Assembly: GCF_902652985.1 (NCBI RefSeq)
Contig: NC_047021.1
Span: forward strand, 35,154,001 to 35,218,000
DNA from: Pecten maximus
Lineage: Eukaryota
Reading direction: 5' to 3'
DNA length: 64,000 nucleotides
The notes beneath the pieces were generated by a model that had not been told where the DNA came from, made no database searches, and worked only from the letters and a program-made list of their open reading frames with translations. Below are positions 1 to 64,000 of this stretch, in pieces (the first letter of the stretch is position 1; each line of letters begins with the position of its first letter). A program made the translations under genes and the position numbers.

Positions 1-110
1 TATAAATTATCAAATATATGTGAATATTGTTTATCTTAATTACTTATTGCGATAAATTCTGAATTCATATTGTAAAAAATGGTGTTTTAAGATATCGTTT
101 CATATAACAA

Positions 111-249
111 AACAGTTATTGACTTTGTTTAAGTTAATGAAAGGAATTGTAACCTTCGAAAGGTGATAGTTTCCTCGGCCTCTGGCCTCGGGGAATATCT
201 CTCAGGTTAACAATCGTTGTATTAACCTAAAGAAAGTAAATAATTATTG
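111..249. mobile_element. Degenerate palindromic (fold-back) MITE-like element
   Basis: aacagttattgactttgtttaagttaat...aacct (111-155) pairs imperfectly with aggttaacaat...attaacctaaagaaagtaaataattatt (204-249) around a GC-rich centre ttcctcggcctctggcctcggggaa. Confidence 0.55.
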
Positions 250-1270
250 TGTAATACTGACCTCCAAATGACCATGTTTTTATTTATGATAACGAGGAAA
301 ATCGGACCATATCTAATATATTTAAATATAAATTTGAATATAGCACCTATTCCTTCCCATAATACTATACATTAAAAGTTTCAGCTCATTAAATGGAAAA
401 ATGAATTTGTAGTAGTTTTTTTTTTTTTTTTTTTTTTTACATATTTTTGTAGCGGGTGTAAACTTCATATTAAGTGAAAAGGGCCCGGGGTTTGTTCTTC
501 AGATAAATTTATAAGATTGAAAAGATTAAAGCATTCTGAAACATACAATAAAGGATAATAAAGATCTACATGTATCTCTCAAATCATGCACACACAATGC
601 GCACTCGATATAGACGAATCCCTGACAATACCAAGCGAAATGATATTCTTTCAATTTGCTTTATTTACACAGATAGATCAACACTAAAACAGCAACATCA
701 GATAATCTATTTGAATGTTTCTGCAGATCTATACATCCGCTTACATACTAATGCCGTGCAGTGGAGAAATATATAAAAATATTTGCACAAAATTAACACC
801 AAACAACGTAAGTAATAGTCAACTACCAACTTTTACGCTAAAATAACATACATTTATGTCTAAATCTTCATCACGATAACAAAGTCACGACTAAGCTATG
901 TTTTGGCTACCTATAATGAGTCGCAAGTATATATCAAGAACAACAGAGAAGAACTGTTTCCAGTAAATGTCATTTTATTAAATGACGCATAACATGGCAG
1001 ACATGGTAACAACAATGTCAGCCATGCTGCCTAAACATATTTACAACACAAACAGTATCTTCATATTATATACAACATAAACAATATCTTCATATTATAT
1101 AGCCAAAAAGGTGGAGCACAAAATACGCCACAGGACTGTAATGATGTAAGTCATTTCAGGCCCGCGCCATCTCGGGTTGGGCATAGTATCGCCATAACGG
1201 TTCAAGCCGACTATCACACTAGTGACGTCACAGCTTATAACCAGTCTATAGCGACACCAGTACCAGTGCT

Positions 1271-1521
1271 TGGTTTGGTTTGTTTTTGTTTAACGTCCTA
1301 TTAACAGCCAGGGTCATTTAAGAACGTGCCAGGTTTTGGAGGTGGAGGAAAGCCGGAGTACCCGGAGAAAAACCACCGGCCTACGGTCAGTACCTGGCAA
1401 CTGCCCCACGTAGGTTTCGAACTCGCAACCCAGAGGTGGAGGGCTATTGTTAAAGTGTCGGGAAACTTTAACTGCCCCACGTAGTGTCGGGACACTTTAA
1501 CCACTATGCCACCGCGGCCCC
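1271..1521 (-). mobile_element. tRNA-derived SINE (V-domain-like core), with internal rearrangement
   Basis: Minus strand starts GGGGCCGCGGTGGCATAGTGGTTAA (A box), has GGTTCGAAACC (B box), core TTTTCTCCGGGTACTCCGGCTTTCCTCCACC and an AAAC-type tail. Flanked by target-site duplication agt(a/c)ccagtgct (1259-1270, 1523-1534). Same family as 28321 and 51650. Confidence 0.85.
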
Positions 1522-2085
1522 TAGTCCCAGTGCTGATTGGCTATTGACAGACAAAGAAACATAGCCAGAATTGACGGGTTTTATCTCAGGAAAGAGAAAC
1601 GGTTTTAGATAAAGTTTCCGATAGCTTCTAATGTTAAAGCAAACGGGTACACAGTTCAAATATCAAAGATCATTTAGCGTTCACTTTAAAGTAACACATT
1701 GATTAGAAAAATTGTGCAAAAATATTGTTTTAACATCCCTTTTCCTGATGGGTATACCCTGTGCCTCTACAATATTGACATTACGTAACTGAATTGATAT
1801 TTAAATGTTCCTTCAGGATATCACGAAAAATACTGACTGCTTACATATTACATATTTCCTGTCACGAATAACTAAATATGTTCTCATTATTATTTACTAT
1901 AGAAGATTCGCAGGTAACAATGCAGATTGTTTTGAATAACCCAAATGCTATTGAAGGTAATTGATTCGTATGTAAACAGATCTCTAATTTACATTTAATG
2001 AGAACCATATTCTCAGACCACTTAAAAACAATATTGACTGGAAAAAGAGGTAGGTAAGGATATTTAAATACTTTCGTATATATAC

Positions 2086-2257
2086 CTGATTTAGGAAACG
2101 TACACAGCAACACGTCATCTGGACGGAGGACTAATGACGAAACTTGCTTAAGATGATCTTCTACGTTTCCCGGAAACCTTGGATGAAATTTCAAACCTTT
2201 GTAAAGTTTGAAACGAAATATATTCCCATTATTGTCCCTTTCTTCCATTTTCTGCAT
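2086..2257 (-). CDS. Cytosolic sulfotransferase (SULT1-like), first coding exon; remaining exons not found in window
   Basis: MQKMEERD...LRPDDVLLCTFPKSG followed by a GT donor at 2085. This is the start of the PAPS 5'-PSB motif, with the same phase-1 intron position as the other SULT copies. Confidence 0.8.
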
Positions 2258-3559
2258 CGTGAAGTGAAGACGTGTATAGTCTGTTTTCACAGGTAGCTGC
2301 AATACTCATTGGCTAAAATATGACTACGTGGCGATCAATACTTTGAGATTAACACGATGTTTTTATTTTTAGAAACAAAGAGTCAATTTTACGTTTATAT
2401 TGTTATCATGAGTGTTACATCGCTATGATCCAATGTGAATTTCTTGTTATCAAGATGAATGTTATGCAAATCAACCCTTCTGCAAGCAAGTCTCGTATCT
2501 TAAATTAAGGACCTTCGATTCGGTCAATATGATATTATACAGTATAATAAGGTCCATAACTGATAAATATGCAACAAGTCCTACTATTGATTATTATTTC
2601 ACGCTCACAGACTCCTGACAAAATTAAAGTTATCTACTGCATACAATTATCGGTATATTATGTCTTAAGTAACAGCTGAACTAGTACGTTGTACTGTAAA
2701 CTGATAGAGTGTCACTGTCTCATTATTAATATATGTTAATCGTATGTGATTATCATTAACAATAGCAGTTTCTACGGAGTCCTAGATACTGGTTTGACTT
2801 AACCAGTGCGAACTTGGGAGAAACCGTTCAAACCCGAGTAGTGAAAAAGGGAAACTTGTAAGGGCGTTGTGCAAAATTTCCAACTGAAGATTAATGTACT
2901 ATTTCAGGAACTTGCTGGAATCGACATACATTGGAAAAGGAATTTAATTACAAAAATACCACATTTTAACAAGACTCTTTTTTAAAGACCTTTTAAGCCT
3001 TTCATCCTAGGAAATTTGCGTTTCCACAAATACCATTTTGCCTAATCATATATTGTCTTTGACGCAATGATTAATCTTCAGTGTTTCACTGTAGATAAGG
3101 TGATTATGACATATTGATTACAACGTAAAGCTGTGCGATGTTTGCTTAACATTTAACATACGACATTCAAACTCTGAATGTTGAATGGCGAACGTCAATC
3201 TGTAGAACATTTAAATGTTAATTGTTGAATAGCGAACGCCGGTCTGTACAATATTATAACTCTGAAAGCCGAGCTACACAACATCAAAATTATGAAAGTT
3301 TAATGTTTTATGTCGAACTGCGCAATATTCAAATTCTGAATAATGAATGTCTTATTCTTATGGGCTTATAGTACATGCACCATATGGCCAAATCGCGTTT
3401 ACGTTAACAGCCGGGTTGATCTACTCTCGGTACCGAAAAGGTACAACTTATCAGCGGGGAAAGACAAAAAAGGGCTGGGGCTTGGACTGCATCCGTTTTT
3501 ATACAATTAGAAGCAACACCCATAATCAGATATATTATATATTGTTTGTAGTGTTCAAA

Positions 3560-5320
3560 ATGCAGACAAAAATATCGAAAGACTCTCAAGCCAACACTCT
3601 TCGGTTCAAACCTTATAAAAGGTTGAAATTCTATCCCTACATACGTAGAAGACAAACTGAAGGATGTGTCTTCATTACATCTCCGACCAGATGATGTGTT
3701 GTTATTTCATTTCCTAAATCAGATTATAGAGCAATTAATTTCTATTAATATTCTATGCATTTGTATCACCAGGAATATATAAATATAAACACAATGATAT
3801 TAGATTTATATTCATCATTATATTGAATCTTAAGAAACTAACGTCAATAAATACTAAGAATGGGTAAATTTTTTTCTTTGTAACGTCACAATACACAATA
3901 AACAGTATTGTTGATTTTATAGTTATTTTATATCATCTTTAAAATTAGGAAATAAGGGTAAGATTGTTAATCATTTTAACTCGTGTGATACTTCACCGAT
4001 TTTTAACAAGTTGAAATGTCTTTTTTTCATATCCATCGCTAAAAGGGCCCAAGTTAAATAATTAACATTTGAAAGACCTTTTTAACAATGCATGGGTTAT
4101 TTTTGCGGCAAAACTACATTGCTCCTCCATACTAATTGTAACATTGCCGTATCGTTTCAGAGGAACACATTGGCTATATAACATGATACAAATGATACGA
4201 ACAGAATCTTTGAAGTATCAAGGGACACCTTACATGATCGAATTTCATCCATCTAAGCGAGATTGACCAGCTTGATTCTCCCCGAACGCTCCACACACAC
4301 ATTACCTACCCACTGATCCCAGCAATGGCAAGACTGGATAAAGTGAAGATAGTCCATGTTCTACGAAATCCAAAATGACACGATAACATCTTATTATGAA
4401 CACTATTAGCGATACTTTAATGGCTTTTTCAATTTTGTCTATCGGACGAGTGTGTGTACCCTTCAATAGCTTTGTTTTATATTATATGTTCAGTTTAAGT
4501 TTAATTAATTCGGTATAACACCGAATGCGCTTACTGAAGTAAAACGCTATATTTACAAGCTTGACAAAATGTAATTTTTATCATTTAATTTGATTTCTGT
4601 AATCTTAACAGAACTGATAATATTTCCCCTTTGTTTTGTTTACTTATCTAATACATACCTCAACAGGTTTAGAATAAACAATTACTTTCTATAAATTTGA
4701 TTTCTTTAAATGCAATTTTCCGTTTTGAAATTAAGATCATCTTTAACATAAAAAATAAATAAATAAAAAAAATGAACATTGCGGTTTTCTTGTTATTTTA
4801 GATGGACTTTTGGTGGAAGTTGGTTTTCGTACGTAAAGTGAATTGGAGAAGGCCAAACTCTCGGATCAGAAACTAAACGTTCTCTTTCTGGAACACGAAG
4901 ATATCAAACAGGTTTGTTGACGGAAGCACCTATGTTGCTATGTGCTTATATATATATCCGGAGCATTTTTATAGCATAACTGTAATAAAGTACATAATGC
5001 TTCGATCTACCGATGAACAAAGTCTAACTCCTCTGGAATATTTCATTACAAACGACATTACATAAATAATTGTGGAACTAAAGAATACCACCAAAAGTAA
5101 ACATTAACTTTCCAGAATCTTTACGGCTCCATCACTAGATTAGTAGAGTTCCTCCAGCTGAATTGATCGGAATCTTTACGGCTCCATCACTAGCTTGGTA
5201 GAATTCCTTCAGCTGAATTGATCAGAATCTTTTTTGAGCGAAGTGGGAAGAGCAGTTGAATTTGCAAAGTTGAAAAAGAAGCATGAACACGAGGCAGGAG
5301 AAACCTATATTTGGAAAGCC
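3560..5320 (+). pseudogene. Sulfotransferase pseudogene, inverted relative to the other SULT copies
   Basis: Remnants of exons 1-4 (ATG 3560; GTHWLYNMIQMIRTESLKYQGTPYMIEFHP from ~4163; exon 3 ~4802-4911; exon 4 ~5116-5320). Multiple frameshifts, lost exon-1 donor, ~55-bp tandem duplication in exon 4, exon 5 absent. Confidence 0.88.
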
Positions 5321-5694
5321 AAAGAAAGTGGTCATAATATCTCAGACTGTAGTTTGTAACCAGAAAAAAGAATAGGAAAATATAAAACATTTTAAGAATT
5401 TTCTCATTAATATATATTTTATCAAATAAATTTGGCAACAGGATGTTCCTATACAAGCACATGAAGTCCAAAATATTGGCCATACATGTAGAATATATTT
5501 GTTATTATGAAAAAATAAAATTACGCATATGATTTGTATACATTTTATCCAGATTTCTGGAAAAAAATTGCACCTGTGTACTTCATATTTCACAGGCAAT
5601 ATCGGTTATAAGTGTAACCAGGTGATCAGCTAATAATTTCGGTTTGAGAATTTCTTTGTGTTAATAAGCATTGAGAAATATCACAATAAAAATG

Positions 5695-5766
5695 AGGGGA
5701 CACCCGGGTTCGAACCAGGGACCTCTCGATCTGCAGTCGAATGCTCTACCACTGAGCTATATCCCC
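5695..5766 (-). tRNA. tRNA-Cys (GCA), intact
   Basis: Reverse complement GGGGATATAGCTCAGTGGTAGAGCATTCGACTGCAGATCGAGAGGTCCCTGGTTCGAACCCGGGTGTCCCCT: 72 nt cloverleaf, GCA anticodon, A and B boxes, T5 Pol III terminator just downstream. Confidence 0.96.
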
Positions 5767-6154
5767 TTCATATTTAACATTACCAAGTATGCAAATTTAT
5801 TTATGAATACTTTTCTGATGCAATATGCTTCAACATGTGAAATAGTATCAACATATAAATTTGAAAAATAGAAGATAATAAAGGATAATAACTATGTTTT
5901 TTCAATGAAAACTTAAGTCTTTTCGATTTGAATGTGTCAAATGGTAATGGTTTGAGTGTTTAGATAGACATCATTTATTTTTCCATTAATTTGGACGATT
6001 TCTATTATTACTATGTGATTACTGAACAATAGATGACCTGTCGTGTTTTCTACTGACAATAACAAACACACACGTGATGTGTGTGTTTACCATTCTCTAT
6101 AACACCGAGCGGACAGTACACTGTCAACTACTTCAATCACCTCGAAGATCATAT

Positions 6155-6455
6155 ACAAGTCGTCTGCTGACGAGGCATACCAGAATCTAAATCGTACACA
6201 AGTCGTCTGCTCATAAGGTGTATCAGAATCTAAATCGTACACAAGTTGTCTGCTGATGAGCTACTTCATATTCTATAAATACACCTGACTGTGACGTCAG
6301 AGATCGTACACCAGTCGTCTGCTGACGAGACACTACGCAGTCTATAACTACACCTGACTGTGACGTCAGACATCGAACCCAAGTCGTCTGCTGACGAGAC
6401 ACTACGCAGTCTATAAATATACCTGACTGTGACGTTAGAAATCGCACACCAGTCG
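6155..6455. repeat. Compound minisatellite (~44-bp units then ~3 x 69-bp units)
   Basis: gtcgtctgctgacgaga recurs at 6314 and 6383 (69-bp period). Units contain ctataa and TGACGTCA. Confidence 0.8.
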
Positions 6456-7269
6456 TTTTAAGTATTATGTATAAATAGCTGAGAAGTGTCCAGGTGGACA
6501 GAGAGGACAGGAGGACACAGAGTTATCAATGTGATATTGTAGTAGTGTTAGATTTGTGTTACGCTTGATATACTTTGATTTGGTCTAGTTTGATATCGAA
6601 ACGATGCATCAACTTAATTGGAAGTATATATATTGCAGAGCGATTCTCATTTTCAAATATTGTGGAGCTGAAAAAATGACAGTTTATTATATCTTTTCTG
6701 AGAGACGTCGATCATTACAAAATTGATCTTGATATTGATTTATTCTCCCGTTAAAAATATTGTATTCAAAAGAATTATAGGATGATTAAGAAAATTGAAA
6801 AAAAAAAGAATATTTGGAAAAATCTGTATTTGTTTAAAAGTATGGCTAACTTTTTAGAAGTGTCCTTCAAGTGCCCATGGTCAGGACAATAAGACCTTGG
6901 ACTCGTAAATAGCCACGTCCAATGTCACAAGGAAACAAAGGACGTGAGCTATGACGTATTTGCGTACAAAAGGTCACACGGGTACCTCCTGTTTCTGTCG
7001 GAGTGTGTCTCGACCCCTATATCGCCGGGGAAGAGAAATAGTGGATGGGATTTACGTGATGAAAGCAGTGACATGTGTTAAAGGAATTGAGATAGATTGT
7101 GATACATCAAAAACTGGAAGACAGGAAAAAGTAATGAAGGTTGAGAATGAAATAGAAAACAACGGAAATGTCGAGGATGAAAACAGTGACGATCCAATTA
7201 GATGACACGATTTATTAAAACTGTTAAGGTACCAATTACTCTTAAATATTATATCCGGAAGCGATCATT

Positions 7270-7660
7270 TGTTTACTACACGATCACCACTTGGATTACT
7301 GATAATGCGAACCAAAATCTGAAGATTGTTTTGTTGACGACTTGTAAACGTTGGACGTATTGTAAGGATACAACCATTAATAAATAACATATCTAATGGT
7401 GAATTCGAGATTTTGAAGGTTTAATAAAAACCGTATACTTCTGCAGCCTAGCTGGAAGATTGGAAGACACACGAATCAGTCATGAGCGGGTCTGTCCGGA
7501 TAGCAGGATAACGAATCAGAATAGCATATACTGGCTGTTGTAGTTTGGGATAATGCATTGAAAAAAGTCATGATCTTGACGAAGGTTACTATGATATAAG
7601 CAAACGTGTTAACTTTAAGAAAGGTAGATTAATTAAAATGGAAATTTTGAACCTTAATTC
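7270..7660 (+). pseudogene. Possible decayed RPA1-like OB-fold/zinc-ribbon coding fragment
   Basis: Manual translation across stops and frameshifts gives ITDNANQNLKIVL...AYTGCCSLG*C-(L)KKVM / DLDEGYY, reminiscent of the RPA70 DBD-C motif YxACxxxxCxKKVxxxxxGxY. Confidence 0.3.
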
Positions 7661-7811
7661 AAATATCCCCGGAAATATATTTCATACATTACAAGAAGCA
7701 GAAAAAGAAACTGATACATGTATATCAATTACCAGAACCAAATGCTGTACATCCACTACGTAACATATATAAAGGAACTACCCTCCCATATTTAGGCCCC
7801 GCTATGACGTC

Positions 7812-7891
7812 AGGTCCTGGTTTCATCAACGTTCTTTAACTTCATTAACAATTTCCTTAGGGAAGCAAAACGGAATTAAAAGGGAAAATTT

Positions 7892-7931
<40 letters not shown>

Positions 7932-8019
7932 GGAATCTTAGTTAAGCAAACTTCCTTAAATTCTCTAATTCTTTAATTAGAAAAACAATAAGTTAAGAAA
8001 TATTGATGAAATTGGCCCC
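7812..8019. mobile_element. MITE with ~30-bp imperfect TIRs (PIF/Harbinger-like termini) and central poly-G
   Basis: aggtcctggtttcatcaacgttctttaactt matches the reverse complement of aagttaagaaatattgatgaaattggcccc. Confidence 0.55.
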
Positions 8020-10684
8020 GTGTCGTTAATATAAAGTATAAAGTTACATTCGATATATACATATAGTTATGTAAATAGAATGATTTATATGTGTCAAGTG
8101 ATTAGTATTTTATAGTTTGGTTCATAGTTTTGTTTCCTTCTTCCTTGCGTTTGATAATATTCATATAAAGAGTATGAAGTACATTTTGTGAATATATAAG
8201 ACATTTTGTATGTTTAGTTTATGAAATATATGCATTTGATTGTATCTTAAGCCGAAAGAATACTTACAAAAAATTCTACCATATAATTTGTGTGATGTAA
8301 TTTACATACTGTTAAACCAAATCGTGTGTACTCATGATGTGAATATTGTGTAATATATTTGTATACTTATAAGTCAAATAGTAAATATATTAGTTTGTGT
8401 AATACCTTATGTGGTATTATATGTATAAGCCGTATGCTATATGTAAATGCTTATATTGAAAAACGGTCATTATTCGCATGTGTGAAAAATAACGAATAAT
8501 TAAGTAATCTTGTGTAACATAAGTTGATACTTCATGAGGTAAATAATCTGTTTTTATATCATCTTTCTAGCTATGTAAGTTGGAGGTTCATAAAAATTTA
8601 GAAAAAAATAATTTAGCAGACAAAGTTAAATAGCCGAAAAATCTAATGATGAACATATGTCAAAATAATATTAAGTTTGTCTCTGGGAATAATTTTGGGT
8701 CAAAATCGTGATATCTCCAAATTTCTTATGTTTTTTGAAGTGGTTACGTTGGTTTTCACAGGTCTTAAACCTTCACAGCTGTATTAAAATTGCATTTGTT
8801 GTATCGATCAATATACTTAAGTATAGGTAATATATAGGGCTAGCTTGCTATGCTTCCATACCTTAAACAGGTAGTGGGAATGAACTTTGTGACAGTAAAG
8901 TGAGGGGGTATGACCACAAGTGCTCTATACGGCTGTAACAGCTCGAATGACGCTATGGCCTACACATCGTGTATATATTCACCACTACCCCACATGTAAC
9001 CTACTGTGCGTGCTACTGATATTTCACCACAAAGGTCACTATCCACGCCTGACACCCTTGCGTACTCAAGCACCTTAGTAACCCCGGTGATCCCGTACCA
9101 TTGATAAATACAATAAAATTCCCAAACCTAAAATAAAAGCTGCGAATAACTTGTTGTCACTGTCAGCTTTATACTAATACAAAGAAGTTTCAAATCAGTA
9201 ACAGTAACAATTTCACTGCACAACAGTTGTGAAAAATAAGTTTTTTCCAGAAATCTGGATTTGAAAGTGTACGCACAATAACAGTAATTTTAATGGGGTT
9301 TTGAATAATCCTCGAAAAAATGTATTTTGAGGAATTCAAAAGTAGTAATATATAACAAATAGAATATTAAATGGAACATTTAGTAATAACGAATATATAC
9401 TACTTGTATGATCATTGTTTTACACCTCATTTGAAAGGGCTTGTATAGGCATAGCCCGCTGCCCAGCTCTCGTTAATTTTTTATGTTTAGTTTTTTTCTT
9501 AATATTTTCAAAAACCAAAACCAAAACCAAAAAAATGTATAATGGTATCTTTTGTACTGTGTACTCGTAAAAAATACCAAATATTGGCCGTCCCGTTACT
9601 CGTCTAATATGTAACTTAATAAAGACATTATTACAAATCCTCTATATCACTCGTTTTTCCTTCATATTTTTCATGCAATGAAATTGAAGAGCGTAATTCA
9701 CTCGAAAAGTATAATATTCTGATTTACAATCAGACTCGTTTAACAAGTAACACATCAATTTGATTGATTCTTTTCTGCGAAACTTTTTTTCTTCAAACAA
9801 ACCATCACGTGGTGACTATCGTGTTGAACGCTGATGTTGATATGTTATTGAGAAGAGTGGATATTGCAACTTTTACAATTTTAAAAACATAACATTGTTA
9901 CTGTAATGAAAAAGAAGTCAAAATGTTATTCTAGAATATTTTATTGTATACGTCTTACACAGATAGAAAGGTGGAAAGTTTGGTAGAAATTAGCAATAAA
10001 AAATTAAGCCATTACCATGTTCAAAATTCCATGTATTAATAAAACAAAATCTAAAAATGTCTTAAATTTTCTGATTCTTATTTCCGTTAGAAACTACAGT
10101 CTGTGGTATCATAAGCATTCCTCTAAAAGTATGAATTTGTTATTATGAACTCGTTTTACTCCACTCTCATGAACTATAACAAACCTGATTTGCACTCTAG
10201 TTTGATTTCTTGTTTTTAGTAATAATATAACAACCTCTTCTGTATATGAATATCATCACAGTTTTTTTTTACAGTTTTTTTATTTTCATTTAGCGAAGTA
10301 ACAAAAACGTTCTCTTTACATACTTATCCCAGATACTTATATATGATTCAAATATAATATATGGTAATAAAATATACCTATCTTTTCTACTGGATATGCC
10401 TCATTCTGTGTAAATTGGATATCAATTTCATCAAGTAAAAATATTTAACATTTGCCTTGTATTTCTGTCTCATATCTATCTTTCTAGTTCCTAAATGGTA
10501 CAAAAAAAAAAAAAAGAAAAAAAAAAGGGTAACATGTTATACTTAAGTATTACTTAAATATTAAACCGTTTAAATTTGAGACTGTTGAAACCGTCGAAAT
10601 GTTTCCCACGTCAGCCCTTAGTACTTAATGTAAACTGATATAGCTTGTTTCGCGACTGTTTCAATGCAAGGAGACTGAGTATTA

Positions 10685-12683
10685 TCATTCATATAAAAAG
10701 TTGAGGTCGATACCATATTCCGTGACCTCTTTGTTAAGCATGGCGTCAAACTTTTCGTTTTGCGCAACTGTGAAGCAGTTCTTCCAATCGCCTACACATC
10801 CTGGAAAAAAAAAAGATAATTTGATAAAATACTGTCCATATGTCTGACTGTCGATATTACAAACTTTCTATAATGCTTAAACGTCTATAACATTATACAC
10901 AAAATTGGACAAAAAGGTTTGTTTAATGATAGTTTCAATGTCTACATATATTACCTTTCCTGTAAATAGGTAATCGCCCGCCATTGCCAAAGGAATTCCA
11001 AATCTTAGTTTCTCCTGCCTTGGTTTCATGCTCCTTTTGCAAATTTGCGAATTCAACTGCCGTTTTCACTTCGCATAAAAACGATTCTGGTCGATTTAGC
11101 TGGAGGAATTCTACCAACCTGGTGATGGTGCCGTACAGGTTCTGGAAAATGAGCGTTTACTTTTGGTTTAAATTTATAGTTGTACAATCATCAAATGTGT
11201 CGTTTTTAATAAGATATTCAAGAAAGTTTCTATGTAAACGGTTTAAGACTTCTTAATCGATATATGAAGCATTAGTTACTTAATTACGGCGATGCTATGA
11301 AAATGCTCCTTTATATTTATACAAGAACAGAGGAACATACATGCTTCCGTCGACAAACCTGTTTGATATCTTCATATTTCAGAAAGAGAACGTTTAGTTT
11401 CTGATTCGAGAGTTTGGCTTTCTCCCATTCTCTTACGTACGAAAACCAACTTCCACCAAAGAGTCCAACTATAATAACAAGAAAAATAGCAACGGTTATT
11501 GTTTTGGTGTGTAAAAGATAGTTTTAGATGTAGCTTCAGAACGGAAAATTACATCTTTGGTAAGATAAACGGAAAAATAAAATGTATAGGAAGTATTTTT
11601 TTCATTCTAAATATGTTAAAGAGTATGTGTGAATTAAATAAGTAATGTTTACATAATTTTTCTTTCAAGCTTTGAATCAAACCGTTTCAGTTTATTAATC
11701 ACATTTGGCGTTACACCGAATGACCTTAACTTTAACTTAACAAATAACATAATATAAAATAAAGCTATGGAAGGGTACACACACTCGTCCGATAGACAAA
11801 AGTTGAAAAAGCCATTAAAGTCTCCTTCATATATCGTGCCTACAACTCGCTTATAGTGTTCATAATAAGATACTATGGTGTCCTTTGGATTCCGTAGAAC
11901 ATGTACTATCTTCACTTTGCCCTCTCTTGCCATTGCTGGGATCAGTGGGTAGGTGAGGTGTGTGTGGAGCGTTCGGGGAGAATCAAGCTTGTCAATCTCG
12001 CTTGATGGATGGAATTCGATCATGTAAGGTGTCCCTTGATACTTTAGAGATTCTGTTTGTATCATTTGTATCATGTTATACACCCAGTGTGTTCCTGAAA
12101 CGATACGGCAATGTTACGAATAGTATGGAGGAGCAATGTAGTTTTGTCGCAAAACATAAAAATGTTACGGTGTTCGGTGTATAAAACTATGCTTAACACT
12201 AAACATTTTGTCTATAGAGATAAAAAAAAATCATGTCAACTTGTTAGATATTACTATAGTGCCACATAAGTTTAAAAAAATGACAACTTTATGTTAATAT
12301 CTTAATTTCAATGATAATCAATGAAATCAACGATACTCTTCATGGTGACGTTACAGGGAAAATCATTATCGGATTTTAGGATTTTGTTGACATTAGTTCC
12401 CAAGACACAACATCATAATAAAATAAAATCTTATATCATTATGTATAAATTCACATAAAGTTGGTTATACAAATGTACAGAATACTAGTTGATATAAATC
12501 GCTATATATACCTGATTTAGGAAATGAACATAACAATACATCATCTGGTCTGAGATGTAATGATGACACATCATTCAGTTGGTCTTCTACGTTTCCTGGA
12601 ATGTCGGGATGGAATTTCAATCCTTTGTAAGGTTTGAATCGAAGAGTGTTGCCATGAGAGTCAGTAGAAGTTTGTGGCTTGAT
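10685..12683 (-). pseudogene. Cytosolic sulfotransferase copy L: 5 in-frame coding exons, but start codon is ATC and promoter is replaced
   Basis: Exons 12683-12512, 12094-11783, 11468-11359, 11141-10955, 10800-10685, all GT-AG, total 897 nt (298 aa + stop). Motifs FPKSGTHW, RNPKDTIVSYY, RKGCVGDWKNCFT. The codon that is ATG in the 62106 and 3560 copies is ATC at 12683-12681. Confidence 0.8.
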
Positions 12684-12908
12684 TTTGAACACCTACAAAC
12701 AATATGTAATATATCTGATGACGTAAATGTATTCGCGTGTTCTAGTACAGAAACTGATACAATCCAAACCCCCACCCCTTCTTTTCTGCAATATCTATCT
12801 GTCCCCTTGGCCCTTAAAGTAGACAACACTCTCAAGATGTCCCCGCTGATAAGTTGTACCTTTTCGGTCCCACGAATGGATCAGCCCGGCGATTCTAAAA
12901 TTAGCAAT

Positions 12909-14555
12909 TAGGGAGAGGTAACTTGTTGGTAGGTAGAGGTAACTTGTCAGTAGGTAGATGTAACTTGTCAGTAGGGAGAGGTAACTTGTCAGTAGGGAGA
13001 GGTAACTTGTCAGAAGGTAGAGGTAACTTGTCAGTAGGGAGAGGTAACTTGTCGGTAGGTAGAGGTAACTTGTCAGTAGGTTGAGGTAACTTATCAGTAG
13101 GTAGAGGTAACTTGTCAGTAGGTAGAGGTAACTTACCTCTCCCTACTGACAAGTTACCTCTACCTACTGACAAGTTACATCTACCCACTGACAAGTTACC
13201 TCTACCTAATGACAAGTTACCTCTCCCTCCTACAAGTAACCTCTACCTACTGACAAGTTACCTACTGATAAGTTACCTCTACCTACTGACAAGTTACCTC
13301 TCCCTACTGACATGTTACCTCTCCCTACTGACAAGTTACCTCTACCTACTGATAAGTTACCCCTACCTACTGACAAGTTACCTCTTCCTACTGACAAGTA
13401 ACCTCTACCTACTGACAAGTTACCTCTCTCTTATGACAAGTTACCTCTCCCTACTGTCAAGTCACCTCTACCTACTGACAAGTTACCTCTCCCTACTGAC
13501 AAGTAACCTCTACCTACTGACAAGTAACCTCTACCTACTGACAAGTTACCTCTACTCACTAACAAGTTACCTCTACCTACTGACAAGTTACCTCTCCCTA
13601 CTGACAAGTTACCTCTCTCTTATGACAAGTTACCTCTACCTACTGACAAGTTACCTCTACCTACTGATAAGTTACCTCTACCTACTGACAAGTTACCTCT
13701 ACCTACTGACAAGTAACCTCTCCCTACTGACAAGTTACCTCTACCTACTAACAAGTTACCTCTACCTACTGACAAGTTACATTTACCTACTGACAAGTCA
13801 CCTCTACCTACTGACAAGTTACCTCTCCCTACTGACAAGTTACCTCTACCTAATGACAAGTAACCTCTCCCAAATGACAAGTTACCTATACCTACTGACA
13901 AGTTAAATCTACCTACTAACAAGTTAAATCTACCTACTGACAAGTTAATCTACCTACTGACAAGTTACCTCTACCTACTGACAAGTTAATCTACCTACTG
14001 ACAAGTTACCTCTCCCTACTGACAAGTTACCTCTACCTACTGACAAGTTACCTCTCCCTACTGACAATTTAATCTACCTACTAACAAGTTACCTCTACCT
14101 ACTGACAAGTTACCTCTACCTACTGACAAGTCACCTCTCCCTACTGACAATTTAATCTACCTACTAACAAGTTACCTCTACCTACTGACAAGTTACCTCT
14201 ACCTACTGACAAGTTACCTCTCCCTACTGACAATTTAATCTACCTACTAACAAGTTACCTCTACCTACTGACAAGTTACCTCTACCTACTGACAAGTCAC
14301 CTCTTCCTAATAACAAGTTACCTCTACCTACTAACAAGTTACCTCTACCTACTAACAAGTTACCTCTACCTACTGACAAGTCACCTCTACCTACTGACAA
14401 GTTACCTCTACCTACTGACAAGTTACCTCTACCTACTAATAAGTTACCTCTTCCTACTGACAAGTTACCTCTACCTACTAATAAGTTACCTCTTCCTACT
14501 GACAAGTTACCTCTCCCTACTGACAAGTTACCTCTACCTACTGACAGGTTACTTC
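12909..14555. repeat. 21-bp minisatellite (agttacctct[a/c]cctactgaca)n with internal orientation switch at ~13131
   Basis: Direct reading. 12909-13131 is the reverse complement of the unit repeated in 13132-14555. Confidence 0.97.
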
Positions 14556-15364
14556 TGGTAAACCTTTTGGTTCACTTTACCATTATGGTGAATCATTTCA
14601 TGGCCATGGTAAAGCGAAACATTTCACTATTTTCTTTCTACACTTTTTTCCACCAAATCCTTTTCAAATTACACTATATAATTCCTCTAAACACATTAAC
14701 ACATACAAACATGTCTGGGTGTCAGGTAATTTAAAGTGGCGCGGGGCGATTCACTTTACCATGATCATGGTAAAGTGCAGGCGCGGATCCAGGAATTTGA
14801 AACAGGACCCTCCCCCCCCCCCCCCTCAACCCCCCCCCCCCCCCCCTCCGGGTCCGCTAGTGAAGTGAAGCTTTTCTTTTCGCCAAATCTGTTTTAAATT
14901 AAATTACCTTGTTTTATTCCTCTGAAAAAAGTGAAATGCTTCACTTCACCATGGCCATGGTAAAGTGAAGCGCCCCACCCCACCCTAAATTTCCTGACCC
15001 CAGACATTTTTTTGTGTGTAAATGTGTTCAGAGGAATAAAACAAGGTAATTTAAAAAAGATTTGGCGAAAAAAAGAATTACTCAGAAAAAAATGAAATGC
15101 TTCACTTTACCATGGCCATGGTAAAGTGAAGCGCCCTGCCCCACCCTATTTTTTGTGTGATCAGATGTAGAGAAATAAATAAGCTAATTGATAAAACAAT
15201 TGTGTAAAAAAAAGTCAATTAAAAACAAAATATAAGGTGGCTTCACTTTACCATGGGAGGGTTCATTTCGCCATAATTGTGAAATGAACCGCGGTTCACT
15301 TAACCATTATGGTATTTTGACCCCGGTTCATTTCACCATGCTTCAAAATACCATGCCACACCGG
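14556..15364. mobile_element. Right arm of a putative non-autonomous DNA element carrying the 21-bp array and 162-bp palindromic modules (copy 1)
   Basis: Repeated ttcactttaccatgg motifs, perfect palindrome gcttcactttaccatggccatggtaaagtgaagc (~15099-15132), terminus ...ccatgccacaccgg|ta shared with 24329 and 47520. Confidence 0.55.
14778..14862. mobile_element. Small nested MITE (caggcgcggatcc...gggtccgctagtg)
   Basis: Imperfect 13-bp TIRs. Flanked by aagtg duplication (14773-14777, 14863-14867). Interrupts one ttcactttaccatg palindrome. Confidence 0.6.
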
Positions 15365-15796
15365 TACATTTCATTCCTTACCTCCTCATAGCTGCTCGCC
15401 CTTCTGTTGTAATGTACTTGAGGTTTATTAGCTAGTTGGTCGTATTTGCCTGCATCCATGATGTCTAAATAACTCACTTGTATTCCAGGTGTAAAACTTG
15501 TCTTGAATATGCGAGTTATATCAGAGCTTATGTACTATGGTCACCTTTACACATTCACTAATTGTCAACAAAAAAACTGTCGACAAAAAACATCCACGAA
15601 AACGGGTGTACCTGCTACGCATGGATAATTCTTTTTTTTATATCTACGGTAACCAGCGCGTATCACAATGGGAAAGTAAGGTCATTGAGATCGTTATACA
15701 CCGCGACATACTATATGAGTTATCAGGAAAAAGTATATCTACAGTCGAATCTGTATTAAGTGACCACTCAAGGGAAGTTGAAGAACGGATGGCTAA

Positions 15797-15896
15797 NNNN
15801 NNNNNNNNNNNNNNNNNNNNNNNNNNNNNNNNNNNNNNNNNNNNNNNNNNNNNNNNNNNNNNNNNNNNNNNNNNNNNNNNNNNNNNNNNNNNNNNN
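15797..15896. other. Assembly gap (100 N)
   Basis: Run of N. Confidence 1.
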
Positions 15897-16270
15897 GGGG
15901 GGGTGGGGAAGGACGGTTAAAGGGATTTTTTGGGGGTTGTAATGGGGGGAAATGGAGGGTTTAAATTTGGGGGTATGGGGTAGGTGGGAATGAACTGTGT
16001 GACAGTAAGGTGTGGGGGTAGTGGGAATGGATTGTGTTACAGTAAGGTGTGGGGGTAGTGGGAATGAACTGTGTGACAGTAAGGTGTGGGGGTAGTGGGA
16101 ATGGATTGTTTGACGGTAAGGTGTGGGGGTAGTGGGAATGAACTGTGTGACAGTAAGGTGTGGGGGTAGTGAGAATGGACAGTGTGACAGTAAGGTGTGA
16201 GGGTAGTGGGAATGGACTGTGTGACAGTAAGGTGTGTGGGTAGTGGGAATGAACTGTGTGACAGTAAGAT
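15897..16270. repeat. 37-bp G-rich minisatellite (truncated by gap)
   Basis: gtagtgggaatggactgtgtgacagtaaggtgtgggg units. Low-quality sequence next to the gap. Confidence 0.93.
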
Positions 16271-17634
16271 ATGAGAGTAATGGAAATTAATCATTTCTTT
16301 TTCGATGTCAAACATTCATTATAAAGAAATACATTCAGTCATTGAGATGTCATAGTGATTCTACAAACGAATTATATTATGACTCGTGCACAGTATTGTT
16401 TATGCAACACTAGGCCAGTATCAATAGAAGTATATTAAAAGAGATACGACATTATGTATCTAGTGTGTTATTATACAAGTAGGAATGAACACTAATTATA
16501 CCGATTTGATAAACCTTTGATAAACCGATGAAGTCGTTATAGGAAAGATTGGTAGACGACAAATATCTCATCATCTGATGATCTGACCATTTAAGATACC
16601 GAAAGGAGCCAAAACCCATTTCGATACTTTTAATAAAAAGAATGGCTTTCTTCTCTTTATTTGTGGTTAGTTTTCTACTTATTTTAACCTCGAAGATGGG
16701 ATATCACTAACAAAGAGAGGACAATCATTATATATGTCACTTACTTCAACCTCGGAGATGAGATACAATGTATTACAAAAAAAGAAAGGACATTAATTTT
16801 ATATGTATATGTTACTTACTCCAAATTCGCAGATTAGAGATCACAAATTCAACATAAGTTACTGAAAAGTGAATTAGAGTGCCAATGATACAAAAGTTAT
16901 CTCCCCTTATAATATACATATGCTAGATATAAAGAGCATGGTCATTGGTATTAGATTCAATTGATACTCCCTGTTGTAAATTGTAAACAGCATTGTGCCA
17001 AAATAACTTTAATTAACAGGACAGACAAATCGACGTATTAATTTCGGTGTACCACTTACCATGTTTTTCTGCCTTTTTCTTATGGCAAAAAATGAAAAAA
17101 ATAATAACTAACTTTTAAAATATAAGATACAACAAAATGTCTTGATATGTATCGACCTGGTTTATAGTTTTTAAGTTTTAATTCTTATTATACGCTTCCA
17201 CCAAATGCCATATGTCATTCATAGGAGAATCGGAGATCGATACCGAACACCTTTCCCTGTTTTTCATACATAGTATCACTATATTAGGTCACCTGAGATG
17301 TTGGTGACAATTTGTTCAATGACTGATCGGTCAGATCATCCTCGCTAGAATACGACGTTTGACGAACTTGATAATTTATATTTGGAATGATGCTATTGAC
17401 AATTTTGTAGCAAGTTTTTGTCATGGTTTTTATATTCATAAAATTGCTTCATACATTTTCTTGGAGGCCATTATGCATTTAGTCAGAAAAGATATGAAGT
17501 TCATTATATTAAAACCGAAAGTGCCCGGTGGCCATGTTTATTAACCCAGACACCTTTAGTTTATCTTTACACTGACCGAGTTACTCTAACGTGTACTACT
17601 CAATTTCGTATACTACAATATGGTTTAATAACAA

Positions 17635-18098
17635 CATTTCTACCACAATACCCCGTGTTATTCAACTCCCAGACCATCAGTTAATCATTACAGCTGTGGA
17701 TTAACAATCTGTTTATAACACACGTGGTATAAACTCTGTACGCATTTTGATCGGCTAACACGGTGAACTTTGACCCAAGCTGCAATTGTTATTGACGTCA
17801 TCAATAATCTAATGACGTCACATCACCGGGTCCCGGACGTCACCGGTACACTTTATTTGCATACGCGAAATTATACTTGGCCACGTTTCCCTTTGATTCA
17901 AGCCGATATTATTGTGGTAGAAACAGGTCACACGACTCGTGATTGTTGGATATGGAATTTATTTCACACTCGTAAGTTATTTTTTAAAAGTTGCAAAAAA
18001 CACTCGCTAAAGCTGGTGTCTTTTGTAACTTTTAAAAAATAACTTACTCGTGTGAAATAAATTCCATATCCAACAACCACTCGTTGTGTAACCTCTAT
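17635..18098. mobile_element. Non-autonomous element with long subterminal hairpin (Crypton-N-like architecture), present only in unit 1
   Basis: Near-perfect ~70-bp-arm inverted repeat at 17936-18085. Segment absent at the paralogous site ~40770. Family assignment is from recalled architecture only. Confidence 0.65.
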
Positions 18099-18410
18099 AT
18101 ACATTGCTATATTCAGATGCTTCACAGAACGCAAATATGCTACTAGTGATATGTTTAAATAAGGATTTATCAACAGATAGGGTTATACGATAAACTGTAA
18201 ACATACAACTACAGGATATAAAACGACAAATATTATAGACGTTTAGTGTTTTTAAACATAATTTTTGACCACGCGATTATCTCTTGAAATACATATCGCA
18301 TACGCGTAACGAAGAAGGTGTCCGGACCGGATATATTTCTGGCCTAGTTTGTATATTAGGATCGTATTTCTCGTGACGAGGAGTGATAAGGGGTACAGGA
18401 GGTTTCTGTG

Positions 18411-18512
18411 AAACCCGTGGCTGAACGATTACAGACCTGTGAGTAAACCCGTGGCTGAACGATTACAGACCTGTGAGTAAACCCGTGGCTGAACCAGTAT
18501 AGAACTGTGAGT
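18411..18512 (+). repeat. 34-bp VNTR x3 containing putative 5' splice donor (ct|GTGAGT) upstream of TRIM-a1
   Basis: aaacccgtggctgaacgattacagacctgtgagt x3. Six copies at 41086-41289, single copies at ~29343 and ~52856. Confidence 0.85.
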
Positions 18513-20320
18513 AAACACGTGTATATTGACGTTTAACTATTATTATCGGTATCATAACAAATAACACGCTTTCAATACAATTTACAAAGCGATACACTCG
18601 AAGATATTATCTTTATAACAACACACTATTATCAACCGTGGGCATATATCAGCTGATATACATGTATGTGAAATGAAAGTTGACCTATGTAGATTCCAAG
18701 AAATCATAATATAATGATGTTAATACATGAACAATGACATTTTGCTTGATAGACAAATGTCCATATATACAACATTAACACATATAAATTGATTTATTTG
18801 AAGTTTATTCGTGTCTACTTTCGTTCTATATTTGTCTAACATTGTATACACTCTTAATACATACTCCTGTATAATCCTATGGACTGTCCAAGTGTCCAAA
18901 TGGTGGAGTGTGGACATTTAAAATTCAGGAAAAGGATTGAAATCGTTTCTTATTGAGAAATATTTTAGTCACACATATATTGTGATTGGTTTTTTAAAAA
19001 CTTTCATGGTGATCAAATCGTTGCCATGAGATCTCAAAAGTCTTTCAAATTCGAGAATACATTTATGTACTTCCGTTTTCAATATTTTCAGTGTATCCGA
19101 GGTTATCAGTCGTGAATCTACATTATAATGCAGTGCATATTTTCAAAGATACTTGAGGCTAGAAGTCAAAACAGAAAGATCCTAAATATGTTTCATGAAA
19201 TTGGGAAAGTAAACTAAATATTTTAAAAATTCGGGGCTATAGGAACTTGTATTACGCACTTTATCAACAGGACTATCAAATTCACAATCGTTGCTAATGT
19301 CGCTATATTTGTGAAGTTCCATTTACTTGGAAATTTAAGAAACTATTAAAACACCTTGAAAACGAACTGTGTACATCAACTTAGTATGAAAGATAATGTA
19401 CACACGGATTATATTATGATAGCAGCGCTGGAACGAAAACAGTTTTAAAAATCCATATATTATAGTTCAAATAATTAAATTCCATAACCAAAATATTATT
19501 CAAATGAACACTCAAAATATTGTTCAGCAGATTTGCTTGAGAAACGGTCTTAAGGAAGTATTTATAACTCAAATATACAGAGGATGTGATTTAAAGCCAC
19601 TATTACGTTATGTTTCAACCACGGGAAAGAATTTGGCCTATGAATAATGAAACATGTCCAAAATTAAGCGATACACGAGCCCAAACCGTAAAAAAGAATG
19701 GAAAATATAAAATGGCTGCAGTGACTTTTAATTTAAGTAATGAACAGAAAGTGCTAGTTTTGTAACATACTCTTTGTACTCATGTCAGATTAGTGCCATA
19801 ACAGTTCCTTCTGTTATTGGGTGAATTTTTTTTTTCTTATTTTCGGTTACCGTGGAAACAAAAGTCTGATATACATCATTTGTAAGTTATCCCAGGCTTT
19901 TAGTTACAACACATTCAACTGATCTTGGTGTTCTCATTAGACACTTTTGATGAAAATTTATGTTTGATATTTCGGTTACCATGGAGGGGTTCATGCTTTT
20001 CAGCTCTTATTTTTCTATTAATGCATTCCTCGTGGTTAAATCATCACGTTGGTCAACTTAATCAGCTGTCCTTATCATGGAATTAAAATTGTTTTGCTTA
20101 AAACACGACCACGATGACCACTGTATTCTCAAATTGATTTTCCGACTTCTCATAAAGATAACAATGTGAACTGCTAAGCATTATGGGCCTTTTGTTTACA
20201 CAATGCCATACTTCAGATACTTTCACTTAAAGAGGACGTACCATTTGATTTGGTTTACACGTACTTGTAGGGTTTTCATTTAGACGATCTGATTCCAGGT
20301 AACACGGATACCTTCTGAAC

Positions 20321-22330
20321 ATGGCGGAAGTATTTGTCCGGGAACAGTCGTCGGAAGATGGCTCCAGGAGTAAATCTCTGGACACTCCAGTACTGGAATG
20401 TTCTATCTGTCTGGAACAGCTGCGACACCCTAAATCTCTCCCTTGTCTACATTCATTTTGTGAGGAATGCCTTGGTAGCTACATCACCAAGGAGTCGTCA
20501 GGTAAGATGGCGTCGGCGTCTTCTTTCTCCTGTCCTGTATGCCGTAAGGTCACCGAGCCGATGAACCCGTCAGAAGACAAGGGAGGTTGGGCCGGACAGT
20601 TTCCTACCAACAATCTGGCAGTCGAAATGATCCGACATTTACAAAATACGAATACGTTGATCACATGCAAGCCCTGTGAGAAGAAAGGAAATACGAATGT
20701 ACCAGCAAAGTTTTGGTGCCATCAAACCAAATCTTACTTCTGTGCAACCTGTAAAATCAGCCATCATGACCTGTTTCATGAAGAATGCGAACCCGAGAAT
20801 ATCACGGAATGGAATAAATCAGATACGATCCGAAGGCAGACGTCGGCTGCTGGATGTGGAAAGCACAAAGAGAAATTAGAGTATTATTGTGAAGATCATC
20901 AGATTCTTGGATGTAGCAAATGTATCATTGTCGATCACCGGAAGTGTGAAGTAGTGACATCAGCAGACGATTTCCGGGACAAGCTGACAACCACGAAGAT
21001 CGACGGTCTTCTTGAAGCACTTCGGAGATGCGTAGACGCCATGGAGACATTGATAAAAGATGCTGACAAACAACTTCAGTACATGACGCAAGATCAAGAA
21101 ATCGCGTTACAAAGTTTAACAGACCTACGTAGAAAGATTAACGAGAGGTTCGATCAACTTCAGAAAGAGCTTACGGACAGATTAACAAATTCATTCAAAA
21201 AGGAGAAGGAAAACTTGGATATATCAAAACTGAAATGTGAACGATTGATGTTCGCTATGCACAATACACTAACGTCATCCACGGATGCGGCCTTGAAGGA
21301 CGATACCGTAGGGACGATCTGTCTGTTCAAGAGAGGACAGGCAGAGCTTGAGTCCTGTAAAGAACTCATAAAAGAATTGGAAGAGTCGTCTAAATCTACC
21401 CGTCTGAGTCATGAATATGACTCCAAGATACTCACATTGGGGACCAAGAAAGGTATTAACATGGGAATGATTGCTGTTCATCAACTACAGAGGAAACTTC
21501 CATCTACTTTAAATTGTACACCGTTCTACGAACGTCAATTGAAGAAGACAAAAAGGTTGAACATCAAAGTTGCCTCTGACGAGAACAACTGTTGTGCGTT
21601 AAGTGTATTGCTCCTGTCCGGTGGCCGTATCGTTGTCGGAGATTATGCAAACAAAAAAGTGAAACTGTTCACAGAAAACGGAAAATTCCAATGTGAGGTG
21701 GGAATGGCTGATGAACCTTGTGATCTGTGTCGTATTGATGAGAACACTGTGGCAGTGACATTGACAAACAGTCAAACAATATGTGTTGTCAATGTCGTGG
21801 ATTTAACTTTGACACTCGCATCTGAAATAGAAATTCCAGACATTACTGGAAAATGCCTTGGTATCACATACAGCAGGAACTCGTTTATTGTAGGTACAGA
21901 AACCACACTTTACGGTGTATCGAAAAACGGAGGTGAAGCTACAAAGCTCCGGGCAATTGAATCAAGATGTTTGCATCTCGCCAGTAATCAGAAGAATGGA
22001 CACGTCTTTGCTAGCATCGCTACCTCTGTATTTGACCAAATTGCCGTAACACGGCTGTCTGACGGGACTCACACAGACGTGCTGAAGGTCGGGGTAGTGG
22101 ATGCTACAACGGGAATAAACGTAGACAGGGAGGGTAACGTGTACGTCTGTGGAAGAATATCTGGCAACGTCATACAGCTGTCAGGGGACGGAACTAATGT
22201 CAGGGAACTGCTGACGTCATCGGATGGAATAGAAAACCTGAGGGCGATTTCCGTGTGGGATTATACATTAGTGATCACAAGTGAGTCATCAGACCAACAG
22301 AACTTTGTAAACGTCTTAAAGCTTGTTTGA
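20321..22330 (+). CDS. TRIM-a1: RING - B-box - B-box - coiled coil - NHL-like beta-propeller E3 ligase (TRIM2/3/56/71-like), single coding exon, 669 aa
   Basis: C3HC4 RING CSIC...CLHSFCEEC...CPVC; B-box2 CGKH...YYCEDH...CSKC...DHRKC; heptad region; propeller repeats (GRIVVGDYANKKVKLF, GINVDREGNVYVCG). AATAAA at 22450. Confidence 0.93.
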   Translation: MAEVFVREQSSEDGSRSKSLDTPVLECSICLEQLRHPKSLPCLHSFCEECLGSYITKESSGKMASASSFSCPVCRKVTEPMNPSEDKGGWAGQFPTNNLAVEMIRHLQNTNTLITCKPCEKKGNTNVPAKFWCHQTKSYFCATCKISHHDLFHEECEPENITEWNKSDTIRRQTSAAGCGKHKEKLEYYCEDHQILGCSKCIIVDHRKCEVVTSADDFRDKLTTTKIDGLLEALRRCVDAMETLIKDADKQLQYMTQDQEIALQSLTDLRRKINERFDQLQKELTDRLTNSFKKEKENLDISKLKCERLMFAMHNTLTSSTDAALKDDTVGTICLFKRGQAELESCKELIKELEESSKSTRLSHEYDSKILTLGTKKGINMGMIAVHQLQRKLPSTLNCTPFYERQLKKTKRLNIKVASDENNCCALSVLLLSGGRIVVGDYANKKVKLFTENGKFQCEVGMADEPCDLCRIDENTVAVTLTNSQTICVVNVVDLTLTLASEIEIPDITGKCLGITYSRNSFIVGTETTLYGVSKNGGEATKLRAIESRCLHLASNQKNGHVFASIATSVFDQIAVTRLSDGTHTDVLKVGVVDATTGINVDREGNVYVCGRISGNVIQLSGDGTNVRELLTSSDGIENLRAISVWDYTLVITSESSDQQNFVNVLKLV

Positions 22331-23299
22331 ATGATAAAGTATCGATTTGCATCCATAAATCATATGTGGACTCACGAAATGCCAACGAGTTTATATTCAT
22401 TCTACTACATCTGTATCATACCCAGAATGTACAAATTTCACTGATAGAAAATAAACAATTTCTAATCACAACGAAAGAATTCAGCTAACACGCTTTTACT
22501 TGTAAAAGTATTAGAAATGACATACATTTTTGTATAAAGTATCATCGTAGATTGGGATTCCAAAGACACTTTAAATGATGTATCTGCATATATGGTTGCT
22601 GCAGTATATATGAATTACTGTAATCATGTTAAGAGCTTGTAACTATTATCTACTATTATCTATTATGATGAAGACGGAGTTCATATCAATTTGTAAGCTG
22701 TTGTATCGATGTTAAGAATAATAACTTGTATCATTTTCCGACATATTACACATTTCGACAGTTTCAAAAGGCATGTACCATGCTGGAATGAATGTCTATC
22801 AAGAAGGAGGTGTACAATGCAGACCCAGTGGGCCTCTTGTGTAGGAAATGACATATTTTGTTTATGTTTAGTTGGAAATTAATCAATTTTGGATGAAGGT
22901 TTAATGATAGGCGGAGCCCAAAAGGATCAAATTGGTGGAAACTTCAACAGTCTTCTTCTTCAGATCAAGATATGTCGGAATCTAGTATACCTCAGAAGTA
23001 GAAAGGTCTTCAGGTCCGCTATCATGATGGTGAAATTCATTACAGTGGGACATCACATTAACCCCTAGACAGTGGGTAAAGTTTACTATGGTCTACATAG
23101 ATGATAAGCGGTATTGTGTTTGTCTACAAGTTTAGGGATAACAATCTTAGAGCTTGCATAATCTTTTTAATACAGGACCCTGAACTTTCCCTATGGGCTT
23201 AGGGCGTGACCAAAGGAAGAACATTGACTGAAGTTCAATAATTTTCTTCTAATCATACCCAGATATATCGTATCAATTGGAGGTAAAAACTGCGAAATT

Positions 23300-24188
23300 A
23301 GTCTCTTCCTACTGACAAGTTACCTTTACCTACTGACAAGTAACATCTCCCTACTGACAAGTCACCTCTCCCTACTGACAAGTAACATCTACCTATTGAC
23401 AAGTTACCTCTCCCTACTGACAAGTCACCTCTACCTACTGACAAGTTATCTCTCCCTACTGACAAGTCACCTCTCCCTACTGACAGGTTATCTCTCCCTA
23501 CTGACAAGTTACCTCTCCCTACTGACAAGTTACCTCTCCCTACTGACAAGTTACCTCTCCCTACTGACAAGTTACCTCTACCTACTGACAAGTTACCTTT
23601 CCCTGCTGACAAGTTACCTTTATCTACTGACAAGTTACCTCTACCTACTGACAAGTTACCTCTCCCTACTGACAATTAACATCTCCCTACTGACAAGTTA
23701 CCTCTACCTACTGACAAGTTACATTTACCTACTGACAAGTTACCCCTCTACCTACTGACAAGCTACCTCTCCCTACTGACAAGTAACATCTCCCTACTGA
23801 CAAGTTACCTGTCCCTACTGACATGTTACTTCTACCTACTGACAAGTTACCTCTCCCTACTGACAAGTCACCTCTACCTACTGACAAGTTACCTCTACCT
23901 ACTGACAAGTTACCTCTACCTACTGACAATTAACATCTCCCTACTGACAAGTTACCTCTCCCTACTGACAAGTTACCTCTCCTTACTGAAAAGTCACCTT
24001 TACCTACTGACAAGTTACATCTCCCTACTGACAAGTCACCTCTACCTACTGACAAGTTACCTCTACCTACTGACAAGTTACCTCTCCCTACTGACAAATA
24101 ACCACTACCTACTGACAAGTTACCTCTACCTACTGACAAGTTACCTCTCCCTACTGACAAGTTACCTCTCCCAAATGACAAGTTACCC
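23300..24188. repeat. 21-bp minisatellite
   Basis: Same unit as 12909-14555, single orientation, followed by a shortened element arm ending acaccgg at ~24329. Confidence 0.97.
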
Positions 24189-24702
24189 CTGGTTAACCTT
24201 TTGGGTTCACTTTACCATGGGAGTATTCTTTTCGGCATAATGGTGAAATGAACCGCGGTTCACTTAACCATTATTGTATTTTGACCCCGGTTCATTTCAC
24301 CATGCTTCAAAATACCATGCCACACCGGTACATTTCATTCCTTACCTCCTCATAGCTGCTCGTCCTTCTGTTGTAATGTACTTGAGGTTTATTAGCTAGT
24401 TCGTCGTATTTGCCTGCATCCATGATGTCCAAATAATTCACTTGTATTCCAGGTGTAAACCTTGTCTTGAATATGCGAGTTATATCAGAGCTTATGTACT
24501 ATGGTCCCCTTTACACATTCACTAATTGTCAACAAAAAAACTGTCGACAAAAAACATCCACGAATACGGGTGTACCTGCTACGCATGGATAATTCTCTTT
24601 TATATCTACGGTAACCAGCGCGTATCACAATGGGAAAGTAAGGTCATTGAGATCGTTATACACCGCGACATACTATATGAGTTATCAGGAAAAAGTATAT
24701 CT

Positions 24703-24790
24703 ACAGTCGAATCTGTATTAAGTGACCACTCAAGGGAAGTTGAAGAACGGTCTCTTAATGGCGAGTGGTCTCTAAATAGAGATTGTATCT
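24703..24790. mobile_element. Tc1/mariner-type MITE terminal fragment (copies at ~15742 and ~47895)
   Basis: ta|cagtcgaatctgtattaagtgaccactc with inverted partner gagtggtctctaaatagagat. Confidence 0.45.
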
Positions 24791-27182
24791 TAGATTTAAT
24801 AAAGGTTCATAAGCTTTTTATTCACTTTAGAAATTGGCAATAATGATTTATAATATATATAAAAAATAAATCATCCATTTGAACATAAAAATATTTTTTT
24901 TGTATTCATTTCAAATATAGAATGTATGTACTAGTATTATATCTAATTCAAATAAAACTGTCTTAGTGATGATGTTTGTTTCTGTATATTTCAACGTCCT
25001 GTCAACACATATAATAATTCAAGGACGGCCTCTAATAAGTATGAAATACTTGTGTGTTGTGAGAGAGAGTCTGGTTAGGGAGGTTGATAATAACAAACGA
25101 AATGATAGATATCCGGGGAAGACGTCACGCTACTTACAGCCGGGCGATCTGCATGATTTCTCACCTACGTTTGCAGTATCAAAGGAACTCATGAACTTGT
25201 CAGTCGATGAGGACAAAAAACTAACTATAAAAGAGAGAACTAACCTAGGTATTTGTAATAAACGTATCTAGAGGCTGTAATACAACTCTACGTGAGCGGT
25301 AGGAATATAAGTGTACAGTATACTTCCTATTTTAAATGTGTAATTAATGAAGTGAAAGTGTTAAAGACGATTTGTTTATATTTGGTTAGGCAACTCGCAT
25401 TTTTTAAAAATTGCAACCCGCATTTGTAGACGCACAACTGGCATTTTGCAACTGGCATATCGTAATTTGTAACTTACAACATTTTAACTCGTAGTTTCAA
25501 TTCGCAACTCGCACTTTCTTTGTAAATCGTAACTAGCATTTTATCTCTCGCAGCTTACGAGCATAAAACATTTGCAATGTTTTTATATGATAATTAATGC
25601 TTTTATCGACAGTGTGGAATGCTATACATCACAACAACAAAACAACTGAAGACAATGACCATCAGTTAGACGAGTCTTGTTATTATACAAGTGTTAAACA
25701 ACGGATTACATCAAAAGAAAAGAAGAACATAGTATATAAAATCAAACCATTCAGTTTTAAATAAGTTTAAGATTGTTTAAAATATATTATGATATTATCA
25801 AATATAGAAGTATTTCCCGTCATTTCAGTATTTTGATATAAATTTTCAGCTAATATTATGTTGGTGAAATAGGAACAAAGTATAACATATAACATAATAT
25901 ATTTGCATTTGCGCAAGTAATTGTATCATTGTATACAACCAGGCATAGAAAGAATAGAGCGAAATATCTTACAGGACATTTCATTAAACTCGTGAAGCAT
26001 ATACATCAAACTTAGTTGGGATACAATATAAGAACAATATATATATAGTAACAATATACAATAAAGAAGCTAACACGTAGGCCGGTTATTAATTTGCTCC
26101 CATATCATCTATCAGAATTTATTGCTGTTAAATGCATTAATATGTTGATGTAGGCGATACCAAAGTTAACAGTATGGTATTAGACTCTTTTTGCCACATT
26201 ATACTAGGATAATTATTTCCTGGCACTATTTCAAAATACAAGGAATTGCTACATTAGCGTGCATGGGACCAATCGTCTATCGACATTTGTCCTAAAAATT
26301 TCCGTCGTCTTCAGGTACGACCTCGCAGTAACGATAAAGTATGTTAATTCGGGTACTTAAACGAACGTCATTAAGTGTTTGTTAGATTGCAAAGGTAAAC
26401 ACAAATGTGGATATAATACGCGCAAATCAAACTAACATTATCTTATGTTTCAAAAAATCGGAAAGAGAAAAGTAACGTATATAACAATGCGTTTAATATA
26501 GAAAAAAAATCATAATTAAGTATAATTGAAATTTATATTACATATTCAGCTGATTGATTATTAAGTTATTTCAAACACATTGAAGTTTCTATTTTTATAA
26601 AGATAAAATTGAAGCACACTATGAATCAATCTTAGACTAGGATTGCGATGGATGACATAACAAACCATAGCATAGTAGATGAGGACATTTTACTAATAGC
26701 TAGCACTCCTCGAAAACTAGATTACAAGGGGAATACATATTTGTAATCGTCTTTATTAAGGATAGTTTTTGTGTAAACATTGGGTATTAGGAACTTCATA
26801 CCGGTATAGTATCAGTAGAGATGTGTAATTACGTTAATCCATTTTTATTAAGCAAATATTCATTAATTGTTCAAGCCTCATAAGACGTTACACGACTTGG
26901 AATGGATACCAATATCAACCTGCTACATCATGTACAAATATTTTCATATCAACACATATTAACCGTCGTGTATGTATATACTATATCGTTTAAAATACTA
27001 CCAAGATCATTTTATATGAAATGATTTTATTATGTACATACATGATAAAAGACGATATATAATACAAGGGAAATAACTCATATTGTATTAGAACAAGCAT
27101 GCATTTCTATTCCTAACTAAGATGTGTGTTGACGAATCTTTATTTCAAATAAAGGTTTCTTAAATCCGACGCCGATGTATAT

Positions 27183-27437
27183 CTATCGAATCATCAATTT
27201 TGATTTTTTTCAAAGGTGTAGCTATCGACCTCCGATCAGGAAAGTTCCGCCAGATTATTGCCTTAGTATTCAATTCTCCATTGTCTGTAACGTTAAGTCC
27301 GATCAGATTAGAAGTAAAGCAGCCGTAGTACCACCAACTACCACGACATGACAGAACACAATTGTCACCTTCTTGGATGTCGTTGTCTCTGTCAAATGTG
27401 GTGAACGCATAACCATCATGGTTGGACAAGGCATCAT
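27183..27437 (-). pseudogene. Orphan terminal exon of a fibrinogen C-domain (FReD) gene, copy 1
   Basis: ttttag acceptor, then DALSNHDGYAFTTFDRDND...NC...RGSWWYYGCFTSNL. A +1 A slip near the end shifts LKKSKLMIR*. AATAAA downstream. No upstream exons seen. Confidence 0.85.
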
Positions 27438-28309
27438 CTAAAATAACGAAAAAATAAAATAAATGTCATAAACAATCCCCCCCTACACATATATTTATAT
27501 TGGACTGGCAACACAATGGCTATAACTTTATCTACCCAGTCAGTAGGTAGCGAATGATGTATTTAAGTCATTTATAACAATTAAAATTGTTCTGCGTCGG
27601 TGTGACTGCGTTATGACTTTTTTCATTTAATATGTTTTCTGGTAAATAATGGAATGAAACAATATAGATTGAAAAGTGGCTAAGATCAGAAAGCAGACAA
27701 GTGACAGTCACCAACGATAAGTTTACGTGTATCACTTATTAACGGAAGCTGTAACAGCACGCATGCGAAATTCGGCAAGGTAACATTAACATGGCAGTCA
27801 ATGACCAACTGGCCCTATACATTACGACATGACTGTGAAAACTACTCTGATTCATCGTCGGCAATTTAAATATATCCTATCGACATGTTTATTTTATCTA
27901 TATAAAAGTTGTGACCAGCACACCGACAGCAGAGTTGAGCTATCGCGGCCGATGATATCGTCATATAAAAACAGGCTTTGGCGAAACAATCATCCTGACT
28001 TCAATATGCAGAGGGCGTAGTTATGTTGCTGCTGATGAAAAGAAATTAATTCTTAAAAGTGGGGTAAAGGCTGCAATAGAATAAACTACATACATTTAAG
28101 TTAAAGAGAACAATTATGCTTCATACTAGTTTGTAATGATCTGAAAATATACATTTCATGTAATTACGACATTGATTTTACTAATTTGAAACTTCTTTAT
28201 ATTTCACTTCAAATTAAAAAGCTAACAGTGTAACAAACTATTTGCATTTTTTATTTTCGGTTTGTGAATTTCACTGTTATTAGTAGTACGGAGAACTTTC
28301 ATGAAAATG

Positions 28310-28597
28310 AGGGGATACCCGCGGTGGCTGAGTGGTTAAGGTGTCCCAACACTTTATCACTAGCCCTCCACCTCATGGGTTGCCGGTTCGAAACCTACGT
28401 GGGGCAGTTGCCAGGTACTGACCGTAGGACGATGATTTTTCTCCGGGTACTCCGGCTTTCCTCCACCTCCAAAACCTGGCACTTCCTTAAATTACCCTGG
28501 CTATTAATAGGACGTTAAACCCAAACAAATAAACCCGGGTTCGAACCAGGGACCTCTCGATCTGCAGTCGAATGATCTACCACCGAGCTATATCCCC
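28310..28597 (-). pseudogene. tRNA-Cys(GCA) pseudogene interrupted by a SINE (copy 1)
   Basis: aatgaggggataccc + SINE + acccgggttcgaaccagggacctctcgatctgcagtcgaatgatctaccaccgagctatatcccc. Matches 5695-5766 with D-arm substitutions, and the flank matches too. Confidence 0.92.
28321..28532 (+). mobile_element. tRNA-derived SINE (V-domain-like) inside tRNA-Cys
   Basis: A box tggctgagtgg, B box ggttcgaaacc, core ctccgggtactccggctttcctccacc, aaac tail. Short acccg duplication at the ends. Confidence 0.88.
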
Positions 28598-30824
28598 TTC
28601 ATAGCTAACACTAACATGTATGCATTATTATTTATATATTTCTGTGATGCAATATGCTTCAACATATGAAATAGTATCAACATATGACTGAAATATTAAA
28701 TATCGAGTCGAATGTCTAGGATTAAATAGTGTGATTATCTTTGTCAATACACAGATAAGTTAGTTCTTCTCGATTTAGATGTGTTAAATATAGGTTGGTT
28801 GTTTGACTTATGTGGATCATAGGTTAATTTTTCAATTAATTTGAATAATTTTTATTCATCGGAACAAATCATAATAAATGTCTTTATGTGATTACCTAAG
28901 AAAAGCTGACGTGATTTGTACTGGTAGTGCACAAATACACACGTCCACTGATATATGCAAATGTCACGCAAAAATACTATTGTACCTATAAACAAGTGAT
29001 GTGTTTAAGTATGGATTTATCAACAGATACACGACAAACTGCATAACAAACAAAACTAAAGGGTATGAAAATAAAAATACACCCATTCAATATTACTTTC
29101 ATCTACCTACCACAACTTCAGCGCATTAAACGACAAGTAATATAGACAGGTTGTGGGTTTTGATTTTTTAAATCACTTTTTTGACCACACGATTATCTCT
29201 CGCGGTATGTAATATTACATTTTCATGAACACAACAAAGAAGCTATCCGGATATATGTCTGGCCTTGTTTGTTTATTAGGATCGTATTTCCCGTGACGAC
29301 ACGTGACAAGGAGTACAGAAGGTCCATGTTGACGTTTCTGTGAAACCCGTGGCTGAGCGATTACAGAACTGTGAGTAATTACGTGTATATTGACCTTTAG
29401 CTATTAATGGTATCGGTATCATAATAAACTACAGGCTTTCAGTATACAATGATACTCTGGAGGATATTATCTTTATAACACCAGTCTAATATCAACCGTA
29501 TGTAAAACGAAAGTTTGACATTTGCAGATTTGAAGAAATCTGAAGAAATATAAAGACGTAAATACATAAACAATGACAATATTTTGCTTGATAGACAAAT
29601 GCATCTATATGTAACATTAACATAGATAAAATGAGGCTAGCTTGTACGTGTCTACTTTCGTTTTATATCAGTTTAACATTGGTATCCGATGCACTGTTTA
29701 TTAACGCACGGTTTTAAACGCATGCTCAGATTGAAAACGTTGCTTTAATATCGAGTCATATTTCAGTCAAATATATCTTGTGATTAAAACTATTTCTAAC
29801 TTTCCTCGTGATCAAATCGTTACCCCGAGTTCTGAGAAGTCCTTCCAATTCGAGAATGTGTACTTTCGTTTTCAATATTTTCAATGTGTCTTAGGTCGTC
29901 AATTTTGAATATACAATATATTTCAGTGCATATCATCTGGATTTCTAGAGGTCAGAAGTTAAAGCAGAAAGATCCTAAATAATTTTCATGAAATATGGAA
30001 AGTACATTAATTATATAGATATGATATATTAATCTGGGACTATATAACTTGCATCACATTCTTCATGAAATTGTCTATTAAAGTTAACAATTAGCAATGT
30101 CGCTATATTAGTGACGTTCCATTTAAATCGCGGAAATGGAGAAAACTGTTAAACACTTTGAAAACATCTAATCAGATAAAGTGTAGCATGAAAGATAACG
30201 TGTAGCATGATTATATTACGATTACAATAGATTACATCACTGGAACAAAAACTGTTCAATGACAGTTTTAAAAGTCCATATATTACAGTTAAAATGATTG
30301 AATTCATCCAAATATTATTCAAATGGTCAATCAAAAATAATATCTGATAAATTTGTTCAGCAAGGGAAAGGGTTTTAAGGAGGTGTTTATAACCAAAATA
30401 TACAGGGGTTGTGATTTAATATTGAGGTACAAATAATCTATATGGGTTAGAAATCAAGGCAAACTAATACATTATCCCGTTGAAAGTCATGCTGATAAAT
30501 AATACTTTAACATGATATTTTTGTGCAACTATTCTAACATCTCAGTGATGAACGTATTGGAGAAAACTAAAGATGGATTCTTTTATCCCACGTAAAAACA
30601 TGATTGTTAACTTTGTAACAACTACTTTTGTAGCAAATAGGGATATATGTTACATTTATTTTTGTAAGAAAACATATTTGTAACAAGCTGTCACAAGTTG
30701 GCACGTGATATATTGTTACAAAAATAGCTATTGCAAATTCACTCTCATCATCCTGTCAAACACATTTTACTTTGTTACAAAGATTGTTGTAGCAAATTGT
30801 GTAATAGATCGGCACACTTCATCT

Positions 30825-30910
30825 GTTCGTCTGTGAGCCCGTTCGTCTGTGCGCCCGTTCGTCTGTGCGCCCGTTCGTCTGTGCGCCCGTTCGTCTGTGT
30901 GCCCGTTCGT
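30825..30910. repeat. 16-bp minisatellite (gttcgtctgtgcgccc) x~5
   Basis: Direct reading. A single monomer sits at the paralogous site ~54350. Confidence 0.9.
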
Positions 30911-31496
30911 CCACAGTGCTTTATCGGGACATAACTCAGCTGATCTCTGCAAAACTTTGTACTCGTGTCAGACCAGTGTCCTAATTGTTATCCCTGTTAA
31001 TGGAAAAAAACCAGTTTTCATAGTTCGAGGTTACCATGGAAACAAAAAGTCAAATAAAAAATTGACTGCAAATTACCCAAGGGTTTCAGTTTAAAACATT
31101 CAACTGATTTAAAAAAAAAAAAACTGTTGTGCCAATGGATATATCTGTTACCATGGAGGGGGTAATGCTATACTTTCAGGCTATTATTTTTCTATTAATG
31201 CATTCCTGATAAATAAATAATCACGACAAGATAATGACAAATAATAAAGTTAATCATGAACGACTAAATAATCTGTCATTATCCATGTATTAACATTATT
31301 TGCTTAATCAGACGGCCAAGATGACCAATGCATTTTCAACGAAAACAGCTAGGCATTATGGGTGTTTTGTTTACATAATGCCTTAATTGAAGTATTTATA
31401 CTTAACGAGCACGAACCTTGTGATCTGAAACACGTGTATCTGTAGGATTTTAATTTGGACATCTTGATTCTAGGTAACACAGACACCATCTTTAAC

Positions 31497-33494
31497 ATGG
31501 CGGAAGGATTTGTCCGGGAACAGTCGTCGTTAGATGGCTCCAGGAGTATGGACACTTTAGTACTGGAATGTCCTATCTGTCTGGAACAGCTGCGACACCC
31601 TAAGTCCCTCCCATGCCTTCATTCATTTTGTGAGGAATGCCTGGGTAGCTACATCACCAAGGAGTTGTCAGGTAAGATGGCGTCTTCTTTCTCCTGTCCT
31701 GTATGCCGTAAGGTCACCGAGCCGATGAACCCGTCAGAAGACAAGGAAAGTTGGGCCGGACAGTTTCCTACCAACAATCTGGCAGTCGAAATGATCCGAC
31801 ATTTACAAAATATGAATACGTTGATCACATGCAAGCCCTGTGAGAAGAAAGGAAACACGAATGTACCAGCAAAGTTTTGGTGCCATCAAATTAAATCCTA
31901 CTTCTGTGCAACCTGTAAAATCGACCATCATGACCTGATTCATGAAGAATGCGAACCCGAGAATATCACGGAATGGAACAAATCAGATACGATCCGAAGG
32001 CAGACGTCGGCTGCTGGATGTGGAAAACACAAAGAGAAATTAGAGTATTACTGTGAAGATCATCAGATTCTTGGATGTAACAAATGTATCATTGTCGATC
32101 ACCGGAAGTGTGAGGTGGTGACATCAGTAGACGATTTCCGGGACAAACTGACACCTTCAAAATTTGACAATCTTCTTGATGACCTTCGGAAAAGCACAGA
32201 CGCCATGGAAACATTGATAAACGATGTCGCAGAACAGCTTCAGTCCATGACAAACGATCAAGACATCGCGCTACAAAGTTTAACAGACCTACGCAGAAAG
32301 ATTAACGAACGTTTTGATACAATTCAGAAAGAGCTTACAGATAAATTGATGGCATCTTTCAAGGAAGAGAAAGAAAATCTGGATATATCGAAACTGAAAT
32401 GTGAAAGATTGATGCTCTCTATGCAAAATACGCTGACGTCATCAAAGAATGCCGCCTTGAAGGACGATTCTGTGGGAACGATCTGTCTTTTCCAGAGAGG
32501 CCATGCGGAGGTCGAGTCCTGTAAGGAACTCATAAAGGAGTTGGAAAAGTCGTCCAGATCTACCAGTCTGAGACACGAGTATGACCCTGACATACTGGCC
32601 GTCAACACCAAGACAAGCCTTACTATGGGAAAGATAGTCGTTCATCAACAACAGAGGAGACTACCATCTACTGCGTTCAGTACTCTATTGTCTGAACGTC
32701 TGATGAAGATAACGGGAAACTTAAACATCAAAGTTCCCTCTGACAAGGAAGACTGTTCTGCGTATGGAGTTGTTCTCATGTCTGATGGCCGTATTGTCGT
32801 AGGAGACTATGCAAACAACAAAGTGAAGCTGTTTACAGAAAACGGGGAATTTCATTGTGAGGTGGGATTGAGTGATTCGCCTTGTGACCTTTGTCGTATT
32901 GATGACAATACTGTGGCTGTGATGCTGGTGACAGTAAAAACTATCTGTGTTGTCGCTGTTGAGGATTTAACCTTGACCATCTCATCGGAAATCCTTATTC
33001 CAAACATTACTGAAGTCTGTCTTGGTGTCACATACAACAACACTAACTTTGTAGTTGGTACAACATCATCACTTTATAGTGTACCAAAAGATGGAGGTGA
33101 AGCCACAAAACTTCACGCAATAAAATCAAAATGTCTGCATCTCGCCAGTAATCAGTACAACGGGTGCTTGTTCGCTAGCTTATACGAATCAACTCCTAAC
33201 AAGGTTGCCGTGACACGACTGTCTGGCAAGTCCATCAGAGACGTATTGAAGGTCGGCACCGTGAAAGGAACAGCAGGAATAGACATAGACAGGGAAGGTA
33301 ACTTGTATGTTTGTGGAGCTGTTTCAAACAACGTCATACAGATGTCAGAGGATGGAACCAACGTTAGGGAACTGCTGACGTCATCAGATGGTATCAAACT
33401 TCCGAGGGCGATTTCCGTGTGTGGTGATAAAGTAGTGATCACAAGTGATTCATCAGACCAACAAAATTGTATAGATGTGTTTCAGCTCATTTGA
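31497..33494 (+). CDS. TRIM-b1: RING - B-box - B-box - coiled coil - NHL-like propeller, single coding exon, 665 aa
   Basis: Same domain motifs as TRIM-a1. ATG at 31497 (aacATGG) aligns with the TRIM-a start; the track's TTG start at 31455 is not used. Confidence 0.93.
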   Translation: MAEGFVREQSSLDGSRSMDTLVLECPICLEQLRHPKSLPCLHSFCEECLGSYITKELSGKMASSFSCPVCRKVTEPMNPSEDKESWAGQFPTNNLAVEMIRHLQNMNTLITCKPCEKKGNTNVPAKFWCHQIKSYFCATCKIDHHDLIHEECEPENITEWNKSDTIRRQTSAAGCGKHKEKLEYYCEDHQILGCNKCIIVDHRKCEVVTSVDDFRDKLTPSKFDNLLDDLRKSTDAMETLINDVAEQLQSMTNDQDIALQSLTDLRRKINERFDTIQKELTDKLMASFKEEKENLDISKLKCERLMLSMQNTLTSSKNAALKDDSVGTICLFQRGHAEVESCKELIKELEKSSRSTSLRHEYDPDILAVNTKTSLTMGKIVVHQQQRRLPSTAFSTLLSERLMKITGNLNIKVPSDKEDCSAYGVVLMSDGRIVVGDYANNKVKLFTENGEFHCEVGLSDSPCDLCRIDDNTVAVMLVTVKTICVVAVEDLTLTISSEILIPNITEVCLGVTYNNTNFVVGTTSSLYSVPKDGGEATKLHAIKSKCLHLASNQYNGCLFASLYESTPNKVAVTRLSGKSIRDVLKVGTVKGTAGIDIDREGNLYVCGAVSNNVIQMSEDGTNVRELLTSSDGIKLPRAISVCGDKVVITSDSSDQQNCIDVFQLI

Positions 33495-34024
33495 AGGACA
33501 ACATAGAACTGTAGAGATTAAGGAACATTTTGTCGAAAGACAATAAATGAGTTTGTATTATTTAGCTTCACCTCATTCATTCACTATTTTTATGAATTAT
33601 ATCGCAATCTGCGAATATCAGTTATATATCATGCAATATAAATCCATGAAAAATTATATATCATTTTTTATAAATACATTATAATTTTATTTGATACTTC
33701 AAAATAGGTAGTTGCGTCCATGAACTGTGGATTTAGGTTAGAGCAGCATATGTATTCGTATAACAATACAAAGAACTAAGAAACTATAGAAACTATTGTT
33801 ATTAGTTATATAATGTTATACCGTCATTTCCTGTGTATTGTCCGCCCACAGAAGCCGCAATAATGGCTATATAATTTAAAATCTGCAGATAGCCCGTTTC
33901 TGTTTAATGGAGTACACGATTTCACAATCAGGGGAATCCCCTGCTGTATGTGTATTGTACTCATAGTTTACCCGTGTTGCCTTGACACGTGAACGGTGTA
34001 AATAAACGTAATTCTGAACCTATA

Positions 34025-34530
34025 TTTCCATTAATATTCACATACATAGGTACCAATGATATTTATATACATTGGTACCATTCATATTCACATACATAGG
34101 TACCATTAATGTTTACATACATAGGTAACATTCATATCTATATACATAGGTACCATTCATATTCACATACATAGGTACCATTCATATTCACATACATAGG
34201 TAACATTGATATTTACATACATTGGTACCATTGATATTTACATATATAGGTACCATTCATATTTACATACATTGGTACCATTCATATTTACATACATTGG
34301 TACCATTCATATTGGCATACATTGGTACCATTCATATTGGCATACATTGGTACCATTCATATTTGCATACATTGGTACCATTCATATTTACATATATTGG
34401 TACCATTCATATTTACATACATTGGTAAACTTCACATTTTCATACATAAGTACCATTCATATTTACATACATTGGTACCATTCATATTTACATACATATG
34501 TACCATTCATATTTACATACATTGGTACCA
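34025..34530. repeat. 25-bp minisatellite (taccattcatatttacatacattgg) x~20
   Basis: Direct reading. About 4-5 copies at paralogous 57506-57620. Confidence 0.93.
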
Positions 34531-35745
34531 CTTGAAATAGTGCACCAGAGAAACACACAAAAAGTTAACTTGGATTTGACAAGTAATGTATAGCCCAAGA
34601 TGAAATATGAGTTTGGTCAATATAGCGGTAAATACAAAATGCAGATATGTAGTTTAAAACGAAACAAAGCTAAAATTGAATGCAAGCAAAATAAGTGGAT
34701 GTATCTTTTCAAATAACACATTGATAAAATTATATTCCTGATTCAAATGCAGTCTTATTATCACCAAAAAATTATTCAAATTGATATAATTTTGTTATTA
34801 GTTCGTTGGCTTATTTCACCAGCAGTTTGACATTATAACAACCAGCATTAACACTATGCCATTTATCTTTTTTAAAAGATATTTCTTGTTTTCTCATAAT
34901 GTCCTTTGCTACCAGAATATTCAAAGCCACTTGGGTGTAATATTCAACGGTTCTTTGAGGATCTTTGAAAAAGTTCTGAAAGGTCCAGGGCACTAATATA
35001 TCTTCATGGTATTGAATGTTATTAGGTCTTCGCGAGTGGATGTAAAAAATGTCAAGGTCCAGTTGGGTAAAAACATTTATTTTATTCATTTCATTTTAAC
35101 AGCTAGCTGATACTTTACACTTTTCAGTGATATATGGATTGATATGGGGTGATTTAGATATTTATGAAAAACACCATCGGAGGTAATTGTTGGTATCGCA
35201 ATACCATGAATTGACTGATAATGCATGAATGCGAACCCCACGTTACAATTAGCTCTTTTAGAATAGTGTATGCCTTTCCTTGACACATTACTATCATAAT
35301 GTTGACATATAATCTCGAGATAGTATTTTCCCATTATCCCTTACTACCCCTGTGAGTGATTGAGGCCTTCTGGGTCTCTTGTTCTAATATTATGATTTTG
35401 AATATCCATTTTAATGACAATTATCGTGATACATGTTTTTCATATCTATTCTTCGCACCATATCTGCATATCTATTAATTTTCTGATGATTTAGCTTTGT
35501 TTTTCAGTATACTGAATGCAATAAAATAAAATTGAATGGTTTCCCGTTGAATGTAATATATTATATTACACGAGTATGACAGAATATCGATTTTTTAACG
35601 ATTGCACCATATCTGATTTCTTTTTTGGAGAAATATTTATATTAAGAAATAGCTGATATCGGTACTTCAAATGAAGTTGAAACAATCGATACAATTATTG
35701 AGAGCGATAAGGCTCATTCTGGTTCCATTCAACTTTCCCTGTCCT

Positions 35746-38700
35746 GATAGTGGGAATAAACTGTAACAGTAAGGTGTGGGGGTAGTGGGAATAAACTGTG
35801 ACAGTAAGGTGTTGGGGTAGTGGGAATAAACTGTGACAGTAAGGTGTGGGGGTAGTGGGAATAGACTGTGACAGTAAGGTGTGGGGGGTAGTGGGAATAA
35901 ACTGTGACAGTAAGGTGTGGGGGTAGTGGGAATAAACTGTGACAGTAAGGTGTGGGGGTAGTGGGAATAAACTGTGACAGTAAGGTGTGGGGGTAGTGGG
36001 AATAAACTGTGACAGTAAGGTGTGGGGGTAGTGGGAATAAACTGTGACAGTAAGGTGTGGGGGTAGTGGGAATGATCTTTGACAGTAAGGTGTGGGGGTA
36101 GTGGGAATGGACTGTGACAGTAAGGTGTGGGGGTAGTGGGAATAAACTGTGACAGTAAGGTGTGGGGGTAGTGGGAATGGACTGTGACAGTAAGGTGTGG
36201 GGGTAGTGGGAATGGACTGTGACAGTAAGGTGTGGGGGTAGTGGGAATGGACTGTGTGACAGTAAGGTGTGGGGGTAGTGGGAATGGACTGTGTGACAGT
36301 AAGGTGTGGGGGTAGTGGGAATGGACTGTGTGACAGTAAGGTGTGGGGGTAGTGGGAATGGACTGTGTGACAGTAAGGTGTGGGGGTAGTGGGAATGGAC
36401 TGTGTTACAGTAAGGTGTGGGGGTAGTGGGAATGGACTGTGTGACAGTAAGGTGTGGGGGTAGTGGGAATGGACTGTGTGACAGTAAGGTGTGGGGGTAG
36501 TGGGAATGGACTGTGTGACAGTAAGGTGTGGGGGTAGTGGGAATGGACTGTGTGACAGTAAGGTGTGGGGGTAGTGGGAATGGACTGTGTGACAGTAAGG
36601 TGTGGGGGTAGTGGGAATGGACTGTGTTACAGTAAGGTGTGGGGGTAGTGGGAATGGACTGTGTGACAGTAAGGTGTGGGGGTAGTGGGAATGGACTGTG
36701 TGACAGTAAGGTGTGGGGGTAGTGGGAATGGACTGTGTGACAGTAAGGTGTGGGGGTAGTGGGAATGGACTGTGTGACAGTAAGGTGTGGGGGTAGTGGG
36801 AATGGACTGTGACAGTAAGGTGTGGGGGTAGTGGGAATAAACTGTAACAGTAAGGTGTTGGGGTAGTGGGAATGGACTGTGTTACAGTAAGGTGTGGGGG
36901 TAGTGGGAATGGACTGTGTGACATTAAGGTGTGGGGGTAGTGGGAATGGACTGTGTTACAGTAAGGTGTGGGGGGTAGTGGGAATGGACTGTGCGACAGT
37001 AAGGTGTGGGGGTAGTGGGAATGGACTATTTGACAGTAAGGTGTTGGGGTAGTGGGAATGAACTGTGTGACAGTAAGGTGTGGGGGTAGTGTGAATGAAC
37101 TATTTGACAGTAAGGTGTTGGGGTAGTGGGAATGGACTGTGTGACAGTAAGGTGTGGGGGTAGTGGGAATGGACAGTGTGACATTAAGGTGTGGGGGTAG
37201 TGTGAATGGACTATGTGACAGTAAGGTGTGGGGGTAGTGGGAATGAACTGTGTGACAGTAAGGTGTGGGGGTAGTGGGAATGGACTGTGTGACAGTAAGG
37301 TGTGGAGGTAGTGGGAATGGACTGTGTGACAGTAAGGTGTGGGGGTAGTGGGAATGGACTGTGTTACAGTAAGGTGTGGGGGTAGTGGGAATGGACTATG
37401 TGACAGTAAGGTGTGGGGGTAGTAGGGAATGGACTGTGTGACAGTAAGGTGTGGGGGTAGTGGGAATGGACTGTGTTACAGTAAGGTGTGGGGGTAGTGG
37501 GAATGGACTGTGTGACAGTAAGGTGTGGGGGTAGTGGGAATGGACTGTGTGACAGTAAGGTGTGGGGGTAGTGGGAATGGACTGTGTTACAGTAAGGTGT
37601 GGGGGTAGTGGGAATGGACTGTGTACAGTAAGGTGTGGGGGTAGTGGGAATGGACTGTGTGACAGTAAGGTGTGGGGGTAGTGGGAATGGACTGTGTGAC
37701 AGTAAGGTGTGGGGGTAGTGGGAATGGACTGTGTGACAGTAAGGTGATGGGGGTAGTGGGAATGGACTGTGTGACAGTAAGGTGTGAGGGTAGTGGGAAT
37801 GGACTATGTGACAGTAAGGTGTGAAGGTAGTGGGAATGGACTGTGTGACAGTAAGGTGTGGGGGTAGTGGGAATGGACTGTATGACAGTAAGGTGTGGGG
37901 GTAGTGGGAATGGACTGTATGACAGTAAGGTGTGGGGGGTAGTGGGAATGACTGTGTGACGTAGGTGTGAGGTGTAGGGGAATGGACTGTGTGACAGTAA
38001 GGTTGTGGGGTAGTGGGAATGGACTGTGTGACAGTAAGGTGTTGGGGTAGTGGGAATGGACTGTATGACAGTAAGGTGTGGGGGGTAGAGGGAATGGACT
38101 GTGTTACAGTAAGGTGTGGGGGTAGTGGGGAATGGAACTGTGGACAGTAGGGTGTGGGGTAAGTGGGAATGGACTGTGTGACAGTAAGGTGTGGGGGGTA
38201 GTGGAATGGACTGTGGTACAGTAAGGTGTGGGGGTAGTGGGAATGGACTGTGTGACAGTAAGGTGTGGGGTAGTGGGAATGGACTATGTGACAGTAAGGT
38301 GTGGGGTAGAGGGAATGGACTGTGTTACAGTAAGGTGTGGGGGTAGTGGGTATGGACTATGTGACAGTAAGGTGTGGGGGAAGAGGGAATGGACTGTGTT
38401 ACAGTAAGGTGTGGGGGATAGTGGGAATGGACTGTGAGAGTAAGGTGTGGGGGTAGTAGGAATGAACTGTGTGACAGTAAGGTGTGAGGGGTAGTGGGAA
38501 TGGACTGTGTGACAGTAAGGTGTGGGGGTAGTTGGAATGAACTGTGTGACAGAAAGGTGTAGCGGTAGTGGGAATGGACTGTGTTACAGTAAGGTATGGT
38601 GATAGTGGGAATGGACTGTGTAACAGTAAGGTGTGGGGTAGAGGAAATGGACTGTGTTACAGTAAGGTATGGTGGTAGTGGGAATGGACTGTGTAACAGT

Positions 38701-39405
38701 AAGGTGTGGGGGTAGTGGGCATAGACTGTGTGACAGTAAGGTGTGGGGTAGTGTGAATGGACTGTGTGACAGTAAGGTGTGGGGTAGTGGGAATGGACTG
38801 TGTAACAGTAAGGTGTGGGGGTAGTGGGAATGGACTGTGTGACAGTAAGGTGTGGGGGTAGTGGGAATGGACTGTGTGACAGTAAGGTGTAGGGGGTAGT
38901 GGGAATGGACTGTGTGACAGTAAGGTGTGGGGGTAGTGGGAATGAACTGTGTTACAGTAAGGTGTGGGGGTAGTGGGAATGGACTGTGTGACAGTAAGGT
39001 GTGGGGGTAGTGGGAATGGACTGTGTGACAGTAAGGTGTGGGGGTAGTGGGAATGGACTATGTGACAGTAAGGTGTGGGGGTAGTGGGAATGGACTGTGT
39101 GACAGTAAGGTGTGGGGGTAGTGGGAATGGACTGTGTGACAGTAAGGTGTGGGGTAGTGGGAATGGACTGTGTGACAGTAAGGTGTGGGGGTAGTGGGAA
39201 TGGACTATGTGACAGTAAGGTGTGGGGGTAGTGGGAATGGACTGTGTGACAGTAAGGTGTGGGGGTAGTGGGAATGGACTGTGTGACAGTAAGGTGTGGG
39301 GGTAGTGGGAATGAACTGTGTAACAGTAAGGTACGGGGGTAGTGGGAATGGACAGTGTGACATTAAGGTATCGGGGTAGTGGGAATGATTTGTGTGACAG
39401 TAAGA
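35746..39405. repeat. 35/37-bp G-rich minisatellite, ~3.7 kb (~100 units)
   Basis: gtagtgggaatggactgtgtgacagtaaggtgtgggg. A 35-bp variant dominates the left ~500 bp. Confidence 0.98.
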
Positions 39406-41085
39406 TATGAGAGTAATGGAAATGAACCATTTTTTTTTCGATGTCAAACATTCATTATAAAGAAATACATTCAGCCATTGAGATGCCATAGTGATTCTAC
39501 AAACGAATTATATTATGACTCATGCACGGTATTTTTTATGCAACACTAGGCCAGTATCAATAGAATTATATTAAAAGAGATACGACATGATGTATCTAGT
39601 GTGTTATTATACCAGTAGGAATTAACACTAATTATACCGATTTGATAAACCGTGAAATAAGTCCGATGAAGTCGTTATAGGAAATATTGGTAGACGAAAA
39701 ATATCTCATCATCTGATGATCTGACCATTTAAGACAGCGGAAGGAGCCAAAACCCATTTCGATACTTTTAATAAAAAGAATGGCTTTCTTCTCTTTATTT
39801 GTGGTTGGTATTCTACTTATTTTAACCTCGAAGATGGGATATCACTAACAAAGAGAGGACAATCATTATATATGTCACTTACTTCAACCTCGGAGATGAA
39901 ATACAATGTATTACAAAAACGAAAGGACATTAATTTTATATGTATATGTTACTTACTCCAAATTCGCAGATTAGAGATCACAAATTCAACATAAGTTACT
40001 GAAAAGTGAATCAGAGTGTCAAGGATACAAAAGTTATCTCCCCTTATAATATACATATGCTAGATATAAAGAGCATGGTCATTGGTATTAGATTCAATTG
40101 ATACTCCCTGTTGGAATTGTAAACAGCATTGTGCCAAATTAACTTTAATTAACAGGACAGACGAATCGACGTATTAATTTCGGTGTACCACTTACCGTGT
40201 TTTTCTGCCTTTTTCTTATGGCAAAAAATGAACAAAAATAATAACTAGCTTTTAAAATATAAGATACAACAAAATGTCTTGAAATATATCGACCTGGTTT
40301 ATAGTTTTTAAGTTTAAATTTTTATTATACGCTTCCATCAAATGCCATATGTCATTCATAGGAGAATCGGAGATCGATACCGAACACCTTTCCCTGTTTT
40401 TCATACATAGTATCACTATATTAGGTCACCTGAGATGTTGGTGACAATTTGTTCAATGACTGATCGGTCAGATCATCCTCGCTAGAATACGACGTTTGAC
40501 GAACTTGATAATTTATATTTGGAATGATGCTATTGACAATTTTGTAGCAAGTTTTTGTCATGGTTTTATATTCATAAAATTGCTTCATACATTTTCTTGG
40601 AGGCCATTATGCATTAAGTCAGAAAAATTATAAAGTTCATTATATTGAAACCGAAAGTGCCCGGTGGCCATGTTTATTAACCCAGACACCTTTAGTTTAT
40701 CTCTACACTGACCGAGTTACTGTAACGTGTACTACTCAATTTCGTATACCACAATATGGTTTAATAACAAAATATACACTGCTATATTCAGATGCTTCAC
40801 AGAACGCAAATATGCTACTAGTGATATGTTTAAATAAGGATTTATCAACAGATAGGGTTATACGATAAACTGTAAACATACAACTACAGGATATAAAACG
40901 ACAAATATTATAGACGTTTAGTGTTTTTCAAACATAATTTTTGACCACGCGATTATCTCTTGAAAAACATATCGCATACGCGTAACGAAGAAGGTTCCGG
41001 ACCGGATATATTTCTGGCCTAGTTTGTATATTAGGATCGTATTTCTCATGACGAGGAGTGATAAGGGGTACAGGAGGTTTCTGTG

Positions 41086-41289
41086 AAACCCGTGGCTGAA
41101 CGATTACAGACCTGTGAGTAAACCCGTGGCTGAACGATTACAGACCTGTGAGTAAACCCGTGGCTGAACGATTTCAGACCTGTGAGTAAACCCGTTTCTG
41201 AACGATTTCAGACCTGTGAGTAAACCCGTTTCTGAACGATTACAGACCTGTGAGTAAACCCGTGGCTGAACGAGTATAGAACTGTTAGT
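41086..41289 (+). repeat. 34-bp VNTR x6 upstream of TRIM-a2
   Basis: Six units. Five end in GTGAGT and the last in GTTAGT. Confidence 0.9.
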
Positions 41290-42767
41290 AAACACGTGTA
41301 TATTGACGTTTAACTATTATTATCGGTATCATAACAAATAACAGGCTTTCAATACAATTTACAAAGCGATACACTCGAAGATATTATCTTTATAACAACA
41401 CACTATTATCAACCGTGGGCATATATCAGCTGATATACATGTATGTGAAATGAAAATTGACCTATGTAGATTCCAAGAAATCATAATATAATGATGTAAA
41501 TACATGAACAATGACATTTTGCTTGATAGACAAATGTTCCTATATACAATATCAACACAGATAAATTGATTTATTTAAAGTTTATTCGTGTCTACTTTCG
41601 TTTTATATTTGTCTAACATTGGTATACACTTTTAATACATACTCCTGTATAATCCTATGGACTGTCCAAGTGTCCAAATGGTGGAGTGTGGACATTTAAA
41701 ATTCAGGAAAAGGATTGAAAACGTTTCTTTTTGAGAAATATTTTAGTCACACATATATTGTGATTGGTTTTTTAAAACCTTTCATGGTGATCAAATCGTT
41801 GCCATGAGATCTCAAAAGTCTTTCAAATTCGAGAATACATTTATGTACTTCCGTTTTCAATATTATCAATCGAAACAGAAAGATCCTAAATATATTTTAT
41901 GAAATTGGGAAAGTACACTAAATATTTTAAAAATTCCGGGGCTAGAAGAACTTATATTACACACTTTATCAACAGATTTGCATGAGAAACGGTCTTAAGG
42001 AAGTATGTATAACTCAAATATACAGAGGATGTGATTTAAAGCCACTATTGCGTTATGTTTCAACCACGGGAAAGAATTTGGCCTATGAATAATAAAACAT
42101 CTCCAAAATTAAGCGATGCACGAGCCCAAACCGTAAGAAAGAATGGAAAATATAAAATGGCTGCAGTGACTTTTAATTTAAGTAATGAACAGAAAGTGCT
42201 AGTTTTGTAACATACTCTCTGTACTCGTGTTAGATTAGTGCCATAACAGTTCCTTCTGTTATTGGGAGAATTTTTTTTTCTTATTTTCGGTTACCGTGGA
42301 AACAAAAGTATGATATACATAATTTGTAAGTTATCTCAGGCTTTTAGTTAAAACACATTCAACTGATCTTGGTGTTCTCATTGGACATTTTTGATGAAAA
42401 TTTATGTTTGATATTTCGGTTACCTTGGAGGGGGTCATGCTTTTCAGCTCTTATTTTTTTCTATTAATGCATTCCTCGTGGTTAAATCATCACGTTGGTC
42501 AACTTAATCACCTGTCCTTATCATGGAATTAAAATGCTTTTGCTTAAAACACGACCACGATGACCACTGTATTCTCAAATTGATTTTCCGACTTCTCAAT
42601 AAAGATAGCAATGTGAACTGCTAAGCATTATGGGCCTTTTGTTTACACAATGCCATACTTCAGATACTTTCACTTAAAGAGGACGTACCATTTGATTTGG
42701 TTTACACGTATTTGTAGGGTTTTCATTTAGACGATTTGATTCCAGGTAACACGGATACCTTCTTAAC

Positions 42768-44732
42768 ATGGCGGAAGGATTTGTCTGGGAACAGGCGTCG
42801 GTAGATGGCTCCAGGAGTCAATCTCTGGACACTTCAGTACTGGAATGTCCTATCTGTCTGGAACAGCTGCGATACCCCAAGTTCCTCCCTTGTCTACATT
42901 CATTTTGTGAGGAATGCCTTGGTAGCTTCATCACCAAGGAGTCGTCAGGTAAGATGGCGTCGGCGTCTTCTTTCTCCTGTCCTGTATGCCGTAAGGTCAC
43001 CGAGCCGATGAAACCGTCAGAAGACAAGAAAGGCTGGGCCGGACAGTTTCCTACCAACAATCTGGCAGTCGAAATGATCCGACATTTACAAAATACGAAT
43101 ACGTTGATAACATGCAAGCCCTGTGAGAAGAAAGGGAACACGAATGTACCAGCAAAGTTTTGGTGCCATCAAACCAAATCTTACTTCTGTGCAACCTGTA
43201 AAATCGACCATCATGACCTGTTTCATGAAGAATGCGAACCCGAGAATATCACGGAAGGGAACAAATAAGATACGATCCGAAGGCAGACGTCGGCTGCTGG
43301 ATGTGGAAAGCACAAAGAGAAATTAGAGTATTATTGTGAAGATCATCAGATTCTTGGATGTAGCAAATGTATCATTGTCGATCACCGGAAGTGTGAAGTG
43401 GTGACATCAGCAGACGATTTCCGGGACAAGCTGACAACCACGAAGATCGACGGTCTTCTTGAAGCACTTCGGAGATGCGTAGACGCCATGGAGACATTGA
43501 TAAAAGATGTTGATGGACAACTTCAGTACATGACGCAACATCAAGACATCGCGCTAAAAAGTTTAGCATACCTACGTAGAAAAATTAACGAGAGGTTCGA
43601 TCAACTTCAGAAAGAGCTTACGGACAAATTAACAAAACCATTCAAAAAGGAGAATTCAAACTTGGATATATCAAAACTGAAATGTGAACGATTGATGTTC
43701 GCTATGCAGAATACACTAACGTCATCCACGGATACGGCCTTGAAGGACGATACCGTGGGCACGATCTGTCTGTTCCAGAGAGGACAGGCAGAGCTCGAGT
43801 CCTGTAAAGAACTCATAAAAGAATTGGAAGGGTCGTCTCAATCTACCCGTCTGAGTCATGAATATGACTCCAAGATACTCGCATTGGGGACCAAGAAAGG
43901 TATTAACATGGGAATGATAGCCATTCATCAACTACAGAGGAAACTTCCATCTACTTTAAATTGTACACCGTTCTACGAACGTCAATTGAAGAAGACAAAA
44001 AGGTTGAATATCAAAGTTGCCTCTGACGAGAACAACTGTTGTGCGTTAGGTGTATTGCTCATGTCCGGTGGCCGGATCGTTGTCGGAGATTATGCAAACA
44101 AAAAAGTGAAACTGTTCACAGAAAACGGGAAATTCCAATGTGAGGTGGGATTGGCTGATGAACCTTGTGATATGTGTCGTATCGATGAGAACACTGTGGC
44201 AGTGACACTGATAAACAGTCAAACAATATGTATTGTCAATGTCGTGGATTCAACTTTGACACTCGCATCTGAAATAGAAATTCCAGACATTACTGGAAAA
44301 TGCCTTATTGTAGGCACAAAAACCGCACTTTACGGTGTGTCGCAAAACGGAGGTGAAGCTACAAAGCTCCGGGAAATTGGATCAAGATGTTTGCATCTCG
44401 CCAGTAATCAGAAGAATGGACACGTCTTTGCTAGCATCGCTTCCTCTGTATTTGACCAAATTGCCGTAACACGGCTGTCTGACGGGACTCACACAGACGT
44501 GCTGAAGGTCGGGGTAGTGGATGGTACAACGGGAATAGATGTAGACAGGGAGGGTAACGTGTACATTTGTGGAGGAAATTCTGGCAACGTCATACAGATG
44601 TCAGGAGACGGAACTAATGTCAGAGAACTACTGACGTCATCGGATGGAATAAAAGACCCGAGGGCAATGTCCGTGTTGGGTGATACATTAGTGGTCACAA
44701 GTGAGTCAGCAGAGGTGTTAAAGCTTGTTTGA
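42768..44732 (+). pseudogene. TRIM-a2, probable pseudogene
   Basis: TCA>TAA at 43266-43268 (frame continues to 44732). 27-nt in-frame deletion in the propeller (GKCL|IVGT), C-terminal deletion, and ~380-bp 3' deletion removing the AATAAA seen in a1. Confidence 0.88.
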
Positions 44733-45312
44733 ATGAAAAAGTATCGACTTGCATCCATAAAACTCTGCTCACGAAAATTTTCAAAAGGCATGTACCATGC
44801 TGGAATTAATGTCTAACAAGAACGAGGTGTACAATGCAGACCCAGTGAGCCTATTGTGTAGGAATATTACATATTTTGTTATATTTTGTTAATGTTCAGT
44901 TGGAAATAAATCAATTTTTGATGAAGGTTTAATGATAGGCGGATCAAATTGGTTGAAACTTCAACAGTCTTCTTCTTCAGATCAAGATATGTCAGAATCT
45001 AGTATACCTCAGAAGTAGAAAGGCATTCAGGTCCGCTATCATGATGGTGAAATTCATTACAGTGGGACATCACATCAACCCCTAGACAGTGGGTAAAGTT
45101 TACTATGGTCTACATAGATGATAGGCGGTATTGTGTTTGTCTACAAGTTTAGGGTTAACAATTCGTAGAGCTTGCATAATCTTTTTAATACAGAAACTTG
45201 CCCTATGGGCTTAGGGCGTGACCAAAGGAAGAACATTGACTGAAGTTCAATAATTTTCTTAAAATCATACCCAGATATATCGTATCAATTGGAGGTAAAA
45301 ACTACGAAATTA

Positions 45313-46590
45313 GTCTCTTCCAACTGACAAGTTACCTTTACCTACTGACAAGTTACCTCTCCCTACTGACAAGTCACATCTCCCTACTGACAAGTTACCT
45401 CTCCCTACTGACAAGTAACATCTCCCTACTGACAAGTTACCTCTACCTACTGACAATTAACATCTCCCTACTGACAAGTTACCTGTCCCTACTGACAGGT
45501 TACTTCTACCTACTGACAAGTTACCTCTCCCTACTGACAAGTCACCTTTACCTTCAGACAAGTTACCTCTCCTTACCGACAAGTCACCTCTACCTACTGA
45601 CAAGTTACCTCTCCCTACTGACAAGTCACCTTTACCTACTGACAAGTTACCTCTACCTACTGACAAGTTACCTCTCCCTACTGACAAGTTACCTCTCCCT
45701 ACTGACAAGTAACATCTCCCTACTGACAAGTTTCCTCAACCTACTGACAATTAACATCTCCCTACTGACAAGTTACCTCTACCTACTGACAAGTTACCTC
45801 TCCCTACTGACAAGTCACCTCTACCTACTGACAAGTTACCTCTCCCTACTGACAAGTTACCTCTCCCTACTGACAAGTTACCTCTCCCTACTGACAATTA
45901 ACATCTCCCTACTGACAAGTTACCTGTCCCTACTGACAGGTTACTTCTACCTACTGACAAGTTACCTTTCCCTACTGACAAGTCACCTCTACCTACTGAC
46001 AAGTTACCCCTCTACCTACTGACAAGTTACCTGTCCCTACTGACAAGTTACCTCTACCTACTGACAAGTTACCTCTACCTACTGACAAGTTACCTCTACC
46101 TACTGACAAGTAACATCTCCCTACTGACAAGTTACCTTTACCTACTGACAATTAACATCTCCCTACTGACAAGTTACCTCTACCTACTGACAAGTCACCT
46201 TTACCTACTGACAAGTTACCTCTCCCTACTGACAAGTCACCTTTACCTTCAGACAAGTTACCTCTCCTTACCGACAAGTCACCTCTACCTACTGACAAGT
46301 TACCTCTCTCTACTGACAATTAACATCTCCCTACTGACAAGTTACCTGTCCCTACTGACAGGTTACTTCTACCTACTGACACGTTACCTCTCCCTACTGA
46401 CAAGTCACCTCTACCTGCTGACAAGTTACCCCTCTACCTACTGACAAGTTACCTGTCCCTACTGACAAGTTACCTCTACCTACTGACAAGTTACCTCTAC
46501 CTACTGACACGTTACCTCTACCTACTGACAAGTTACCTCTACCTACTGACAAGTAACATCTCCCTACTGACAAGTTACCTCTACCTACTG
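45313..46590. repeat. 21-bp minisatellite
   Basis: Same unit as the arrays at 12909 and 23300. Confidence 0.97.
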
Positions 46591-46699
46591 CCCACCCCCC
46601 CACTGACCCCCCCCCCCCCCCCCCCCTTCCCCATGAAGCAGTTCACTTTTTTTCTGAATAATTTACTTTTTTCGCCAAATTCTTTTTACACATAAACAC

Positions 46700-47285
46700 A
46701 CAAAAAGTGTTTGGGGTCAAGAAATTTAGGGTGGGGCGGGGCGCTTCACTTTACCATGGCTATGGTAAAGTGAAGCATTTCACTATTTTCTTACTAATTC
46801 ACTTTTTTTCATCAAATCTTTTTCAAATTACATCATATAATTCCTCTAAACATATTAGCACACAAAAATGCCTTTGGGTCAGGAAATTTAGGGTGGGGCG
46901 GGGCGCTTCACTTTACCATGGCTATGGTAAAGTGAAGCATTTCACTATTTTCTTACTAATTCACTTTTTTTCAACAAATCTTTTTCAAATTACATCATAT
47001 AATTCCTCTAAACATATTAGCACACAAAAATGCCTTGGGGTCAGGAAATTTAGGGTGGGGCGGGGCGCTTCACTTTACCATGGCTATGGTAAAGTGAAGC
47101 ATTTCACTATTTTCTTACTAATTCACTTTTTTTCAACAAATCTTTTTCAAATTACATCATATAATTCCTCTAAACATATTAGCACACAAAAAATGCCTTG
47201 GGGTCAGAAAATTTAGGGTGGGGCGGGGCGCTTAACTTTACCATGGTCATGGTAAAGTGAAGCTTTTCACTTATTTCTTACTAAA
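46700..47285. repeat. 162-bp tandem repeat x~3.5, each with a 34-bp palindrome, inside the element arm ending acaccgg at 47520
   Basis: gcttcactttaccatggctatggtaaagtgaagc at 46743, 46905, 47067 and a variant at 47230. Confidence 0.92.
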
Positions 47286-50200
47286 GCCCCCTGCCCAACC
47301 CTAATTTTTTGTGTTATCAGATGTAGAGAAATAACTAAACTAATTGATAAAATAATTGTATAAAGAAAAGTCAATTAAAAACAAAATAAAAGGTGGCTTC
47401 ACTTTACCATGGGAGGATTCATTTCGGCATAATGGTGAAATGAACTGCGGTTCACTTAACCATTATTGTATTTTGACCCCGGTTCATTTCACCATGCTTC
47501 AAAATACCATGCCACACCGGTACATTTCATCCCTTACCTCCTCATAGCTGCTCGCCCTTCTGTTGTAATGTACTTGAGGTTTATTAGCTAGTTGGTCGTA
47601 TTTGCCTGCATCCATGATGTCCAAATAATTCACTTGTATTCCAGGTGTAAACCTTGTCTTGATATGCGAGTTATATCAAAGCTGATGGACTATGGTCCCC
47701 TTTACATATTCACTAATTGTCAAAAAAAACTGTCGACAAAAAATCATCCACGAATACGGGTGTACCTGCTACGCATGGATAATTCTTTTTTTATATCTAC
47801 AGTAACCAGCGCGCATCACAATGGGAGAGTAAGGTCATTGAGATCGTTATGTACCGTGATATACTATATGAGTTATCAGGAAAAAGTATATCTACAGTCG
47901 AATCTGTTTTAAGTGACCACTCAAGGGAAGTTGAAAAACGGTTTCTAAATGGCTAGTGGTCTCTTAATAGAGATTGTATCATAAATTTAATAAATATTCA
48001 TAAGCTTTTCATTCACTTTAGAATTTGGCAATAATGATTTATAATATATATAAAAAATAAATCATTCGTTTGAACATAACAATATTTTTTTTGTATTCAT
48101 TTCAAATATAGAATATATATACTAGTAATCTATCTAATTCAAATAAAACTGTCTTAGTGATAATAATTGTTTCTGTATGTTTCAACGTCCTGTCAACACA
48201 ATTAATAATTCAAGGACGGCATCAAATATGTATGAAATACTTGTGTGTTGTGAGAGAGAGTCTGGTTAGGGAGGTTGATAATAACAAACGAACTGATAGA
48301 TATACGGCGTAGACGCCACGTTACTTACAGCTGGGCGATTTGCAGGATTTCTCACCTACGTTTGCAGTATCAAAGGAACTCATGAACTTGTCAGTCGATG
48401 CGGACAAAAAACAAACTATGAAAGAGAGAACTAACATGGGTATTTGTCATAAACGTATCCAGAGGCTGTAATACAACTCAACGTGAGCGGTAGGAGTATA
48501 AGTGTATAGTATACTTTCTATTTTAAATGTGTAATTAATGAAGTGAAAGTGTTAAAGACGATTTCTTTATCTTTGGTTAGGCAACTCACATTTTTTAAAT
48601 CGCAACCCGCATTTGTAGACACACAACTGGCATTTTGCAACTGGCATCTCGTCTTTTGTAACTCACTACTCGCATTTTAACTCGTATTTTCAATTTGCAA
48701 CACGCGCTTTCTTAGTAAATCGTAACTAGCATTTTTTTTATCTCGCAAGTTACGAGCATATCACATTTGCAATGTTTTAATATGATAAAGGTTTTATCGA
48801 CGGAGTGGAATGTTATACATCACAAGGCAATAACTGAAGACAATAACCACCAGTTAGACGAGTCTTGTTATTATACAAGTGTTAAACATCGGATTGCATC
48901 AAACTAAAAGAAAAACATAGTATATAAAATCAAACCATTCAGTTTTGAATAAGTTTAAGATATATTATAATTATATCAAATATAGAAGTATTTCCCGTCA
49001 TTATAGTATTTTAATATAAATTTTCAGCTAATTCTATGTTGGTGACATAGTAACAAAGTATATAATATAACATATATATTAGCATTTGCACAAGTATTTT
49101 TATCATAGTATACAACCAGGCATAGAAAGAATAGAGCGAAATATCTTACAAGACATTTCAATAAACTTGTAAAGTATATACATCAAACTTAGTTGGGATG
49201 CAATATAAGAACTATATATATATAGTAACAGTATACAATAAAGAAGCTAACACGTAGGCCTGTTATTAATTTGCTCCCATATTATCTATCAGAATTGATT
49301 GCTGTTAAATGCATTAATATGTTGATGTAGGCGATACCAAAGTTAATAGTATGGTATAAGACCGTTTTGCCACATTATACTAGGATAAGTATTTCCTGGC
49401 ACTATTTCAAAATACAAGGAATTGCTACATTAGAGTGCATGGGAACGACCTCGCAGTAACGATAAAGTATGTTAATTCGGGTACTTAAACGAACGTCATT
49501 AAGTGTTTGTTAGATTGCATAGGTAAACACAAATGTGGATATAATACGCGCAAATCAAATTAACATCATCTTATTTTTCAAGAATTCGCAAAGAGAAAAG
49601 TAACGTATATAACAATGCGTTTGATATAGAAAAAAATATATAATTAATTATAATTGAAATTTATATTACATATTTAGCTGATTGATGATTAAGGTATTTT
49701 AAACACATTGAAGTTTCTATCTTTATAAAAATCATAATTGAAGCACACTTTGAATCAATCTTAGAATAGGATTCCGACTGATGACATAACAAACCATAGC
49801 ATAGTAGGTGAAGACATTCTACTCCTCGAAAACTACACTACATCTTTGAAATTATTTTTTACTGGTTGCACGAACATTCCAATGAAATGTCGAATAGCGC
49901 CAAATGTTTTCATAAAACTAGCGCCAAATTCTAACCAGGCACTTTCAATGGACACCACAGCTAGTAATAAAACATGGACATATACTAAAGAGTTTTCAGA
50001 GAGGGTAGAAGTAAGATGACACCAAAAGTGAAGGGGAATATATATTTGTAATCGTCTTTATTCAGGATAGTTTTTGTGTAAATATAGGGGATTAGGAACT
50101 TCATACCGGTATAGTATCAGTAGAGATGTGTAATTTCGTTAATCCATTTTTATTAACGCAAATATTCATTAATTGTTCAAGCCTCATAAGACGTTACACG

Positions 50201-50518
50201 ACTTGGAATATTCTTAATTATCTATTATGCGAATTCATTTTTTGCAATATCAACCTGCTACATCATTTACAAATATTTTCATATCAACACATGTTAACCG
50301 TCGTATATGTGTATACTATATCATTTCAAATACCGCTAAGATCATTTTATATGAAATGATTTTATTATGTACAAACATGATAAAAGACGATATATAATAC
50401 AAGGGAAATAACTCATATTGTATTAGAACAAGCATGTATTTCTATTCCATACCTAAGATGTGTGTTGAAGAACCTTTATTTGAAATAAAGGTTTCTTAAA
50501 TCCGACGCCGATGTATAT

Positions 50519-50764
50519 CTATCGAATCATCAATTTGGATTTTTTCAAAAGTGTAGTTATCGACCTCCGATCAGGAAAGTTCCGCCAGATTATTGCCATA
50601 GTATTCAATTCTCCATTGTCTGTAACGTCCGTTCAGATTAGAAGTAAAGCAGTCGTAGTACCACCAACTACCACGACATGACAGAGCACAATTGTCACCT
50701 TGGATATCATTGTCTCTGTCAAATGTGGTGAAAGCATAACCATCATGGATGGACAAGGCATCAT
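50519..50764 (-). pseudogene. Orphan FReD terminal exon, copy 2
   Basis: HDGYAFTTFDRDNDIQGDNCALSCRGSWWYYDCFTSNLNG, then a 5-nt deletion frameshift relative to copy 1. Confidence 0.85.
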
Positions 50765-51638
50765 CTAAAATAACGAAAAAATAAAATAAATGTCATAAAC
50801 AATCCCCCCTACACATATATTTACATTGGATTGGCAACACAATGGCTATAACTTTATCTACCCAGTCAGTAGGTTGCAAATGATGTATTTAAGTCATTTA
50901 TAACAATTAAAATTGTTCTGCGTCGGTGTGACTAGGTTATGACTTTTTTTCATTTAATATGTTTTCTGGTAAATAATGGAATGAAACAATATAGATCGAA
51001 AAGTGGCTAAGATCAGAAAGCAGACAAGTGACAGTCACCAACGATAAGTTTACGTGTATCACTTATTTACGGAAGCTGTAACAGTACGCATGCGCAATTC
51101 GGCAAGGATAACATTAACATGGCAGTCAATGACCAACTGGCCGTATACATTACCACATGACTGTGAAAACCACTCTGATTCATCGTCGGCAATTTAAATA
51201 TATCGTATCGACATGTTTATTGTATCTATATAAAAGTTGTGACCAGCACACCGACAGCAGAGTTGAGCTATCGCGGCCCGATGATATCGTCATATAAAAA
51301 CAGGCTTTGGCGAAACAATCATCCTGACTTCAATATGCAGAGGGCGTAGTTATGTTGCTGCTGATGAAAAGAAATTAATTCTTAAAAGTGGGGTAAAGGC
51401 TGCAATAGAATAAACTACAAACATTTAAGTTAAAGAGAACAATTATGCTTCATACTAGTTTGTAATGATCTGAAAATATACATTTCGTGTAATTACGACA
51501 TTGATTTTACTAATTTGAAACTTCTTTATATTTCACTTTAAATTAAAAAGCTAACAGTGTAAAAAACTATTTGCATTTTTTATTTTCGGTTTGTAAATTT
51601 CACTGTTATTAGCAGTATGGAGAACTTTCATGAAAATG

Positions 51639-51925
51639 AGGGGATGCCCGCGGTGGCTGAGTGGTTAAGGTGTCCCAACACTTTATCACTAGCCCTCCAC
51701 CTCTGGGTTGCCGGTTCGAAACCTACGTGGGGCAGTTGCCAGGTACTGACCGTAGGACGATGATTTTTCTCCGGGTACTCCGGCTTTCCTCCACCTCCAA
51801 AACCTGGCACTTCCTTAAATTACCCTGGCTGTTAATAGGACGTTAAACACAAACAAATAAACCCGGGTTCGAACCAGGGACCTCTCGATCTGCAGTCGAA
51901 TGATCTACCACCGAGCTATATCCCC
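51639..51925 (-). pseudogene. tRNA-Cys pseudogene interrupted by a SINE (copy 2)
   Basis: Same junctions and D-arm substitutions as 28310-28597. Confidence 0.92.
51650..51860 (+). mobile_element. tRNA-derived SINE inside tRNA-Cys (copy 2)
   Basis: Near-identical to 28321-28532. Confidence 0.88.
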
Positions 51926-54900
51926 TTCATAGCTACCACTAACATGTATGCATTATTATTTATATATTTCTGTGATGCAATATGCTTCAACATATGAAAT
52001 AGTATCAACATATGACTGAAATATTAAATATCGAGTCGAATGTCTAGGATTAAATAGTGTGATTATCTTTGTCAATACACAGATAAGTTAGTTCTTCTCG
52101 ATTTAGATGTGTTAAATATAGGTTGGTTGTTTGACTTATGTGGATCATAGGTTAATTTTTCGATTAATTTGAATGATTTTTATTCATCGGAACAAATCAT
52201 AATAAATGTCTTTATGTGATTACCTAAAAAAAGCTGACGTGATTTGTACTGGTAGTGCACAAATACACACGTCCTGTGTGTGTTTACCTTTGTGTAAACA
52301 TAAAACTTACTACCAACTATCAACACCTAATGGATGATAAACTCACTGTCAATTATCTAATCACATCAGAATCTGCAGAGGAGACACATCACGCTCTATA
52401 AATATATATGACTCTGACTCTGTTACTCCTGTGTAATTTTTTTCACTTACGGCATATCCACTGATATATGCAAATGTCACGCAAAAATACTATTGTACCT
52501 ATAAACAAGTGATGTGTTTAAGTATGGATTTATCAACAGATACACGACAAACTGCATAACAAACAAAACTAAAGGGTATGAAAATAAAAATACACCCATT
52601 CAATATTACTTTCATCTACCTACCACAACTTCAGCGCATTAAACGACAAGTAATATAGACAGGTTGTGGGTTTGGATTTTTTAAATAACTTTTTTGACCA
52701 CACGATTATCTCTCGCGGTATGTAATATTACATTTTCATGAACACAACAAAGAAGCTATCCGGATATATGTCTGGCCTTGTTTGTTTATTAGGATCGTAT
52801 TTCCCGTGACGACACGTGACAAGGAGTACAGAAGGTCCATGTTGATGTTTCTGTGAAACCAGTGGCTGAGCGATTACAGAACTGTGAGTAATTACGTGTA
52901 TATTGACCTTTAACTATTGATGGTATCGGTATCATAATAAACTACAGGCTTTCAGTATACAATGATCGATACTCTGGAGGATATTATCTTTATAACACCA
53001 GGCTGATATCAACCGTATGGAAAACGAATGTTTGACATTTGCAGATTTGAAGAAATCTGAAGAAATATAAAGACGTAAATACATAAACAATGACAATATT
53101 TTGCTTGATAGACAGATGCATCTACATGTAACATTAACACAAATAAAATGAGACTAGCTTATACGTTTCTACTTTCGTTTTATATCAGTTTAACATTGGT
53201 ATCCGATGCACTGTTTATTCACGCACGGTTTAAATGCAGGCTAAGATTGAAAACGTTGGTTATCGAGTCATATTTCAGTCAAATATATAACTATTTCTAA
53301 CTTTCCTCGTGATCAAATCGTTACCCCGAGTTCTCAGAAGTCCTTCCAATTCGAGAATGTTTACTTTCGTTTTCAATATTTTCAATGTATCTAAGGTCGT
53401 CAATTTTGAATATACAATATATTTCAGTGCATATCATCTGGATATTCTAGAGATCAGAAGTTAAAGCAGAAAGATCCTCAATATGTTTCATGAAATTTGG
53501 AAAGTACATTAAATATATAGATATAGATATACATGTGTATTAATCTGGGACTATATAACTTGCATCACACTCTTCATGAAATTGTCTATTAAAATTCACA
53601 ATCTTTAGCAATGTCGCTATATTGATGACGTTCCATTTAAATCGCGGAAATGAAGAAAAATATTAAAACACCTTGAAAACTGTGTACATCTAATTCGATA
53701 AAGACTAGTATGAAAGATAACGTATATACTGACTGTATTACGATTACATTAGATTACATCATTGAAACAAAAACTGTTCAATGACAGTTTTAAAAGTCCA
53801 TATCTTACAGTTAAAATGATTGAATTCATCCGGCAAATTATTATTCAAATGGTCAATCAAAAATAATGTCTTATGAAATTGGTTCAGCAAGGGAAAGGGT
53901 CTTAAAGGGTATAACTAAAATATACAGGGGTTGTGATGATTTAATATTGGGGTACAAATAATCTACATGGGTTAGCAATCAAGGCAAACTAATATATTAT
54001 CCCATGGAAAGTCATGCTGATAAATAATACTTCAATATGATATTTTTCTGCAACTACTCTAACATCTTAGTGATGAATGTATTGGAGAAAATTAAAGATG
54101 GACACTTTTTGTATCCCAATTAAAAACAGGATTGTTTAGTTTGTGAACTGATTTTGTAGCAAACAGGGACACATGTTACATTTATTTTTGTAAGAAAACA
54201 TATTTGAACAAGTTGTAGCAAGTTGGCACGTGATATATAGTTACAAAAATAGTTGTTGCAAATTCACTCTCATCATCCTGTCAAACACATTTCACTTTGT
54301 TACAAAAATTGTTGTAGGAAATTGTGTAATAAACTGGCACGCCTCATCTGTTCGTCTGTGCGCCCTTTGATCCACAGTGCTTTATCGGGACATAACTCAA
54401 CTGATCTCTGCAAAACTTTGTACTCGTGTCAGACCAAAGTCCTAATTGTTCTCCCTGTTATTGGAAGAAAAACGTTTTCATAGTTCGAGGTTACCATGGA
54501 AACAAAAAGTCAAATAAAAAATTGACTGCAAATTTCCCACGGATTTCAGTTTAAACATTCAACTGATTTCTACAAACTGTGGGCTCTAGTTGTGCCATAG
54601 GATATATCTGTTACCATGGAAGGGGTAATGCTATACTGTGAGGCTATTATTTTTCTATTAATGCATTCCTGATAATTAAATAATCACGAAAAGATAATGG
54701 ACAAATAATAAAGTTAACCATGAACAACTATATCATCTGTCATTGTCCATGTATTAACATTATTTGCTTAATCGGACGGCCAAGATGACAAATGTATTTT
54801 CGACGAAAATTTTGTTTACACAATGCCATAATTTAAGTATTTTATACTTAACGAGCACGAACCTTTTGATTTGAAACACGTGTATATGTAGGGTTTTAAT

Positions 54901-54942
54901 TTGGACATCTTGATTCTAGGTAACACAGGCACCATCTTTAAC

Positions 54943-56970
54943 ATGGCGGAAGGATTTGTCCGGGAACAGTCGTCGGTAGATGGCTCCAGAAGTCAATCTC
55001 TGGATACTTTAGTACTGGAATGTCCTATCTGTCTGGAACAGCTGCGACACCCTAAGTCGCTCCCTTGTCTACATTCATTTTGTGAGGAATGCCTTGGTAG
55101 TTTCATCACCAATGAGTCGTCAGGTAAAGCTGCCTCGGCATCCTCATTCTCTTGTCCTGTATGCCGTCAGGTCACCGAGCCGATGAACCCGTCAGAAGAC
55201 AAGGAAAGTTGGGCCGGACAGTTTCCTACCAACAATCTGGCAGTCGAATTGATCCGACATTTACAAAATACGAATACGTTGATAACGTGCAAGCCTTGTG
55301 AGAAGAAAGGGAACACGAATGTACCAGCAAAGTTTTGGTGCCATCAAAACAAATCTTACTTCTGTGCAGCCTGTAAAATCGGCTATCATGACCTGTTTCA
55401 TGAAGAATGCGAACCAGAGAATATCACGGAATGGAACAAATCAGATACGATCCGAAGGCAGACGTCGGCTCATGGATGTGGAAAACATAAAGAGAATATA
55501 GAGTATTACTGTGAAGACCATCTGATTCTTGGATGTAACAAATGTATAATTATCGATCACCGGAAGTGTGAAGTAGTGACATCAGTAGACGATTTCCGGG
55601 ACAAACTGACACCTTCGAAATTCAACGATCTTTTTGAAGAGCTTCGGAAAAGCGCAGACGCAATGGAAACATTGATAAACGATGTCGCAGAACAGCTTCA
55701 GGCCATGACGAACGATCAAGACATCGCGCTACAAAGTTTAACAGACCTACGCAAAAAGATTAACGAACGTTTTGATACAATTCAGAAAGAGCTTACAGAT
55801 AAATTGATGGCATCTTTCAAGGAAGAGAAAGATAATCTTAATATGTCGAAACTGAAATGTGAAAGATTGATGTTATCTATGCAAAATACGCTGACGTCAT
55901 CGAAGGATGCCGCCTTGAAGGACGATTCCGTGGGGACGATCTGTCTTTTCCAGAGAGGACAGGAGGAGTTCGAGTCCTGTAAGGAACGCATAAAGGAGTT
56001 GGAAAAGTCGTCTAGATCCACCAGTCTGAGACACGAGTATGACCCCGACATACTGGCCGTCGACACCAAGACAAGCCTTACCATGGGAAAGATAGTCGTT
56101 CATCAACAACAGAGGAGACTACCATCTACTGCGTTCAGTACTCCATTGTCTGAACGTCTGATGAAGATAACGGGAAACTTAAACATCAAAGTTCCCTCTG
56201 ACAAAAAATACTGTTCTGCATGTGGAGTTGTTCTCCTGTCTGGTGGCCGTATTGTCGTGGGAGACCATGCAAACAACAAAGTGAAGCTGTTTACAGAAAA
56301 CGGGGATTTGCATTGTGAGGTGGGATTGAGTGATTCGCCTTGTGACCTTTGTCGTATTGATGACAATACTGTGGCCGTGATGCTAGTGACAGTTAAAACC
56401 ATCTGTGTTGTCGCTGTTGAGGATTTAACCTTGACCATCTCATCGGAAATCCTTATTCCAAACATCACTGAAGACTGTCTTGGTGTCACATACAACAACA
56501 CTAACTTTGTAGTTGGTACATTATCATCACTTTACAGTGTACCAAAATATGGGGGTCAAGCCACAAAACTTCATACAGTTGAATCAAGATGTCTGCATCT
56601 CGCCAGTAATCAGAACAATGGGTACGTGTTCGCTAGCTTAAATGAAACAACTCCTGACAAGGTGGCCGTGACACGACTGTCTGACAAGTCCATCAGAGAC
56701 GTATTGAAGGTCGGCACTGTGAAAAGAACAACAGGAATAGACGTAGACAGAGAGGGTAACGTGTATGTTTGTGGAGGTAGCTCACCAAACGTCATACAGA
56801 TGTCACAGGATGGAACCAACGTCAGGGAACTGCTGACGTTGTCAGATGGTATCAAACGTCCGAGGGCGATTTCCGTGTATGGTGATAAAGTAGTGATCAC
56901 AAATGAGTATTCAGACCAACGGAATTTTATTCATATGTTTCAGCTCATTGAAATGGCAACACAGAAATAA
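54943..56970 (+). CDS. TRIM-b2: RING - B-box - B-box - coiled coil - NHL-like propeller, single coding exon, 675 aa
   Basis: Open frame with the same motifs, ATG at 54943. A 1-nt difference at the b1 stop extends the C-terminus by EMATQK. Confidence 0.93.
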   Translation: MAEGFVREQSSVDGSRSQSLDTLVLECPICLEQLRHPKSLPCLHSFCEECLGSFITNESSGKAASASSFSCPVCRQVTEPMNPSEDKESWAGQFPTNNLAVELIRHLQNTNTLITCKPCEKKGNTNVPAKFWCHQNKSYFCAACKIGYHDLFHEECEPENITEWNKSDTIRRQTSAHGCGKHKENIEYYCEDHLILGCNKCIIIDHRKCEVVTSVDDFRDKLTPSKFNDLFEELRKSADAMETLINDVAEQLQAMTNDQDIALQSLTDLRKKINERFDTIQKELTDKLMASFKEEKDNLNMSKLKCERLMLSMQNTLTSSKDAALKDDSVGTICLFQRGQEEFESCKERIKELEKSSRSTSLRHEYDPDILAVDTKTSLTMGKIVVHQQQRRLPSTAFSTPLSERLMKITGNLNIKVPSDKKYCSACGVVLLSGGRIVVGDHANNKVKLFTENGDLHCEVGLSDSPCDLCRIDDNTVAVMLVTVKTICVVAVEDLTLTISSEILIPNITEDCLGVTYNNTNFVVGTLSSLYSVPKYGGQATKLHTVESRCLHLASNQNNGYVFASLNETTPDKVAVTRLSDKSIRDVLKVGTVKRTTGIDVDREGNVYVCGGSSPNVIQMSQDGTNVRELLTLSDGIKRPRAISVYGDKVVITNEYSDQRNFIHMFQLIEMATQK

Positions 56971-57505
56971 GGGGATTAAGGAACATTTTGTGGAATCCGA
57001 AAGACAATAGATGAGTTTGTATTATTTAGCTACACCTCATTCATTCAATTTTTTTTTTAAATTCTATACGGAATCTGTGAATATCAGTAATATATCATGC
57101 AATATGAATCCATGAAACATTATATACTATAGAGAATTTTCAATATATTGTAATTTTATTTGATACTTCAAAATAGGTATTTGCGTCCATGAACTGTGGA
57201 TTTAGGTTAGAGCAGCACATACATTCGTATAACAACACAAAGAACAAAGAAACTATAGAAACTATTGTTATTAGTTATATAATGTTATACCGTCATTTCC
57301 CGTGTGTTGCCCGCCCGCACAAGTCAAAATAATGGTTTTATAATTTAAATCTGCAGATAGCCCGTTTCTGTTCATTGTCTTTGAAGTTTTTGCTGCGTAA
57401 TAGAGCACACGTTCTCACAATCAGGGGAATCCCTTGCTGTATGTGTATTGCACTCATATTTGATCAGTGTTGCCTTGAGACGTGTACGTATTACTGAATC
57501 TATAT

Positions 57506-57620
57506 TACCATTCATATTTATATACATAGGTACCATTCATATTTACATACATCGGTACCATTCATATTTACATACATAGGCAATATTCATATTTACATAC
57601 ATTGGTACCATTCATATTTC
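57506..57620. repeat. 25-bp minisatellite, short allele
   Basis: Same unit as 34025-34530. Confidence 0.85.
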
Positions 57621-57879
57621 GCACTTGAAAGCAAGTCGGCACCTACTAGTACACCAGAGAAACATACAAAAAGGTAAATTGGATTTGACAAGTAATGTAT
57701 AGCCCGCAGTGTAATTTTTGGGGGATACATTTTGTCAGATAGTTCGCTTCAACATATAGCCCGCAGAAGGCATTTTTGTGGTTTAGATTGTATAGATCAT
57801 ACACGGGAAATTATGAAAGTCTTAATAGTTATATTCTCAAATAAGTCAAAATCCCCTTTTGAAATTACGTTTTGGCCTG

Positions 57880-58510
57880 TCGTTTTAGCTCTTACGTAAT
57901 ATGGTATGGTGCATGAGGGGTCGTTCGTCCGTCAACTTTTAGTTCTAGAAAAATAAATAAATAAACTGGATATATTGCCAGGGAGTACATGAGGCAGAGA
58001 TCTCTGAAATTAATGACCATGACCTTTTCTTAAGTCAAAGCAGCCAAATAGCGAAAATTTCATTGAGATAGGTATTTCTCAAGTGCTAGAAAACCTAGAT
58101 GACTGATATTTTGCAAGAGGATACAAATTGCAGGGTGCTATTAAGTTTCTTCATATCAATGATATTGATCTATCTTGAAGGTCAATTAATAAAAAATTGC
58201 CATTTGAGAAGTTCTTTAAGATGTGGGATACTCATATTTCGCCACTATGTATCTACTATGATAATTAGTTAGTGCTATTATATGAATATAAATGATATTG
58301 ACCGATTTTCCAGGACAAAGGGGTCAAATATGTTGAAACCGTCAACAATCCTCTATCAAAGTTCCAGAAGACCTAGAGGTCAGATGTTACCTAGTGTCTT
58401 GAAACAAATAACCTTGACCTATTTAAAGGGTAGAGTGTTCAAAATCAAGAATCTTAAGACTAGAAGACCTGATATTTGGCCAGTGCGTACCAGCAATAGG
58501 GTGCTGTAAA
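57880..58510. mobile_element. Degenerate interspersed repeat (Helentron/HINE-like), unit 2 only
   Basis: Starts ttttagctc, has cgtccgtcaactttt and tgacct motifs. No counterpart in unit 1 between ~34600 and ~34885. Confidence 0.35.
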
Positions 58511-60033
58511 TTTTTTTCTCATAATGTCCTTTACTACCAGTATATCCAAAGTCACTTGGGTGTAATATTTAACGGTTCTTTGAGGATCTTTGAAAACTTT
58601 GAAAATTCCTGATATTGAATGCTTTTAGGTTTTCGCGAGTGAATGTCAAAATTGTCAAGGTCCAGTTGGGTAAAATCCTTTATTTTTTTATTTCATTTTA
58701 ACAGCTAGCAATACAATTTTCAGTGATATATGGATTGATATGGGGTGATTTAGATATGTATGAAAAACATCATCGGAGGTAATTTTTTGGTATCGCATGA
58801 ATGCGAAACCACACGTTACAATTAGCTCTTTTAGAAATAGTGTATGACTTTCCTTGACACATTACTAACATAAGGTTGACATAAAATCTCGAGAGAGTAT
58901 TTTCCTATTATTCCGTACTACCCCTGTGAGCGATTGAGGCCTTTTTGGGTCTCTTGTTCTGATATTGTGATTTTTGAATATCCATTTTAATGACAATTAT
59001 CGTGATACATGTATTTATATCTATTCTTCGCACCATATCTGCATATCTATTAATTGTTCGATGTTTTTAGCTTTGTTTCTAAGTATATTAAATGCAACAA
59101 AAAGAAAATTGAATGGTTTCCCGTTAACATATATTCCACGAGTATGACAGAATATCGATGTTTTCACGAGTGCACCATATCTGCTTTGTTTTTGGAGAAA
59201 TGTTTATATTAAGAAATAGCAAATATTGATACTTCAAATGAAGTTGAAACAATCGATACAATTACTGAGAGTGATAAGGCTCATTCTTGTTCCATTCAAC
59301 TTTCCTTGTCCTGATGGTACCCGTTAGCTCCTACTTGCTGTATCAATATCTCACAATAATTTGATATCACGATTTCTTATAACACAGTATATTTGTATAT
59401 GGCCGTGTACTTTTTCAAGTGTCTCCATAAAAATCTATGTATTAATTGTTCATATATTGTCATCGTTTTATCGATTATAAATTAGAATTACGATTTCATT
59501 TACATGCTTGTCTTCTTTGTTATTTATATCTTCTTTCTTTCAAGAGTGAAAAGATAACCACCATTGCTACCTACTAAGAAAAAGTGATTTTTATTTGAAA
59601 AGCTTACAAAACTCAAATGCAATTGATAAAACTCAAATGCAATTGATGAATATTGATGTGTTTGCAATCAAATATCTTTGAATTAACATTTAACAAGAAC
59701 CCTGTCCTTTGAACACTTTAAAACACAATTGACAGTAAAAAATGGTCAACTCATTCCGTACCGTTGTCGACTATAATTGACATAATTTGAAGCTCCCTCT
59801 TTCCCATAGTAATCGACAGGATAGGCTGACGTTATTGTTACCCTTACAACAGAAGAAAGTTTTCAGATGACCCCCAGATATAGATTCCCAGCATTCCAAA
59901 TTTCGAGAGCCACTATGTGATCTAACTATATACTAAGTTTAAGATTGTTCATGGATTCCATCGAAATGGCTTATTCTAATCATGCTTCCTTCTGCATTAC
60001 TCCCTGGAAGAATAGCACATTGTAACAATGTTA

Positions 60034-62106
60034 TCATTCATATAAAAAGTTGAGGTCGATACCATATTCCGTGATCTCTTTGTTAAACATGGCGTCCAAC
60101 CTTTCGTTTTGCGCAACTGTGAAGTAGTTCTTCCAATCGCCTACACATCCTGGAAAAAGATAATTTGATAAAATACTGTCCGTATGTCTGACTGTCGATA
60201 TTACAAACTTTTTATAATGCTTAAACGTCTATAACATTATACACAAAATTGGACAAAAAAGGTTTGTTTAATGATAGTTTCAATGTTTACATATATTACC
60301 TTTCCTGTAAATAGGTAATCGCCCGCCATTGCCAAAGGAATTCCAAATCTTAGTTTCTCCTGCCTTGGTGTCATGCTCCTTTTGCAAATTTGCGAATTCA
60401 ACTGCCCTTTTCACTTCGCATAAAAACGATTCTGGTCGATTCAGCTGGAGGAACTCTACCAATCTAGTGATGGTGCCGTAAAGGTTCTGGAAAATGAGCG
60501 TTTACTTTTGGTGTAAATTTATAGTTGTACAATTATTCAAATGTGTCAATTTTAATAAAATACTCCAGATAGTTTCTATGACTTCTTCATCGATATATTG
60601 AAGCATTAGTTACTTCATAACAGCGATGCTATGAGAATGCTCCTTAACATTTATAAAGAGGAACAGACATGTTTCTGTTGACAAACCTGTTTGATATCTT
60701 CATATTCCAGAAAGAGAACGTTTAGTTTCTGATTCGAGAGTTTGGCCTTCTCCCATTCTCTTACGTACGAAAACCAACTTCCACCAAAGAGTCCAACTAA
60801 AATAACAAGAAAAATCGCAACGGTTATTGCTTTGGTGTGTAAAAGATAGTTTTAGATGTAGTTTCAGAACGGAAAACTACGTCTTTGGTAAGATAAACGG
60901 AAAATTAATTTTAAAGGAAGTAATTTTTAATTCTAAATTGTTAAAGTATGTATGAATTAAATAAGTCAACATAACAAAGAGGAAATACTTTCACTTCTGG
61001 AATCAAAATAAATGATAAACACAAATGTTTACATTATTTTTCTTCCAAGCTTTTAATCAAATTGTTCAGTTTATTTATCACATTTGGCGTTACACCGAAT
61101 GACCTTAACTTAGACTAAACATATAACATAATATGAAATAAAGCTATTGAAGGGTACACACACTCGTCCGATAGACAAAGGTTGAAAAAGCCATTAAAGT
61201 CTCTTCATATATCGTGCCTACAACTCGCTTATAGTGTTCATAATAATATACTATGGTGTCCTTTGGATTCCGTAGAACATGGACTATCTTCACTTTGCCC
61301 TGCCTTGTCATTGCTGGGATCAGTGGGTAGGTAAGGTGTGTGTGGAGCGCTCTGGGAGAATCAAGCTGGTCAATCTCGCTTGATGGATGAAATTCGATCA
61401 TGTAAGGTGTCCCTTGATACTTTAGATATTCTGTTCGTATCATTTGTATCATGTTATATACCCAATGTGTTCCTGAAACGATACGGCAATGTTACAATTA
61501 GTATGGAGGAGCCATGTAGTTTTGTCGCAAAAAAACCCAAAAAAAAACCAACATAATATTAATAAATTGTTTTTTTTAAGGTCTTTCTTTTACGGTGTTC
61601 GGTGTATAAACTATGCTTAACACTAAACATTTTGTCTATAGAGATAAACAAAATCATGTCAACTTGTTAGATATTACTATAGTGCCACATAAGTTTTAAA
61701 AAATGACAACTTTATGTTAATATCTTAATTTCAATGATAATCAATGAAATCAACGATACTCTTCATGGTGACGTTACATGGAAAATCATTACCGGATTTT
61801 AGGATTTTGTTGACGTTAGTTCCCAAGACACAACATAAAAATAAAATGAAATCTTATATCATTATATATAAATTCACATAAAGTTGGTTATACAAATGTA
61901 CAGAATACTAGTTAATATAAATCGCTATATATACCTGATTTAGGAAATGAACATAACAATACATCATCTGGTCTGAGATGTAGTGATGACACATCCTTCA
62001 GTTGGTCTTCTACGTTTCCTGGAATGTCGGGATGGAATTTCAATCCTTTGTAAGGTTTGAATCGAAGAGTGTTGCCATGAGAGTCAGTAGAAGTTTGTGG
62101 CTTCAT
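60034..62106 (-). pseudogene. Cytosolic sulfotransferase copy R: ATG and promoter present, 1-nt frameshift in exon 2
   Basis: Exons 62106-61935, 61472-61162 (311 nt versus 312 in copy L), 60796-60687, 60486-60300, 60149-60034. aaagtctcttcat at ~61203 versus aaagtctccttcat in copy L. Could be a consensus error. Confidence 0.8.
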
Positions 62107-62417
62107 TTTGAACACCTACAAACAATATTTAATATATCTGATGACGTAAATGTATTCGCGTGTTCTAGTACAGAAACTGATACAGTCCGAACCCCCACCC
62201 CTTCTTTTCTGCAATATCTATCTGACCTCTAGGCCCTTAAAGTAGACAACACCCTCAAGATGTCCCCGCTGATAAGTTGTACCTTTTCGGCCCCGCGAAT
62301 GGATCAGCCCGGCGATTCTAAGATTAGCAATACTCCTAACCAGTCCTCTCGTTTAGCGTAATAAGTATTTTGGCTATACGGTGCATGGACTATAAGTTGT
62401 CTGCCTTAAGAATAAGA

Positions 62418-62735
62418 CATTAAACATTCAGAATTTGAAGATTGCGCATTAAACATTCAGAATTTGAAGGCTGCGCATTAAACATTCTGAATTTGAAGGT
62501 TGCGCATTAAACATTCTGAATTTGAAGGCTGCGCATTAAACATTCTGAATTTGAAGGTTGCGCATTAAACATTCTTAATTTGAAGGCTGCGCATTAAACA
62601 TTCTGAATTTGAAGGTTGCGCATTAAACATTCTGAATTTGAAGGTTGCGCATTAAACATTCTGAATTTGAAGGTTGCGCATTAAACATTCTGAATTTGAA
62701 GGTTGCGCATTAAATATTCTGACTTTGAAGGTTGC
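62418..62735. repeat. 29-bp minisatellite (cattaaacattctgaatttgaaggttgcg) x~11 upstream of SULT copy R
   Basis: Direct reading. A single related monomer lies in the inverted paralogue at ~3320-3350. Confidence 0.92.
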
Positions 62736-64000
62736 ACAGTTCGGCATAAGATATTCAACATTCAGAATGTGGATGTTGTGTAGTTCTGCATTCAGAATTT
62801 GAATGTTGTACAGTTCGACATTCGCCATTCAGGTACAGATCGACGTTCGCCATTCAACATTCAGAAATCTAATGTTGTGTAACTCAACATACGACATGCA
62901 ACATTCAAGTTTCAGGATTAGAATGTTGTGTAACAAGACATACAGCATTCAACATACATAATTTGAATGTTCTGCAGCTTAACATTCGACTTTCAACATT
63001 CGAATTATGAATGTCGTATGTCGTATGCTCCATGTTGAGCCAACTTCAAACAGCTATAGGTTTGTAATCAATATGTCATAATCACCACTTCTACAAAAAC
63101 AATTCAATATTGAATGATGCTTTAGTCGATTACATGGGGTGATGAATTGAGTTGCACTAGAGAGAAAGTCAACATGAACTGCTATTGAGACAAATTTAAT
63201 AAACTGCGAAGCAGTTGGTGTTGAATTAGGCTCAGGAGCAACTGAATCACGCCTAAGCATCACATTTACCATCAAACAATATCCAAAATATTTAAGACCT
63301 TGGTTACTTTACTTGTTTAATTTTGACTATCTTTGCTTCAACATGTCCTAACAAACTGCTTAAAATTAAAAAGACAATCGACCTTGACATTTGACCGAGG
63401 GACCTTTACCTTTTGTCTGCTGACCAACATTTTTTCGTAACGGAGACGGACTAATATAAGTAAATAGTACTTGTTTCTGAATCCGACTATTTGCGTTATT
63501 TCATCAGTAAAAAGATATACAATAACCTTGACTTTTTTGGCCAAGTGACATTTGGTTAGTTGTTTTTTTTATTTGGACAAATTTTGAGCTTTATCTTTGA
63601 CCTTAATTTTAACCATAGTATGTGTTTAAATAAACTGAGAATCATGATGAAATTTCAAGTATTTCAGTCACTGGAAATATATAATATTCCACATATTGAT
63701 ACAAGTGTTAATTATTCCAAACTTACACCAAACAGCTTAGAAATTCATATGGACTTCTATTGTCTTGATCATGACAATAGATTATAGTTCTATAGGATAC
63801 CTCTTGTCATTTTTAACTTCTTACAGTACATACTATAGAAACCATGATTTCCAGTCATTGCCATTTAATGGAGGCGGAATTACGGTTTTAAGTGTCAAAC
63901 TAGGAATCTCAATCTACCAGTTGAAGATCCTTAAGCATATAAATACGTCATTAGTAATACTTTTACATCGCATAAAAATATGTTATCTAAATTAAATCGT

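What the first reader, a model, noticed from the sequence alone, without database searches (positions are those of the whole stretch)
10685..62330. A 47-kb TRIM cassette bracketed by a split sulfotransferase gene with complementary lesions
Seen: the SULT gene occurs as a ~2.2-2.3 kb direct repeat (10682-12908, 60031-62331). Similarity stops a few bases past the stop codon on one side and just past the putative 5'UTR exon (ttagcaat) on the other. Using the inverted pseudogene at 3.2-5.6 kb as outgroup, only copy L keeps the ancestral 3' flank (5343ff matches 10105ff) and only copy R keeps the ancestral 5' flank (3320-3410 matches 62350-62450). The locus therefore reads 3'flank-SULT-[TRIM block]-SULT-5'flank, like an integrated cassette. 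Copy L has ATC for ATG and no promoter. Copy R has ATG but a -1 frameshift in exon 2. Inference: a crossover anywhere in the ~0.85 kb between the two lesions would excise ~49.4 kb and rebuild one intact 298-aa SULT. That would give a presence/absence haplotype trading TRIM genes for a functional SULT.
Basis: partly seen in the sequence, partly recalled or inferred. Interest (0 to 1): 0.78.

Follow-up and report, generated by a model that had tools for sequence, protein, structure and literature searches.

The report
Duplicated scallop sulfotransferase flanking a TRIM array
In the king scallop genome two copies of a sulfotransferase gene really do bracket a tandem array of TRIM-like genes, but the idea that both copies are dead with complementary defects is not upheld, so this is an ordinary fast-evolving gene cluster.

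Summary
The genome is Pecten maximus (window = chr C7:35154001-35218000). A 2.2-2.3 kb direct SULT repeat exists (L 10682-12908, R 60031-62331, 91-97% identical). Similarity ends 6 nt past the stop codon and 225 nt before the start codon. L has ATC where R has ATG, and R lacks 1 bp in exon 2. The inverted pseudogene P shares its 3' flank only with L and its 5' flank only with R.

- The block between the copies is a tandem ~23-kb higher-order repeat, and the N gap skips about 14.4 kb of unit register, so the "47/49.4 kb" figures are minima.
- An unplaced scaffold holds two more R-type SULT+TRIM units, one of them an L/R recombinant. The SULT therefore belongs to the array, and the copies do exchange sequence.
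- No contig from 3 DNA samples and 1 RNA sample shows the ATC. ATG occurs in an L-type context. A spliced mRNA contig carries ATG, an open exon 2 and L's 3'UTR.
- RefSeq models L as an intact 327-aa chimera that starts in a relic methyltransferase exon upstream.
- R's frameshift could not be checked.

Verdict: a real segmental duplication in a dynamic bivalve gene array, and an ordinary kind of thing. No empty allele was seen.

The parts
3410..5415 (+). P: inverted SULT pseudogene. It carries both ancestral flank types on one gene body. It has stops, frameshifts and a duplicated exon-4 piece, and it lacks exon 5.
   Evidence: BLAST 77-79% to L and R. tblastn pieces at 3551-3713, 4114-4450, 4809-4911 and 5113-5332 contain stops. 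5343-5415 matches L flank 10103-10031.
10300..10681 (-). L's 3' flank, which serves as the 3'UTR of an expressed SULT mRNA. It is unique in the assembly.
   Evidence: RNA contig X6 record 25 runs from exon 5 through 10300 and beyond, with 13 other letters and 27 gap letters in 10300-10799. The genome search finds only itself and the P match.
10682..12908 (-). Copy L of the SULT gene. Coding exons: 12683-12512, 12094-11783, 11468-11359, 11141-10955, 10800-10688, plus stop 10687-10685.
   Evidence: Alignment to R. RefSeq P0151 matches all exons at 100%. RNA joints lie at 10799/10954, 11141/11359, 11468/11783 and 12093/12511. Pfam Sulfotransfer_1 hits exon 2 at 4.8e-15.
12681..12683 (-). ATC in the assembly at the position of the SULT start codon.
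   Evidence: No contig in 4 runs shows it; all 9 contigs laid there read ATG.
12909..14556 (.). 21-bp minisatellite abutting L's 5' boundary. The first 226 nt (12909-13134) are inverted relative to the rest. The same satellite occurs at 23303-24187 and 45315-46590.
   Evidence: the repeat finder families D1-D10 and inverted pairs I1-I25; BLAST.
14557..15237 (.). Very high-copy repeat inserted in this unit only.
   Evidence: Summed contig depth is 1e5 in bins 14650-14997, and joint 13886/15238 is seen in X1, X3 and X5. It has internal inverted copies.
15238..15788 (-). Relic of a methyltransferase-like gene: upstream region plus first coding exon 15459-15382 (ATG ... GAGGAG|gtaagg). RefSeq uses it as exon 1 of L. 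Unit copies of the exon lie at 24423-24343 and 47615-47535.
   Evidence: tblastn of P0151 residues 1-27. Sequence read. P0154, a methyltransferase-domain protein, shares the exon and the same exon end. 81-83% DNA matches at two C12 loci.
15797..15896 (.). Assembly gap. It is not continuous and skips about 14.4 kb of repeat-unit register.
15977..39115 (.). Higher-order repeat unit A (~23 kb) with two TRIM-like ORFs (20321-22330 and 31455-33494, plus strand) and a 37-bp satellite at 35748-39424.
   Evidence: Self-BLAST 89-97% to unit B; ORFs; Pfam RING above cut-off.
39115..59315 (.). Higher-order repeat unit B with TRIM-like ORFs 43398-44732 (N-terminally truncated) and 54901-56970.
59316..60030 (.). 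R's 3' flank. It is unique within the window but recurs next to both SULT copies on scaffold C3683.
60031..62331 (-). Copy R of the SULT gene. ATG at 62106-62104; 1-bp deletion in exon 2 just after 61204.
62332..63095 (-). R's 5' flank, collinear with P's 5' flank. It contains a 29-bp minisatellite at 62418-62735 and dispersed repeats.

Best explanation
This is a stretch of a fast-evolving scallop gene cluster. One cytosolic sulfotransferase gene once had flanks F5 and F3, an arrangement still visible in the neighbouring pseudogene P. Its body, from -225 to stop+6, was duplicated, and a tandem array of TRIM-like genes now lies between the two copies. The array grows and shrinks by unequal exchange between its own repeats.

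The SULT is itself part of that repeating system. Further R-type SULT+TRIM units exist, and one of them is an L/R recombinant. The two terminal copies therefore each keep just one ancestral flank, as the ends of any tandem array do.

The 'complementary lesions' are features of one assembled haplotype at most, and possibly assembly errors. SULT sequences with ATG in an L-type context exist in other samples. An mRNA with ATG, an open frame and L's 3'UTR is expressed. In the reference, L lies downstream of a relic methyltransferase promoter and first exon that can supply an in-frame start.

Shown: the repeat, the flanks, the array structure, the mosaic copy, and the spliced mRNA contig.
Inferred: the order of events, the exchange mechanism (crossover or gene conversion), and use of the captured exon.
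For: - Repeat and boundaries.
- P carries both flank types.
- The block is a ~23-kb higher-order tandem repeat with four TRIM-like ORFs on the opposite strand.
- Scaffold C3683 (17,667 bp) holds two R-type SULT copies 12.76 kb apart, each followed by R's 3' flank and a TRIM ORF (94-96% to window 54891-61956).
- Cb mosaic: it shares 9 of 15 L-derived sites in its 5' part against 1 of 33 in its 3' part, p = 2.6e-5.
- L-R identity varies from 90.6% to 96.8% by segment.
- L vs R dN/dS is 0.33 (18 non-synonymous, 14 synonymous changes in 292 codons), with intact splice sites.
- RNA contig with 4 GT..AG introns, ATG, 0 gaps in exon 2, exons 3-4 identical to L, and a 3'UTR in L's flank.
- ATG in all 9 contigs at 12681 across 4 runs, with L-specific neighbours in X1 and X5.
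- RefSeq chimeric model and the relic methyltransferase exon.
- The assembly method (wtdbg2 on CLR reads, only homozygous short-read edits, 1.71% heterozygosity) makes single-base lesions in paralogs unreliable: PMC7191990, passages seen.
- Scallop Sult expansion (83 genes in C. farreri): PMC5700196, passages seen.
Against: - All reads data were Logan contigs, which drop minority variants and can thread through paralogs. They cannot show that the ATC is absent, and the RNA contig could be a chimera of two paralogous transcripts. Its exons 1-2 differ from L at 12 of 184 and 15 of 311 letters, while exons 3-4 differ at 0 of 298.
- No RNA joint from 15382 to 12692 was among the 15 joints shown (29 were hidden), so the chimeric L transcript is unproven. 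Gnomon may have extended the model ab initio.
- L's 5' junction (12908/12909) was not shown to be bridged in any independent sample.
- L's 3' junction is bridged in DNA contigs by only 30 nt (X1, X5), one short of the tool's 31-nt rule.
- X3 has depth 0 at 10474-10647.
- C3683 is unplaced. It could be another haplotype or a piece hidden in the gap.
- The order of events (duplication first or array first) is not resolved.
Confidence: 0.62

Rival explanations
1. A SULT-bearing TRIM cassette integrated into a single SULT gene by one homologous crossover (Campbell-like). Both resulting copies are now dead with complementary lesions, and an L x R crossover between the lesions would excise the block and rebuild one working 298-aa gene. 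That would give a presence/absence polymorphism.
For: - The flank pattern is exactly as predicted.
- Each copy has exactly one lesion in the assembly, with no stops and intact splice sites.
- L/R exchange has occurred.
- R's 3' junction recurs in array-internal SULT copies that could donate a circle.
- Gene presence/absence variation is widespread in a bivalve (PMC7653742, passages seen).
Against: - The ATC was seen in 0 of 9 contigs from 4 runs, and ATG occurs in an L-type context.
- An open, spliced mRNA with L's 3'UTR exists without any need for a rebuild.
- RefSeq reads L as open through an upstream exon.
- The frameshift is unverified and is a G-run indel of the kind CLR assemblies make (for the method).
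- The longest identical L/R runs between the lesions are only 107 and 68 nt.
- The flank pattern is equally produced by tandem duplication with an array at the junction.
- No empty allele or circle was observed.
Confidence: 0.12
2. Assembly artefact. L and R are one gene or two alleles that were wrongly placed on either side of a collapsed or mis-scaffolded repeat, so the bracket does not exist on any real chromosome.
For: - A scaffolding gap lies between the copies and breaks the unit register by 14.4 kb.
- The assembler is wtdbg2 with Scaff10X and Hi-C on a genome with 1.71% heterozygosity.
- An unplaced scaffold holds related units.
Against: - L and R differ by 3-9% plus 47- and 57-bp indels, far above allelic divergence.
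- L-type sequence identical to the window is present in an independent sample exactly where L and R are 90.6% alike: X3 records 10 and 12, with 0 other letters over 185 and 237 nt.
- Each junction with array DNA lies inside a contig, not at the gap (L with the satellite and methyltransferase relic before the gap; R with its TRIM unit after it).
- R's junction is replicated twice on C3683.
- L's junction with F3 is carried by an RNA contig from another study.
Confidence: 0.1
3. L is a working chimeric gene. It is transcribed from the captured methyltransferase promoter and first exon, spliced across the 2.7-kb satellite intron into the old acceptor 9 nt before the former start codon. It yields a 327-aa SULT with 29 extra N-terminal residues, so loss of the old ATG is harmless. 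This overlaps with the best explanation.
For: - The RefSeq model matches L at 100% in every exon.
- The exon has an ATG, a consensus donor GAGGAG|gtaagg, and a phase-0 join to ttgtttgtag|GTG.
- The same exon with the same end is exon 1 of a methyltransferase-domain protein.
- About 330 bp of upstream DNA is co-duplicated.
- The RNA contig ends 2 nt upstream of that acceptor (at 12694; exon starts 12692), and RNA depth is 0 in 12736-12909, as expected if an intron ends there.
Against: - No joint 15382/12692 appeared among the joints shown for the RNA run.
- The RNA contigs over the start codon read ATG, not L's ATC.
- Gnomon can extend models ab initio to find a start.
- The same relic exon in units A and B has no SULT downstream.
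Confidence: 0.3

Closest known systems
Tandem segmental duplications as substrates of non-allelic homologous recombination and gene conversion (general principle, recalled)
   Same: Direct repeats of 2.2 kb at 91-97% identity flank a block of more than 47 kb. A third copy shows a switch of ancestry between L-type and R-type.
   Different: No deletion or duplication allele has been mapped. The identical runs are short (no more than 107 nt). The block is itself a tandem array with an unresolved gap.
Expanded cytosolic sulfotransferase (Sult) family of scallops (Li et al. 2017, PMC5700196; passages seen)
   Same: The gene is a Sulfotransfer_1 protein of a scallop. It sits in a local cluster of SULT copies and fragments. 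The nearest full-length relatives are scallop 'sulfotransferase 1C3-like' proteins.
   Different: That paper concerns Chlamys farreri and toxin-induced kidney expression. Membership of this gene in the toxin-responsive clade was not tested, and the clade lists are in supplements I could not see.
Gene presence/absence variation and hemizygous regions in bivalves (Gerdol et al. 2020, PMC7653742; abstract and passages seen)
   Same: These are young, recently expanded gene families in structurally variable DNA. Copy content differs between samples: a variant exon-2 type is present in X3 and X6 but not in X1 or X5 contigs.
   Different: That work is on a mussel. No absence allele has been shown at this scallop locus.
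Chimeric genes formed by capture of a promoter and first exon from a duplicated gene fragment (general principle, recalled)
   Same: A relic first exon of a methyltransferase-like gene with a consensus donor lies 2.7 kb upstream of L and reads in frame into it.
   Different: Transcript support for the junction was not seen here.

Membership tests
Cytosolic sulfotransferase (Pfam Sulfotransfer_1, PF00685) | Domain match above Pfam's gathering score | tested here: met
   Exon 2 of L alone scores 56.1 bits against a cut-off of 22, E 4.8e-15. PDB hits are to SULT4A1, SULT1E1, SULT1C2 and others, down to E 1e-10. Exon 1 alone gave no family. Exons 3-5 were not searched against Pfam.
Cytosolic sulfotransferase (Pfam Sulfotransfer_1, PF00685) | PAPS-binding motifs and catalytic His. 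The motifs are recalled from knowledge of the family: PKSGTxW loop, His in xTHL, RNxKD..SYY, RKGxxGDWKxxFT. | tested here: met
   Read directly in the translations of L. FPKSG|THW spans exons 1/2; LHTHLTYP and LRNPKDTIVSYY lie in exon 2; YRKG|CVGDWKNCFT spans exons 4/5. The motif definitions come from memory, not from a call.
Cytosolic sulfotransferase (Pfam Sulfotransfer_1, PF00685) | Enzymatic sulfotransfer activity | not testable with these tools
   Needs expression and assay.
TRIM (RING - B-box - coiled coil, with C-terminal propeller) | N-terminal RING finger | tested here: met
   zf-RING_UBOX scores 38.8 and 41 bits (cut-off 25.2) and zf-C3HC4 scores 33.4 and 32.9 (cut-off 21) in the 2 of 4 ORFs tested.
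TRIM (RING - B-box - coiled coil, with C-terminal propeller) | B-box zinc finger | tested here: inconclusive
   zf-B_box scores 23.2 and 17.0 bits against a cut-off of 24.1.
TRIM (RING - B-box - coiled coil, with C-terminal propeller) | Coiled coil and C-terminal NHL-like beta-propeller | tested here: inconclusive
   Only a weak SBBP beta-propeller repeat hit at 17.5 bits against a cut-off of 20.5. The coiled coil was not tested and no structure was predicted.
NAHR-prone direct segmental duplication | Direct repeats of kb size and at least 90% identity flanking unique or array DNA | tested here: met
   2227 and 2301 nt, 90.6-96.8% by segment, same orientation.
NAHR-prone direct segmental duplication | Evidence of exchange between the repeats | tested here: met
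   Cb shares 9 of 15 L-derived sites in the 5' part against 1 of 33 in the 3' part, p = 2.6e-5. Private substitutions also switch: L 13 / R 20 in the 5' part, L 54 / R 16 in the 3' part. Crossover and gene conversion are not distinguished.
NAHR-prone direct segmental duplication | Observed deletion (single-copy) allele | not testable with these tools
   A recombinant leaves no novel junction for short contigs to show.
Campbell-type integrated cassette | Duplicated homology bracketing the insert, each copy with one original flank | tested here: met
   The feature is not specific, because a tandem duplication with an array at its junction gives the same picture.
Campbell-type integrated cassette | A circular or array-internal donor carrying both junction types (array|SULT -225 and SULT stop+6|array) | tested here: inconclusive
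   The stop+6|array junction recurs twice on C3683. The array|-225 junction is seen once only, at L. Cb is cut inside exon 1 by a retroelement, and Ca runs off the scaffold.
Chimeric gene by promoter/first-exon capture | Upstream exon homologous to exon 1 of an unrelated gene, with usable splice signals and frame | tested here: met
   P0154 is 81% identical over the N-terminal query with the same exon end. The donor, acceptor and phase were read. DNA homologues lie on C12.
Chimeric gene by promoter/first-exon capture | Transcripts spanning the new junction | tested here: inconclusive
   It is not among the 15 joints listed for run X6, and 29 joints were not shown. RefSeq's evidence for the model is not visible here.

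The most novel reading that the evidence does not exclude
The SULT repeats act as a recombination toggle. Unequal exchange between L-type and R-type copies repeatedly makes haplotypes with one, two, three or more SULTs and correspondingly zero, one or more TRIM blocks, so scallop populations would carry a copy-number series. In it, detoxification-type SULT dosage and integrity trade against TRIM-like (putatively immune) gene content. The divergent expressed exon-1/2 type seen in X3 and X6 could belong to a collapsed single-SULT haplotype.
Probability: 0.12. Interest if true: 0.55.

Novelty: new member of a known kind. Interest (0 to 1): 0.3.

Why it matters
If the locus is as read here, it is a worked example of how bivalve gene clusters are remodelled. 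A gene body is duplicated around a growing TRIM array, paralogs exchange sequence, retroelements truncate copies, and a relic promoter and first exon may be recruited to drive a displaced gene.

It also carries a practical warning. In this CLR-based assembly, single-base 'lesions' in near-identical paralogs should not be read as pseudogenisation without reads. It does not open a new kind of biology. Its value would rise only if population data showed a SULT/TRIM copy-number series with functional consequences.

Tried and rejected
1. The repeat finder on the whole window was swamped by minisatellites, so I replaced it with BLAST self-comparison.

2. I first took the 'MDAGKY' upstream exon for the first exon of the TRIM genes. 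I rejected this because the TRIM ORFs lie on the plus strand and the exon matches a methyltransferase-like gene.

3. The RNA loose end at 12709 looked like a possible alternative 5' exon. It is a dispersed repeat with 8 genomic matches, so it is uninformative.

4. Its exon 1 differs from L at 12 of 184 letters where R differs at 3. In exon 2 it shares only 1 (11990) of the 7 listed X6 differences with R and is L-like at 11924. It is a third sequence type, also present in X3 DNA.

5. I searched for in-frame R-type exon-2 ORFs in the protein collection, using R's piece before the deletion. There were no candidates in the allowed length range, and a blank says nothing.

6. I considered whether C3683 fills the gap. 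Its ends do not match the gap edges, so this is undecided.

7. A paper listed for 'TRIM' in bivalves (PMC8382680) only contained the word 'trimmed', so it is not used. Statements on TRIM expansions in molluscs are therefore recalled, not cited.

8. The search of earlier findings gave 4 notes, none bearing on this finding.

9. Supplements were closed, and the Sult clade lists of PMC5700196 are in them.

10. No structure prediction, Rfam search or atlas search was needed.

Full report
**Identity of the sequence.** Exon 2 of the left SULT copy (window:11784-12092, minus strand) matches Pfam Sulfotransfer_1 at E 4.8e-15, 56.1 bits against a cut-off of 22. It also matches solved cytosolic sulfotransferases down to E 1e-10. 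A search of 1.84 billion representatives gave 1300 hits at E<=0.001. The closest named ones are Pecten maximus RefSeq proteins. The genome search places the window at G000:C7:35154001-35218000 in an assembly of 918,306,378 bases in 3,983 contigs. These are the figures of the published P. maximus assembly (PMC7191990, passages seen).

- BLAST and a global alignment show a direct repeat, L 10682-12908 and R 60031-62331. Identity by segment is 96.5, 95.1, 94.1, 90.6 and 96.8%.
- The gene lies on the minus strand with five coding exons of 894 nt in all, i.e. 298 codons. Every splice site is GT..AG in both copies, and neither has an in-frame stop.
- L reads ATC at 12683-12681 where R reads ATG at 62106-62104. 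R lacks one G opposite L 11825.
- Similarity stops 6 nt after the stop codon and 225 nt before the start codon.
- The inverted paralog P (3410-5415) is a pseudogene with stops and frameshifts and no exon 5.
  - Directly after its exon 4, P 5343-5415 matches L's flank 10103-10031 at 81%. Apart from itself, this is the only place in the whole assembly that L's flank matches.
  - P's upstream region 3460-3090 is collinear with R's upstream region 62263-63095. Parts of the latter are dispersed repeats with many genomic copies.

**The gap.** The 100 N at 15797-15896 do not join continuous sequence. Before the gap, 15238-15788 matches 24202-24750 (96.9%) and 15129-15788 matches 47284-47941 (94.1%). 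After it, 15977-17634 matches 39115-40770 (95.4%). In unit A those two points are 14,365 bp apart. The right edge lies in a 37-bp satellite. The true distance between L and R is therefore unknown and at least about 49 kb.

**What lies between the copies.**
- The block is a tandem higher-order repeat of about 23 kb. 15977-39115 and 39115-59315 are 89-97% alike. Each holds two older sub-units that are about 82% alike.
- There are four single-exon ORFs on the plus strand: 669, 679, 444 (N-terminally truncated) and 689 aa. Of the 2 tested, both have RING domains above Pfam cut-offs, a B-box just below cut-off and a weak propeller hit. I call them TRIM-like.
- L's upstream side consists of:
  - a 21-bp minisatellite at 12909-14556, whose first 226 nt are inverted;
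  - a very high-copy repeat at 14557-15237;
  - a segment at 15238-15788 that recurs in units A and B.

**More SULT copies.** The unplaced scaffold C3683 (17,667 bp) carries two further R-type copies in direct orientation, 12.76 kb apart. Each is followed by R's 3' flank and a TRIM ORF (94-96% to window 54891-61956).
- Copy Cb is cut inside exon 1 by a 4.6-kb element with reverse-transcriptase-like and tyrosine-recombinase-like ORFs. It also has two in-frame stops.
- With P as outgroup, Cb shares 9 of 15 L-derived substitutions between 12533 and 11783 but 1 of 33 between 11782 and 10682 (Fisher p = 2.6e-5). For R-derived sites the shift is not significant (4 of 14 against 11 of 23, p = 0.31).
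- Sequence has therefore passed between L-type and R-type copies, by crossover or by gene conversion.
- An interior copy with an L-like 5' part, an R-like 3' part and R's downstream flank is what the duplication product of an L x R unequal exchange would look like. The signal is not clean enough to insist on that.

**The lesions.** The single read-laying run covered window 10300-15500 at 90% likeness. It used three DNA runs (X1, perhaps the assembly's own sample, plus X3 and X5 from other samples and studies) and one RNA run (X6). All were Logan contigs.
- At 12681 every contig reads the ATG letter: X1 1 of 1, X3 5 of 5, X5 1 of 1, X6 2 of 2.
- X1 record 7 (12444-12714) differs from L only at 12491 and 12681. 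X5 record 22 (12538-12714) differs at one place. Both keep L's letters at 12706, 12573 and 12560, where R differs. An L-type context with ATG therefore exists in two samples, and no assembled copy has that combination.
- Contigs drop minority variants, so the ATC may still be real on one haplotype. It is not a fixed feature.
- No deletion near 11825 appeared among the 12 indel rows shown (22 were hidden), so R's frameshift is untested. It is the loss of one G from a GG pair, in an assembly made from CLR reads with wtdbg2 and polished only with homozygous short-read edits. A protein search for in-frame R-type sequences found no candidates, which proves nothing.

**Expression.** RNA contig X6 record 25 (1,634 nt) lies on 12694-12511, 12093-11783, 11468-11359, 11141-10954 and 10799-10300, and runs on past 10300. 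It has four CT..AC joints (GT..AG on the gene strand) at the predicted exon borders.
- It has ATG and no gap in exon 2.
- It has 0 differences from L in exons 3 and 4, where L and R differ at 2 and 7 places.
- It continues at least 380 nt into L's 3' flank.
- Its exons 1 and 2 differ from L at 12 and 15 letters and do not match R or Cb. The same variant letters occur in X3 DNA but not in X1 or X5 contigs.
- It is either a mosaic allele of the L-position gene in other animals or a chimeric contig.
- Either way, an open SULT message ending in L's 3'UTR is made, so L's flank holds the working 3' end.

**A possible chimeric L.** RefSeq XP_033745673.1 (P0151, 327 aa) equals L in all exons at 100% and adds 26 residues encoded at 15459-15382.
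- That exon has an ATG and the donor GAGGAG|gtaagg. It joins in phase to ttgtttgtag|GTG, 9 nt before the old start codon.
- It is not a TRIM exon. It matches exon 1, with the same exon end, of a P. maximus protein with methyltransferase domains (P0154).
- About 430 bp including its upstream DNA has 81-83% matches at two loci on C12.
- The array units thus carry a relic promoter and first exon, and L sits behind one.
- The RNA contig ends 2 nt upstream of that acceptor (at 12694; the exon starts at 12692), and RNA depth is 0 in 12736-12909. However, no joint from 15382 to 12692 was listed, so the chimera is a prediction, not a finding.

**Constraint.** L against R gives 14 synonymous and 18 non-synonymous differences in 292 codons (3 skipped): dS 0.080, dN 0.027, ratio 0.33. 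At least one lineage stayed under purifying selection for most of the time since the split. R against Cb gives 1.31, as expected for a dead copy.

**Mechanism.** I favour the following sequence of events. The SULT body was duplicated with array DNA at the junction. The array was then remodelled by unequal exchange among TRIM units and among SULT copies. The inverted start of the satellite at L's edge hints at a replication-based or fold-back event, but that is inference only. A Campbell-like integration of a SULT-TRIM circle gives the same flank pattern and cannot be excluded; I rate it lower because nothing specific supports it. A pure assembly artefact is unlikely for four reasons:
- The copies differ by 3-9% and by indels.
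- L-type sequence is present unchanged in an independent sample (X3 records 10 and 12).
- Each junction with array DNA lies within a contig.
- R's junction is seen three times.

**Comparison with what is known.** Scallop Sult genes are a known expanded family, with 83 genes in C. farreri (PMC5700196, passages seen). Bivalve genomes are known for hemizygous regions and gene presence/absence variation in young families (PMC7653742, passages seen). Direct repeats as recombination substrates and chimeric genes by exon capture are textbook processes (recalled). My searches for this locus in print listed nothing about it. Those were four keyword searches of an open-access library, not proof of absence.

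**Verdict.** This is a new member of a known kind, and I rate interest at 0.3.

Noticed in passing
window 2078-2263 (minus) and below the window start (G000:C7:35152203-35153304): There is another SULT gene (S0) with an open exon 1 (about 64% aa identity to L), head-to-head with pseudogene P. Weaker exon-1-like hits lie 10 kb and 82 kb beyond the window end (L006, L007). The region is a wider SULT cluster.
   Followed up: partly
L013/L014 = G000:C3683:8271-12853: A 4.6-kb insert has no match in the window and carries ORFs resembling a reverse transcriptase and a tyrosine recombinase (a DIRS/Ngaro-like retroelement by eye; not run against Pfam). It abuts the SULT copy that is truncated inside exon 1.
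   Followed up: partly
window 14650-14997: Summed contig depth is about 1.5-2.9 x 10^5 in all three DNA runs, with poly-C loose ends at 14808 and 14846. This is an extremely abundant short repeat with internal inverted copies.
   Followed up: no
window 12909-13134 versus 13135-14556: The 21-bp minisatellite switches orientation at about 13134, right next to L's 5' breakpoint. It may be a footprint of the rearrangement that placed L there.
   Followed up: no
window 11783-12694 as seen in runs X3 (DNA) and X6 (RNA): A third SULT exon-1/2 sequence type (for example at places 11837, 11867, 11992, 12001, 12003 and 12015) is present in X3 and X6 contigs but absent from X1 and X5 contigs and from the assembly. 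It is a polymorphic or unassembled copy, and it is the expressed one in X6.
   Followed up: partly
window 12709-12714: DNA contigs of X1 and X5 end at 12714, and one RNA contig of X6 leaves the window sequence at 12709 into a dispersed repeat (8 genomic matches). Some SULT copy may have a transposable element about 30 nt upstream of its start codon.
   Followed up: partly
window 43398-44732: The third TRIM-like ORF is N-terminally truncated (444 aa against 669-689 aa), so only three of the four TRIM-like genes in the block look complete.
   Followed up: no
window 35748-39424 and 15904-16388: A 3.7-kb array of a 37-bp satellite occupies, in unit A, the position where unit B has R's 3' flank and R. 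The assembly gap's right edge starts in the same satellite.
   Followed up: partly
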